Positions 1 through 64,000 of a DNA stretch of 64,000 nt are shown one piece after another; positions within the stretch are counted from its first letter, which is position 1; every line of letters begins with the position of its first letter. The notes beneath the pieces were generated by a model. That model worked only from the letters and a program-made list of their open reading frames with translations, had not been told where the DNA came from and ran no database searches. A program made the position numbers and the translations under genes. Source of the DNA: Mobula birostris (Eukaryota); NCBI RefSeq assembly GCF_030028105.1, contig NC_092392.1, forward strand, positions 3,550,613 to 3,614,612. The letters are read 5' to 3'.

Positions 1-339
1 TCAAAGACTGCAGCAAGAAGTTCAAAATTCTTTGGTCGCACCTTCATTCCTGGTCACAATGCCAGCAGGGGCAATCCTGAAAATTCCCTTCGTCAAGAAC
101 CATCCCTCTTCGTCCGATGTCTCTCTTCATCACCCACTCTCTGAGGAAGACACCCTTGATAATCCATTGCCCCCGCAGCCACGCTTTCCTCTCCCATTTT
201 CCTCTACAGCTTCTAATGGTGTTTGCTTCAGACCTGTCCCCATTGGTCCAGTCGGGTTTCTGCCTCTGCCCACAGTGACTGCCTGAAAGCATAAATGTGC
301 TCTGACTGTGGTTTATTATCTCCGTGTCCCTGTAGCACC

Positions 340-620
340 TTGCTGGTCTGCAACACCCCTCCACACCCCAACCACCACTACTTTATCATTTCCACTCAGT
401 CACTTTACACACAGACATTCCTCTGGACATCCTAGCAACACTTTGTGGACATTCTGTGTATCTTATGTATTTATATTTATGGTGCTTTTTTAAAAGTGAT
501 TGTGTTCTTTATCCTATTGTGTTTTTTTGTGCTGCATCAGGACCCAGAGTAACAGAATAATGATTTTGTTCTCCTTTACCCTTGTGTACTGGAAATGGCA
601 TTAAACAATCTTGAATCTTA
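340..620 (+). mobile_element. 3' end of a LINE (Rex1/L2-like tail)
   Basis: T-rich 3' UTR-like sequence ending in taaacaatcttgaatctt, a short tandem tail. Confidence 0.45.
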
Positions 621-1008
621 ACCACACTAGCATCTCTTCTGTTGTCTCATTTAGTGGAACTGCTCTTAGATCAGTTTTACTGTTAACAAGCAGAGATAAA
701 CTGTTAAGATGGCAAAGAACATCCGGGAACGTCTTCCTTCACCACAGCAAGTCCTTCACACCATGACTTCTACAGTTCTGAAAGATTACATCCCTGGCCT
801 CTTCCTACAGCTGAATGCTGTGCTGCTCGTTGCAGTTATGACATTAAACTAGTGCATGTGAGCTGCTGACACCTGGCTCCTGCTCTCAATACTGCCACTG
901 ACTATGTGTTGTTGCACTGCCTGTTATAAGGTGATCGGTAATTTCCTTTGATTGAAAACTAGGGAAATATAAATCATTACTTTCAGTCCCCAATACCGTT
1001 TGATTTTG

Positions 1009-1120
1009 GAGTCCAGATGAAGGGTCTCACCTGAAATGTTTCCGTCCACAGATGCTGCCTGGCCTGTGGCAGGTTGTTATTTGCTGCAGATTCTAGTATG
1101 TGCAGTCTCTTGTGTCTCCA
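1009..1120 (+). mobile_element. Penelope-like pseudo-LTR fragment with degenerate hammerhead
   Basis: gagtcCAGATGAagggtctcacctGAAAtgtt followed by gatgctgcctggcctg, shared with the other copies. Confidence 0.6.
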
Positions 1121-2255
1121 GCATAGTTTGACATGAAAACATGTCTACCACATTTCACTGTATGTTTCGACGTACACATGATAAATAAATAAATGAATCT
1201 GCACCTGAACCTGTTCACTCCCGTCTAAAGGCATTTGAACCGAGTTTCCACCACATATTCTTAGCACACTCCCTTTATGTCTTATCCCTGCTGTACAATT
1301 GTCTTTGATCCAAACCCTAGTTGCCTCCTGATCTCACTATTCCAAAGCTCTGCTGGAAAGTCTCTCATTTTCCATTGACTACCCAAGCACGTCCACACTG
1401 CATTGCCGACATTCTAAGCCCTGCTGACCAACCAGCCCCATCTCTGACTCTGTTCTCGTTGGCACACGTTAGACTCTCTGCCAATGTTAAAAGTTCTACC
1501 CTTCTACTTAAATCCGAATGGCCTCAACATCTTCTCCAGCTTGCCAAGAAATCTATGGTTCTTCAGTCCTGTGCAGTTCCAATTGTTACCTTACAAATCC
1601 TTGGATATCCTCAATCAATTTTGCACTCTTCATTTAAGACCTTCCTTGAATTGTATTCCTGTAACCAAGATCTTGATTTACTGACCTTTTCAGCTAGGTA
1701 TTGATATTTGGTTCATTATATTTATATGAACCACCTTGGGAATTTTTCTGGCAGCAAAGATTTTACGCAAGTCTGAGCTGCTGTTTTAATACAGATATCA
1801 CAACAGACAAACCATGAAGAAGAGGCCTCATAACGTGCATGCAGTAATTAATGCAGAGCACAGTAGTTAATACATTTAGATGTTGTGGAACTTGCACAAT
1901 GGCTCTTTTCCAGGGGAATGTTAGGGCTGTTAATTACAATTCTTAATTTAGGTGATTAAAACACTGCAGATTAAAGCCATGTGGATCATGTACAGTAATT
2001 ATGTAAGCATTTAGACTTCTAAAGTATTAGCTCTCAAAATGCTTGGCTTATCAGCAGAGGTATGATAAATTTGCACGTGGCCTTTTAACTACTGAAACCT
2101 GGATTTGCTCCCGTTTGAGGGTTGAAATTTGAAGGACATTTCATTCATTTGAATGTGAGGGTCGCACAGGAGGTGAAAGCTAGGGAAATAAACACTTTCA
2201 GTGGGCTTACATTCATGTCTTTTAAAGGGCCTCATAAAGATGGTATGGGGAGTCT

Positions 2256-2450
2256 NNNNNNNNNNNNNNNNNNNNNNNNNNNNNNNNNNNNNNNNNNNNN
2301 NNNNNNNNNNNNNNNNNNNNNNNNNNNNNNNNNNNNNNNNNNNNNNNNNNNNNNNNNNNNNNNNNNNNNNNNNNNNNNNNNNNNNNNNNNNNNNNNNNNN
2401 NNNNNNNNNNNNNNNNNNNNNNNNNNNNNNNNNNNNNNNNNNNNNNNNNN
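2256..2450. other. Assembly gap (N run)
   Basis: Run of N. Confidence 1.
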
Positions 2451-2491
2451 ATGTATGTGTGTGCGTGCATGTTTGTGTGTGTGTGTGAGAC

Positions 2492-3170
2492 AAACACAAG
2501 AGATTCTGCGGATGCTGGAAATTGAAAGCAACACACACAAAATGCAGGAGGAAGTCAGCAGAGCAGGCAGCATCTGTGGAAAAGAATAAACAGTCGACGT
2601 TTCGGGCCAAGATCCTTCATCAGCACTGGAAGGAAAAGGGATGGAGTCAGATTAAGAAGGCGGGGACGGGGAGGAAGAAGTACAAATTGGTAGGTTGTGG
2701 GTGAAAACGGGAGGGGGTGGGTGTAGCAAAGAGCTGGGAAGCTGATTGGTGAAAGGGATAAAGGGCTGGAGAAGAGAGATTCTGATAGGAGAGGACAGAA
2801 AGACCATGGAAGAAAGGGAAAGGGGAGGAGCAACAGAAGGAGGAGAAGGGAAGGTGTGAGAGGGAAACAGGAATGGGGTACGGTGAAGAAGATGGGGGAG
2901 GGGAGAAATTACCAGAATTTCAAGAAATTAATGTTCATGCCATCAGATTGAAGGCTACCCAGGCAGAATATAAGGTGTTGCTCCTCCAAACTGAGTACAG
3001 CCTCATCTCAACAGTAGAGGAGGCCATGGACTGACATGTCAGAATGGGAATGGGAAGTGGAAATAAGATGGGTGGCCACTGGGAAATCCCACTTTTTGTG
3101 GTGGACAAAGCCAAGGTGTTTGACAAAACAAACTTCCAATTTCCCAATCTGTTTGTGTGTCTGAGCATGT
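2492..3170 (-). mobile_element. Penelope-like element 3' part (GIY-YIG C-terminus, purine/pyrimidine tract, pseudo-LTR)
   Basis: Homologous to 43330-44040, with the same GIY-YIG C-terminal remnant and pseudo-LTR with hammerhead. Truncated by the gap. Confidence 0.8.
2591..2628 (-). ncRNA. Hammerhead motif, near intact
   Basis: CAGUG CUGAUGA AGGAUCUUGGCCC GAAACGUC GACUG. Core intact, but the innermost stem I pair is mismatched and stem II is weakened. Confidence 0.6.
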
Positions 3171-3477
3171 NNNNNNNNNNNNNNNNNNNNNNNNNNNNNN
3201 NNNNNNNNNNNNNNNNNNNNNNNNNNNNNNNNNNNNNNNNNNNNNNNNNNNNNNNNNNNNNNNNNNNNNNNNNNNNNNNNNNNNNNNNNNNNNNNNNNNN
3301 NNNNNNNNNNNNNNNNNNNNNNNNNNNNNNNNNNNNNNNNNNNNNNNNNNNNNNNNNNNNNNNNNNNNNNNNNNNNNNNNNNNNNNNNNNNNNNNNNNNN
3401 NNNNNNNNNNNNNNNNNNNNNNNNNNNNNNNNNNNNNNNNNNNNNNNNNNNNNNNNNNNNNNNNNNNNNNNNNNNNN
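3171..3477. other. Assembly gap (N run)
   Basis: Run of N. Confidence 1.
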
Positions 3478-3680
3478 TTCATTCCTGGAATCATTCTCTG
3501 GACTCTCTCCAATGCCAGCACATCCTTTCTTAGATATGGGGCCCAAAATTACTCACAATACTCCAAGTGCGGTCTGACAAAATGTCTCCTAAAGCTTCAA
3601 CATTACATCCTAACTTTTATACTCTAATCCTCTTGAAATGAATGCTAATGTTGTATTTGCCTTCCTTACCACTGACTCAA
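3478..3680 (-). mobile_element. CR1 LINE ORF2 fragment
   Basis: Minus strand encodes LALERVQRMIPGM, matching the CR1 C-terminal region. Confidence 0.75.
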
Positions 3681-3929
3681 TGTGGTTGGCAAGGTTTCTA
3701 CTTTGTGATTGGCACTCACATGCTACACCCCCACCATTACTGAGGATGGGTTTGTTCTTAGAATCACCACCCTCCATTATCAGTTTAATTGTCCTTCAGT
3801 ACTAGTGAGATTGCCATTGTTTCGCTCTGTCCAGTAACATGTTATTCTTGTCGTACAGCACCAATGCAGTTCTGTCTTGTTACTTCATGAATTGCTGCCT
3901 CATTTTTTTTTTGGAAAGACTATGCTGCT

Positions 3930-4265
3930 GCTTCTCCGAGAGGACCAGAACCTTGCCGTGGGTTGGAGGCTTGCATACCTCACTAACCCAGAGAGCTATG
4001 TTGGCTGGAGTCTGGGCTTAATGCTTTGGCTCTTGCTAGGTTCACCCATGCCAAACAGGTCAAAGGGTAGAGGCCAGACTAAGAGTGGTTCACCGGTCCT
4101 CCAGGTTCAGGGGTTCAGCTCAGGGCTAACAACCCTGACTGGTAAAACAAAATTGTTAGGCAAACAGCAATGAAGAATTCTTCAAACGTTTGAATGGCCA
4201 AGGACAGACAGAGATGGAGAACTTTCATTGCTGCCCTAAACACCATCAGAGTGACGGGCAGTAGG
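3930..4265 (+). mobile_element. Probable RTE-derived non-autonomous element (5' UTR joined to 3' end)
   Basis: gggctaacaaccctgactggtaaaac (RTE 5'-UTR-like) followed by ggccaaggacagacagagatggaga...gttgctgccct-like RTE 3' terminus. Recognised by pattern only. Confidence 0.45.
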
Positions 4266-4849
4266 TGATTACACTGCTGCTACCCCAACCTACTACGTAG
4301 CTCAGCCAGGCACGAATGTAAAGCTAATGTGGTCGTGAGTCATTTTGGTAGACGTTTCTGCAGCCATGAGTGGAGCTTGTGTATGGAGACACAAAAGACA
4401 GCAGATGCTGCAATCAGGAGCAAAAGACAAATTGCTGGAGCAACTTACAAGGGCAGGCAGCATCTGTGGGGGAGATGCTCAGATGTGCCCACATTTTCAG
4501 CTGTCAGATCTGTTTGGAGACAATTCCATCAAGTGTGATATCTGTGCTCAGTGTGACGAGAGGATTTTGTCTCCACAACAACTATGCAAGGGTAATTTCT
4601 ACCAATATTATAACGAATGGACATATTTGCAACAGGTAGATTAAAGAGGATGATGCCAAAGAGGTTTATATTTCATGTCAGTTAATTCACTTTCTGTCAC
4701 AGACCCAAGTCCTTCAGAAGCTAGGCACCTCAGTCAGCGGTGGTCCCACAAAGCCATTCTTCAAAAGATATCCACTGTCAAATCAAATTCAAATGGTTCA
4801 ATTTAATATCAGAGAATGTAACCTGAAATTCTTATTCTACACAGTCATC

Positions 4850-5490
4850 CACAAAACAGAAAAAAAACAAAAAATGAATGACAGTAAATTGGTGATGTGA
4901 GTCCTGAGGCTCCTATATCTTTTACCCGATGGCAGCACCAATATAAGAGCATGGCCTAGGTGGTGACGATCTTTGATGATGGATGCTGCTTTCCTATGAC
5001 AGCATTTCGTGTAGATGTGCTCAATGGCTGGGAGGACTTTACCCATGATGTACTGAGCTGAATCCATTGTCTTTTGTAGAATTTTCTGCTCAAAGGCATT
5101 TATATGATGGGTGCAAGACAGGTCCTCTGAGATAGTGACTTCCAGGAATTTAAAGTTACTGACCCTCTCTACCTCTGATGGTACGATGAGGACTGGCTCA
5201 AGAACCTTTGGTTTCCCTCTTCTGAAGTCTACACTCAGTTCCTTGGTCTTGCTAACATTGAGTGCGAGGTTGTTGTTACGACAGCACTCAGCTCCCTCCT
5301 GTATGCTGATTCATCACCATCACTGATACGGTTCACAACAGTGGTGTCATCAGTGAACATGAATATGGCATTGGAGCTGTACTTAGCCACCCAGGGGTGT
5401 GAAGCGAGTTAGAGCAGGGGACTAAGCACACAGCCCTGTGGCATAACTCTGCTAATGGAGGTTGTGGAGGAGATGTTTTTGCTAATCCGA
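4850..5490 (-). mobile_element. Rex1/Babar-type LINE fragment
   Basis: Minus strand encodes SAQYIMGKVLPAIEHIY...KAASIIKD..H...LPSGKRYRSLRT, plus a ADDTT-like RT remnant near 5345. Confidence 0.75.
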
Positions 5491-6663
5491 CCTGCAGTAA
5501 AATGAAGTAATTAATATTCTATATCTTATTATTTCTGAAACAATTTTGAACTAGCTTTTAAACCTCTGTAACCCTATCCAGATCCCAATCAAAAATTTTG
5601 CACAAAAGTAGTACAGTATTAAAAATTTTAGTTTGAAGCTTCTCTCACAATTTGAGATTGCTATACTTACCAACATCTAGTATATTGCCCTGATTGTAGA
5701 ACGGTTTGGTGACACTTTGCAGTCTGACATTTGACTATCATCACACAAGCTAATCAACATTTTTTTTTAAATCTGGAAATCTTAAACATTAAAAAAATTA
5801 TTGGCAAATCTCAGCAGGCAACCTTCGTTGGAAAGGGTTACACATGAAATGTTAATTCCTCTGAGCTCTAACCTTAATCCTGCTGCACTTTCTTTAACAT
5901 TTTACTGATTTTAATCAGGTTAGAGAGGAAATAAATTGATTCCTTATTTAAAATATATCAAAGTATTTAATGTCACAGTGGCCCATAGGCTGAAAGCGCA
6001 TGTTGCAATCTGTGCCGTGGTATTTTAGCCGAAGGGGCAGTTTGATTTTAAATTTACTAGTTTATCAAAATTGAATCTCATTATCATTCACAATAGGATG
6101 ACTGAATACTGCACCTAGTGATTATCCATGATACTGTAATTTTATAGCAGGTTAAAACCCAATGCATCATGCGTGGCATATCAGGCAGTCATACATTTTG
6201 ACTGGGGCAACTGCCTTCATACAAGATATTGAACATGCTTTACAGATTAACATTCTGAATGGAGTCTAACATCTGCTGCTGTGGTTATCGAGTTGGCAAA
6301 ATTCAAATGACAAAAACAAAATGTCTGCTGTATAAATAAACCACAACATTAGGTCAGAGAAACCAACACAATTTGTAATAAATGGAACAGATTTAGATTA
6401 TAGGATTGAATGGACTCTGCGAATTAAAGTACAGCTAGAAGCTAACGAGCACACTTTAACCTAAAGTGTTTGATAACAACAGTGTCGCAAGCAGCACTAG
6501 TGGATGGCCAGCAGTAATTCACTTTCCAACCATTTTTCAAAGCTTAATTTCAGTGCTCATGCATTTTGCCGTTAGCAATGAGTATGGCTCTTTCTGCTCA
6601 CACAGGAACTGAAAATTGAGATGAAAGGGAAAGGATAAAACTGGATTTCTGATGCATAATGAA

Positions 6664-7110
6664 CTCAGTGGCCACTTTATTAGGTACACCTGCTCATTAA
6701 TGCAAATATCTAAACAGCCAATCAAGAGGTTCAGTTGTTGTTCAGACCAAACATCACAATGGGGAAACAATGTGATCCAAGTGACTTTAACCGTGGATTG
6801 ATTGTTGGTGCCAGACAGGGTGGTTTGAGTATCTGAGAAACTGTTGATCTTGGATTTTCAAGAACAAATAGTCTGAAGTTTACAGAGAATGGTATGAGAA
6901 ACAAGAACAAATATCCAGCGAGCAGTTCAGAGGAGAATGACCAAACTGGCTCAAGCTGACAGGAGGGTGACAGTAACTGAAATAATCACACATTACAACA
7001 GAGAGCATCTCTGAACACACAACATGTCGAGCCTTGAAGTGGATGGGCTACAGCAGCCGGAGACCAGGAACATACACCCAGTGGCCACTGTATTAGGTTC
7101 AGGAGGTAGA
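6664..7110 (+). mobile_element. Degenerate non-autonomous Tc1-like element(s), CTCAGTGGCCACTTTATTAGG terminus family
   Basis: The same terminus and internal sequence recur at 23250-23722 and 55622-56240, where the transposase N-terminal remnant DLDQGMIVGAR is visible. Confidence 0.7.
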
Positions 7111-7139
7111 ACTAGGGTGGATAACTGCAGCCACCTCAA

Positions 7140-8105
7140 ACAATGAACTGTCCACAATCTCCAAGTTTGCGGATGACACGAAGCTGGGTGGCAGTGTTAG
7201 CTGTGAGGAGGATGCTAAGAGGATGCAGGGTGACTTGGATAGGTTGGGTGAGTGGGCAAATTCATGGCAGATGCAATTTAATGTGGATAAATGTGAAGTT
7301 ATCCACTTTGGTGGCAAAAATAGGAAAACACATTATTATCTGAATGGTGGCCGATTAGGAAAGGGGGAGGTGCAACGAGATCTGGGTGTCATTATACATC
7401 AGTCATTGAAAGTGGGCATGCAGGTACAGTAGGCGGTGAAAAAGGCGAATGGTATGCTGGCATTTATAGCAAGAGGATTCCAGTACAGGAGCAGGGAGGT
7501 ACTACTGCAGTTGTACAAGGCCTTGGTGAGACCACACCTGGAGTATTGTGTGCAGTTTTGGTCCCCTAATCTGAGGAAAGACGTGCTTGCCATAGAGGGA
7601 GTACAAAGAAGGTTCACCAGATTGATTCCTGGGATGGCAGGACTTTCATATGAAGAAAGACTGGATGAACTAGGCTTGTACTCGTTGGAATTTAGAAGAT
7701 TGAGGGGGGATCTGATTCAAATGTATAAAATACTAAAGGGATTGGACAGGCTAGATGCAGGAAGATTGTTCCCGATGTTGGGGAAGTCCAGAACGAGGGG
7801 TCGCAGTTTGAGGATAAAGGGGAAGCCTTTTAGGACTGAGATTAGGAAAAACTTCTTCACACAGAGAGTGGTGAGTCTGTGGAATTCTCTGCCACAGAAA
7901 ACAGTTGAGGCTGGTTCATTGGCTATATTTAAGAGGGAGTTAGATATGGCCCTTGTGGCTACGGGGATCAGGGGGTATGGAGGGAAGGCTGGTGCAGGGT
8001 TCTGAGTTGGATGATCAGCCATGATCATAATAAATGGCGGTGCAGGCTTGAAGGGCCGAATGGTCTACTCCTGCACCTATTTTCTACGTTTCTATGTTTC
8101 TATGT
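7140..8105 (+). mobile_element. CR1 LINE, 5'-truncated, with 3' UTR and (TTTCTATG)n tail
   Basis: ISKFADDTKLGG; ORF 7436-8005 with LVRPHLEYCVQFWSP, RRLRGDLI, FFTQRVV..WNSLP. Confidence 0.92.
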
Positions 8106-9360
8106 AACCTACAGAGTCACTTCCACAACACAGGTTCCCAATTTTATTTATTTATTAATTATTTGTAAATTCCCTGTTTGTCTTTTTTTGCACTTGTTTG
8201 TCTGAGTTTGTTTGTATGTACTTTTTCATTGATCCTATTGTGTTTCTTTCTTCTACTGTGAATTCCTGCAAGGAAATGAATCTCAGGGTCATACATGGTG
8301 ACATATATGTACTTTGATAATAAATTTACTCTGAACTTTGATTAAATAAGAGGGTACAGTACATGGTCTATGATCTAAGGAGTATCAATAGGTACTGTAC
8401 CTGTTGAATCATTCTTTGTACCTATGAATAACATGGAAATGTGTTCCAAACATCTACCAGCTTTTGTCTAGCAGAAGTTGCTTCCAAACTTTCCTTCTAA
8501 AAAGCTGAGTGCAAATGTTTGACTCTATCCTTTAATCTTCTCTCAGCAGTGGAAATGGTTTCTCTATCTGCTTCAATTTCCTTAATTGCTTGCAAACTCT
8601 TAAGGTTCAAAGTTCATATTGATTACCAAAGTATGCATACCATGCTCAAATTTGAGATTCATGCTCTTGCAGGCAGTCACAAAGCAAAGGAACACAATAG
8701 AATCCTTGAAAAGCCCACACAACAAAGACGGTCAAACATCCAATGTGCAAAATAAAGAACAAATTGTGTAAATAATTGAAATAGTAAACATTAATACATA
8801 GAATATGTGTGGCAGGGTCCTTGAGAGAGGGCCACAGTATGGAGTCAGTTCAGTGTTGAGGTGAGTGAAGCTGGTCCAGGAACCCGATGGCTGCAGGCAA
8901 CACTGTTCCCGAAACTACTGGCTTCGGGCCTTAGACCCTTGCACCTCCTGCATGATGGTAGTAGTGAGGAGAAAGGGAGATGGGTCAAATGCAAGCAGAC
9001 GTGACAGGCTCAAGAGGGGATCCCTGGCTGGCACGAAGAAGAACACCAGATAGTTCTCCACTCACGATCCTCACCACTTTAATCTGGCTCGGTGCCTTAA
9101 TTGGTGCAGAGTAGAGAGGCCGAATATCGGTTCATTTTCCACTCTTGGGCCTTGACGCTTTATTCTGGCCCGAGGTCTGTGCCCCAGACAGTCATGCCAG
9201 CAAGTAAAATCAGGCTGCATGAAATCACTTTCCATCTTGGTAAACTTGAAGGGATCCTAAATTCTGCTGATAATCCTGTATCTTGGCTCCTGTTCACCAG
9301 TACTGGCTGTACTGTGAGATTTGTGTTGATTGGAACTACCTAATGTTAGAATGCTCAGGG

Positions 9361-9615
9361 AACAATAGACTGCAGACACTGGAATCAGGAGCAAAACAAA
9401 CTGATGGCAGGAGTCAGCGTGTTGAGCAGCATGTGTGAGGCAAAGTGGTTGTTACCATTCCAGGTCATCATCATGCATTGGGATATAGAGCCTGAAGCAG
9501 ACTCTCATCCCAAATGTTCACCATTCCTTTGTCTACATAGGTGCTTTTTGACCTTCTGATTTCTACCATCAGTTTATATTTCTCCCAGTTCTAGCGTCTG
9601 CAGCCCCTTGTGCTT
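9361..9615. mobile_element. Old inverted (hairpin) pair of Penelope pseudo-LTR halves
   Basis: Left arm ctgcagacactggaa...aactgatggcaggagtcag pairs loosely with right arm ctgatttctaccatcagttt...ttctagcgtctgcag. Confidence 0.55.
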
Positions 9616-9929
9616 TGAGAATTTTAACATTTAAGTGATTTCAACCAACATAATTCTCACATCAGTTTATTGTTTGTTAAAATTTGCAAGTGTCTTTCAT
9701 ATCTCTCTTCAGCCAACCCCCTTCCTCTTTAATCTCTTTCACCCTACAAATCTTCCACAATTTCTACATCTCCCCAGTTCCATTCTCTCAAATTTTTAAA
9801 AATCTTAATCACAGTCCCAGTGACAGCAATACCTTCATCTATTTCAGTGATGAGCACTGGAAATTGTTTCTTTAAATATTTTCATTGTTTTCTCCTTCTT
9901 TGATATTCTCTTTAAATCATATATCTTTG

Positions 9930-11345
9930 ACCAACAAGAACAAAAGATCAATAGATAGTTATGGGGAAGGACGGATGTTTCTGACCATGTAGTCTACTGC
10001 CAGGATCAAAAATGACGCAAAATGGCTGCAGACAATACTGAAAGGGTAGCATGAACACATCCAGACCAGGTCAACATGAAAACCAATGGCTGCAGGGCTA
10101 AAAAGGGGTGAGGTCATTCAAGGTCCTTTAGAAAAGGTATTAAAAAGCATAGAATTACTCCCAACACATATGTTGACAACTATGGAAAGAGCAGACAAAC
10201 GTTGATGCAGGCTGGCAGAGTGGGCTTAAGTTTTGTGAGACATTGACACAGTTACTGGCAGGATCTAATTGTTGTTGCAGAGCCACGGCTGCACCATGAG
10301 ATGGAAGTTCAAGGTGTTTGATATTTAGGGAGGATGGGCAAAAGAAGGAAAGGAGATGAGATAGCACTGTCGCTAAGGGATGAGATCAGCCCAATGGTGA
10401 GAAATGATTTTGGTTTGGCAGGGCATGATAATCAGTTTAATCATTTTGAGTGTATCTAAGAGTTGGTAAAGAGGAGGGTTGAGCGTGGCATGAAACAGGA
10501 AATTAGCTATGTATACAGCACAGAGTCACAGAGTTATATGACACAGAAATGGGCACTTCGAATGGTCCATGTCAACCTTTTTGTCATATTTATTAATCCC
10601 ATTGTCTACATTAGTAACATATCCTTCAATGCTTTCTCTATTTAGGTATTTGCACAATACTCTTAAAACATAATTATTGTATCTGATACCACCACCTCCT
10701 CTGGCAGTCATTCTAGATCTAAATCACAGCACATGCCTTTATGTGGATAATACAATAATCACGGAAGTACAATAATTCAATCGGTCAAGTTATATGTGAC
10801 GGATGAATTCATGGAACATTTACTAGATGATTTTCTCAATCAATGTGTTAAAAATCCATCCGGAGGAAGGGCTTTTTCAGAAATAAAACTGTGCAAGGAA
10901 GATGTTAATTAATAATCTTGTTGTAAAGGTGCTTTAGGGATGGGTGGCCAAAACTATGATATAATTTCACACTGAATCTGAAGTCGTAGCTCAGTTCAAA
11001 ACTAGGGTCTTAAATCTCCAAGAAAAACCAATAAAAGATATGAAGGTGAGTGGCTGTATTTGATTTATGGTTTAAGGTATGATAATAGATAGGCAATGGC
11101 TATCACTTAAAGAAATAATACTTGATTTGCAAAAAGAAGTTATTTGAAGGCACAAACACCCACTGGGGAATGTGATCCATCCATATATATAACAGAAGAA
11201 GTTAAAGATCATGTTAAATCAAAGGAAGAAGATATATGTAATAGATACCAGTTACCAGAGGAGCAGTAAGACTGTTGATTGCGAGCATTGTAAAACTCAA
11301 AGGATGAAGAAATTAATAAAGAAAGGGAAGGTACAATATGAGAGC
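9930..11345 (+). mobile_element. Highly decayed CR1 LINE (ORF1/endonuclease region)
   Basis: Scattered similarity to the CR1 at 62390-63070. No intact frame. Confidence 0.4.
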
Positions 11346-11358
11346 AGACTGTAAGAAC

Positions 11359-11960
11359 CCACCTTCCCCCTCACCTTGTCCTGCCTATCGCTTGCCAGCT
11401 TGTACTCCTTCCCCTTCCCACACTAATCTGCCCCTTTCCTTTCCAGTCCTGATGAAGGCAGAATGATAAGGTGCAGGAAGGGGAAGGGGTACAAACTGGC
11501 AAGACAAGGTGAGGGGGAAAGTGGGTCGATGGGAGAAGGGGATTAAGTCAGAAGCTGGGAGGAGACAGGTGTAAGAGGTGAAAGGCTGAAGAGGAAGGAA
11601 TCTGACAGAACAGTGGACCACAGAAGAAAGGGGAGCAGGAGGGGCACCAGTGGGAGGAGATGGACAAGTGAGGAGAAGGGAAAGGGGTTAGAGGCGACCA
11701 AAACAGGGAATGGAAAAACAAAGAGGTGGGGAGGGGAGAATTTAGTAGAAGTTAGAGAAACTGATGATCATGCCATCAGGTTGGAGGTTAACCAGAAGCA
11801 ATATCGGCTGTTGCTCCACCAACTTGCGTGTGACCTCATTGTGGCAGTAGAGGTCATGGATGGACATGTTGGAACAAGAATAGGAAGTCAAATTGAAATG
11901 GATGGCCACTAGGAGATCCCACCCTTTGTGGAGGAACAGAAACAAACAAAACCTGTAACA
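11359..11960 (-). mobile_element. Penelope-like element with inverted terminal segment
   Basis: ORF 11742-11945 reads VAIHFNLTSYSCSNMSIHDL...LVEQQPILLLVNLQPDGMIISFSNF (GIY-YIG C-terminus). An inverted repeat spans about 11359-11420 and 11478-11526, with a truncated cagtcCTGATGAagg between the arms. Confidence 0.75.
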
Positions 11961-12289
11961 AGCAAAGGATCAGCAAGGGGGACCGAAGGAAATGAATATC
12001 AGTAAAAACAACTGAATGCCATAAACCAAAGGATCCCAAATCTTTATCCAGGAGTTTTGGAAGTGTTAGTTGTAGATGTAATGAATGTTATGGTTATTAT
12101 TGTCTAAAACTCTATCAATTCTGGAGAAATGCTTGAAAATCTGAAGTAACATACGTAAGGTAATATGTGAAGAAAGGAAGGAGAGAGGAAAGGGCAATGA
12201 ACATACTAACTTGGGAGGTCTTCACAATCACCATCACCATTAACTGACTCTATACCCTACACTCCACCCCTCAAACACACACAAAATCA

Positions 12290-12730
12290 TCAGAATCAGA
12301 ATCAGGTTTATCATCACCAGCATGTGTCGTGAAATTTGTTAACTTAGCAGCAGCAATTCAATGCAAAACATATCACCAATCACCATTAACTGAATCTACA
12401 CCCTGCACTCCGCCCCTCAAACACACAAAATCAAGAAGAAGAAAAGTAACTAGGTAAGTCTACTACAGTAAGTATATATGTGTATATTAAACAGTCAAAT
12501 TAAAGATTGTGCCAAAACAGAAATAATATAATAAAAAGTGAGGTAGTGTTCATGGGTTCAGTGTCCATTTAGGAATCATATGGCAGATGAGAAGAAGCTG
12601 TTCCTGAATTGCTGAGTGTGTGCCTTCAGGCTTCTATACCTCCTTCCTGATAGAAAGAATGAGAAGAGGGCATGCCCTGGGTGATGAGGGTCTTTAACAA
12701 TGAATGCTGCCTTTCTGAGGCACCACTCCT
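12290..12730 (-). mobile_element. Rex1-type LINE 3' end with (TCTGAT)n tail
   Basis: cagaatcagaatcaggtttat tail; the 3' coding remnant matches 42110-42625 and 18555-19250. Confidence 0.75.
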
Positions 12731-12809
12731 CAGCAGGTCAACTAAACTGACTGGATTGCCTTATAGAGAACCATCATGGACCTGACAAGGTAAATGTCCT
12801 TCCTCTGTT

Positions 12810-13125
12810 CGGGCAGAGTCTAGGACCAGAGGGCACAGTCTCAGAATACAAAGACATCTCTTTGGGACAGAGATAAAGAGAAACTTCTTTAGCGAGAAGG
12901 TGGTGAACCTGTGGAATTCATTGCCACAGGTGGCTGTGAAGGCCAAGTCGTTGGGTATATTTAAAGCGCTGGTTGATAGGTTCTTGATTAGTAAGGGTGT
13001 GAAAGATATTGGGGAGAAGAACAGAGAATGGGGTTGAGGAGGATAATAAGTCAGCCATGATTGAATGACAGAGCAGACTTGATGGGCCAAATGGCCTAAT
13101 TTTGTTCCTATATCTTATAGTATTG
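12810..13125 (+). mobile_element. CR1 LINE 3' end
   Basis: tctaggaccagagggcacagtctcaga...ttctttagcgagaaggtggtgaacctgtggaattc, followed by the CR1 3' UTR. Confidence 0.8.
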
Positions 13126-13164
13126 TATAACTATAGATATTGAATGGGAAATCCTACAAAAGGT

Positions 13165-13670
13165 AGTGGTTTCAGACCAGTATATAATTGGCAAAGCCCT
13201 CCCAACCATTGAGCACATCTACATGAAACACTGTCATATGAAAGCAGCATCCATCATCAGAGATCCTCACCACCCAGGCCAGCTCTTTTCTCACTGCTGC
13301 CATCGGGTAGAAGGCACAGGAGCTTCAGGACTCACATCACCAGACTCAAGAACAGTTACTACCCCTCAGCCATCAAGCTTTTGAACAAAAAGAGATAACT
13401 ACACTCATCTATTGAGATATTCCCACAACCAGTGATCTCACTTTAAAGATCTTTATCTTGTTATTCCATGCTCTCATTATTTATTGCTATTTAATTTATA
13501 TTTGCATTTGCACAAATTATTGTCTTCCATATTCTACTTGATCTTTCATTGATCCTGTTTACAGTTGCTATTCTATAGATTTGCTGCGTATGCCCACAGG
13601 AAAAAGAATCTCAGGGTTGTATGTGGTGACATGTACGTACTCTGATAATAAAATTTACTTTGAACTTTTG
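13165..13670 (+). mobile_element. Rex1-type LINE 3' end
   Basis: QYIIGKALPTIEHIY..KAASIIRDPHHPG; tail aataaaattttactttgaactttt. Confidence 0.75.
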
Positions 13671-14773
13671 AATTTTGATATAATAATATTCTTCAACATT
13701 CTCATCAAATAAATTGCCAGTGCAATAAAAACTAAATTAGTTATGTATTGCATGTATTTAATTCCTTGCTTGTCAGTATCTGATACAACCTTTTTTCAGG
13801 GACATAAACTCCGTGAAGTTGGGTTCATGGAGTTCTTGCTTGAAAACGCAGTTTGATGGGAGTCTTTTATGTGTTGGAGAGTAAGTTGATTTTGAAAGTT
13901 ATCTTTAATCTTCGGGTTTTTTTTGCACTGGGCAATGAAATTTGCCACACATTAGCAGACATTTTATCCCAACTACCAGTCACAGAGAAGAAATCCTATT
14001 CCTATTCCCTTTTTAAAAGATCTGCATTCATCTTCATACTTGTTTTGTTGTTGTTGCTCTAGGTTTTACTTGTGCCCACAGCAAGGGGTGCTATTGTCCA
14101 CAAGAGGGTTACAAGTGATTGTTCAAAGAATTTTAATCGGTTTTTAACTGGAGTCTTGGTGTTAGCTGCACATAATGGGAAACAGCGTAATTATAATACT
14201 CTAGTATAATGAAATCTCATTTTACAATGAGAAATTAAAAGTCTTCAGGAGCTTTAAGCTGCACATCAGAGTCACGCATGATGTAACAGCTGTGGTCTGA
14301 CATCAGTGACAGAGAAAATGCTGGAATCTATAATGAAGGATTTAACACTTAGTAAAGAATAATGGGATTAAACAGAGGCAGCATGACATTACAAAAGGGA
14401 CATTAAATTTAGCCATTCTATTGAAATGCTTTGAGGATGTGACCAGTAAAATAGATAAGGGGCAAATTCCATGGGTCCTGTTGGAGGGTTATAGCCAGAG
14501 ATGTTGGCTGTTGTTCCCTCTTCGCTTGCTGAATTCCTCCAATATTTTGTGCACATTGCTGGCATTCTATCTACTCTTTGGGTAAAGGCTCCTCTGGAAT
14601 CCTGTTTGATACATCAGTGACAATCATGTCCAAGGTTTTTAACCCTTATTCATCAGTTCCAGATTCAGAGTTGGAACAAAGCTGGGACAGCTCCTTGGAT
14701 GGTGGGTAGGCTTGGGAGTCAGTGAATCATGGAAACACATGGCAGTGGTTGGTGGCTATTTACTAGGCAAGTC

Positions 14774-14964
14774 ACAGGAGGTACCGCACATGCCGGAAAT
14801 CTAGAGCAATACACAATGTGCTGGAGATCTCAGCAAGTCAGGCAGCATTTATGGATGGAAATAAACAGGCTGATGAAGGGTCTCGGCTCGAAATGTCAAC
14901 AGTTTATTCCCATCCATTGATGCTGCCTGACATGCTGAGTTCCTCCAGCACACTGTGTGTATTG
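14774..14964 (+). mobile_element. Hairpin mini-element derived from Penelope pseudo-LTRs, with hammerhead core and 11-bp TSD
   Basis: TSD ctaggcaagtc at 14763-14773 and 14965-14975. Arms ~14806-14868 and ~14900-14965 are inverted. The loop contains CTGATGAagggtctcggctcGAAAtgtc. Confidence 0.8.
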
Positions 14965-15323
14965 CTAGGCAAGTCTCCTGGTCCTGATGGATGCATCCCA
15001 GGGTACAGAAAGAAATAGAGTAAGTTATAGCAGATGCGGGTAGAGGTTATAGTAGAGGCAACCTTATTAAATACAATTAAGACAGTTAGATAGACTTTCT
15101 GACTAGTAAGCAGATCTACAGTGCCAATAAAAAGTATTCACACTCCTTGGAAGTTTTCAGGTTTTATTGTCTTACAACATTGAATTACAATGGATTTAAT
15201 TTGGCTTGCTTTTGACATTATCAACAGAAAAAGACCCTTTTGCGTCAAGGTGAAAACAGATCTCTACAAAGTGATCTAAATAAATCTCAAATTTAAAACA
15301 CTAAAGAATTGATTGCATAAGTA

Positions 15324-15965
15324 AACACAAAATAATCTGCAGATGCTGGGGTCAAAGCAACACTCACAACACGTTGGAGGAACTCAGCAGCTCGGGCAGC
15401 ATCCGTGGAAATGATCAGTCGACGTTTCGGGTCGGAACCCTTCGTCAGGACTGTGGGGGAAGGGGCAGAGGCCCTATAAAGAAGGTGGGGGGAGAGTGGG
15501 AAGGAGAAGGTTGGTGGGTTCCAGGCGAAAAACCAGTAAGGGGAAAGATAAAGGGGTGGGGGAAGGGAGGCAGGGAGGCAGGGAGGTGATAGGCAGGAAA
15601 GGTGAAGAAAGAATAGGGGAAAACACAGTGGGTAGTAGAAGGAGGCGGAACCATGAGGGAGGTAGTAGGCAGCTGGGGGAGGGGGAAGAGTGACATAGGG
15701 ATAGAGGAAGGGAGGGGGAGGGAATTACCGGAAGTTGGAGAATTCTATGTTCATACCAAGGGGCTGGAGACTACCTAGACTGTATATGAGGTGTTGCTCC
15801 TCCAACCTGAGTTTAGCCTCATCATGGCAGTAGAGGAGGCCATGTATGGACATATCTGAATGGGAGTGGGAAGCAGAGTTGAAGTGGGTGGCTACTGGGA
15901 GATCCTGTCTGTTTTGGCGGACGGAGCAGAGGTGCTCGACGTCTGTTTTGGCGGACGGAGCAGAG
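15324..15965 (-). mobile_element. Penelope-like element inserted in Tc1
   Basis: Pseudo-LTR with intact hammerhead, purine-rich spacer, and GIY-YIG C-terminal remnant at ~15725-15930. Confidence 0.85.
15416..15453 (-). ncRNA. Minimal type-I hammerhead ribozyme motif, intact core
   Basis: Minus strand reads CAGUC CUGACGA A GGG UUCCGA CCC GAAACGUC GACUG: 5-bp stem I, conserved CUGANGA and GAAA, 3-bp stem II, palindromic ACGU stem III, GUC cleavage triplet. Lies in a Penelope-like pseudo-LTR. Confidence 0.8.
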
Positions 15966-17725
15966 ATTTGTTTTTCAGCAAGTCAAAGACCCCAAGCATA
16001 AAGCCAAATCTACACACGAATGGCTTAAAAACAACAGTTAATGTCCTGCAGTGGCCAAGCTAGAGTCCAGACCTCAGTCCAATTGAGAATGTGTGGCTGG
16101 ACTTGAAAAGGGCTGTTCACTCACAATCCCCATGCAATCTGACAGAGCTTGAGCAGTTTCGTAAAGAAAAATGGGAGAAAATTGCAGCGTCCAGACGTGC
16201 AAAGCTGATAGAGACCTATCCACACAGACTCAGGGCTGTAATTGCTGCCAAAGGGGCATCTACTAAGTACTGACTTCAAGGGGGTGAATACTTATGCAAT
16301 CAATTATTTTGTGTTTATCTCATTATAATCTTGTACTTTATCTTATCTGCACTGCACTTTTTTGGTAGTTTTTAAAAACTTTATTCTTCCTGAATGCACT
16401 GTGTAATCTATGCAAGACAAGCATTTCACTGTACCTTGGTACATTTGACAATAATAAATTAATACATCATTCCATGCCCAATACAAGGCTCTGGAAGGAG
16501 AAGTTCTTTTCCCAGCCCTGTCACAAGAACCAGGAAAAGGTTCAAGGATACCCTCGGATCTATTTGAAAAAAAATTGCAATATCCCCATTAACTCTGGGA
16601 ATCCCTGACCCATGGATGTTGAAAGCGGAGGAGTAATCATTCAGGGTGGAACCAAGGCATTGATTCCATGCGTTCAGAATTTGCCCAGCTTCTGAGTAAA
16701 TGGTTCATGGAATGCACCGCCTCTCAAACTCACTCAACCCCCACTCCCTCACCCCTCCAACGTTGCACAGGTCTCATGAACCAACTGCGAGCCACAGAAT
16801 GAGAATAGATGGAAGTCATCCTTGACCCTAAAGGGCTTCCAAAAAGATAGATTGTCTATAATAAACAAGATTGCACTGGGGTCCACAAGTTTGCCTTAAA
16901 GTTCTGAAAGACTGACTGCTATCAGTTATAAGCTGAGCTGACTGTAGGTGGAGAGCAGTCCTTGTGCAATCCAAAGTGAAGGCTTGTCCAGGGAGTATCC
17001 CAACAGCCTTATGACAGAAGGACATTTCACTGTCTCCAAGTGTTAGTCAAATTCGGGGATAGTTAGAAACAGTGGAAAACAGTTATATATTTATCACTAA
17101 AAATAGCAGTTAGTCACACTTCCAGCAAAGTTTGGCAGTCCTATTCAACAAAAGGGATCACTGTCTGGTGTATCACTGAAGGGCCAGATTCAAAACTTTT
17201 GGCACTTCAGCTTCATTTGTACAGAACGTTCCTGGACTCATTGACAAATGCAGGGACAAAATGGGAAGCCTGATGTTTGTGTCTTCTCTCCTATGTATTT
17301 TGAACTTCATGATGGAGTGTGTGGGCACAGATGATGGGATGTATTGATAAGTTTGATGTTTGCTCTCTATGGACTCATAAGCACACTGTCTGCACAATCT
17401 GGCTCAATGTATACATAGTACTATACATGAGCTCAATAACGACCAATACAGACTGGTATCATCTTGCCTATATTTCAATTCTATCTCTTAGTTTTCTTTT
17501 CTTTTGTAATTTGTTACAGTTCCATGACTGCAGCTAGGCACAGCTCAAGCACCATCTATAAACTTGCGGACGATTTAACTATGGTTGGCAGAATTTCAGG
17601 TGGTGATGAGAAGCCGTACAGGAGTGAGAGAGATCAGCCATTTGAGTGGTGTTGCAGGAACTACGTTGTACTCAGTGTCAGTAAGACCAAAGAATTGATC
17701 GTGGACTTCAGAAAGGGTAAGACAA

Positions 17726-18552
17726 GCTTTCAGATGACTCTGCCATAGTTGGATGCATCAGCAAGGGAGGCTGAGTACAGGGCTACGGTAGGAAAGTTTG
17801 TCACGTGGTGTGAGCAGAATTATCTGCAGCTTAATGTGAAAAAGACTAAGGAGCTGGTGGTAGACCTGAGGAGAGCTAAGGCACCGATGACCTCTGTTTC
17901 CATCCAGGGGGTCAGTGTGGACATGGTGGAGGATTACAAATTCCTGGGGATACGAATTGACAATAAACTGGACTGGTCAAAGAACACTGAGGCTGTCTAC
18001 AAGAAGAGTCAGAGCCGTCTCTATTTTCTGAGGAGACTGAGGTCCTTTAACATCTGCCGGACGATGCTGAGGATGTTCTATGAGTCTGTGGTGGCCAGTG
18101 CTATCATGTTTGCTGTTGTGTGCTGGGGCAGCAGGCTGAGGGTAGCAGACACCAACACAATCAACAAACTCATTCGTAAGGCCAGTGATGTTGTGAGATG
18201 GAACTGGACTCTCTTACAGTGGTGTCTGAAAAGAGGATGCTGTCCAAGTTGCATGCCATCTTGGACAATGTCTCCCATCCACTACATAATGTACTGGGTG
18301 GGCACAGGAGTACATTCAGCCAGAGACTCATTCCACCGAGAGGCAACACAGAGCATCATAGGAAGTCATTCCTGCCTGTGGCCATCAAACTTTACAACTC
18401 CTCCATTGGAGGGTCAGACACCCTGAGCCAATAGGCTTGTCCTGGACTTATTTCCTGGTATAATTTACATATTACTATTTAATTATTTATGGTGCAACTG
18501 TAACAAAAACCAATTGCCCCCAGGATCAATAAGGTATGACTATGACTATGAT
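17726..18552 (+). mobile_element. Younger Rex1/Babar-type LINE, 5'-truncated, (TATGAC)n tail, 8-bp TSD
   Basis: ORF 17749-18426 reads LNVKKTKELVVDLRR...YKFLG..IDNKLDW...RLYFLRRLRSF. TSD taagacaa at 17718-17725 and 18553-18560. Confidence 0.88.
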
Positions 18553-19089
18553 TAAGACAAAGGAGCACACACCAGACCTTATTAAGGGACCAGCAGTGGA
18601 GAGGGTGAGCAGTTTCAAGTTCCTGGGTGTCAACATCTCTGAGGATCTATCCTGAGCCCAACACATCAATGGAGTTACAAAGAAGGCATGACAGCGGCTG
18701 TATTTCATAAAGAGTTTGAGGAGATTTGGTATGTCACCACACTCACAAATTGCTACAGATATACCATGGAGAGCTTTCTAACAGGCTGCAGCACCATCTG
18801 GAATGGGAGTGGGAATACCCTCTCCAGCGTCCTGGACATCGTCAAGGAGCAATGCCTCAAAAAGGGTGGCATCCATCAGTGAGGACCCCATCACCCTGTA
18901 CATGCTCTCTTCTCATTGCTCCCATCAGGAAGGAGGTACAGAGCCTGAAGGCACACACTCAACCATTCAGGAATGGCTTCTCCTCCTCGGCCATCTGATT
19001 TCCGAATGGACATGGAACCCATGAACTCTACTGTACTACCTTTTCTTCTCGTCTTTCTGCACTACTTACTTAATTAAACTTTTAAAACA

Positions 19090-19150
<61 letters not shown>
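19090..19150. repeat. Compound palindromic microsatellite (GT)6(AT)17(AC)7
   Basis: Read directly from the sequence. Confidence 0.95.
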
Positions 19151-19151
<1 letters not shown>

Positions 19152-20304
19152 TGTGATTTAATTCTTATTATTATGTATTGCAATGTACTGCTGCTGCATA
19201 ACACCAAATTTCATGACATACAGCAGTGATATTAAACCCGTTTCTGATTCAGTCCCCCTCACAATTAATTATCTACCCGACCTGCTCCTTGGTAACATTA
19301 ACACGTTTAGGAACCGTGCTTCTCATTCCAAAGTTCAAATCATCAATGTGAATTGTGATCATTAACGGTCCCAGCGTGGATCCCCATGGAACAGCTCGAC
19401 CCACCTTTTCCCATTGTGAAGAGGTACTCTTTAATCCCGCTGTCTGTTTTCTGCCTTGAAGTCACTGAGCAATCCACTCCATGTCCCTGAACTCCACATT
19501 CATTAGTCTTTAATGAGGTACCTCATTGGAGGCCTTTTAAAAATCCAAATTACATCTACTGCATTACCATTATCTTCTCTTTTTCAGTTCCCATTTCAAA
19601 AAAAATTCAATAACTTTGGTCATGCAAGATTTTCCCTTTGGAAATCTCGGCTGACCTTTCATTATTATATCTTTCATTTCTAGATGTTCTCGTTAGAAGA
19701 TATTCCATCCGTCTGATATTAAGGACTAGTCTATAATTTCCCAGGCATGTTCAATCTCCCTTACTAATAACTGTGTTATGTAACCCATCAGTCTTCTAAC
19801 ACTATGCCCAAGTCTAGAAAGTTATTAACTAGGAGCAGTAATGTCTCTGTTATCTCTCTTTTTAATGTGAATGCAATTCAACCAGACCAGGACTTTCATC
19901 CTCCAAGTCTGATCACTTTATTTAATATATCCCCTTTTCTATTTTAAATGCTCTTACTGTATTACTTACCCACCATCAAACATCATGTCCACCTCTGTAT
20001 CTCCCTGTTAAATACCAACTGAAGTGTGATACAATAGCTACAAAATGCTTCACTTACTCAACGTCTATTGATAAATACCAGTTACTCTTTGCCTTTCACT
20101 TTTTAAAAATCTCTTTTATGCTTTCCTTTACTTAATATTTGCCATTATCTCTGATTTCAATTACCCCTCTATATACATAATGGGGCAATTGAAATCACTT
20201 TATTTAGATTAGGTTAACTTAACATTATTTATTACTTGTACATCGAAACATATAGTATAACGTGTCATTTGTGACAATGACCAACACAGTCTTAAATACA
20301 GTGT

Positions 20305-21128
20305 TTGTACATAAGACCATAAGACAAAGGAGCAGAATTAGGCCATTCAGCCCATTGAGTCTGCTCCACCATTCCATCATGGCTGATTGCGGTTCCCACT
20401 CAACCCCATACACCTGCTTTCTCACCACATCCTTTGATGCCCTGACCAATCAGCAAACTATCAACTTCAGCCTTAAATATAGCCACAGACTTAGCCTCCA
20501 CCACAGTTTGTGGCAGAGCATTCCACAGATTCACTACTCTCTGGCTAAAAAAAATTCTCCTTACCTCTGTTCTAAAAGGTCAACCCTCAATTTTGAGGTT
20601 GTGCCCTCTAGTTCTGGAAACCCCTACCACAGGAAACATCTTCTCCACATCCACTCCATCTAGTCTTTCCAACATTCAGTAGGTTTCAATGAGATACCAC
20701 TGTATTCTTCTAAATTCCAGTGAGTACAGGCCCAAAGCTGCCAAACGCTCCTCATACATTAACCTCTTCATTCTCAGAATCATCCTTGTGAACTTCTGGA
20801 CTCTCTCCAATGGCAACACATCCTTTCGGAGATATGGGACCCAAAGCTGTTGACAGTACTCCAAGCGTGGCCTCACTAATGTCTTATAAAGTCTCAGTAT
20901 TATCTCCTTGCTTTTATGTTCTATTCTCTTTGAAATAAATGCCAACATTGCATTTGCCTTCTTTACCACAGACTCAACCTGTAAATTAACCTTTGGGGAG
21001 TCTTGCACGAGAACTAAGTCCCTCTGCACCTCTGATGTTTGAACCTTCTCCCCATTTAGATAATAGTCCATACTATTGTTCCTTTTACCAAAGTGCATTA
21101 TCACACATTTTCCAACACTGTATTCCAT
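20305..21128 (-). mobile_element. CR1 LINE 3' part
   Basis: ORF 20676-21128 reads KCVIMHFG...VKKANAMLAFI...LVRPRLEYC. The 3' UTR lies at ~20305-20400. Confidence 0.9.
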
Positions 21129-21194
21129 AAAAAGGGCAATTTTTGTATATAAAGGGCATTTTAAATAAAAAGGTTCCTTAAGATTGTTATAGCC

Positions 21195-21760
21195 AGGGGC
21201 GGTAATGGGGACAAGCTCCCACTACCTATTAAATGCTCCCAATGGTGTGCACCTCAAATAACCTCTGATAACCAAGTCCAGCTCCTGACCTTCACGTATG
21301 GCTGAGCTACCAAACCCAGTGGAACTGTTTCTACTGACAGGAGAAGGGGCAAAGATGGGTTACTGGCGCCTTAATACCAGTCGCTTCGGGCAAATGGGGC
21401 TAGTCAGCTGTGGTTGGCGGTTCATCTAAGGAGAAGGAAAACTCTGATCTTAAACCTCCACTGCCTTTTGGCTATACCCACTCATGGGAATTGGGTTTGG
21501 GAGTAAACCCCTGGGGGAAAAATCTGGTGCTGGAGTCCCAAAGGCAGTCCTACATTGAGTCAATGCTGACTGTCAACTCCTGCAAAGCTGCTGGTACCAA
21601 ACCGTATCGGTCTCCGCCATTGCTTCGGGTTCATTAGATGCATGGAGAGGAGGAGCTTGCCACATGGACAACAGCTTGCTCTCCATATTGTACTGCCCAG
21701 GATTGTGTATCTAGACAGCTAGAACCCAATATCCACGGTCAGTGGTGACTGACGGAGGCA
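21195..21760 (+). mobile_element. Probable RTE-related non-autonomous element (5'-UTR-like)
   Basis: GC-richer block with ggagaaggaaaactctgatcttaaacc, a motif typical of RTE 5' UTRs. Recognised by pattern only. Confidence 0.4.
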
Positions 21761-22222
21761 CTCACCTCACATCAAACAAATGAAGTCTCAGCGCGTTCTT
21801 TCCTTTAGCAGAATATATTATTTCCAGGTCGAAGTAAAACAAACGCATTAACGTCAGTGCACAGAAAAATGAGTTATCAGCCCCTGGTCTTCTCCCTCCC
21901 CTTGCACTGTTGTAGTGTGAGTACCTGATGATAAAATGAACCACTGTGTCCATCCTAGGCAGTGTCCTGCAGCTCCAAAGACGCGTTCATACTCTGGCTG
22001 CAGAATTGGTAGAAAAAGTTTTTCCTTTACAATTGCCCTGAAGAATATAGTCTGCAGTCTGCTGGACCCAAATTGACATTGTAGCTAATGAAATGAGATC
22101 CCCTGGAGAAAATGCTCTCCCATTTCACTTTCAGAGTGAGACCATATCTCTAAGTTACAGTGCAAATTTACACTTTATTTGGTACAGTAGATATGCTCAC
22201 GGTCTTCTGCTGCAAGGATTAA

Positions 22223-23225
22223 AAATACAAGAAATTCTGCAGATGCTGGAAATCCAAAGCAACACACACAAAATGCTGAAGGAATCCAGCATCTATGGAA
22301 ATGAGAAAAACAGTCGCTGAATCGGGCTGAGATATTTCTTCAGGACTGAAAAGGGGAAGACGATAGAATAAAAGGTGAGGGAAGGGGAAGGGGAAGGAGG
22401 ATAGCTAGCAGGTGATAGGTGAAGCCAGGTGGGTAGGAAAGGTAAAGGGCTGGAGAGGAAGAGATATTACAGGAGAAGAAAGTGGACCATAAGAGAAAGG
22501 GAAGGAAGAAGGGACCCAGAGAGGTGGTAGGCAGGTGAAAAGAGGAATCAAAAGAGAGAGGAGGGGGAGAGGAATTTTTTCTGGTAGGAGGAATCGATAT
22601 TCATGCCATCAGGTTGGAAGCTACCCAGATGAAATATAAGGTGTTGCTCCTTCACCCTGAGGGTGGGACAAGTGGAGGCCATGGACCAACATGTCAGAAT
22701 GGGAATTAAAATGTTTGGTCACTGGGAAGTTCCACTTTTGGTAGATGGAGTGGAGCTGCTTGATGAAGCTGCTCCCAGTTTATGACAGTTCTTACCAATG
22801 TAGAGGAGGCCACACTGGTAGCACCGAACACAATAGATGTCCCCTGCAGATTCACAGCTGAAATGTTGTCTCACCTTGAATGCAGGTGAGACAGCAGGTA
22901 AATGGGCAGGTGTAGCACATTGGTTGCTTGCAGAGATAAGTGCTAGGAGGCAGATTAGTGGGAAGGGACAAATGGACAAGGGCATCATGGAAGGAGCGAT
23001 ACCTGTAGAAAGCAGAGAGACGGGGAGGTTCGGTGGCAGGATCTCTTTGGAGATGGGGGAAGTTGCGGAGAGTGATGTGTTGGATGCAGAAGCTCATGGG
23101 GTGGTAGGTAAGGATAAAGGGAAGTCTGTCGTTGTTAAGGAAGATAGGGTGAGCGTGGAGGAGATGCAGTTGAAAACACCATCAATGGTGCAGGAAGGGA
23201 GTCCCCATCCTTTGAAGGAGGAGGT
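22223..23225 (-). mobile_element. Penelope-like element with GIY-YIG endonuclease remnant
   Basis: ORF 22719-22988 contains FKVRQHFSCESAGDIYCVRCYQCGLLYIG (GIY-YIG motif). Pseudo-LTR with a degenerate hammerhead at 22311-22348. Confidence 0.85.
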
Positions 23226-23249
23226 AACTTGTGGAAAGGAAAACCACAA

Positions 23250-23722
23250 GGATCAATGTATTATACATCACGGTTGTAAGTATGGCTATTTGAGTTACAG
23301 TTACCTTCCTGTCAGTTTGAATCAGACTGGCTATTCTCCTCTGACCTTGTTCATTTATAAGGCGTTTTTACCCACAGAACTGGATGTCATTTGTTTCTTC
23401 CGCATCATTCTCTGTAAACTTTAGAGCAGGGGTTCCCAATATTTTTTAATGCCATGGACCACTCCGTGACCCCAGGCTGGAAACCCCTGCTCTGGAAAAT
23501 GTTGCGTGTGAAAATGCCAGGAGATCAGCAGTTTGTGAAATACTCACCTCATCTGGCACCAACAATCATTCCACGGTCACATTTACTTAGATCACATTCC
23601 TTCCCCATTCAGATGTTTGGTCTGAACAACTGAACCTCTTGACTATGTCTGCATGCTTTTATGCTTTGAGTTGCATCCTCGATCAGGCATACATACTTAC
23701 CTAATAAAGTGGCCACTGAGTA
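23250..23722 (-). mobile_element. Non-autonomous Tc1-like element
   Basis: Ends in cctaataaagtggccactgagta; homologous to 55622-56240. Confidence 0.7.
23427..23489. mobile_element. Tiny hAT (Charlie-like) MITE
   Basis: CAGGGGTTCCCAA...GGAAACCCCTG termini; degenerate 8-bp flanks ctttagag and ctctggaa. Confidence 0.65.
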
Positions 23723-24127
23723 CAGTTCTCAATATTAAAGCAACTAGATGCTAAACCTGTGTGAAATCATGAGGAATAATACTCAACAGATTGTTGGGGA
23801 CAACCTGAACCGGGGCCAGTTGGCTCCCTCTTTTAATATGACACAAGTCCAGACACTAAGCTTCAGTGAAGTGCATTCCTGATGAGACGAGTAATTTTAA
23901 AGAGCTCATTTCTGGCTCAGATTATAATGAACTACCTCATCCTAATACAGCTCAAAGATCATAATGTGTGAACAACGTCTGGAATGTTGTTCAGTAAGGG
24001 GACTCAGAAATAAAAAAATCTACTGCATTCTGCAATGTGTACACTCAAAATAACAAGATATTTTGTGCTCAGACAGAATCCAGTAGCTTCAGACAAGTCA
24101 GCTGTATTTTGATCTTTGAAAGACAGA

Positions 24128-24133
24128 TTTAAT
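24128..24133 (-). terminator. Candidate variant polyadenylation signal (ATTAAA) for CHCHD3
   Basis: ATTAAA on the minus strand about 340 nt after the stop, with moderately U/GU-rich sequence downstream. A second ATTAAA lies at 23832-23837. I saw no canonical AATAAA before the transposon ending at ~23722. Confidence 0.3.
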
Positions 24134-24469
24134 CACATTATTGTTAGAATGTTTCAAAGGCCTCATATTAAACAAAACAAAATATTCCATATAATGTCAT
24201 AGGACAGAACAATTACAGAAAAGCTGAATGCATTCTTGGTAGGACGAGAAGCTTGGTAGGTTGTTAAGTCGTTCACAACTGTGCCAAACACATCCCCACC
24301 AATTAAAATGAGGGTGCTTGCTGCTGCTGTTACTGTGGTGATAATGGCCCTTTGTTTCCTCTTTCCCATAATGTCCTGGTGCCTTTGTCGAGTTACTTTG
24401 ATTATTTCTGAAAGGTGATCCGTTGGTGAAATAGATGATGAGGGCTTTTTGATGAGACTGGAGACTGTT

Positions 24470-24493
24470 TTAACCTCCTTTCCCCAGAAGGCT
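24470..24493 (-). CDS. CHCHD3: CHCHD3/MIC19 terminal coding exon (SLLGKGG-stop), followed by 3' UTR toward lower coordinates
   Basis: Minus strand reads tgtcttgtttcctttcttactttag|AGC CTT CTG GGG AAA GGA GGT TAA. Strong polypyrimidine tract, phase 0 compatible with the upstream donor, and similar to the human C-terminus SMLEKGG*. This terminus favours CHCHD3 over paralogue CHCHD6. Confidence 0.88.
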   Translation of the reverse strand, partial: SLLGKGG

Positions 24494-25039
24494 CTAAAGT
24501 AAGAAAGGAAACAAGACACATACATTTATGAGAAAACAAATGAGAAGGGTACCAAGGTCAATTAAGTGATTTACTAAAAATGTGCTCTTGCAGTACATCT
24601 ACCTAAGTTTCTATATTCTCATTAAGATAATACATTCCAATAAACACAACATATCCACCTAATGAACCTTCTCTTGTTCTAATTTGGCTGATTAGCAATG
24701 TGCACTGTTCAAGATCAGTATTCATTGTCCAACCTTAATTGCAAGGCCACTTCTGAATCATCTGCAGCAGGACAGGGCAGGTAAGGACGGCAGATTTCCT
24801 TCCATGAAGGCTATTTGTGAATATGATTGATTTTTTTTTACAAGAATCTATTTTCATGGTAACCATAACTGATACTAGCTTTTTATTTAATTATTCCAAC
24901 AAATTCAAATTAGTGTCTCTGGGTTGGTCAATATCCATTTCTCTAAAACCTGCTCTTTTTTTTTAAACAAAACTATAAAAGTTTATTTACAGGTCAGTCA
25001 CAGCCACATTGCTAATGTGCATCATCTTCTCTCACAGGA

Positions 25040-26342
25040 TAAAACAGGAAATAGCAGGGGTACTTAGTGAATACTTTACTTTAGTATTCACTATGGAAAA
25101 GAACCTTGGTGACTGCATTGCAGACTGAAAAGCTTGAGCATGTAGACATTAAGAAAGGGGATGTACTGGAGCTTTTGGAAAGCATCAAGTTGGATAAATC
25201 GCCAGGACCGGATGAGATGTACCCCAGGCTACTGTGGGAGGTGAGGGAGGAGATTGATGAGCCTCTGGCGATGATCTTTGAATCATCAATGGGGACGGGA
25301 GAGGTTCCGGAGGATTGGAGGGTTGTGAATGTCGTTCCTTTATTCAAGAAAGGGAATAGAGATAGCCCAGGAAATTATAGACCAGTGAGTCTGACTTCAG
25401 TAATTGGTAAGTTGATGGAGAAGATCCTGAGAGGCAGGATTTATGAACATTTGGAGAGGAAACTGGGCTGAGAAGTGGCAGATGGAGTTCAACCCAGATA
25501 AGTGTGAAGTGGTTCATTTTAGTCATAGTCATAGTAATACTTTATTAATCCCGGGGGAAATTGGTTAAATTTTGGAAGGTCAAATATGATGGCAGAATAT
25601 AGTATTAATGGTAAGACTCTTGGCAGTTTGGAAGATCAGAGGGATCTTTGGGTCCAAATCCATAGGACGCTCAAAGCAGCTGTGCAAGTTGACGCTCTGA
25701 TTAAGAAGGCATACAGTGTATTGGCCTTCATTAATCGTGGAATTGAATTTAGGAACTGAGGGGTAAAGTTGCAGCTATATAGGATCCTGGTCAGACCCCA
25801 CTTGGAGTACTGTGCTTAGTTCCGGTCGCCTCACTACAGGAAGGATGTGGAAGCCATAGAAAGGGTGCAGAAGAGATTTACAAGGATGTTGCCTGGATTG
25901 GAGAGTATGCCTTATGAAAACAGGTTGAGTGAACTCGGCCTTTTTTCCTTGGATCGACGGAGGATGAGAGGTGACCTGATAGAGGTGTATAAGATGATGA
26001 GAGGCATTGATCATGTGGATAGTCAGAGGCTTTTTTCCAGGGCTGAAATGGTTGCCACAAGAGAATACAGGTTTAAGGTGCTGGGGAGTAGGTACAGAGG
26101 TGATGTCAGAGGTAAGTTTTTTACTCGGAGAGTGGTGAGTGTGTGGAATGAGCTGCCGGCAACGGTGGTGGAGGCGGATACGATAGGGTCTTTTAAGAGG
26201 CTTTTGGATAGGTACATGGAGCTTAGAAAAACAGAGGGCAATGGGGAAGTCTAGTAATTTCGAAGGTAGGGATATGTTCAGTACAACTTTGTGGGCTGAA
26301 GGGCCTGTATTGTGCTGTAGGTTTTCTATGTTTCTATGTTTC
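25040..26342 (+). mobile_element. CR1 LINE with internal deletion of most of the RT core
   Basis: DKSPGPDEMYPR...NYRPVSLTS (25106-25460) jumps directly to WQMEFN...; C-terminus at 25847-26254; tttctatg tail. Confidence 0.9.
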
Positions 26343-26394
26343 CTTCTCTTCATTATATTCACAACACACCTTCAGTGTATAAATGAAATATGGC

Positions 26395-26510
26395 CAGTCC
26401 TGGTGAAGGGTCTCAGCCTGAAACTTTGACTGTTTATTCCTCTCCATAGATGCTGCCTGACCTGCTGTTTGTTACCCTGGATTTCCAGCATCTTCAGAAT
26501 CTCCTGTGTT
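26395..26510 (+). mobile_element. Penelope pseudo-LTR fragment with mutated hammerhead
   Basis: cagtcCTGGTGAagggtctcagcctGAAActttgactg followed by gatgctgcctgacctgctg. Confidence 0.7.
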
Positions 26511-27419
26511 TACGCCATAAAATAAATTCAAGTTAACTTTATTTGGTCCAACAGTAAGATGGTGTTACAGAGCAGTCACCAATGTTTGGCTGATGGGGCT
26601 TAAACACACTCCCAATTTGATTAATTTCAGCAGAAATAGTGACTAGAAGCAAAGAAATAGACAGACGCAGAAGGACACAATGAGCTGCCAGTGCAAGTGG
26701 TGGATAGGGAGTTCAATTTCAGCATTTAAGGGAATTATGGATGGAGGGGTACGGAGGGCAATGGCCCAGATCGATGGGATTGGGCAGAATAACAGCATAA
26801 TTCAGACTAGATGGGCTGTAGAGCTTGTTTTCTGTCCTATGGCTCTACTGTTAGTAATGGATTATCAGCTATTGTTTGACTGTGTTTTGACATCTCATAT
26901 GTCTGTTGATTCTGGATGCATGCTTTAATCCGAACAGATCTACAATATCTGCAGTTTCGACGGGCCAAACAGCCACCCCTCATTTCCTGTTCTCCTCTGC
27001 TCTTGAACTTCATGTTATGATTGGAGCATTTTGCAAAGAACTGTAAAACAAAATTTGTGTGGGAAGAAAAAGAAAACTCGGGAAAAAGCCTCATATCATC
27101 CAGAAACCAATTTACACCGCACTTCTGAAACTTTATAATGGTACATAGACAGTAAAAAGAATTGCACTTCACACATCAGGAACAGAAAGTTAATGGAATT
27201 ATGTAGGTGTCAAAATGTGCCTCATCATTCACTCTAAAAATAACAAGGAGATTAAACAAAATATTGTGTAACATTGCGTTTGGTTTTGGTAACTGAACTT
27301 CAAGAATATGATTCAGGGGTACAGGGGTGGTATAGTGGGTAAATTAAATTTTTTTATCTCATTTAGAAATACAGAACAGTAACAGGCTCTTTTGGCCCAA
27401 AAAGCCCAGGCCACCCAAT

Positions 27420-28330
27420 TAAAATAGAACTATAGAACACTACAGCAGAGAAAAAGGCCTTTTGGCCCACCTAGTTCATGCTAAACCATTAGTCGCCCCG
27501 TCCCATCAACTTGCACCTGGACCATAACCAGAAACCCTCCCCTCTATGCACCTATCCAAATGTCTCTTAAATCCTGAAATCCAACCCACATCCACCACTT
27601 GTGCTGCCAGTTCATTTCACACTCTCACTACCTTCCGAGTAAAGAAGATCCTCTTAAACATTTCACCTATCACCCTTAACCCATGACCTCCAGTTCTAGT
27701 CTCACTCAACCTCAGTGAAAAAACCTACTTACATTTACCCTGTCTAAATCCCTCATAATTCTGTATACCTCTATCAAATCTCCTTTCAATCTTCTACGTT
27801 CTAGGAAATAAAGTCCTAATCTGTTTAACCCTTCCCTTGAGCTTAGGTCTTCAAGTCCCAGCAACATCCTTGTAAATTTTCTCTGCACACTTTCAATCTG
27901 ATTTACATTTTTCCTGCAGGTACATGACCAATACTGCACACAATACTCCAAACTGGGCCTCACCAACACCTTATACAATTTCAACATAATATCCCAACTC
28001 CTGTACTCAATATAATGATTATCGAAGGCCAATGTGCCAAAAGCTTTCTTTAGAATCCATTTACCAGTGACTTATATGACTATGGAATTATGAATCTGTA
28101 TTCCCAGATCTCTCTGTTCTACCACAGTCCTCAGTGCCCTACTGTTCACTGTGTAAGACCTACCCTGGTTGGTCCTCCCAAAGTGCAACTCCACACACTT
28201 GTCTGCGTTAACTTCCATCTGACTTCTTCCAGCTGGTCCAGATCCCACAGCAAGCTTTAATAATCTTCCTCGCTATCCACTACACCCTCAATCTTGATGT
28301 CATCCACAAATTTGCAGATCCAGCTTATTA
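27420..28330 (-). mobile_element. CR1 LINE 3' part
   Basis: ORF 27712-28032 reads LYKVLVRPSLEYCVQYW...RRRLKGDLIEVY; CKFVDDIKI near 28300. Confidence 0.88.
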
Positions 28331-29372
28331 TCCAGATGATTAATACATAGTACCATACTAAAGCCTTAGGCACATATATATACATGTAGCTAAGGTGCCT
28401 AAGACTTTTGTGCACCGCTGTTGTAATTTTATGTATTACACTGCACTGCTGCCACAAAAAAAACTAATTTCAAGACATATTAGGGATAGTCAGCGTAGCT
28501 TTGTGCATAGCAGGTCATGTCTAAACAATCTTATAATTTTTCAAGGAAGTTATCAGGAAAGTTGATGAAGGCAAGGCAGTGGATGTTGTCTACATGTACT
28601 CCAGCAAAGCATCTGACAAGGTTCCGCATGGGAAGTTGGTCAAGAAGGTTCATTTGCTTGGCATTCAAGACGAGGTAGTAAATTGGATTGGACACTGGCT
28701 TTGTGGGAGAAGCCAGGGAGTGGTAGTAGTAGATGGTTCCTTCGCTGACTGGAGGCCAGTGACTAGTGGAGTGCTGCAGGTATTACTGTTGGGTCCATTG
28801 TTGTTTGTCACCTATATCAACGATCTGGATGATAATGTGGTTAAATGGATTAACAAATTTACAGACACCAAGATTGGGAGTGCAGTGGACAGCAAAGAAG
28901 ATATCAAAGTTTGCAGTGGGATCTGGACGAGCTGAAAAAAATGGACTGAAAAATGGCAGATGGAATTTAATGCAGACACGTGTGAGGTGTTGCACTCTGG
29001 GGTGGCCAACCAGGGTAGGTCTTACACAGTGCATGTTAAGATACTGAGGAGTGTAGTAGAACACAGGCATCTGGGAATACAGGTCCATAATTCATTGAAG
29101 GTGGCATCATAGGTAAATAGGGTCACAAAGAAAGCTTTTGGCACATTGGTCTTTGTAGATCAAAGTATTGAGTACAGGAAATGGGATGTTATATTGCAGT
29201 TGTGAGGTCTAATCTGGAGTACTGTGTGCAGTTTTGGTCACCTACTTACAGGAAAGATGTAAATAAGGTTGAAAGAGTCCAGAGAAAATTCACAAGAATG
29301 TTGCTGAGACTGGAGGGCCCATGTTATATGGAAAGATTGAATAGGTTAGAACTTCATTCCTGGGGTGTAGTA

Positions 29373-30968
29373 TAAACCCCATTTCCAGAAAAGTTGGGAT
29401 ATTTTCCAAAATGCAATAAAAACAAAAATCTGTGATATGTTAATTCACATGAGCCTTCATTTAACTGACAAAAGTACAAAGAAAAGATTTTCAATAGTTT
29501 TACTGACCAACTTAATTGTATTTTGTAAACATACACAAATTTAGAATTTGATGGCTGCAACACACTCAACAAAAGTTGGGACAGAGGCATGTTTACCATT
29601 GTGTTACATCACCTTCCCTTTTAATAACACTTTTCAATCATTTTGGAACTGAGGATACTAACTGTACTAGATTTGCAATTGGAAATTTTGTCCATTCGTG
29701 CTTGATACATAAGACTTCAGCTGCTCAACAGTCCGTGGTCTCCATTGTCTGATTCTCCTCTTCATGATGCGCCATACATTTTCAATAGGAGATAGATCTG
29801 GACTGGCAGCAGGCCAGCCAAGCACACACACTCTGTGTCTACAAAGCCACGCTGTTGTAGCCCGTGCAGAATGTGGTCTGGCATTGTCCTGCTGAAATAA
29901 GCATGGATGTCCCGGGAAGAGACGTCGCCTTGATGGCAACATACGTCTCTCTAAAATCCTAATATACACCTTAGAGTCAATGGTACCTTCACATACATGC
30001 AACTCACCCATGCCGTGGGCACTGATGCACCCCCATACCATCACAGATGCTGGCTTTTGCACCTTTCGCTGATAACAATCTGGATGCTCGTTTTCATCTT
30101 TGGCACTCAACACCCGTTTCTTCCGAAAACTAGATGAAATGTGGACTCATCTGACCACAGCACACGGTTCCACAGTCTTTCGGTCCATCTGAGATGAGCT
30201 CGGGCCCAGAGAACTTGCTGGCGTTTCTGCATAGAGTTGATGTATGGCTTCCTCCTTGAGTAATACAGTTTCAAGTTGCATTTCTGGATGCAGCGACGGA
30301 CTGTGTTGAGTGACAATGGTTCTCTGAAGTACTCCCGAGCCCAGGTGGCTATAATTGTTACAGTAGCATGATGGTTTCTTAGGCAGTGCCACCTGAGGGC
30401 TCGAAGATCATGCGCAGTCAACAGTGGTTTCCGACCTTGCGCTTTATGCACTAAGTCTCTGAATTCTCTGAATCTTTTCACAATATTATGTACTGTAGAT
30501 GTTGAAAGACTTAAATTCTCTGAAATCTTGCGTTGAGAAATGTTCCTTTTGAACTGACTAACAATTCTCTCACGAATTTTGGCACAAAGGGGTGAGCCAT
30601 GACCCATCCTTGCTTGCAAAGACTGAGCCTTTGATGGACGCTACTTTTATACCCAGTCATGATACCTCACCTGCTACCAATTAGCCTGCTTAATGTGGAG
30701 TCTTCCAAACCAGTGTTACTTGAATATTCTGTGCAGTTTTCAATCTTATTTTAACTCTGTCCCAACTTTTGTTGAGTGTGTTGCAGCCATCAATTTTTAA
30801 ATTTGTGTATATTTAAAAAATACAATTAAGTTGGTCAGTAAAACTATTGAAAATCTTTTCTTTGTACTTTTGTCAGTTAAATAAAGGTTCACGTGAATTA
30901 ACATATCACAGATTATTGTTTTTATTGCATTTTGGAAAATATCCCAACTTTTCTGGAAAAGGGGTTTG
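29373..30968 (-). mobile_element. Near full-length Tc1 transposon (~1.6 kb) with ~214-bp IR/DR-type TIRs and TA duplication
   Basis: TA at 29371-29372 and 30969-30970. TIRs at ~29373-29586 and ~30755-30968, each containing aaaagttggga twice. Confidence 0.95.
29593..30607 (-). pseudogene. Tc1 DD34E transposase, frameshifted
   Basis: MGHGSPLCAKIRERIV...WSDES...SVMVWGCISAHG...FQQDNARPH...SPDLSPIENVW, with 34 residues between D and E. Frameshifts near 30110 and 29700; ends GDVTQW*. Confidence 0.92.
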
Positions 30969-31914
30969 TAGATTGAGGGGAGAATTGACAGAGGAATACA
31001 AAATTATGAAGGGTAGAAATAGGGTAAATGGAAGCAGGTTGGGTGAAGCTACAATTAGAAGTCATGGGTTAAGCTGAAAGGTGAAATGCTTAAGGGGAAC
31101 ATGTGGGAAATTTCTTCACTCAGAGGGTGGTGAGAGTGTGGAATGATCTGTTAGCACAAGTGGTGGATGCAATTTTTGATTTTAACATTTAAGAGAGGTA
31201 CATAAATGGGAGGGGTATGGAAGGCTATGGTCCAGGTGCAGGTCGAAGGGACTAGTTAGATTAAGTGGCTCGACATTGTCTAGATGGGCTGAAGGACCTG
31301 TTTCTGTGCTGTAGTTTTCTATGACTGTCTGTGAGGGATGATAAATCTCATTACAGTATGGCCTCTATTGAAGAGTGAGACTGGGAAGGGGGCAAGGAGA
31401 GGGGAATCATGGCTGGGAAAAGGGGAAGAGAGAGGGGAGGGAGCAGGAAGCACCAGAGACATTCTGTAATAACCAATAAACCAATTGTTTGGAATTATAT
31501 GGCTTTTCCTGTTGCCTCAGGGCTGGGTGTGTTTGTACCTGTGCCAACCCTTGCCCCTAGCAATCTTTCTCCACCACATACCCTACACCCTACACCCCTC
31601 CTGCGGCACTCCACCCTCACCATTCTCAACATCCTTTGCTTTAGATATAAAAAACATGGACCCAACACTGATACACCAATCCCTGCAGCAAACCACTCGT
31701 CACAGTCCTCCATTCAAAGAGGCAAACATCTACTACACTCTGGCTTCTTCAATTTTACAACTTTATCTTGAATGCCACTCTCCCATTCAGGATCTTGTCA
31801 AATGCCAACTTGCCTGGTATCTTCCACAAAATACCCTATAGCTTTATATTACACCCATGTGACCAAATTAACCTACTAACCTGCAGATTTTTTGAATGTG
31901 GGGAGGAAACCAAA

Positions 31915-32350
31915 GCACCTCCATTGACTGCAGTTCAGCTTTCAACATTATCATCCCCTTAAAAATAATCACTAAGCTCCAAGACTTAGGTCTCGATACT
32001 TCCCTATGTAACTGGTTCTTCAATGTCCTCCCTTGCAGATCCCAGTCCATATGGATTAACAACTTCTCCTCCACAATCCCCATCAGCAAGGCTGTGTGCT
32101 TAGCCCCCTGCTCTACTCACTCTACACTTACGATTGTGTGGATAAGTACAACTCCAACGCCATATTTAAGCTTGCTGATGACACCACTGTCGTTGGCCAA
32201 ATCAAAGGTGGTGACGAGTCAGCATATAGCTGGAGGATTGAAAATCTGGCTGAATGGAGTCACAGAAACAACCTCTCACTCAACGTCAGCAAAACCAAGA
32301 GCTGCTCATTGATGACTTATACGTACCTCGGTAATAAATTTACTTTGACC
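31915..32350 (+). mobile_element. Rex1-type LINE RT fragment
   Basis: IDCSSAFNII...LSPLLYSLYTYDC...IFKLADDTTVVG...LNVSKTK. Confidence 0.82.
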
Positions 32351-32589
32351 TTGACGCTCAGAGGAAACTCACACGACCATGGGGAGAACATACAAATTCC
32401 TTACAGACATTGTCGGAATTAAACCTAGGTCGCTGGCACAGCAAAAGCGTTGCACTAACTGCTATGCTATGCTACCATGCTGCTGAACCATATTAGTGTA
32501 CCAGTAATGCAGAGGCTTTGACTGAGACCAAATCCCTGTTAATAACTTCAACTAAAAAAACCTAGTAACTAATAATAATGAACAATAAC

Positions 32590-32735
32590 ATGAATTGCTT
32601 TGAAAGCCACTCTGGTTTACTAAAGCACTTCAGAGAAGGACACGCCCTTCCTCACCTGCTCTAGTCTAGATGTGACTCCGTCCATAGATATCTAGAGAGA
32701 GGCAATAATTACTGGCTTCGTCAGGGGTACAAAGA
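32590..32735 (+). mobile_element. DeuSINE-like fragment
   Basis: ctctggtttactaaagcacttcagagaagga...ctagatgtgactcc resembles the Deu domain. Related fragments at ~24720-24870 (-), ~40200-40520 and ~48200-48330. Confidence 0.45.
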
Positions 32736-34621
32736 TCATAAAAAATGAATGCATTAAAAATTGCAAATTGAAAGTGATGTTATATAATAGTCCATGGAGA
32801 TGAAGAGGTTAAAAGATTATCTGACCAAGATATTTAAATAACAGCGTTGAGTGGATACAAAGCAGGCTCTCCGTTTCAGGAATTGTGAACAAATGGATAA
32901 TTGTAAATGAAGAAAAGAGTGTCTAAATCTCAGACCAGCACATATGTCACAAGATGTTTAAGAGATAGGCAAGTAATTACGAAGCAAAAGAACTTTCACA
33001 TATGCAATGCCATTTCCACCCCCCCCCCCGCCCACGATTCTAAAGTGCTTCAAGGCAATGAATTCTTCTTGATGCAGTCACTGCTACAATGCAGGCTATT
33101 GGCACAGTCAGTAAGGGTCCCAAAGCAGGAAATGAAAGACTGAATGATGTGTTATTTCGATTTTAGTAGTGTTGCTTTGAAAGCGCGGTGTTGAACAGGG
33201 CACCTGCAGAATTTCCTTTTCCATCTTGAGTATTGTCACGGGAAATTGACATACAGCTGATCAGCCAGAAGAGATCTTGGCCTAACATTTTACCTAAAAT
33301 AAAGGCATTACAAGATACAGAGGGGGTAAAAAAAACTGGAAATGAGATGAGGGTTCCACCCTATGGAATAAGTGAAAGGAAGGCTTGACACTGCAAATAG
33401 CTTAATCTGTCTTTAAGTTACAGTTTAACTTTACCTGCTTCATAAAAAACATTTGCTCCAAAGAACACGACGTTCAGTCGTACATTTCACATGCATCTTA
33501 TTCTGAATAACTTTTAAGTTAACTGCTAGGACTGAAATACAAACTGGCACGCTTCTATAATACTGCGATGGCACAGATTTTGATGTCAGCACCAATTACC
33601 AATGCAATCTATTCATCTTCTTATCTACTCCCCTGACGACGAGGATGACTTGTTCACACTCTGTGGTTTCTGAGGCCAATGAGGCCCACGTGGAAACTGC
33701 AGTCTTCCACAGATGGGGCAGACAGACGGGTAAGCCTGGGAGGTGACACCCCGTTCTGCTGCTCAGGCAGAGCTTCTGGGCACCTTGAAGTTCTCAATAC
33801 CATCTTGAATGCTCTTTCTTCTCTATGAGCCGTCATGGACCAGAGGTTCCCAGTGTGGATGATGCACTTAAATTTTTTTCTCTCTCTGACTGATATCTAC
33901 TTCCATGCCAGAGCTAGGAACGAAGTGTCTATTTCTGGCATCCATCATGCAAATGATTTGGCCAGCCCAGCAAAACTGTCCGAGAATGACCAAGCAACGT
34001 AAGGAATGCTGGCCTGGGGGATCACAAAAATGATGGTTTGCTTGTCCTTCCAGTTAACATTGACGATTTTGCTGAGACAACATTGGTGGTATTTTGTATT
34101 TGAATGGACAAGTACAAACCTTTTAGTGGTGTGCTTAGTGCATAAAGTTCAGTCTCTGGAACAACAGAGGTCCCAGATCTACCGTATGAATCTGATATGA
34201 TCTATATGATTATCTTTTGCAAGCATCTCAAGGCACTGGAAAGACACCACCAATATCATCTCTGTAAAATCCTCTAAATTCCTTGGAGAATAAGCAAACA
34301 TATTATTGTCCTCTTCTGGACCCACATTCCCATTACTGAGGCTCCAAGTTTCACTCAGTCAGCCATACAGGCCAGGCCATTTTATTTTGCATGGTTGACA
34401 TGCTCCTGAAACAGACAATGTATTCTGAATTCTGTTCTGGAAAGAGATAACTGGGCAGATAGGGAAACAGATCTAACAATGTGCTTGCTCCATTGAAAGA
34501 ATTGCCACTGACTCCCGAGAACCTCCATCCCATGATGGCTCAAAGTGGAAAAGAAACATTTGGAATGGTGCTGAGAACCTGAAGGGATTGCATCAAGGTC
34601 CCTCAGAGGCCTGTGTAAGCA

Positions 34622-36258
34622 GTGAGAAACAGGAAAGGTATGGCCACATTAGTGGGATTGTATTACAGACCACCCAATAGTCAAAATTTCCCCTTTGAAG
34701 GCTTCCCACCTACCAATCACACCTTTGCCAGAGAACAACCAGGGGGGAACTGGAAGAAGGCCAAATTTGAAGAAATGAGAAAGGATCTAAAAAGCGTGGA
34801 TTGGGACAGGTTGTTCTCTGGCAAAGGTGTGATTGGTAGGTGGGAAGCCTTCAAAGGGGAAATTTTGAGAGTGCAGAGTTTGTATGTTCCTGTCAGGATT
34901 AAAGGCAAATTGAATAGGAATAAGGAACCTTGGTTCTCAAGGGATATTGCAACTCTGATAAAGAAGAAGAGGGAGTTGTATGAAATGTATAGGAATCAAG
35001 GGGTAAATCAGGAGCTTGAGGAGTATAAGAAGTGCAAGAAAATACTTAAGAAAGAAATCAGGAGGGCAAAAAGAAGACATGAGGTTGCCTTGGCAGTCAA
35101 AGAGAAGGATAATCCAAAGAGCTTTTACAAGTATATTAAGAGCAAAAGGATTGTAAGGGATAAAATTGGTCCTCTTGAAGATCAGAGTGGTCGGCTTTGT
35201 GCGGAACCAAAGGAAATGGGGGAGATCTTAAATAGGTTTTTTGCGTCTGTATTTACTAAGGAAGCTGGCATGAAATCTATGGAATTGAGGGAATCAAGTA
35301 GTGAGACCATGGCAACTGTACAGATTGAAAAGGAAGAGGTGCTTGCTGTCTTGAGGAAAATTAAAGTGGATAAATCCCCGGGACCTGACAGGGTGTTCCC
35401 TCGGACCTTGAAGGAGACTAGTGTTGAAATTGCGGGGGCCCTGGCAGAAATATTTAAAATATCGCTGTCTACGGGTGAAGTGCCGGCGGATTGGAGAGTG
35501 GCTCATGTTGTTCCGTTGTTTAAAAAAGGATCGAAAAGTAATCCGGGAAATTATAGGCTGGTGAGTTTAATGTCAGTAGTAGGTAAGTTATTGGAAGGAG
35601 TACTAAGAGACAGAATCTACAAGCATTTGCATAGACAGGGGCTTATTAGGGAGAGTCAACATGGCTTTGTGCATGGTAGGTCATGTTTGACCAATCTGTT
35701 GGAGTTTTTCGAGGAGGTTACCAGGAAAGTGGATGAAGGGAAGGCAGTGGATATTGTCTACATGGACTTCAGTAAGGCCTTTGACAAGGTCCCGCATGGG
35801 AGGTTAGTTACGAAAATTCAGTCGCTAGGTATACATGGAGAGGTGGTAAATTGGATTGGACATTGGCGTGATGGAAGAAGCCAGAGAGTGGTGGTAGAAA
35901 ATTGCTTCTCTGAGTGGAGGCCTGTGACTAGTGGTGTGCCACAGGGATCAGTGCTGGGTCCATTGTTATTTGTCATCTATATCAATGATCTGGATGATAA
36001 TGTGGTAAATTGGATCAGCAAGTTTGCTGATGATACAAAGATTGGAGGTGTAGTAGACAGTGAGGAAGGTTTTCAGAGCCTGCAGAGGGACTTGGACCAG
36101 CTGGAAAAATGGGCTGAAAAATGGCAGATGGAGTTTAATACTGACAAGTGTGAGGTATTGCACGTTGGAAGGACAAACCAACGTAGAACATACAGGGTTA
36201 ATGGTAAGGCACTGAGGAGTGCAGTGGAACACAGGGATCTGGGAATACAGATACAAAG
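34622..36258 (+). mobile_element. CR1 LINE ORF2 with uninterrupted 546-aa frame covering the RT domain; endonuclease mostly deleted; 3'-truncated
   Basis: [61 protein letters not shown] motifs in one frame. Confidence 0.95.
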
Positions 36259-37428
36259 ATAAATATATCATTGAATAATAAAGAATACAAATCCTTTACT
36301 GATGTAGATCGATTTTCCATGTTTTCTGAGCATTCTGTTCTGTTTAAATTTCTTTCCCGGTGAACTAGTTCTGTCTCTCTGTACTAATTAAACCACAACC
36401 CATTCAGCTACTTGGGTCACTCCACTGTGAGCCTTTTCACCTGCATCACTACATCTCCAAGATATTTAGTGCAGCTGCTTAGTACCATCACAAGACTTTC
36501 AATCGTTTCAATATAACAGATGAAAATTAGTTTAATGCAGTAATTGAATATATTTGTTCTGTGAGCATTCATCGGCAGTGTTGCTCTGTAATTACTTGAT
36601 TGAGTTGCTGCCTTGCATTTCATTTAGGTATTTATAAAACATACTGGCACCAGAACTGAGAGTGGCAACCAGGAAAAGGAAAAGAAGCATTATTTATTCA
36701 TTTGAAGATTGTAATTGCCACTTGCAGAGCCAACATTTATCGCCCGTCACCAATTGCCTATGCACTAGCTGCTGGACCATTTCAATGGGCAGTTACATGT
36801 CAAGAATACTTATCAGACTGGCTAATGATAGCAAATAACAGGAAGGGTTACGAAAATCCAACAGCTTCACATTTACCATTACAAATTCTGTATTTTTACT
36901 CCAAGTATTTTTAATTCCCAGCTCCTGTGACTTATCTGGATCAAAAGACTAAACCAGCAACTTAATCATTTAGTCACCATAAGCCACTGTCAGATTTAGA
37001 TTTGGGATGGAAGGAAGCTCCAGTGGAAGATAACTGTTGGCATGGACCTGCTGGATTGAACTGTCTATCTGTGCTGAAAATTCTGAGTGGAAGCACGCCC
37101 CTCACCTCACCTTTTGCTACACAAGATGCTGATTGCTACTCCTCTGAGTGGCCAATATTTAAAATAAGTGGAGTAAGCAAGGTCAGTCATATCAGATCCT
37201 GTGCCATGAATCAGGCCACAGAACCAACAAGAAAAGTCCGCTGTAACAAAATGATATACTATTGGGCGCAGCTTGAATAAACAAAATTGTCAAGGAATTC
37301 AAAGGATCCAAATGTTAAAATGATTACACAATGTAGAATTGGCAACTTAAGCAGAATTCAATAAATACATCACACCATATATCCAGTGGCCAACCAAACC
37401 CTGTCCCGTTTCTGGTGGCTATGCTCAC

Positions 37429-37564
37429 CTGTCTGGCGTAGTTGATGCAGTGAACATACTGCTTGGCCAGTGCCGAGCAGCTGAGAGTCTGCTCTGGGTT
37501 CTGTTGATAGCAGCGGAGTACATCCTCCTGGAGCTCAGCACAGATGGGTCGAGACTCGTACCTC
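37429..37564 (-). CDS. CHCHD3: CHCHD3/MIC19 penultimate coding exon (CHCH domain)
   Basis: Minus strand reads tttctctcccccag|G AGG TAC GAG TCT CGA ... GCC AGA CAG|gtgagc, 136 nt. It encodes RYESRPICAELQEDVLRCYQQNPEQTLSCSALAKQYVHCINYARQ (CX9C-X10-CX9C), closely matching vertebrate CHCHD3 (RYESHPVCADLQAKILQCYRENTHQTLKCSALATQYMHCVNHAKQ, recalled human sequence). Confidence 0.93.
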
Positions 37565-40500
37565 CTGGGGGAGAGAAACGAGATCAAGAAAAATTGGATT
37601 ACAGTGAACAAAAGGATTAAAGGGAGTGATGTGATATTAGATTGTACTGAGGCTTCACAGCAGCTAGCACTTTGTACAAGGAGATGTGACATTTCCATAA
37701 TGGAACCTGGTACCAGAGTAGGATGAACACACTTATGACTGCATCTGAAATTGGTTTATTATTGTCACATTTACCAAGATCAGTGAAAACCTTGTCTTGC
37801 GTACTTTTTGTACAGACTAGGCTAGATAAGATAAAACAATAAAAATGCAGAATAAAACGTAAAATGTACCATAGGAGCGGAGTGCAGTTACAATGATAAA
37901 ATCATAATGAGGTAGATTACGAGACCAAGAGTCCACCTTATCATACAAGAGAACCATTGAAGAGACCAACAACAGCAGAGTAGAAACTGTCCTTGAGACT
38001 GGTGGTATGTGTTTTCAGGCTTTTGTACCTTCTGCCCGATGGGAGAGCTTATATCTCTGGATAATATTTTGGTAGAACTGGAACCATTTACATACAGTGT
38101 CCCCTGAGCTCATGTCCATTGCAATGTTACATAGAGGCAGATCACAAGGGCACAGTTCTGAAACAAGCCAGTGCTCACTGATTTGGCTGCTGTCCAGATC
38201 TCACTATCATTACATCTTTACTGCCTTTTTGAGAATCTTAGGTACATGGACGACAGAAAAATGGAGAGCTATGTGGGAGAGAAGGGTTAGGTTGATCTTG
38301 GAGCAGGTTAAAATGTCAGCATAGTAACATGGACCAAAAGGCCTGCATGATTCCACAACTCGGGACTCATTGTCAAGGTCTCCACAACCCATGTTCTCAA
38401 TGTTACTGATTGATTGTATTTGCACAGTTTTGTCATCTTTCGCACGTTGCTTGTGTCTTTGTTGTAGTTTTTCATTTATTCTATTTTTAAAATTTGTTCT
38501 ACTGTGAATGCCTGCAAGAAAATGAATCTCAGGGAAGTATATGGCGACAGATATGTACTTGGATAATAAATTTACTTTGAACTCGGCTGTAATATTCTAT
38601 GTTCTATAACATTTACACATAAAGCACCATATCTGATCAGTGATCTGCTTGAGATTCTGTGGTGAAGCAGGGATGACAACATTAGGTTAAGGTGATGCTG
38701 ATAGTAAGATTACAGCATAATTAATGCAGCTCTGTGGTAAAGAAGAGATGCCACTTACGGTTTGTGTTTATTTTGATAACACACGTACTGTACACATGAA
38801 TATAAATCTGGTCTCCGGTAGCAAATCAGCCTGTAATGTCCATGGAAAGGTGGCTCGCTACCAGCTTCTCGAGAGCAATTAGGCATGGACAACAATTGTT
38901 GGCCTTGCCAATGACACACAGATCCCCAAAATAAATTTAGGAAAAACATGACTATGAAATTCAGAGGTCCATGATGCATGGTTGAAGCTTCCCTCACTAG
39001 GTTCAGATTTCAGTGGCACCCACTTCCTTTGTAATCAATTAACCTGTGAATACAATCAGAATGTACAGAGCAAACGACCATTTTGTATTCAATGTCAGAT
39101 ATGCTCTACTTTCTGCATAAACAACTAACAAAGAGCTAATTTTCATTTACAGTTAGTGTTGGCTGCAGGTCAGAAATGGGTGTTAGACCAAGCAAGGCTA
39201 ATTATATCAGTGCAAAGCCAATCACCTGCTGTGTAGCTCTAGGGGAAAAAACAAGGTATCTGGAAATGTTAACCCACAAAGAGACAACAGCCCTCTCATT
39301 TTTCATAATTCACCATCTATTGTTATTAAGCTGTAATTTCAACACAAATATGTATTTAGAGCCCTAATATGAATGGGGTATTTGGCACAAGACATCCAAA
39401 TTCCCAGAGTGACTCCTAATGATAAATAGTTCCATCTGTTTGTCCACATGTACAAACCAATTCAATCCAGCAATTAGAATGATTGTGCAGAAAGGCCAGA
39501 AATGGAATATGCTCTGTTTGATGTGAGCTACATGTATGCACGAGTCATTTATAGGTATCTGCTGGTTTTCAATACTGAAAAATAACAAGACAATAAATAA
39601 AGAGACCCCAACAACCCTTACTCATGTTAATAAACTGCTCTGGAATGGTATCCTGAAAATTCATATTTCAGTGACCTCCTCCTCCAAAAAAAAAATCAGA
39701 ATCTATAAATGATTCAATTCATTTCCATTCCATTGATATTTTTCAAAAACAAAAGCTGTAATTATTTTTATTAATTGTTGCCAATCAATGGACGTTCTCT
39801 TAAAATGTGCAGCACAATTTGTCGATCCAGCCATGTGCCAGGTCACAAAGGTAGGGATATCCCAACCTAAATTGTCAGCTCAACTTCCCTCCATAAATGC
39901 TGCCCGACCTGCGAAGCTCCTCCAGTATTGTGTGTATTGCAACAGATTCCAACATCTGCAGTCTCCTGTGTCCCTGTGATGGCTGACCTCTGGCCCAGAA
40001 GCATATATAACAAGCATTTTAGTGGACTTTATAAGTAAGCATTTTTAAAAAATCCAGATTAGTAACTAAATTTAAATTCCACAGATCCCACGGTTTCTGG
40101 ATTACCCATCTGGCAATTTAATCATTGTTCATCTTACAGTGATAGCACATTGGTTAAAACAGTCGAATTGTATCAAGATTTCCAGGCAAAAAAAGCCAGA
40201 GATGTGAGTTCAAATCCTGCCAGAGTACCTAAAAAATTTAAGTTCGAATAATCATATGCCATCAGGAACAACAATAATAACAATAACTAAGGATCACAGA
40301 ACTATCAGAATTGCAGATGGCAATTGTTCATTTGGGAAGGAAATCTGCTCTCAGTACCGACTCTGGTCAATGCGTGACTCCTAATCCAGAGGAGTGCGGC
40401 TGACTTTTAAATGCTCGCTGAAAAGGCAAAGTGTGGCACTCAGTTGGCTAACCACCATCTTTCCAAATGGTTACTAAAGATGTGCAAAATAATCTGGTCT

Positions 40501-40779
40501 TTCCAGGGCTTCCAGATCCCCAAAAAAGAAAATCCCTTTGGAAAGAAATTGCGAAAAAGAATGCCAGGATAAATTCTGCCCCAGGAGATGAGCAAGCTAC
40601 AGGAACTAATGTCATTAGAAAATAGTACAGATGCTGTAACACTGCTCGAAATTATTTAGCTGCCTTGCAGAAAATACCAAAATGAATACAGTAATAGTGG
40701 AGCTACTTCTGTTATAATGAAAATATTAATGACAACAGTACTTAAGTTCCACTGAGTCTTCAGATCCCTTTTTAACTAC

Positions 40780-41140
40780 AAAATAGACACTTGCCACAGG
40801 TGCAGCACCTATTCTTCCAGCTCCTCCCTCCCTCCCAGCAATCAGGGACGCATATACTTTCTAGATGAAGCAGCAAATCACCCGTGCTTCAAACGTAGTC
40901 AACTAGACTTGAAGATGTTCACTACGTGGTCTCCTCCACAATGGACAGAGCAAATGCATATTGGGTGAGTATATTGCAAAGCACCCACATTCAATATGCA
41001 AAGGGAACCTGCAGCCTCTTGTTCGTTGCTAAAGTTCTCCATCCCGTCTCACTCTGACCTATCTCCTGTACTGTAACAGTGAGACTTATGCAAGCTTGAG
41101 GAACAGCTCCTCATCTTCCATCTGAGCCTGTCGTCCTTTA
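40780..41140 (+). mobile_element. Decayed Penelope-like GIY-YIG fragment
   Basis: caagcttgaggaacagctcctcatcttccatctg corresponds to LEEQ.LIF.L of the other copies. Confidence 0.5.
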
Positions 41141-41149
41141 GTGATAGTA

Positions 41150-41695
41150 GCATAGAACATAGACCAGTACAGCACAGCACAGGCCCTTTGGCCCACGACC
41201 TTTCAACCTATTCTAGGCTCAGTCTAACACTTCACACTGACACAGCTCTCATTTTTCTATCATCCACATGCCTATCTAAGAGTTTCTGAAATGTCCCTAA
41301 TGTATCTGCCTCTACCACCACCCCTGGCAGTGAGTTTCATGCATTTACCACTCTCTGTCTAAGCATTTACAACTGACATCTCCCTCAACTTTCCTCGAAT
41401 CACGTTAAAATTATGCCCCCTGGTATTTGCTATTTCCGCCCTGGGAAAAGGTCTCTGGCTATCCATTCAATCTACGCCTCTTATCATCTTGTACACCTCT
41501 ATCAAGAAATCTCTCACCCTCCTTTGCTCCAACCAAAGGGAAAAGGCCAAGCTCACTTAACCTTTCCTCATAAGGCATGCTCTCTAATACAGGCAGCGCC
41601 CTGGTAAATCTCCTCTCCATCCTCTCTAAAGCTTCTACATCTTTCCTATAATGAGGCAACCAGAACTGAGGACAATATTCCAAGTGGGGTCTAAT
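41150..41695 (-). mobile_element. CR1 LINE 3' end
   Basis: EYCPQFWLPHYRKDVEALERMERRFTR; 3' tail atagaacatagac. Confidence 0.85.
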
Positions 41696-42109
41696 ATTGG
41701 CCCAGCTTGTTTGTTGATTTCACCCTCTGGGAGTGGAGGACAAGTTAGCCCAATCTGCCAAGGATATCTTCCTGTTCTGCATTTCATCATTCCTCCAGTC
41801 TTCTGTCAAGATTCTTTTTTATATGTACTCACTCACTCTCTCACTGCTTCCACTCACACAGTGGGATGACCTCATCTGCAACTTAACCCAATCGACACTT
41901 CAGTTTTACCTTGTCAGAGACAAATCCCACCTTCACGCTCCCAGCAGCCTAGCTCACTGCTTTAATCTCTGTCCCATTTTTGACGAAGGGACTTTCACCA
42001 ATTTCCCCCGGGATCAATAAAGTATGACTATGACACCTGAAACATTAAGTTTGCTTTTCTTCTCACACATGTGGTCTGAGCTGCATTTCCTGTTTTGATA
42101 TTACTTCTG

Positions 42110-42625
42110 CAGATATACCGTGGAGAGCATTCTGATTGGCTGCATCATCATCTAGTGGGGGGGGCGCGGGTGCTACTGCACAGGATCGAAAGAAGCTACA
42201 GTAAATTGTAAAATTAGACAGCTCCATCATAGGTACTAGCCTCCATTGATCCAAGACACCTTCACGGAGCGGTGCCTCAGAAACGCGGCATCCATTATTA
42301 AGGACCCCCATCACCCAGAACATGCCCTCTTCTCATTGTTACCATCAGGAAGGAGGTACAGAAGCCTGAAGACACACAGTCAGTGATTCAGGAACAGCTT
42401 CTTCCCCTCTGTCAACCAATTTCTAAATGGACATTGAACCCATGAATACTACCTCAATTTTTATTTTTTTTGCACTATTTTAACTAGTTACTATACATAT
42501 ATACTTACTGTAATTGATTAACTTATTTATTTTTCTTGTCTATTTATCACAAATTACATTGTACCGCTGCTGCTAAGTTAACAGATTTCATGACATATGC
42601 CAGTGATATTAAACCTGATTCTGAG
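42110..42625 (+). mobile_element. Rex1-type LINE 3' end
   Basis: gcatccattattaaggacccccatcaccc...ccatcaggaaggaggtacagaagcctgaag; tail attaaacctgattctga. Confidence 0.8.
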
Positions 42626-43306
42626 AAAAAGAAATTTCCCCTTCTTTTCTCTTGATATCTCTTCCCCACTTCTGATGAAGGGTCCCGAACAAGAAATGAC
42701 AACCATTTCAATTTTTTCACATGCTGCCTGACCTGTGTGTTTCTGGTCATTTCTGTTTTCATTTAAGGATCTGAAAATCTCTCTTTTAAAAATATTCAGA
42801 GATGCTGCGTCTACCTCACATGGAGGACGAGAATTCTGAAGCATCAGAGCAAGAGTACTCAGAAAAAAAATCCACCTAAGCTGTCTCTGAAATGGGTGAC
42901 TCCTTATTTTCAAATAATGCCTCCACAGTAATTCTTGCACCCATCCTGTCAAAATCCCTCAAAACCTTGAAAGTTTCAATCACAGTGACCCTCTTTCTTC
43001 TGAACTCCAGCTCATCTAGGCATAGCTTGTCCAACCTTTCCTCATAAGTGAAATTGGGACATTACAGATACAGTATTAGTCTTGTAAAACCTGCTGTGAA
43101 CCGCTTGCTTTACACTTACATTCATCTTTAGATTAAGGGTCAATACTAAACACAGTACTCCAGATGTGGTATGATATAAATTAATCATAAACTCCCTCCT
43201 TTTGTATTCAATTCTCCTTGCAATAAACAATAACGTCTGTTAGCTCTCCTAATTACCTGCTGTAACTGCATACCAGCCTTTTGAGAACTATGCTGTAAGA
43301 TGCCCA

Positions 43307-44039
43307 CAACAACAGGTATTCTGCAGATGCTGGAAATTCAAGCTCCCGATGTGGCCTTTTATATATTGGCGAGACCCGACGCAGACTGGGAGACTGCTTT
43401 GCTGAACATCTACGCTCTGTCCGCCAGAGAAAGCAGGATCTCCCAGTGGCCACACATTTTAATTCCACATCCCATTCCCATTCTGACATGTCTATCCACG
43501 GCCTCCTATACTGTAAAGATGAAGCCACACTCAGGTTGGAGGAACAACACCTTATATTCCGTCTGGGTAGCCTCCAACCTGATATATTCCGTCTGGGTAG
43601 CCTCCAACCTGATGGCATGAACATCGACTTCTCTAACTTCTGCTAAGGCCCCACCTCCCCCTCGTACCCCATCTGTTACTTATTTTTATGCACACATTCT
43701 TTCTCTCACTCTCCTTTTTCTCCTTCTGTCCCTCTGAATATACCTCTTGCCCATCCTCTGGGTCCCCCACCCCCCCTTGTCTTTCTTCCCGGACCTCCTG
43801 TCCCATGATCCTCTCGTATCCCCCTTTGCCTATCACCAGTCCAGCTCTTGGCTCCATCCCTCCCCCTCCTGTCTTCTCCTATCATTTTGGATCTCCCCCT
43901 CCCCCTCCAACTTTCAAATCCCTTACTCACTCTTCCTTCAGTTAGTCCTGACGAAGGGTCTCGGCCTGAAACGTTGACTGCACCTCTTCTTAGAGATGCT
44001 GCCTGGCCTGCTGCGTTCACCAGCAACTTTGATGTGTGT
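43307..44039 (+). mobile_element. Penelope-like element with 13-bp TSD, inverted 5' pseudo-LTR stub, GIY-YIG remnant and hammerhead
   Basis: TSD tgtaagatgccca at 43294-43306 and 44040-44052. Encodes CGLLYIGETRRRLGDCFAEHLRSVR...VATHFNSTSHSHSDMSIHGL...LEEQHLIFRLGSLQPDGMNIDFSNF. Confidence 0.92.
43944..43979 (+). ncRNA. Minimal type-I hammerhead ribozyme motif, intact core
   Basis: AGUC CUGACGA AGG GUCUCGG CCU GAAACGUU GACU: 4-bp stem I, AGG/CCU stem II, palindromic AACGUU, GUU triplet. Lies downstream of a GIY-YIG coding remnant. Confidence 0.75.
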
Positions 44040-45299
44040 TGTAAGATGCCCAGATCCCTTTGTGCCTCAGATCTCTGCAGTCTGTCACCATTTAGATAAT
44101 ACACTTTTATATCTTCCTTGCCAAAATCATCAGTTCACATTTTCCTGCATAATGCTCAATTTGCCAGATGTGATCTCATCAATGTTTTAGATAACAATGA
44201 AGCATAACTGTTCTCTTTCCACTCAAACCCCCAGCAATTGGCCAGATGTTTGCCGACACATTCCTTTTTTTAAGCCTCCTTTTGCTCTCTTCACACCCTC
44301 CTCATCTTCCTCCCTTTGCCTCGTAAGTAAATTTAGCAACTACCGTCTCTTTGGTGCCTTCATCCAGGTCACTTGAACTTAAATGCTGAGACTTCAACTT
44401 TAATTTCCTCCCGCACTTACATTGCTACATCTTACCAAGTAAGAAAAGATTCACTTATGCCAACTGCTCCCTGTTAGCCAGCCAGCCTTCTGTCCAGACC
44501 AATGCTGTCCCCTACACCACGATCTTGTATTTCTCTGAGTACCCTCTGATCTGCTGCATCACAGCGATATAAATGCAATAAATGAAACTTCAGTTAAGAG
44601 TCCGTGGTGAAGTTGAACTTCTGTAATGTTTTAAGGTATTTTGCACTGTTCAGCTCCTTTGATAGTTACTGTACTCTTTATGAAGGTCTGTCTTTTACTC
44701 TGTCAGCAGGCACAAGCAGCGGCAGCTGTTAATTACTAATTGCCAATGCCAATTCATTCCTTACAAACAAATACCATACAAGAGGTTTAAATAAATGACT
44801 CAGGATGGCATTTTCTCTATTTCTCTCCCAATCACATCCAACAACGTTCACCAGCTGCACTCCCTGAACAGAGAGTACACCATCAGCTTGTGTTCACTGA
44901 ATCTTTACGGACTGATTAAATATTCCTACCAAATTAAAAGCTTATTGTTACTGGACATTAACCAGAATTTAGTCCTGTGAAGAGGCTTCCAGAAAGCAGG
45001 AGTTGGCTAATGAGTCACAAGGTCCCTTTGGGTATAATTTAACCACTTTTACTCTGAGTCCATAACCATGTTTCACCTTCAAGCCCAAACCAATCATTGG
45101 TGTGCAGCTCAACAAAGTACTCATTCCACACATCCTCTCAGCAAAATTCTTTCATTATTTAGAATAGCTCCACTAGGACTGCTAGGAGGCATTGACCCCG
45201 TCTACTTATCAAACAAGCTGTAATTCCCAGGTTTACCTGGAGGGAAACTAAATAATGCATTTCTTCTATGTTTCCCCCTTCTGTTTAACTATTTATTTA

Positions 45300-45630
45300 T
45301 TCTTCCTTTTCTCCCCTCCCCTTCACTCTTCTTTTCTCCACTCTGGCCTCAGCTCTTCTCCTCACCTGCCTATCAGCAACTCCCTCTTCTCTTTCACCCA
45401 TGGTCCACTCGCCTCTCCTTTCAGATACTTTCCTCTCCTCCCCTTCACCTTTCACACCCACCTGGCTTCACCTATCACTTTCAAACTAGTTCTCCCTCCC
45501 CTCCTCCAACCTTTCCAGTCCCGAAGAAGGATCTTAGCCCAAAATGTCGACTGTTTATTCAGTTCCATAGATGCTGCCTGACCTGCTGAGTTTCTCCAGT
45601 ATGTTTTGTGTGTTTTTTTCTGGTAGATTT
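45300..45630 (+). mobile_element. Penelope pseudo-LTR with mutated hammerhead (45516-45553)
   Basis: Pyrimidine tract followed by cagtcCCGAAGAaggatcttagcccAAAAtgtcgactg and gatgctgcctgacctgctgag. Confidence 0.75.
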
Positions 45631-46384
45631 GCAATCGCACTGGTTATGTTCCATTTTGCAATACAAATATTTTGTTTGTATAATTTATGAGATGACAGAT
45701 GTGGGATCAAACAGGATTGTATACACGGCAAAACTATATATGATTGGAAAGATACCATCTTTACTTCGGCACCAAGTCACAGAGGAAAGAAGTAGAATAC
45801 CAAAAAAACAGGAGGACTGGATTACTTCAGCTGTGTAGCACATACTGACAAGCAGCCTGGGACACAGGGTTAAGTTACTATTATTCATATGAGATGCAGA
45901 TAAATTTCATAACAAATTAAATTTTAACAAAAAGTAATAAGAATGTGTATGGGGTAGCCTGGATCAAACTGTCAATCACTGAGATTAATTCTTTCATTTC
46001 AAACAAATTAAATAAATCTTCAAATGTTGCGTGGTTATGGAAGAGTATAATTGATGTATTAGGAGAATGTAACAAGGTTGTAATTTAATTGGGAGATACA
46101 CATGATGTCAAAAATGGCAATAGTCGATTACACCATCATCTGAATCCAGAGATTGAATTGCACCTCTCATGTTAAACAAAGTCTATTTGTGATGTTATTA
46201 AAAAACCTGATTTCTTTCTTAGAGCATCTGTAATAAAACAACAAAATCAGCTGCTGCTGAACATTTGTCCTGTAATGTTTGCTAGGAGGTTACTGTCTTG
46301 CTGTTTAGAGAGTTTGGATAGCCATTCTTACCTAATCTCAGACATGACGGCAGTAACTTGGAGGAGATACTGAAAGGAGGCACA

Positions 46385-47090
46385 AGATTGATGGAGGAAC
46401 TCAGCAGACCAGGCAGCACCTATGAAAAAAAGCAGAGTCAACGTTTCAGGTTGAAACCCTGAATGGCTTTGGCCTGAAACGTTGACTGTACTTTTTTCCA
46501 TAGATGCTGCCTGGCCTGCTGAGTTCCTCCAGCATTTTGAGTGTCTTGCTCGGATTCTCAGCATCTGCAGATGAAGCCACGCTTGGAGGAACAACACCTT
46601 ATATTCCGTCTGCATAGCCTCCAACCTGATGACATGACCATTGGCTTCTCTAACTTCTGTTAATGCCCTTCCTCCCATTTTCACCCCATCCCTTAGTTGT
46701 TTATTTTTCTATCTATCTATCCTTTTTTTCTCTGTCTGTCTCTCTCACAATTACTCTGCCTGCTCTCCATCTTCCTCTGGCGCTCTCCTCCCCCTTTCTT
46801 TCTCCCTAGGCCTCCCATCCCATGATCCTCTCCTTTCTCCAGCTCTGTATCCCTTTTGCCTATCAATTTTCCAGCTCCTAGCTCTATCCCTCCCCCTCCT
46901 GTCTTCTCCTATCATTTCGGATCTCCCCCTCTCCCTCCTACTTTCAAATCTCTTACTATCTCTTCTTTCAGTTAGTCCTGAAACATCGACTATGCTCCTT
47001 CCTATAGATGCTGCCTGGCCTGCTGCGTTCCACCAGCATTTTGTGTGTGTTGCTTGAATTTCCAGCATCTGCAGATTTTCTCTCGTTTGT
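46385..47090 (+). mobile_element. Composite Penelope-like locus: inverted pseudo-LTR pair, GIY-YIG tail, terminal pseudo-LTR
   Basis: Arms ~46392-46450 and ~46473-46531 are inverted, followed by LEEQHLIFRL-type sequence. The terminal pseudo-LTR has its hammerhead core deleted at ~46978. Confidence 0.85.
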
Positions 47091-47221
47091 GGCAAAATTG
47101 ACGGTGTTCTGCTGGAACGCTGCTCATTTACACGACAAACATGAAGCTATTAATTTGTGTTTCCTCCTCTCCAGAACCAAGATCACCGCAACTTCAGTCA
47201 TGAAGATCATCCCACTCCATG

Positions 47222-47620
47222 TCTTTTGAGGATAGGTTGATTTTCTCTCTGGAATGAAGGAGGATGAGAAATGACCTGATAAAGGTGTACAAGATGAAAG
47301 AGGCATAGACAGAGCGGATAGCCAGAGACTTTTTCCTGAGAAGGAAATGGCGATCTACAAGGGGCCATAGTTTTAAGGTGACTGGGGGAACATATGGGGA
47401 TGGAGGGTGGGTGTCTATCAAGTCACCTCTCATTCTCCTTCATGTGAAACAGAAAAGTCCTAGCTCGCTCAACCTATCTTCATAAGACATGCCCTCTAAT
47501 CCAGCTGCACCCTGCTAAATCTCCTCAGCATCCTCTCTAAAGCTCTACATCCTCCTTATAATGAACCGAACAGACCTGAACAGAAAATTCCAAGTGTGGA
47601 TCTAACCAGGGTTTTATAAA
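47222..47620. mobile_element. CR1 fragments in opposite orientations
   Basis: A forward piece (~47222-47405) abuts a reverse piece (~47410-47620), and both contain the RRMRGDLI-coding segment. Confidence 0.7.
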
Positions 47621-48589
47621 GCTGGAAGAGTAGCGGTTAGTGTGATGTTATTACAGCTGCGGGGGGCGGGCGGGGTTCAGAGTAGGGAGTTCAAGTCCAG
47701 CATCCTTTGTTAGAACATTCTTCCCATTTGCACAGTCCAGTTAATAGGTTAATTGGTGATCGAAAATTATTTTAGAAGCTTTTTGTATGGCGCATGGCCA
47801 CCTAATGGGGTTTTTTTCTCACTTCTTCTGCTTAGTAAGTTTTTTTTGTTATCACAAATTTTTTTTCAATCTTTAAGATAATGTCTTTTTTGAGACATTG
47901 TAAGTGTTGTTACTTCAATGTACTCATGTTATTTCTTTTGTATAATATAACAATAAAAAGATTTGAAAAGAAAGAAAATTGCCCTGTGGATAGCCTGGAG
48001 TTAAATAGTTGTATTGCTTGGCAGTGCAGCTCGTTGAGCTGGAAGGGCCTGTTCTGCTCTGTGTCTCTAAGTAAAAATAACATTACCTTAACAGAAGAAT
48101 ATGTCAATGGGGTTAGACAAAGCAGTGCAAGAGGAGGCTTGTTTGAGCTGTAAACACTGACATGGATCAATGGGGTATGGCAGCAGAGTGAGGAAGCCAA
48201 CTAGTACCCAGAATCTGAATCCCATTATGGCAGCTGGGGAATTTAAATTAAATTAAAATAGAATAAACATCAGTCTCAATCATGATGACCAGAAAACAAT
48301 TGGATTGTCACAAAACACCATCTGTTTGGCTTTTTACGTCTGGGATCAAATTCACAAGAGAACATGATCTTCCATTCCAAATGTGAACTTTGACATCAAC
48401 TGTATTTTGCCAGATTATCCTTACGTCGCTGAGTTTTCCATTGCCCAAAAGATCAATTTCAAGCCTGAATCTTTTTATTGACTGAACAATGGGAGTTATG
48501 TTGGAACAGAAGATTCCAAGGTTTTCTTCAACTCAGACCTAAACTGCCTCCAATTATCCTGAGACTTGAGACTTTTATTCTCGTCTCTC

Positions 48590-48870
48590 CGTGTATGGTA
48601 GCAGAGCGGTTAGTGCAATCGATTTACAGTACCAGTGATCACTGCTCAAGGTTCGTTTCCTGCTGCTGTCTTCAAGGAGTTTGTAAGTTTTCCCCATGAC
48701 CACGTGGCTTTCCTCCTAGAGCTTCAGTTTCCTCCCCCATTCCAAAGACACATGGTTAGGGTTAGTGAGTTGTGGGCAGCCCTGGCACAATCCTTGGTCT
48801 GTGTTGGTTGTTGAAGCAAAACGATACATTTCATTGCATGTTTCAATGCATGTGACAAGTAAAGCTAATG
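48590..48870 (+). mobile_element. tRNA-derived V-SINE-like element
   Basis: A/B-box-like tggtagcagagcggttag...ggttcgtttcc followed by V-domain-like ggagtttgtaagttttcccc...gtttcctcccccattccaaagac. Related copies at ~32355-32480 (-), ~47625-47760, ~51335-51420 (-), ~52780-52930 (-) and ~58585-58740. Confidence 0.65.
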
Positions 48871-49039
48871 CGATCAAGCTAAATTAACACAGACAATGAT
48901 GAATGCTTGTGAAACCATACCTCAGCCAAAGTTGGCTAGATAGGGAGAAGGAGGAAGAAAACTTTTGCTGCAATGGCGACAGAGTGGCAAAGGAAAGCAG
49001 GATAAATGAATAACTTCGTTTGCTATGTTCGTATGTGCC

Positions 49040-49290
49040 GTGTTGTATGATGTGGGTGATCATGGTCTTTCTGTGACCATGATTATTTGTGGCAAATTTT
49101 TCAACAGAAAGTGGTTTGCCATTGCCTTCTTCCGGGCAGTGCCTTTACAAGACGGGTGACCCAAGCCATTATCAATACTCTTCAGAGATCGTCTGCCTGG
49201 TGTCAGTGGTTGCATAACCAGTACTTGTGATATGCACCAGCACCTCATACAACCATCCGCCGCATGCCCTCATGGCTTCACGTGACCCAA
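49040..49290 (-). mobile_element. RTE-related SINE-like fragment
   Basis: Minus strand gaagaaggcaatggcaaaccacttt, a motif typical of RTE-type 3' ends. Confidence 0.45.
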
Positions 49291-51779
49291 TGGTGACCTG
49301 CAGGCTAGCCTTATACCTCCATTGGTACAGACTTATCTCCCCCATGTCATCCAGCTACTCAAAACATGAACAAGGTATCAATTTATTTGGTAAAAAAGGA
49401 GTCAAAGAGTCAGGTATTTAGCAAAGATTTGACCATTCAGTTGCAGAAACTAAATAAGATCCAAGATGAAAGTAAATTTATTATTAAAGTATATATATCA
49501 GCATATACTATCCTGAGATTCATTTTCTTGCAGGCATTCATGGTAGAACAAGGAAGTACAATAGAGTCAATGAAAAACTACACACAAACAACCAATGTGC
49601 TAAAGATAACAAACTGTACAAATACAAAAAGAAAAGCAAATAGTAAGAATAATAAATAATACCGAGAACAGAGTTGAGGAGTCCTTGAAAGTGAGTCTAT
49701 AGGTTGTGGAATCAGTTAACTACTAAGCAGATAAGGTTGGCATTTTCAAAAAATGTTTCTCACGACTTAACATAAATCACTTAGAGCAGCAATGTGAGAA
49801 AGGGAACAAGAAATCTAATCTCCGTGACTCTGGTATTAGTATTTATAATGCTAAATAAATTAAATCAAACAGGACGAAAATGGATTGCTTACAAAAAACT
49901 CCAGAAAACCATTTGTCCTGCTAGTTTCTTAATAAGATTAGTGGGATTTACAGAACAGTACTAAGTGTTGCATTTAAAACGTTTCGGTGCTTGTAGTTAT
50001 TAACGTTGTGATGTATAATTTCACTGAGGATGTTAGCAACATATTACTGAGGTGGAAAGTTTTGCTTCCTGAACAAGGAGAGAATGTTCAGAGTAAGAGA
50101 AAAATGTAGCATTGCAGAAGATAGAAATAACTACTGGAGTTGTCCTAAGATACACAATAAATAAGTCATTAGCTGAAACGTACAATTGAAATTAGGGGAC
50201 ACGACTTAAGTTGTACTAGTGACTCAGTGACTAGCTTCAGTCCCCAAACTTGCATATCACATGACTTCCTGTCCCTATTAATTACCCACAATTAACCTTA
50301 TTTCACTAGATTCTCTATTCTCAAACTTGTTGCTGGATTCCACTTGCACTCACAAGTTGATAAACAGCCTTGAATTAACCCAAAAATACCAGACTTACAA
50401 ACGTTTAGATGAAGAATTTTTTTCACATTTCACTGTAAAATAGTTGATTGCCTAATTCTAAAACTGTCTTAGTTTCAGACTGCCCAACCAGAGAAAGTCT
50501 CTCAGCATTTATCCTGTCAATCCCTTCAGAATCTTCAATGTTTCAAGTGGATCAAAACAGGCTGCAGAGAGTTGTAGACCATCGCAGGCACAACCCTCCC
50601 TAACACTGAAGCCATCTTCAAAAGGCTGTGCCTGAAAAAAGTAGCATCTACCATTAAAAAAACCTCACCACCTAGACATGCCCTGAAGACCCAAACAACA
50701 TTTTAGGAACAGCTTCTTTCCCTGTGCCATCAGATCCTGAATGGGCCATGATTACCTCAGCATTTCTCTTCCAAATAATTTATATACTTACTTATTATAC
50801 TCTATAGTAATATCTTTGTCTTGCACTGTACTGCTGCCACAAAACAACCAATTTCATAACATACTATAGTCAGTGAAAATAAACCAGAGTGCGAGATCAG
50901 CTTTCATTCTTCTGAACTGCTGTGAGAACAGGACAGCCTCTCTCAATATTTCATCAAGGGATTAGCCCTTCTTCTGAGGAATCGATCAAGTAAATTTATA
51001 CCGTACCAATCCAAGGGCGTCTACTCTCTCATTATGGTGCAGTTTCACAAAAAGCCTTAACCAAGCTCTCTTTAACTTTGATCTGTTCGCAGTGAAGGCC
51101 AACACACTGTACAATGTGCAGTTCTGTGGTTTGGTCCAGTGCACCCCAAAATCCTTTAGTAACATGTTTACTAGCTCCTGATCATTTCAAAATAGTTTGA
51201 TTCTAGTATCATGAAGCTGTCTGTCAGAATGGGTTTCATTTCAATCAAACAAATTGAATAACTGTTAAGATTTGTAGCTACGTATTGAGACGGGACGTTG
51301 GGCAATGAAGCAGAGAAGGTTCTGGTGCATGGTCACGAGGAGAATGTACAAACTCCTTACAGACAGCAGCAGGAATTGAACCTACGTTGCTGGCCCTGAA
51401 AATTATTCTACCATGGCACCCATTTAATTGCCAAGTTTTGGAATTAAACATTCCAGCATAGTTAACATTTAGGAAAGATAGACAGGATGGAAAAGGAATA
51501 CATAATAAAGGAGGGCATAAAGGGTGTGGGGAAAAGAACCTCAGTTCAGAAAATTGAGTAGTGGATATTTCACAACATGCGGCGGTGATATTAAAACTTA
51601 TTCTGATTCTGAATCATTTTGGCTGGAGCTATGTAAAAAAAAAGAGCCAGAAAGCACTTGTTATCTACAGGCATGTACACCTCCATAATGTACTAGTACC
51701 ACAAGGGGTTTTATAAATCAGGATACTGGAAGGACATGTAACAGGGGAAATGTAAGACCATGGGGAATTTAAATCTACT

Positions 51780-52580
51780 GTACATACTGACAAGGCATAG
51801 CAAATTAGCAGGAATAGCGTGGAGGACAAAATTAAGGACCAGATACAAATATGATTTTCTAGACCTGGATGTAGAGGAACCAAAAGGGACCGCACTATTG
51901 TAGATATGGAGTTGTGCAATGACAAAGGATTAATTTATGAGCCTTCATTGAAGAGTGATCACAATACCACAGAGCTTTACATGAAAATTGATTGTGATTC
52001 AGTTCAATCTGAAACCAGTGTTGTAAAACATAAATTGGATAGGAAACCTACTTTAAAAGGTATGATAATGGGCAATCAGTAACAAATCAAGAACTAATAC
52101 AGAGCTAATGACAAATATATATGCCTTCAAGAGCATAAAAATTGATCCAATTGCAGATAAAAATAAAGAGCATTAGATCCAAAGAGAAATACTTCCAAAG
52201 AGAACAATAAGCCTCAGAATTGGGAAAAAGTTCAGATTTAGGAAAGGAGGATTTAGGAGAATTGTCAAGGAAAGGGACTGTAAAATACATGAGAAATCTG
52301 GTGAGCAATGTAAAATGGACTGAATGCTTCTACAGATTTGTAATTAGGTAAAAACTAGCAAATGTGGCTCCCTTACAAACTGAGAGAAGAGAAATTAATT
52401 GGGAAATAATGAAGTGCCAGAGAATTCAAACAAGTATTTTGTGAATGATTTCATGGAAGACACAAAAATCCACCCTTAAAATAGTACTGAACTATGAAAC
52501 TAGAGTGAAAGGATTCAGCATGAGGGAAAAATAATGGAGAAATTAATGGGATTGAAAACCAATAAATCCCTGATGTCCTG
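51780..52580 (+). mobile_element. Highly decayed CR1 LINE (endonuclease to linker)
   Basis: Colinear similarity to 62450-63310, e.g. ttaatgggattgaaaaccaataaatccc. Confidence 0.55.
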
Positions 52581-54944
52581 TTTTCCAGCTTTTTAAAGTG
52601 GTGATTAAGGAGTTATAGAGAATGGAGAAAGGCCCCTCAGCACACCCAGTGCATACTTTCCTTTCAGCCAGCATTTATACTAATCCAATATTAATCACTT
52701 ATTCTCCACATAAATCTATCATCTTCTCCCACAACCACTCAACTATGCACGAGGAACATCTAATGTGCATAACTACAAGTCATCGGAACAGAGGAGAAAA
52801 CTGGAGCACCTGGAGGAAATCCACTCAGACGCAGGGTAAACCTGCACATTGCACACAGGCAGCACCGGAGATCATGAATGAACCCATGTGCTGGATCTGT
52901 GTTCTAAAGCTGCACCACTGTGGTGCCATCATCCACACTTCTAGACCTGTTCCCACAAACTGGAAGGCAGTGAACATTACCCCATGACCCAGGAAAGATG
53001 AAAGGAAGCAAATGGAGAACTACAGCCCAGTTTTCTTCACATCATAGGGCTGGCATGTTGGCGAGTGGTCAGTTCATTAATTCAAGTTTAATTATCATTC
53101 AACCATATATGAATATACATGAATACAGCCAGACAAAACAGTGTTACTCCAGGACCAAGGTGCAAAAAGTACCAACAGTCACACACAGCACAAGACACAT
53201 ATAGACATATAAAATAGCAAGCACATATAACGTATCAAACACCTTCATCTGACCCCGGAGAAGACGCTGCGATCAAGCACGCCATCATTTTACTGGAAGT
53301 CTTTCTGGCACCAGCAATCAGGATTCAATTCGTGTCTGTAAGAACCATGGCCACAACTGCCATCAGCACAACCTTGGATCTTGTTGGTCACTGATGCAAA
53401 CAACACATTTTCACTGTATGTTTCGATGTACATGTGACAAATAAAGCTCATCATAAGATTATTTGATAAAGCATCAGTAGCTGGTAAAAGATTAAAACAC
53501 TTTAAAAAGAATTAATTACACACAATGTTCCTTTATAGTCCGTCTACCCAATGAAATGGACTCACTCCTCTTGCACTGACAACTGCCCAAAGTTGACTGG
53601 TTTGGCATTGAACTTATGATTATATTCAACAGAGAATACCAGCAAAACTTGGCAAACCCTTGTCAGGAAGTTCAGGACATCTGCATTTGCATACACTTGC
53701 TCGGGAATTGAACTTCCTCACAGTTATGTGGAAAAACCTGTGCCGGCAGGTGCAGTTAAAAATGTGTAAGCCATCTGAATATATGCTGCACTTGTTGCCT
53801 TTACGCTGAGAGTGAGGAGATGACTAAAACAAACGAGGTTTCATTTCTGAGCCTTCATGTTAAAAATCATAGGTTCCAAAATGAATTTCTTGCAAAATAA
53901 ATAAAGACAATAGGAAGAACAGAAATGAATGAAGCATGGAAACAGGGGGAAATGCACATGAGGAAGAGTATTCCCACTGTCCTCATCATCAGGTTAATGG
54001 ATAAACACTGTAAGATTTAGTGGATAAAACACTACTTCTTTTTCTTCAGTACTGAAAGAAAATTAATTTTTAAACTGTTTAACAGAGTTTGTAATGTCCC
54101 AGTATGATAGACTAAATATACAAATAGCGCAAGTTGAAGTCCAAGACTTTGTAAATCCTTTCCAAATGAAGTTGGAAGTTCAAAGTAAATTTATTTATCA
54201 AAGTACATACATGTCACCATTTTCTTGTAGGCATTCACAGTGGAACAAAGAAATACAACAGAATCAATGAAACGCTCCACGAAGACTGACAAACAACAAA
54301 TGTGCATTAGAAGACAAACGAATATTCCTTCTGTCATTTCATATTCCAGTGTAAGTTATTCACAAAGGTAATTAAATGTTGTTGGAAGCAAAAAGCTTTT
54401 GGGGAATATGGTGTAAAGCCCTATTCTGATTTGAATTCTTACAAGTTCTGAACAGGAGTTGACCAATGAATGTCCCAACAGATCAATAATTGCCCCAAGT
54501 GAAGAATTTGCTGTTGGATTTAAATGATTAGGTCTGTTGTCCAGGAGCCAGTATGCTGCCCAAATAGCCACACACCATGTCCGGCAGGCCTTAGTGACCT
54601 GCTCTGGATACGGAGATCCATACATCCATTCCTGGGAGACATCGCACAATGTGAGCAGGACATCAGGCGATGTTGCATGAGGTACGAGCCCAGGACAATC
54701 TTTTAACAGCTTGCCGCTGACCCAGGCCTTCACAATGTTTTGAAGCATCAACAATGATCAAATGCATTTTAAATTAGTCAGAATAGACTTGAATATTTAA
54801 AATTTAAAACAATTACAACCATTGTGATAAAAGAAAATTAAATAACTTGATTTCCACTCAGGATCAGCAACACCATTCAAACCAGTGGTGTTGTGCTGCT
54901 CATTTCAGAAAAGGAGGAATATCAACCATCTGACCTCATGTTTT

Positions 54945-55290
54945 AGTTCATCTTTACTTTATTGTCGCCAAACAATTGGTACTAGAATGTACAATCATCA
55001 CAGTGATATTTGATTCTGCGCTTCGCGCTCCCTGGAGTACAAATCGATAGTAAATATCAAAAATTTAAATTATTTATCATAAGTAGAAAATAGAAAAGAG
55101 AAAGTAAAGTAGTGCAAAAAAGCCGAGAGGCAGGTCCGAATATTTGGAGGGTACGGCCCAGATCCGGGTCAGGATCTGTTCAGCAGTCTTATCACAGTTG
55201 GAGAGAAGCTGTTCCCAAATCCGGCCATACGAGTCTTCAAGCTCCCGAGCCTTCTTCCGGAGGGAAGAAGGATGAAAAGTGCGTTGGAGG
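54945..55290 (-). mobile_element. Rex1-type LINE 3' end
   Basis: LFILLPSGRRLGSLKTRMAGFGNSFSPTVIRLLN; tail aataaagtaaagatg. Confidence 0.8.
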
Positions 55291-55621
55291 TGAAGTGGAC
55301 AGCAGTAAGGGGAACACCAACAGTTCTCATTGGACCTACCAGCAATATCTGCAAATCCACGAGTTCGCTGGGAGCCAGAGGCTGAACAACTCGGCCTGTC
55401 CTGGGGTTCAAGGATTGTGTCTGTGTGGGGGTGAGTGGGAGAAACAAGGCACACTTTGCTGTTGTTGCTTTGTCATTTGGTATCTTCTGTTTGGTTGTGT
55501 TCTATTATGGACATGTTCTACTGGTGCCTGAATGTGTGGCAGTACTTGCGGGCTGCCCCAGCACAATCCTTGTGTTGGTTGTTAAAGCAAGCAATGCATT
55601 TCACTGTATGTTTCAATGTAA

Positions 55622-56240
55622 CTACCCTCAGTGGCCACTTCATACAGTACAGGAGTAGAACCCAGTATGCTTTCCTGTGGCTGTAGTCCATCTACTTGAA
55701 GCTTTGATGCGATTTACACTCAGGGATTCTCGTCTGTACACCACTGCTGTAACATGTGGTTATTTGAGTTACTATTGCCTTCCTGTCAGTTTGAACCAGT
55801 CTCCTGTGACCTCTCTCATCAGCACGGCATTTTCGCTCACAGAACTGCCACTCGTTCAATGTTTTTGTTTTTCACTGTAAACTCTCAAGACTGTTGTGCA
55901 TGAAAATCCCAGGAGATCAGCAGTTTCTGAAGTACTCAAAATACCCCATCTGGCACCAACAATCATTCCTTGGTCCAAGTCAATAAGGTCACATTTCTTC
56001 CACATTCTAATGCTTGGTCTGAAGAACAACTGAACCTCCTGACCCAGGGGTTCCCAAACTTTTTTACGCCATGGGACCCTGACCATTAGCTGAGGGGTCC
56101 ACGGACCTGAAGTTGGTAACCACTGCTCCTGGCCATGCCTACATGCTTTCACGCATTGATTTGCTGCTATGTGATTGGCCAATTAGATATTTACATTAAT
56201 GAGCAGGTGCAGAGGTGAACTGAGTAAAGTGGCCACTGAA
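55622..56240 (-). mobile_element. Non-autonomous Tc1-like element with both termini, containing a hAT MITE at ~56045-56125
   Basis: Termini ctcagtggccactt and aagtggccactgaa; remnant KKCDLIDLDQGMIVGARWGILSTSETADLLGFS. MITE termini CAGGGGTTCCCAA and TTGGTAACCACTG. Confidence 0.75.
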
Positions 56241-56499
56241 TCTGAAAAGATGAACATAATCCAGCCCAACACAATCATTCTAAAATGCTAATTCTTAATC
56301 AAGTAGAATTAAATGCTGATATTTCAATTCACTGTTTCAAAGAGATCCATCATCCTCTACATAGTTCATTCCAGCATTCACACTGAGAAAAGCAGAGTAA
56401 AGGGCTCGTAGTTTACTGCAGAAATGAGGGTGGATAGGTCGGAGAGTGGAAAATCACATGACGTAACAACCTGGTCTTCCGTACTGATCATTACAAGAA

Positions 56500-56855
56500 T
56501 TGTGAGGCCTTGATAGAGTGGATGTGGAGAGGTTGTTTCCAATGGTGGGGGAGTCTATGACCAGAGGGCAAAGCCTCAGAATTCAGGGATCTCTATTTAG
56601 AACAGAGATGAGGAGGAATTTCTTTAACCCGAGGGTAGGAAATCTGCAAAACTCACTGCCACAGATGGCTGTGGAGGCCAAGCCATTGAGTACGTTTAAA
56701 GTAGAGGTTGCTAGATTCTTGGTTAGTCAGGCAAGGTTGTGGGAAGAAGGCAGGAGAATGGGATTGCAAGGGATAACAAATCAGCTATGATAGAATGGTA
56801 GAACAGATTCAATGGGCCAAATAGCCCAATTCTGCTCCTATATCTTATGGTCTTA
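56500..56855 (+). mobile_element. CR1 LINE 3' end
   Basis: DVERLFPMVGESMTRGQSLRIQG...RRNFFNPRV. Confidence 0.85.
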
Positions 56856-59559
56856 CATGCATATTACTCTCAGTTTCAATTTTAACCACTAAATAACAGG
56901 GGTTCAAAGCTCTCCATGTCTGATTGAGGAACACAGTACGGACATGTGACAAGCTTCATTAGTATTAGTGATGACCATCTCCTACAATTGCCTTCAATGG
57001 AAAAACACAGCTTATAATCACAAGTATTCTCTTGCCATCTCTGTCTGCAAGGCAAATCGATGGGGAGCCCAAGAGGAAGATGATTATGAACATGATTATA
57101 GTTATTGCTTGAATCTCTTAAGGCCGTGTTGTCTAATGTCTGTGGGCTGGTACGAAGCTGCTAGCATACAGCAGCTGCTTCATAAATCAATGCTAAAACC
57201 AATACAGAACCACACTAATGCAGCTAGTGACAGTAAAAAGTTAACACTGAACCTTGGTTGTATCAATCTTCATAAACATGTCCGTGAAAACACCTCCAGC
57301 TAAGTATTACAGCATGTCAGCCCCTAAGGCACACAAAAGGACTGACCCCAGTGGTTTGACGAGGCTATTTCAATAGTCCGCTAAATGGACGGGATTATAA
57401 ATGGTGGACAAGAAAGGGACAGATGCAAACAGGCTTGCATGTTCCAGCATTCTTTCAGCGATAAGGCAGAAGAGATTGTCAAACGCAAATTCTAATGAAT
57501 TTAGATCAGAATCCTCTAATGCTGTTGCTGCAGCTGTGTGCGCAAAATGGTGTGTGTAATGAGGTTCTGATGATGTACCAGCATTCAGCTTTGATTGCTT
57601 CATCATTTGCTGAAGTCCGCCGGGAAAACCTGGGGCTGCTAGAATGACCTTGTCCCAGACGACTTGCTAATGTTCTGACACCAACTATTAAGATACTTGG
57701 TGTTTTGCTCCCCTGTTTTACAATGCATCTCACAGAGTGAGGTCAAGCCTGTTACCAAGATAAAGGCCTTTTTCTCTTTTGTACTGTCCATTTACCATGT
57801 CCTGCAAGTCCTCAAGGGGGAAAATCAGACCAAGTTGATTTATGCAGGAGTTTTTTTATTATTTGTCACAACCCTGCCTTGCAAATGTATTGAATCTGAT
57901 GTTGCCCTGACAAGTTCATTGGTTATAACCAGAAAGAAACACTCTGCACTTAGCTGGGTTCAAGAATGAGAGATTAATGCTATTTACTTCAAATTTGCAC
58001 AGAAAGGCATCCTGCTCAGCTTTCAATTTCAGCCCTCGAAGGCTTAGCCTGCTGGGTAATAAAAATTAAGACATAATTTAAGTTTGAGAAAATGAAAGGA
58101 TTCTCGGCTTTGTGTGTCTTTGTTCAGCAAAGTGTTCTATCCTTCTTTCAGGGAGTCCCTTGTGATCATGAATGACATGTCTCCAGTCTAGTTCTGCAGA
58201 TTTGTCCTTCTCTTTGGGAGTCTCTTTAGATTAAGAAAGTCATGTTTCAGTGCAGATTTGCAGTGGCTGATAGGTGGTGGCGTTGAACATCTACTTGCTG
58301 TTTCTGCCAGGCTTCCCATGCTCCCCAAGGATCTTGAGGTTCTCACTGCCCCTGAATGCATTCCCCAGCTGCGTAACCCTGGGCCAGAGATTCCCCCAGC
58401 CAGGTGGGATGCTGCACTTTTCAAAGGAGGCCTAACCACTTTCCCTGTCTGTCAAGCTTATTATCACTAAACGTATAGACACCTTCTGCCTTCCAAAGTC
58501 TCATTGTGAACCTTTATTGTCAGAGGGCATCACTGTGCAGTGGGGACAAACTGTAAGAAGTACTTTGTTTTTCTCAGCATTGGCTCACAGCAGAGCAGTT
58601 AGCGTAATGGCTTTACAGAGCCAGTGATCATCGATTTGCACCGTTGCCTGGGAGGAGTTTGTACATTCTCCCTGTAACTATGTGCATTTCTTCCGGGTGC
58701 TCTGGTTTCCTTCCTCACTCTAAAGATATACAGCTAGCAGCAGTATAGCACCTGGGTGCTGGCACAAAAAGGACACACTCTCTTGTCCTGGAAATTTGAA
58801 AGGAGCTACGTTTCAGAGACCCCAAGACTGACATGGGCATCATGATCTAAAATTAACTAACATGATGCAGGAAGCATTCTAAATTCCTGCCGCCTGCTCA
58901 ATATTTTTCATAGCATATGAGGCCATTCAGCCTATCTATGATGGCTCTCAGACCAAATTACTTAATCCCATTCACCAATTTATTTCCCTGAAGCCTAATC
59001 CCGCACACAAAACTATTTACAAAGCATCTCGATTCTCCTGTTAGCCTTAAAAGCAATGCACAGTGGTCAACCTCAAAATAATGGGTCGGCTGTCAGAATC
59101 AGGTTTATTATCACTGGGTTGTGAGGATTTGTTGTTTAGCAGCAGCAGTACAGTGCGATACGTAAAATAATTGCTTTAAGTTACAGTAAGAAATGCATAT
59201 AAAAATAAATTAGGGCAAAAAGAGAGTAAAACGACCATTTAGGGCCAAAGAAATTTCTTCATGCAGAGACTAGTGAATTATTGGAATTTTTCATCCAAGA
59301 GGCCCATGGAGGCTCAGTCAATGGGTTTACCGAAGGCAGTGATCAATATTAGTGGATAAGATTATAAGACAGAGGAGCAGAATTCGGCCACTTAGCCCAT
59401 TGAGTCTGCTCCACCATTCCATTGTGGGTGACTTATTATCCCACTCATCCCCATTCTCTTGCCTTCTCCTCATAACCTTTGACCAATCAAGAATGTACTA
59501 TTCAAGGGATAATAAAGGCTGTGCAGAATTGTGGCACTGAGGTAAAGGATCATAATTAA

Positions 59560-59870
59560 CAGAATCAGAATTAAGTTTAATATCACCGGCATATATTGTG
59601 AAATTTGTTGTCTTTGTAGCAGCAATACATAATAATAGAGGAAAAAACTTTGAAAAAAGTTCCAACGTGCATTCGGAAATCAGATGGCAGAGGGAAGAAG
59701 ATGTTCTTGAATCACTGAGTGTGTGCCTTCAGGCTTCTGTACCTCCGTACTGATGGTAACAACGAGAACAAGACATGAGCTGAGTGGTGGGGGGATCCTC
59801 TTTCAAGTATCGCTCCTTGAAGATGTCCTGGATATCACGGAGGCCAATGCCCATGATGGAGCTGCCATAA
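59560..59870 (-). mobile_element. Rex1-type LINE 3' end
   Basis: cagaatcagaattaagtttaat tail, homologous to 12290-12730. Confidence 0.7.
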
Positions 59871-60899
59871 ATGACAGAACAGTCATGAGGTATCTACTAC
59901 TGCTTCTAATTTTTAAGTTGTCACACCAACCAAAAAGAGACTGTTCACTGGAGAACTTTGCTCTACTCATCCTCCGAGGGAGATGGTCAAATCCAGTTTT
60001 CCTTGCCTTGCACCCTCTGCCAAAGAACAAAATGCCCCTCTTCATCAAGGTGCAGAGGTCAGAATGGCCAACAGCAGGTGGAAGATATCCTCTTCCGCCA
60101 CTTCCTATCACCTCTTCTGAACAGCCAGTGGCAGCAGACAGAAGCACTTTGCACTTTGTCCTTTTCCACAACACACCGAGCTTTGCACCCAGATGCTGCT
60201 TTCAGATGCACCCTTCACTGGTTAGCGGGAACACTATGAGTAGAATGCATACCATTCATCAAACGGCTGTGGAACTCTGCAAGTAAGATGCAGCTTGGTT
60301 TTGATACGGAACTGCATGTGGTCAATCACAAGACATGCAAGTTTACAAATCTGGGAGAAGTGAAAAGATAGTGGAGGTGGTTTCTGCCATAAGATGCGGA
60401 AAAATCAGCCCTAAGATAGGACAGGCTCTGGAAGACAGCTCTGGAGGGTACACAGTAAAATACTTCCAGCACTGTAATCATGAGTCACCAGCTTGTTGTG
60501 GTGGCTGTAACTATGGATTGAGGATTTGTATGCTACAGAGGACCATGCCGAAGGATGTAAGCATCTTTTAGAGCCTTGATGTGTCTGTCGGCAGAATGAA
60601 CAACAAGCCACTGCCTCGTTTTGTGACAAGTCCAATGGAAACACTTATACTGAGACAGGAAATATGATTCATATGACAGTGATGTTTCACTGTCGCTGCA
60701 GCATAAAGTACCATCATTTTTCTTCCTGATTTATATCATCAACTGATTTTCACCAATACAGAACAGGGGAGCGGTGCTTGTTTGCTCATTCATTTTCAGT
60801 ATCAGGGCATCACTGGCAAGGCCACAATTTATTGCTGATCCCTAATAGCTCTTGAGAAAGAGGTGAACAGCCTTCTTGAACTACTGTACTTCTGGTGAA

Positions 60900-61300
60900 A
60901 CTACAGCCCAGCCCAATTCAGCACAGGAAAAGCTCTTCCCACCAAGAGCACTGCCACAAGAATGCAGAACCATCAAGGGCTTCCACCATCCAGGCTATGC
61001 TCTCCTCTCGCTGCTACCATAAGGACGAAGGTATGTGAGCCTTTGGTCCCTTACTCTTCAGCCATCAGGCTCCTGAACCAGCATGGGTAACTTCACCGAC
61101 CACAACAAAGAACTGATTACTCAACACAAGCTTTGTACTTACTTTCAAGGACTCTACAATTCATGTTCTTAGTATAATTCATTTACTTCTTAATTTATTA
61201 TTATTTGTTTCTTTTTTGTCTTTGCACAGTTTGCTTTCTTTTGCACATTGGTTGCTTATCAGTTTTTGTTTGTGTGTATTTTTTCATTGATTTTATTGTA
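60900..61300 (+). mobile_element. Rex1-type LINE 3' end
   Basis: Homologous to 13165-13670. Confidence 0.65.
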
Positions 61301-61307
61301 CTTCTTT

Positions 61308-61500
61308 AGCAACACACATAAAATGCTGGAGGAACTCAGCAGGTCAGGCAGTGACAATGGAGGGAGATGAACAGTCAACGTTTTGGCCACGGCCCGTCAG
61401 CAGAACTGAATTGGAAGAGGGTAGAAGCCAGGATGAAAGGGTAGGGTTGGGGGAGGAACATGAGCTGGCAGGTGATAGATGAATTCAGGTGAGAAGGAAA
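61308..61500 (-). mobile_element. Penelope pseudo-LTR with broken hammerhead (61372-61408)
   Basis: Minus strand cagttCTGCTGAcgggccgtggccAAAAcgttgactg. Confidence 0.7.
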
Positions 61501-61829
61501 AATAAGGAGCAGGTTTTAGGAGTGTTACTGGCCAGTCCAGTCGATGATGGCTTCCATCACTGATGATAGGGAGTAAGCCAATAGGGTAGTAGTCAGCGAG
61601 ATTGGATCCAACCAGCTTTTCTGGAGAGCAAGGCTTCAGGACCAATACTGGGATGTTTAGTCCCAGAGCCTTTGTTGTACACACTGTTCTCAGCCATTTT
61701 TTAAATATTTTGTGGAGTGAATAGAATTGGCTGGAACCTGGCTACTGCATTATTTATCTCTTCGGAGGAAGTTGAAAAGGATCAGCCACTTGTCACTTCT
61801 GACTGGATGTGCTTAACAATGTGATAGAC

Positions 61830-62290
61830 TGTAAGACATAGGAGCAGAATTGAGCCATTTGGCCCATCGAGTTTGCTCTGTCATTCCATCATGGCTGACT
61901 TTATTTTTATCCCTCTCAACCCCATTCTCCTGCCTTCTCCCCAAAAACTCTGATGACTTAGTAATCTAGAACCTATCCAGCTCCACTTTAAATATACCCA
62001 ATGGCATGGCCTCCACAGCTGTCTGTAGTAATGAATTCCAGAGTCACCATCTTCTGGCTAAATAAATTCCTTCTCATCTCTATTATACACGATGTCCTTG
62101 TATTCTAAGGCTGTGACCTCTGGCCCTAGACCTCCCCACCGTAGGAAACATCCTCTCCACATCGACACTACCAAGGCCATTCAAAGTTCAATAGATTTCA
62201 GTGAGATTCCCCATCATTCTTCTAAACTCCAGTAAGTACAGGCCTAGAGCCATTAAACGTTCTTCATGTGTTAACCCTTTCATTTCCACT
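61830..62290 (-). mobile_element. CR1 LINE 3' end
   Basis: Homologous to 20305-20780. Confidence 0.82.
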
Positions 62291-62389
62291 TAGAAGTTGG
62301 GTTCTGCCAATACTGAGAATGGGAATTTTCCTGGAACCTTGTCTGTCCATTAACAGCCATGACTAGATGTGACAAGACTGTAGAGCTTT

Positions 62390-64000
62390 ATGGGGGATTT
62401 CAACATGCAGGTAGACTGGGAAAATCAGGTTGGTACTGGAGCCCAAGAAAGGGAGTTTGTGGAATGCCTCAGAGATGGATTCTTAGAGCAGCTTGTATTA
62501 GAGCCTACCAGAGAGAAGGCAATTCTGGATTTAGTGTTGTGTAATGAACCGGATTTGATAAGGGAACTCGAAGCAAAGGAGCCATTAGCAGGTAGTGACC
62601 ATAATATGATGTTTTAATCTACAATTTGAGAGGGAGAAGGGAAAATCGAAAGCGTCAGTATTACAGTTGAACAAAGGGGACTATGGACCCATAAGGGAGG
62701 AGCTGGCCAAAGTTTGACTGAAAAGATACTCTAGCAGGGATGACAGTGGAACAACAATGGCAGGTATTTCTGGGAATAATACAGAAGGTGCAGGATCAGT
62801 TCATTCCAAAGAGGAAGAAAGATTCTAAAAGGAGTAAGGGGTGACCGTGGATGACAAGGGAAGTCAAGGACAGTATAAAAATAAAAGAGAGGAAGTATAA
62901 CATAGCAAGGATGAGCGGGAAGCCAGAGGATTGGGAGACTTTTAAGGAGCAACAGAAGATAACTAAAAAGGCAATATGGGGGGGAAAGATGAGGTATGAA
63001 GGTAAGCTAGCCAAGAATATAAAGGAGGATAGTAAAAGCTTCTTTAGGTATGTGAAGAGGAAAAAAATTAGTTAAGACCAAAGTTGGGCCCTTGAAGACA
63101 GAAACGGGTGAAATTATTATGGGGTACAAGGAAAAGGCAGATGAGCTGAACAGGTACTTTGGATCTGTCTTCACTAGGGAAGACACAGACAATCTCCCAG
63201 ATGTAATAGTGGCCGGTGGACCTAGGGTAACGGAGGAACTTAAGGAAATTCACATTAGGCAGAAAATGGTGTTGGATAGACTGATGGGACTGAAAGCTGA
63301 TAAATCCCCTGGGCCTGATGGTCTGCATCCCAGGATACTTAAGGAGGTGGCTCTAGAAATCATGGACGCATTGGTAATCATTTTCCAATGTTCGATAGAT
63401 TCAGGATCATTTCCTGCGGATTGGATGGTAGCTAATGTTATCCCGCTTTTTAAGAAAGGAGGGAGAAAGAAAACAGGCAATTATAGACCAGTTAGTCTGA
63501 CATCAGTGGTGGGGAAGATGCTGGAGTCAATTATAAAAGATGAAATAGTGGCATATTTGGATAGAAGTAGCAGGATTGGTCCGAGTCAGCATGGATTTAC
63601 GAAGGGGAAATCATGCTTGACTAATCTTCTGGAATTTTTTGAGGATGTAACTATGAAAATGGACATGGGAAAGCCAGTGGATGTAGTGTACCTGGACTTT
63701 CAGAAAGCCTTTGATAAGGTCCCACATAGGAGATTAGTGGGCAAAATTAGAGGACATGGTATCGGGGGTAGGGTACTGACATGGACAGAAAATTAGTTGG
63801 CAGACAGGGAACAAAGAGTAGGGATTAACGGGTCTTTTTCAGAATGGCAGGCAGTGACTAGTGGGGTACCGCAAGGCTCGGTGCTGGGTCCGCAGCTATT
63901 TACAATATATATTAATGATTTAGATGAAGGGATTAAAAGTAACATTAGCAAATTTGCAGGTGACACATAGCTGGGTGACAGTGTGAAATGTGAGGAGGAT
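62390..64000 (+). mobile_element. CR1 LINE ORF2 (endonuclease C-terminus and RT), runs off the window
   Basis: MGDFN...LDLVLCNE...GSDHN (APE-type endonuclease); [44 protein letters not shown]. Several stops and frameshifts. Confidence 0.95.

Follow-up and report, generated by a model that had tools for sequence, protein, structure and literature searches.

Introduction

Massive dispersed families of minimal hammerhead ribozymes (min-HHRs) have already been published for vertebrate genomes (PMC4209133), and the min-HHRs of metazoan Penelope-like elements described in that study (Cervera and De la Pena 2014) are the system closest to the one presented here. Their published features include an extra nucleotide that separates position 9 from 10.1, a G10.1-C11.1 pair, and a palindromic 15.2-16.2 (PMC4209133). 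Cleavage as a dimer is attributed to Lunse et al. (2016/17) in the review that cites them (PMC6765202). For the Poseidon element of Anolis, it was reported that reverse transcription begins downstream of the HHR, that HHR mutants do not block insertion, and that cleavage needs protein (PMC11167929). The role of the hammerhead in Penelope-like elements is still called unclear (PMC8557442).

We analyzed a 64-kb stretch of a ray genome, referred to below as the window. Its hammerheads have in common with the min-HHRs of PMC4209133 the type-I order, CUGANGA followed by an extra nucleotide, G10.1-C11.1, a 4-bp stem II with a tetraloop, GAAA-CG-UH without a loop 3, a pseudo-LTR (pLTR) site downstream of RT-EN, mostly solo truncated copies, and high sequence heterogeneity. 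The nearest layout is that of the Acropora digitifera Neptune HHR (Fig. S3 of PMC4209133), although stem I has 5 bp here and 3 bp in Acropora. The host is a cartilaginous fish, none of which appears in Table S1 or Fig. S3 of that study, and the local remnant density (~18 insertions in 64 kb) is high compared with its systems.

The features shared with the Neptune clade (PMC8557442) are a C-terminal GIY-YIG with CCHH residues, a CX2-5CxxC linker, inverted 5' pieces, a tail at one end only, and one copy that adjoins a microsatellite; the published tail length of 30-40 bp matches the ~35-nt spacing of 3' ends in the window. Nematis has the same linker and is absent from the vertebrate clades reported in bioRxiv 10.64898/2026.07.22.740005. 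As in Anolis carolinensis Poseidon PAc (PMC11167929), a sense HHR lies in the pLTR, insertions reach ~70-105 nt beyond the cut site, and there are two 3' end classes one tail apart. Unlike in Penelope/Poseidon, relatives of the ray element have a Cys linker, and unlike in PAc we saw no long ORF beginning in the HHR. Non-LTR retrozymes, reported in one chondrichthyan genome, likewise combine a type-I HHR, potentially very high copy numbers, and a link to pLTRs (PMC7229834; bioRxiv 10.64898/2026.07.22.740005). Retrozymes are, however, tandem repeats, in PMC7229834 with canonical HHRs, whereas the ray copies are dispersed, minimal, and often joined to endonuclease remnants. The window held no tandem units with complete HHRs, and same-strand spacings ranged from 392 bp to 24 kb.

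Results

The hammerhead motifs belong to one repeat

A sequence-only reading of the window had reported about 13 copies of a 38-nt motif, and the motif or a remnant of it was indeed present at all 14 coordinates that it listed. A profile seeded with eight of the listed copies, which match by construction, found 13 of the 14 sites at E<1e-5, with values between 3.6e-6 and 6.6e-30 for the non-seed sites 1009, 11444, 14870, 42672, and both 46460 halves. Site 41980 reached a profile E of 0.82 only, and its assignment draws on reading by eye and a weak upstream endonuclease match. Four further HHR-bearing loci were found beyond that list, at 4392-4514(-), 9486(+) with an inverted arm at 9469(-), 14473(+), and 39845(+).

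Bare CUGANGA..GAAA..UH boxes occurred at chance level in the window (6 observed versus a mean of 4.71), and Rfam scans of the window and, at E<=10, of both intact copies matched no hammerhead family, as would be expected if the resemblance to a hammerhead were accidental. This explanation is nevertheless largely refuted and retains a negligible probability, since a strict type-I descriptor found 2 loci against a shuffle mean of 0.01 (0/100 shuffles reached 2), the motif has a fixed place in a Penelope-like 3' end, and the min-HHR features are present. The family pattern matched 4 times in the window and in none of 100 shuffles, and a profile of the HHR plus downstream sequence gave 21 matches on the window and none on the reversed window. 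When 10 copies were used to train a covariance model, it retrieved those copies and, with E<0.02, only 1016, 46442, and 46440 in addition. Rfam miRNA matches were microsatellite or fold-back artefacts below the gathering score.

All 14 listed sites can be assigned to a single repeat, which represents the 3' end of a Penelope-like retrotransposon, probably of Neptune type. The end of a GIY-YIG remnant and a stop are followed by ~300 nt of pyrimidine-rich UTR, the 38-nt hammerhead, ~70 conserved nt, and an optional ~35-nt tail, which by eye accounts for the difference between short and long 3' ends. Sense-strand endonuclease remnants lay upstream of the HHR at 7 loci (tblastn), and the earlier statement that the motif is often downstream of GIY-YIG remnants is borne out in that these occur in or upstream of 7/14 sites; at 11444 the remnant sits on the inverted arm. 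The endonuclease remnant shares 85% identity with a protein of Mobula hypostoma and 69-79% with proteins of Hypanus sabinus. The relatives' proteins contain a GIY-YIG domain, as well as a YIDD motif and an RVT_1 fragment, and the CX2-5CxxC linker between RT and endonuclease was found in copy 22219-23231 and in relatives P0001, P0002, and P0004. A Pfam GIY-YIG search matched 0/4 of the window's own endonuclease fragments. No RT core was found within the 64-kb window, and membership in the Neptune clade is therefore judged from the linker motif together with the arrangement of domains rather than from an RT phylogeny.

Two copies are intact and most are decayed

In agreement with the proposal that these are minimal type-I hammerheads in the 3' pLTR of a Penelope-like element, the consensus shows the published min-HHR features and keeps every catalytic position across subfamilies. 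The stem II first proposed, AGGG/CCY with an A-Y closing pair, has to be redrawn, as it forms in only 2/9 copies. Stem II is instead GGGU/GCCY preceded by an unpaired A, with the G10.1-Y11.1 register, and thus a G-C or G-U pair, in 6/9 copies, and with the unpaired A at 9.1 in 14/18. The palindromic 15.2-16.2, without helix III or loop 3, has C in 10/17 and G in 13/17 copies, and its C-to-T changes are consistent with CpG decay. The column majorities, and likewise 4/14 listed copies, have the CUGANGA box, the GAAA box, and UH in type-I order. All 12 core bases are kept at 4/14 listed sites, and at 2/14 (15416- and 43943+) stems I and II are also complete and the CG palindrome is retained.

The intact hammerhead at 15416..15453(-) has a 5-bp stem I, CUGACGA, an unpaired A, a 4-bp stem II with a UCCG loop, and GAAA-CG-UC, with a predicted cut between 15421 and 15420. 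It belongs to a 5'-truncated element (15321..15940, -) composed of an endonuclease C-terminus (15940-15728), pyrimidine-rich UTR, HHR, and a long 3' end with tail. The other, at 43943..43980(+), has a G-U pair at the base of stem II and a GUU site, with a predicted cut between 43975 and 43976. It lies in a complete insertion (43294..44052, +) that carries a perfect 13-bp target-site duplication on both sides and consists of an inverted tail-only piece (~43307-43341), a GIY-YIG remnant (43344-43643), UTR, the HHR, and a short 3' end.

The remaining copies are damaged to different degrees. In the element at 2489..3166(-), which has an endonuclease remnant (3166-2915) and a 3' end adjoining a (CA)n tract, the HHR (2591-2628) keeps its core, but its stem I is closed by a G-G pair and its stem II contains an A-C mismatch; a homolog search with the sense translation of this HHR region found nothing. 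The longest copy (22219..23231, -) spans thumb/linker with the Cys motif and a frameshifted GIY-YIG remnant, and the GAAA box of its HHR (22311-22348) is destroyed. An old copy at 40856..42110(+), with a weak endonuclease remnant (40856-41121, E 5e-4), is split by another repeat (41151-41694) and has a loop 2 insertion in its HHR near 41975. Stems are broken and U16.1 is changed in a decayed copy at 42630..42785(+). Two copies consist of UTR, HHR, and a short 3' end: 45253..45620(+), with U4 and G12 changed (HHR 45516-45553), and 61301..61515(-), with A6 and G12 changed (HHR 61372-61408).

No pairwise identity among aligned copies exceeded 81%. CpG positions were off consensus in 40/104 cells compared with 23/130 for the non-CpG core, and the catalytic G12 was changed in 5/13 copies, four times from G to A. 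Judging from their broken core bases, most copies are presumably inactive. Over 10 copies, 79.8% of stem cells were paired and one pair showed two-sided change, a result that 307/500 shuffles equaled or exceeded; in this small and decayed sample, compensatory changes in stems I and II were thus not above shuffles. The claim of a very large ribozyme family with one copy per ~5 kb was accordingly overstated, with 12/14 listed copies broken, two intact per 64 kb, and no excess covariation.

The strong form of that claim, in which selection would maintain functional ribozymes, for instance to cut host pre-mRNA, is very unlikely. The non-CpG core does differ less from consensus than downstream columns (17.7% versus 27.4%; p=0.016 by Fisher test, p=0.031 by column permutation), but relative to the best downstream block it shows no advantage (p=0.20). 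The core conservation check is thus passed weakly, and the covariation check fails in this small sample. Also in favor of selection, the intact 15416 copy shares its strand with a CHCH-domain exon (37431-37565); a homolog search with this exon found nothing. Against selection, besides the broken sites, decay tracks CpG, the two intact copies occupy opposite strands at a distance of 28 kb, and their nearest same-strand neighbors are damaged.

Insertion ends and fold-backs cluster at the ribozyme

Perfect target-site duplications of 13 and 11 bp exceeded any match in 150 random window pairs; overall, duplications were convincing in 3/15 units and not beyond chance in 12/15. Eight of 18 independent insertions begin inside the 38-nt ribozyme, giving a 5'-end hazard within the motif that exceeds the hazard over the following 300 nt by a factor of ~6.6 (p=0.002, a rough value from hand-set distances). 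Among these short copies, one begins exactly at stem I (26395..26512, +; A6 and G16.2 changed), and a 123-bp insertion (4384..4522, -) with an 8-bp flanking duplication (p 0.03), outside the first list, begins in a decayed HHR. A decayed HHR with the downstream block and no upstream UTR was found at 1009..1120(+), where by eye 11/12 core bases are kept, U4 is changed, and stem I is lost, and at 14473..14560(+), outside the first list. Also new was 39845..39970(+), a heavily decayed HHR with downstream block and tail.

Inverted structures turn around at the ribozyme in 4/5 cases, one of them inside a perfect 11-bp target-site duplication. The latter is a head-to-head fold-back (14763..14975) with its junction at stem I, in which the HHR core (14870-14897, +) is intact and stem I is lost, while the inverted arm begins 2 nt past the predicted cut site and bears a tail. 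At 46385..47094(+), two half-HHRs are folded back (46385-46572), followed in tandem by the end of an endonuclease (46547-46660), UTR, and a copy whose core has lost 18 nt (46974). An old head-to-head fold-back outside the first list (9313..9661) has both arms beginning in decayed HHR. In a tail-to-tail fold-back (11357..11940), UTR and a 5' half HHR (11444-11458, +) meet a second arm of inverted UTR and endonuclease remnant (11927-11715, -). In 3/3 head-to-head fold-backs the arms were sisters on the tree (bootstrap 88-94).

These 5' ends and turn-points hint at an influence of the ribozyme on the sites at which reverse transcription ends or joins. A role for the hammerhead at integration, beyond RNA processing, is a tentative proposal that we consider possible but not probable: reverse transcription would stop preferentially in the ribozyme, at the self-cleavage end or at folded stems, and cDNAs primed from opposite target strands could join there via its complementary segments, yielding the inverted pLTRs typical of Penelope-like elements.

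The short copies beginning at the ribozyme could alternatively be a separate non-autonomous HHR-plus-tail element, SINE- or retrozyme-like, mobilized by the Penelope-like protein. The seven short copies checked lack the upstream pyrimidine tract (32-62% versus 68-90% over the first 40 nt), a single clade was not rejected by the tree (p-AU 0.156), and retrozymes have been proposed to be pLTR-derived (bioRxiv 10.64898/2026.07.22.740005). We regard this as unlikely, given that the label costs 4 tree changes, with a single change sufficing in 0% of 200 bootstrap trees, that 15 pairwise tests revealed no common upstream sequence, and that there are no tandem HHR arrays and start points vary within the motif.

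Predicted folding and the proposed life cycle

For the intact copies, the double-hammerhead dimer has a ViennaRNA energy 8-9 kcal/mol higher than that of two inactive hairpins; the dimer topology is possible and nearest-neighbor energies do not favor it. In the minimum-energy fold of the monomer, U4-G5-A6-N7 pairs with the cleavage triplet, with an open-core probability of 0.001-0.008. The monomer is thus predicted to be inactive, and activity should therefore depend on dimerization or on a protein, in line with published work on relatives; the earlier suggestion that intact hammerheads should need dimerization agrees with this prediction.

The same fold could mean that cleavage is vestigial and the motif is kept for a non-catalytic role, such as binding of a protein or of RT, or as a 3' splice site that overlaps stem I. 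Cleavage by the HHR of the anole element is dispensable in vitro (PMC11167929), in 8/10 copies with UTR stem I starts with a YAG preceded by a pyrimidine tract, and the intron end of D. virilis Penelope has the same arrangement (PMC4209133). A non-catalytic role is nonetheless improbable in light of the catalytic positions kept by the consensus. As for a splice site, stem I also requires the CAG, pyrimidines are abundant throughout the UTR, only 2/6 copies have a GT donor at the stop codon, and no spliced-RNA-derived copy was found in 24 upstream-versus-UTR tests. An origin of the short copies from spliced RNA was rejected, with no common upstream exon in the 15 + 24 tests.

Under catalysis, active master elements would be cut after GUC/GUU only once a second copy supplies helix III via the ACGU palindrome, or else the element's own protein may assist. 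Dependence on a second copy or on the element protein is, by analogy with relatives, the most likely situation. Reverse transcription would initiate on uncut RNA at two downstream sites separated by the length of one tail, and most insertions would therefore carry the ribozyme as a passenger. After insertion, copies decay, CpG first, which would leave nearly all of them dead.

Discussion

Taken as a whole, the loci are best explained, with a probability of roughly 85%, as old 5'-truncated insertions from several subfamilies of a Neptune-type Penelope-like element with a min-HHR in a batoid-like genome. The expected 5' truncation, tandem and inverted pieces, optional 30-40-bp tail, and target-site duplication are all present among the copies. 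Because only two copies are intact, the locus set is mostly the expected fossil record of a known retrotransposon family.

The analysis extends the known Penelope min-HHRs to batoid-like genomes. Should the window be typical, ray genomes would hold on the order of 10^4-10^5 intact min-HHRs, more than the 4,000-9,000 reported for coelacanth and Xenopus. Rfam misses the ray min-HHR, and most matches would be fossils. In such a many-copy ray genome, the distances of thousands of 5' ends and inversion junctions from the cut site and the stems could be mapped as a direct test of ribozyme-shaped integration.

Hammerhead motifs in the window

The window is eukaryotic DNA of ~42% GC, in which decayed LINE-like RT fragments are abundant and one Tc1-type transposon is present. 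All 14 coordinates listed by the sequence-only reading carried the hammerhead motif or part of it. A nucleotide profile built from 8 copies matched 13 of these 14 sites at E<1e-5 (8 of the 13 being seed copies, hence matched by construction) and 41980 only weakly (E 0.82); it also found four further loci, at 4392-4514, 9486 (with an inverted arm), 14473 and 39845. Extending the profile to hammerhead plus downstream block gave 21 matches at E<=1 versus 0 in the reversed window, and the family pattern gave 4 versus 0 in 100 shuffles. The bare core boxes showed no excess over chance in the window (6 versus 4.71 expected).

When 19 fragments were scored for the 12 core bases and for stems I and II, only 15416(-) and 43943(+) were complete. 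A strict descriptor, run independently, picked the same two loci, while 0 of 100 block-wise dinucleotide shuffles reached two (mean 0.01). The motif proposed earlier is real and its kind was correctly attributed, but its number and activity were overstated. At 2591 the core is kept and the closing pair of stem I is G-G; at 14870 stem I is lost and the core kept. Another core (46969-46985) was lost when 18 nt between two CCTGA repeats in the motif were deleted.

Among 18 aligned fragments no pairwise identity exceeded 81%, with a median of 58% that is lowered by alignment error. Decay was counted in 13 of the 19 fragments, leaving out 1009, 11444, 41980, 46451, 46460 and 46974 as partial or mis-registered. 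Cells off the majority numbered 23/130 for non-CpG core bases, against 306/1115 for downstream columns (p=0.016) and 141/615 for the best 50-nt downstream block (p=0.20). They reached 40/104 at CpG positions of the motif; G12, which sits in a CpG, was changed in 5 of 13 fragments. This pattern is what one would expect if a motif under constraint in the master elements decayed neutrally.

Carrier element

Of 119 candidate proteins, 23 matched an ORF remnant at 43350-43643; a Mobula hypostoma protein came first (85%), followed by Hypanus sabinus and Leucoraja erinacea, which makes a batoid the most likely host. The matched relatives have the domain order YIDD RT motif, CX4CxxC linker, GIY-YIG. 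With these relatives as queries, endonuclease remnants appeared at 7 loci, each reading towards the UTR and hammerhead, and the longest copy (22219-23231) retains the Cys linker as well. According to the available text of PMC8557442, a Cys linker with a C-terminal endonuclease is defining for Neptune and Nematis; Neptune and Poseidon are the vertebrate clades reported in the accessible part of bioRxiv 10.64898/2026.07.22.740005. The 64-kb window has no RT core; from its linker and domain order the carrier is probably a Neptune-type Penelope-like element (PLE).

Flanking duplications beyond chance were found in 3 of 15 units: target-site duplications of 13 bp (43294/44040) and 11 bp (14763/14965), and an 8-bp flanking duplication (4384/4515; p 0.03). 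By eye, 3' ends fall into two classes ~35 nt apart, and the tail is present on one arm only in the insertions at 43294, 14763 and 46385, as in the accessible portions of published PLE descriptions (PMC3846280, PMC2377424, PMC8969392).

The endonuclease remnant contains an in-frame 30-nt tandem duplication at approximately 43544-43603. Antisense translation of the hammerhead and downstream block at 43862-44041(-) gave five matches, of which three (database proteins P0024-P0026, 84-90%) matched through an internal stretch of 38-39 residues; these three are unrelated, host-like predicted proteins. This suggests predicted antisense exonisation of the pseudo-LTR and intact hammerhead copies elsewhere.

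Insertion ends and fold-backs

Eight independent insertions (1009, 4514, 9486, 14473, 14865, 26395, 39845 and 46456) start in the motif or within ~12 nt of it, and 10 further insertions reach beyond it. The upstream pyrimidine tract was absent in the seven of the eight that were checked, the eighth being a fold-back junction. The stop rate in the motif was 6.6x as high as over the following 300 nt (p=0.002), a rough figure given hand-set distances and a sample that is small and old.

Of five inverted structures, four have their turning point within the motif. In three head-to-head fold-backs the arms were sisters (bootstrap 88, 94, 92), with no branch at the tool's strict support mark. The junction at 14763-14975 has a CAG that stem I and the inverted arm share; that arm starts 2 nt past the predicted cut. 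Since the anole protein cuts as well as extends both target strands (available text of PMC11167929), a simple reading would be that two cDNAs meet at the ribozyme stems. Against this, shared stretches are only 2-4 nt, other window repeats (34681, 8257) also fold back, and the core survives in most short copies, which are therefore not cleavage run-offs. Any strong hairpin can also stall RT, and the short copies could alternatively represent a separate short non-autonomous family, which the tree test did not reject (p-AU 0.156).

The arms of the 9313-9661 fold-back agree over ~60 bp past the usual tail end, reflecting either a subfamily with a longer end or a duplication of the flank.

Predicted structure and activity

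Stem II had been drawn as AGGG with CCY, whose A-Y pair forms in 2 of 9 copies. Shifted by one, to GGGU-tetraloop-GCCY, it gives G10.1-Y11.1 in 6/9 and the inner pair in 10/10, leaving the A after A9 unpaired. This unpaired A, together with G10.1-C11.1 and a palindromic CG at 15.2-16.2, characterises the minimal hammerheads of PLEs in the accessible text of PMC4209133. The suggested covariation check gave no excess over shuffles in the stems (307 of 500 shuffles as high), and no Rfam hammerhead model matched the window or either intact copy.

Both intact monomers have a predicted hairpin pairing U4-G5-A6-C7 with the cleavage triplet, with modelled open-core fold probabilities of 0.001 and 0.008. 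A double-hammerhead dimer is topologically possible; its energy is higher than that of two hairpins by 9.1 and 7.9 kcal/mol in a model that ignores core tertiary contacts. The low or assisted activity predicted for the intact copies agrees with the available parts of PMC4209133 (monomer cleavage absent, dimer cleavage low), the review PMC6765202, and PMC11167929 (anole Poseidon hammerhead cleaving only with protein).

In the copies at 2628, 11444, 15453, 22348, 43943, 45516, 46969 and 61408, a pyrimidine tract with YAG marks the start of stem I, a candidate 3' splice site overlapping this stem. The Drosophila virilis Penelope intron has a comparable 3' splice site; no retrocopies of spliced element RNA were found.

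Other features of the window

A clean exon with AG/GT sites at 37431-37565(-) encodes a CHCH domain with a Pfam match below the cut-off (E 0.0019); we take it to resemble CHCHD3/CHCHD6, and intron sequence probably makes up part of the window. No match came from a homolog search with this exon, and no further exon was located in the window. A LINE-like RT ORF (34619-36262, 547 aa) holds in its 5' part a perfect 60-bp inverted repeat at 34681-34868, a local inversion. The Tc1/mariner-type element (29371-30970) has a split transposase (HTH 30107-30640, DDE_3 29667-30146) and terminal inverted repeats of 216 bp that are 95% identical. A second dispersed non-coding repeat family occupies 8106-8896, 13419-13697, 38348-38603, 49440-49717, 54164-54319 and 61056-61307, with an inverted pair at 8140-8792. 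Rfam miRNA matches at 19085-19156 were spurious, stemming from a (TG)n(TA)n(CA)n microsatellite palindrome.

Proposed mechanism and abundance

Beyond the anatomy, decay, target-site duplications and tails evident in the copies themselves, target-primed reverse transcription would start on uncut RNA, 70-105 nt 3' of the cut site, so that the ribozyme would enter the cDNA as a passenger. Within master copies arranged in tandem, the ribozyme could dimerise through ACGU or be aided by protein. The intact copies are 28 kb from each other and differ in strand, and their same-strand neighbours, 1.3-10.9 kb away, are damaged, which makes cleavage in place unlikely, though a mixed dimer may form.

Coelacanth has ~4,000 dispersed minimal hammerheads and Xenopus tropicalis ~9,000 (accessible text of PMC4209133); for axolotl, the figure in a section title of PMC7229834 is up to 120,000. 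Penelope is among the whale shark repeats listed in the available part of PMC8455134, and retrozymes are present in one chondrichthyan genome according to that of bioRxiv 10.64898/2026.07.22.740005. Our literature search found no account of ray or shark PLE hammerheads, or of junctions mapping to the hammerhead; subscription papers, Repbase/Dfam entries and supplements may hold one. Two intact copies per 64 kb correspond to a density of ~30 per Mb, with a rough Poisson range of 4-110. With a genome size that we assume to be 2-4 Gb, extrapolation from this one selected window would give 10^4-10^5 or more intact copies genome-wide.
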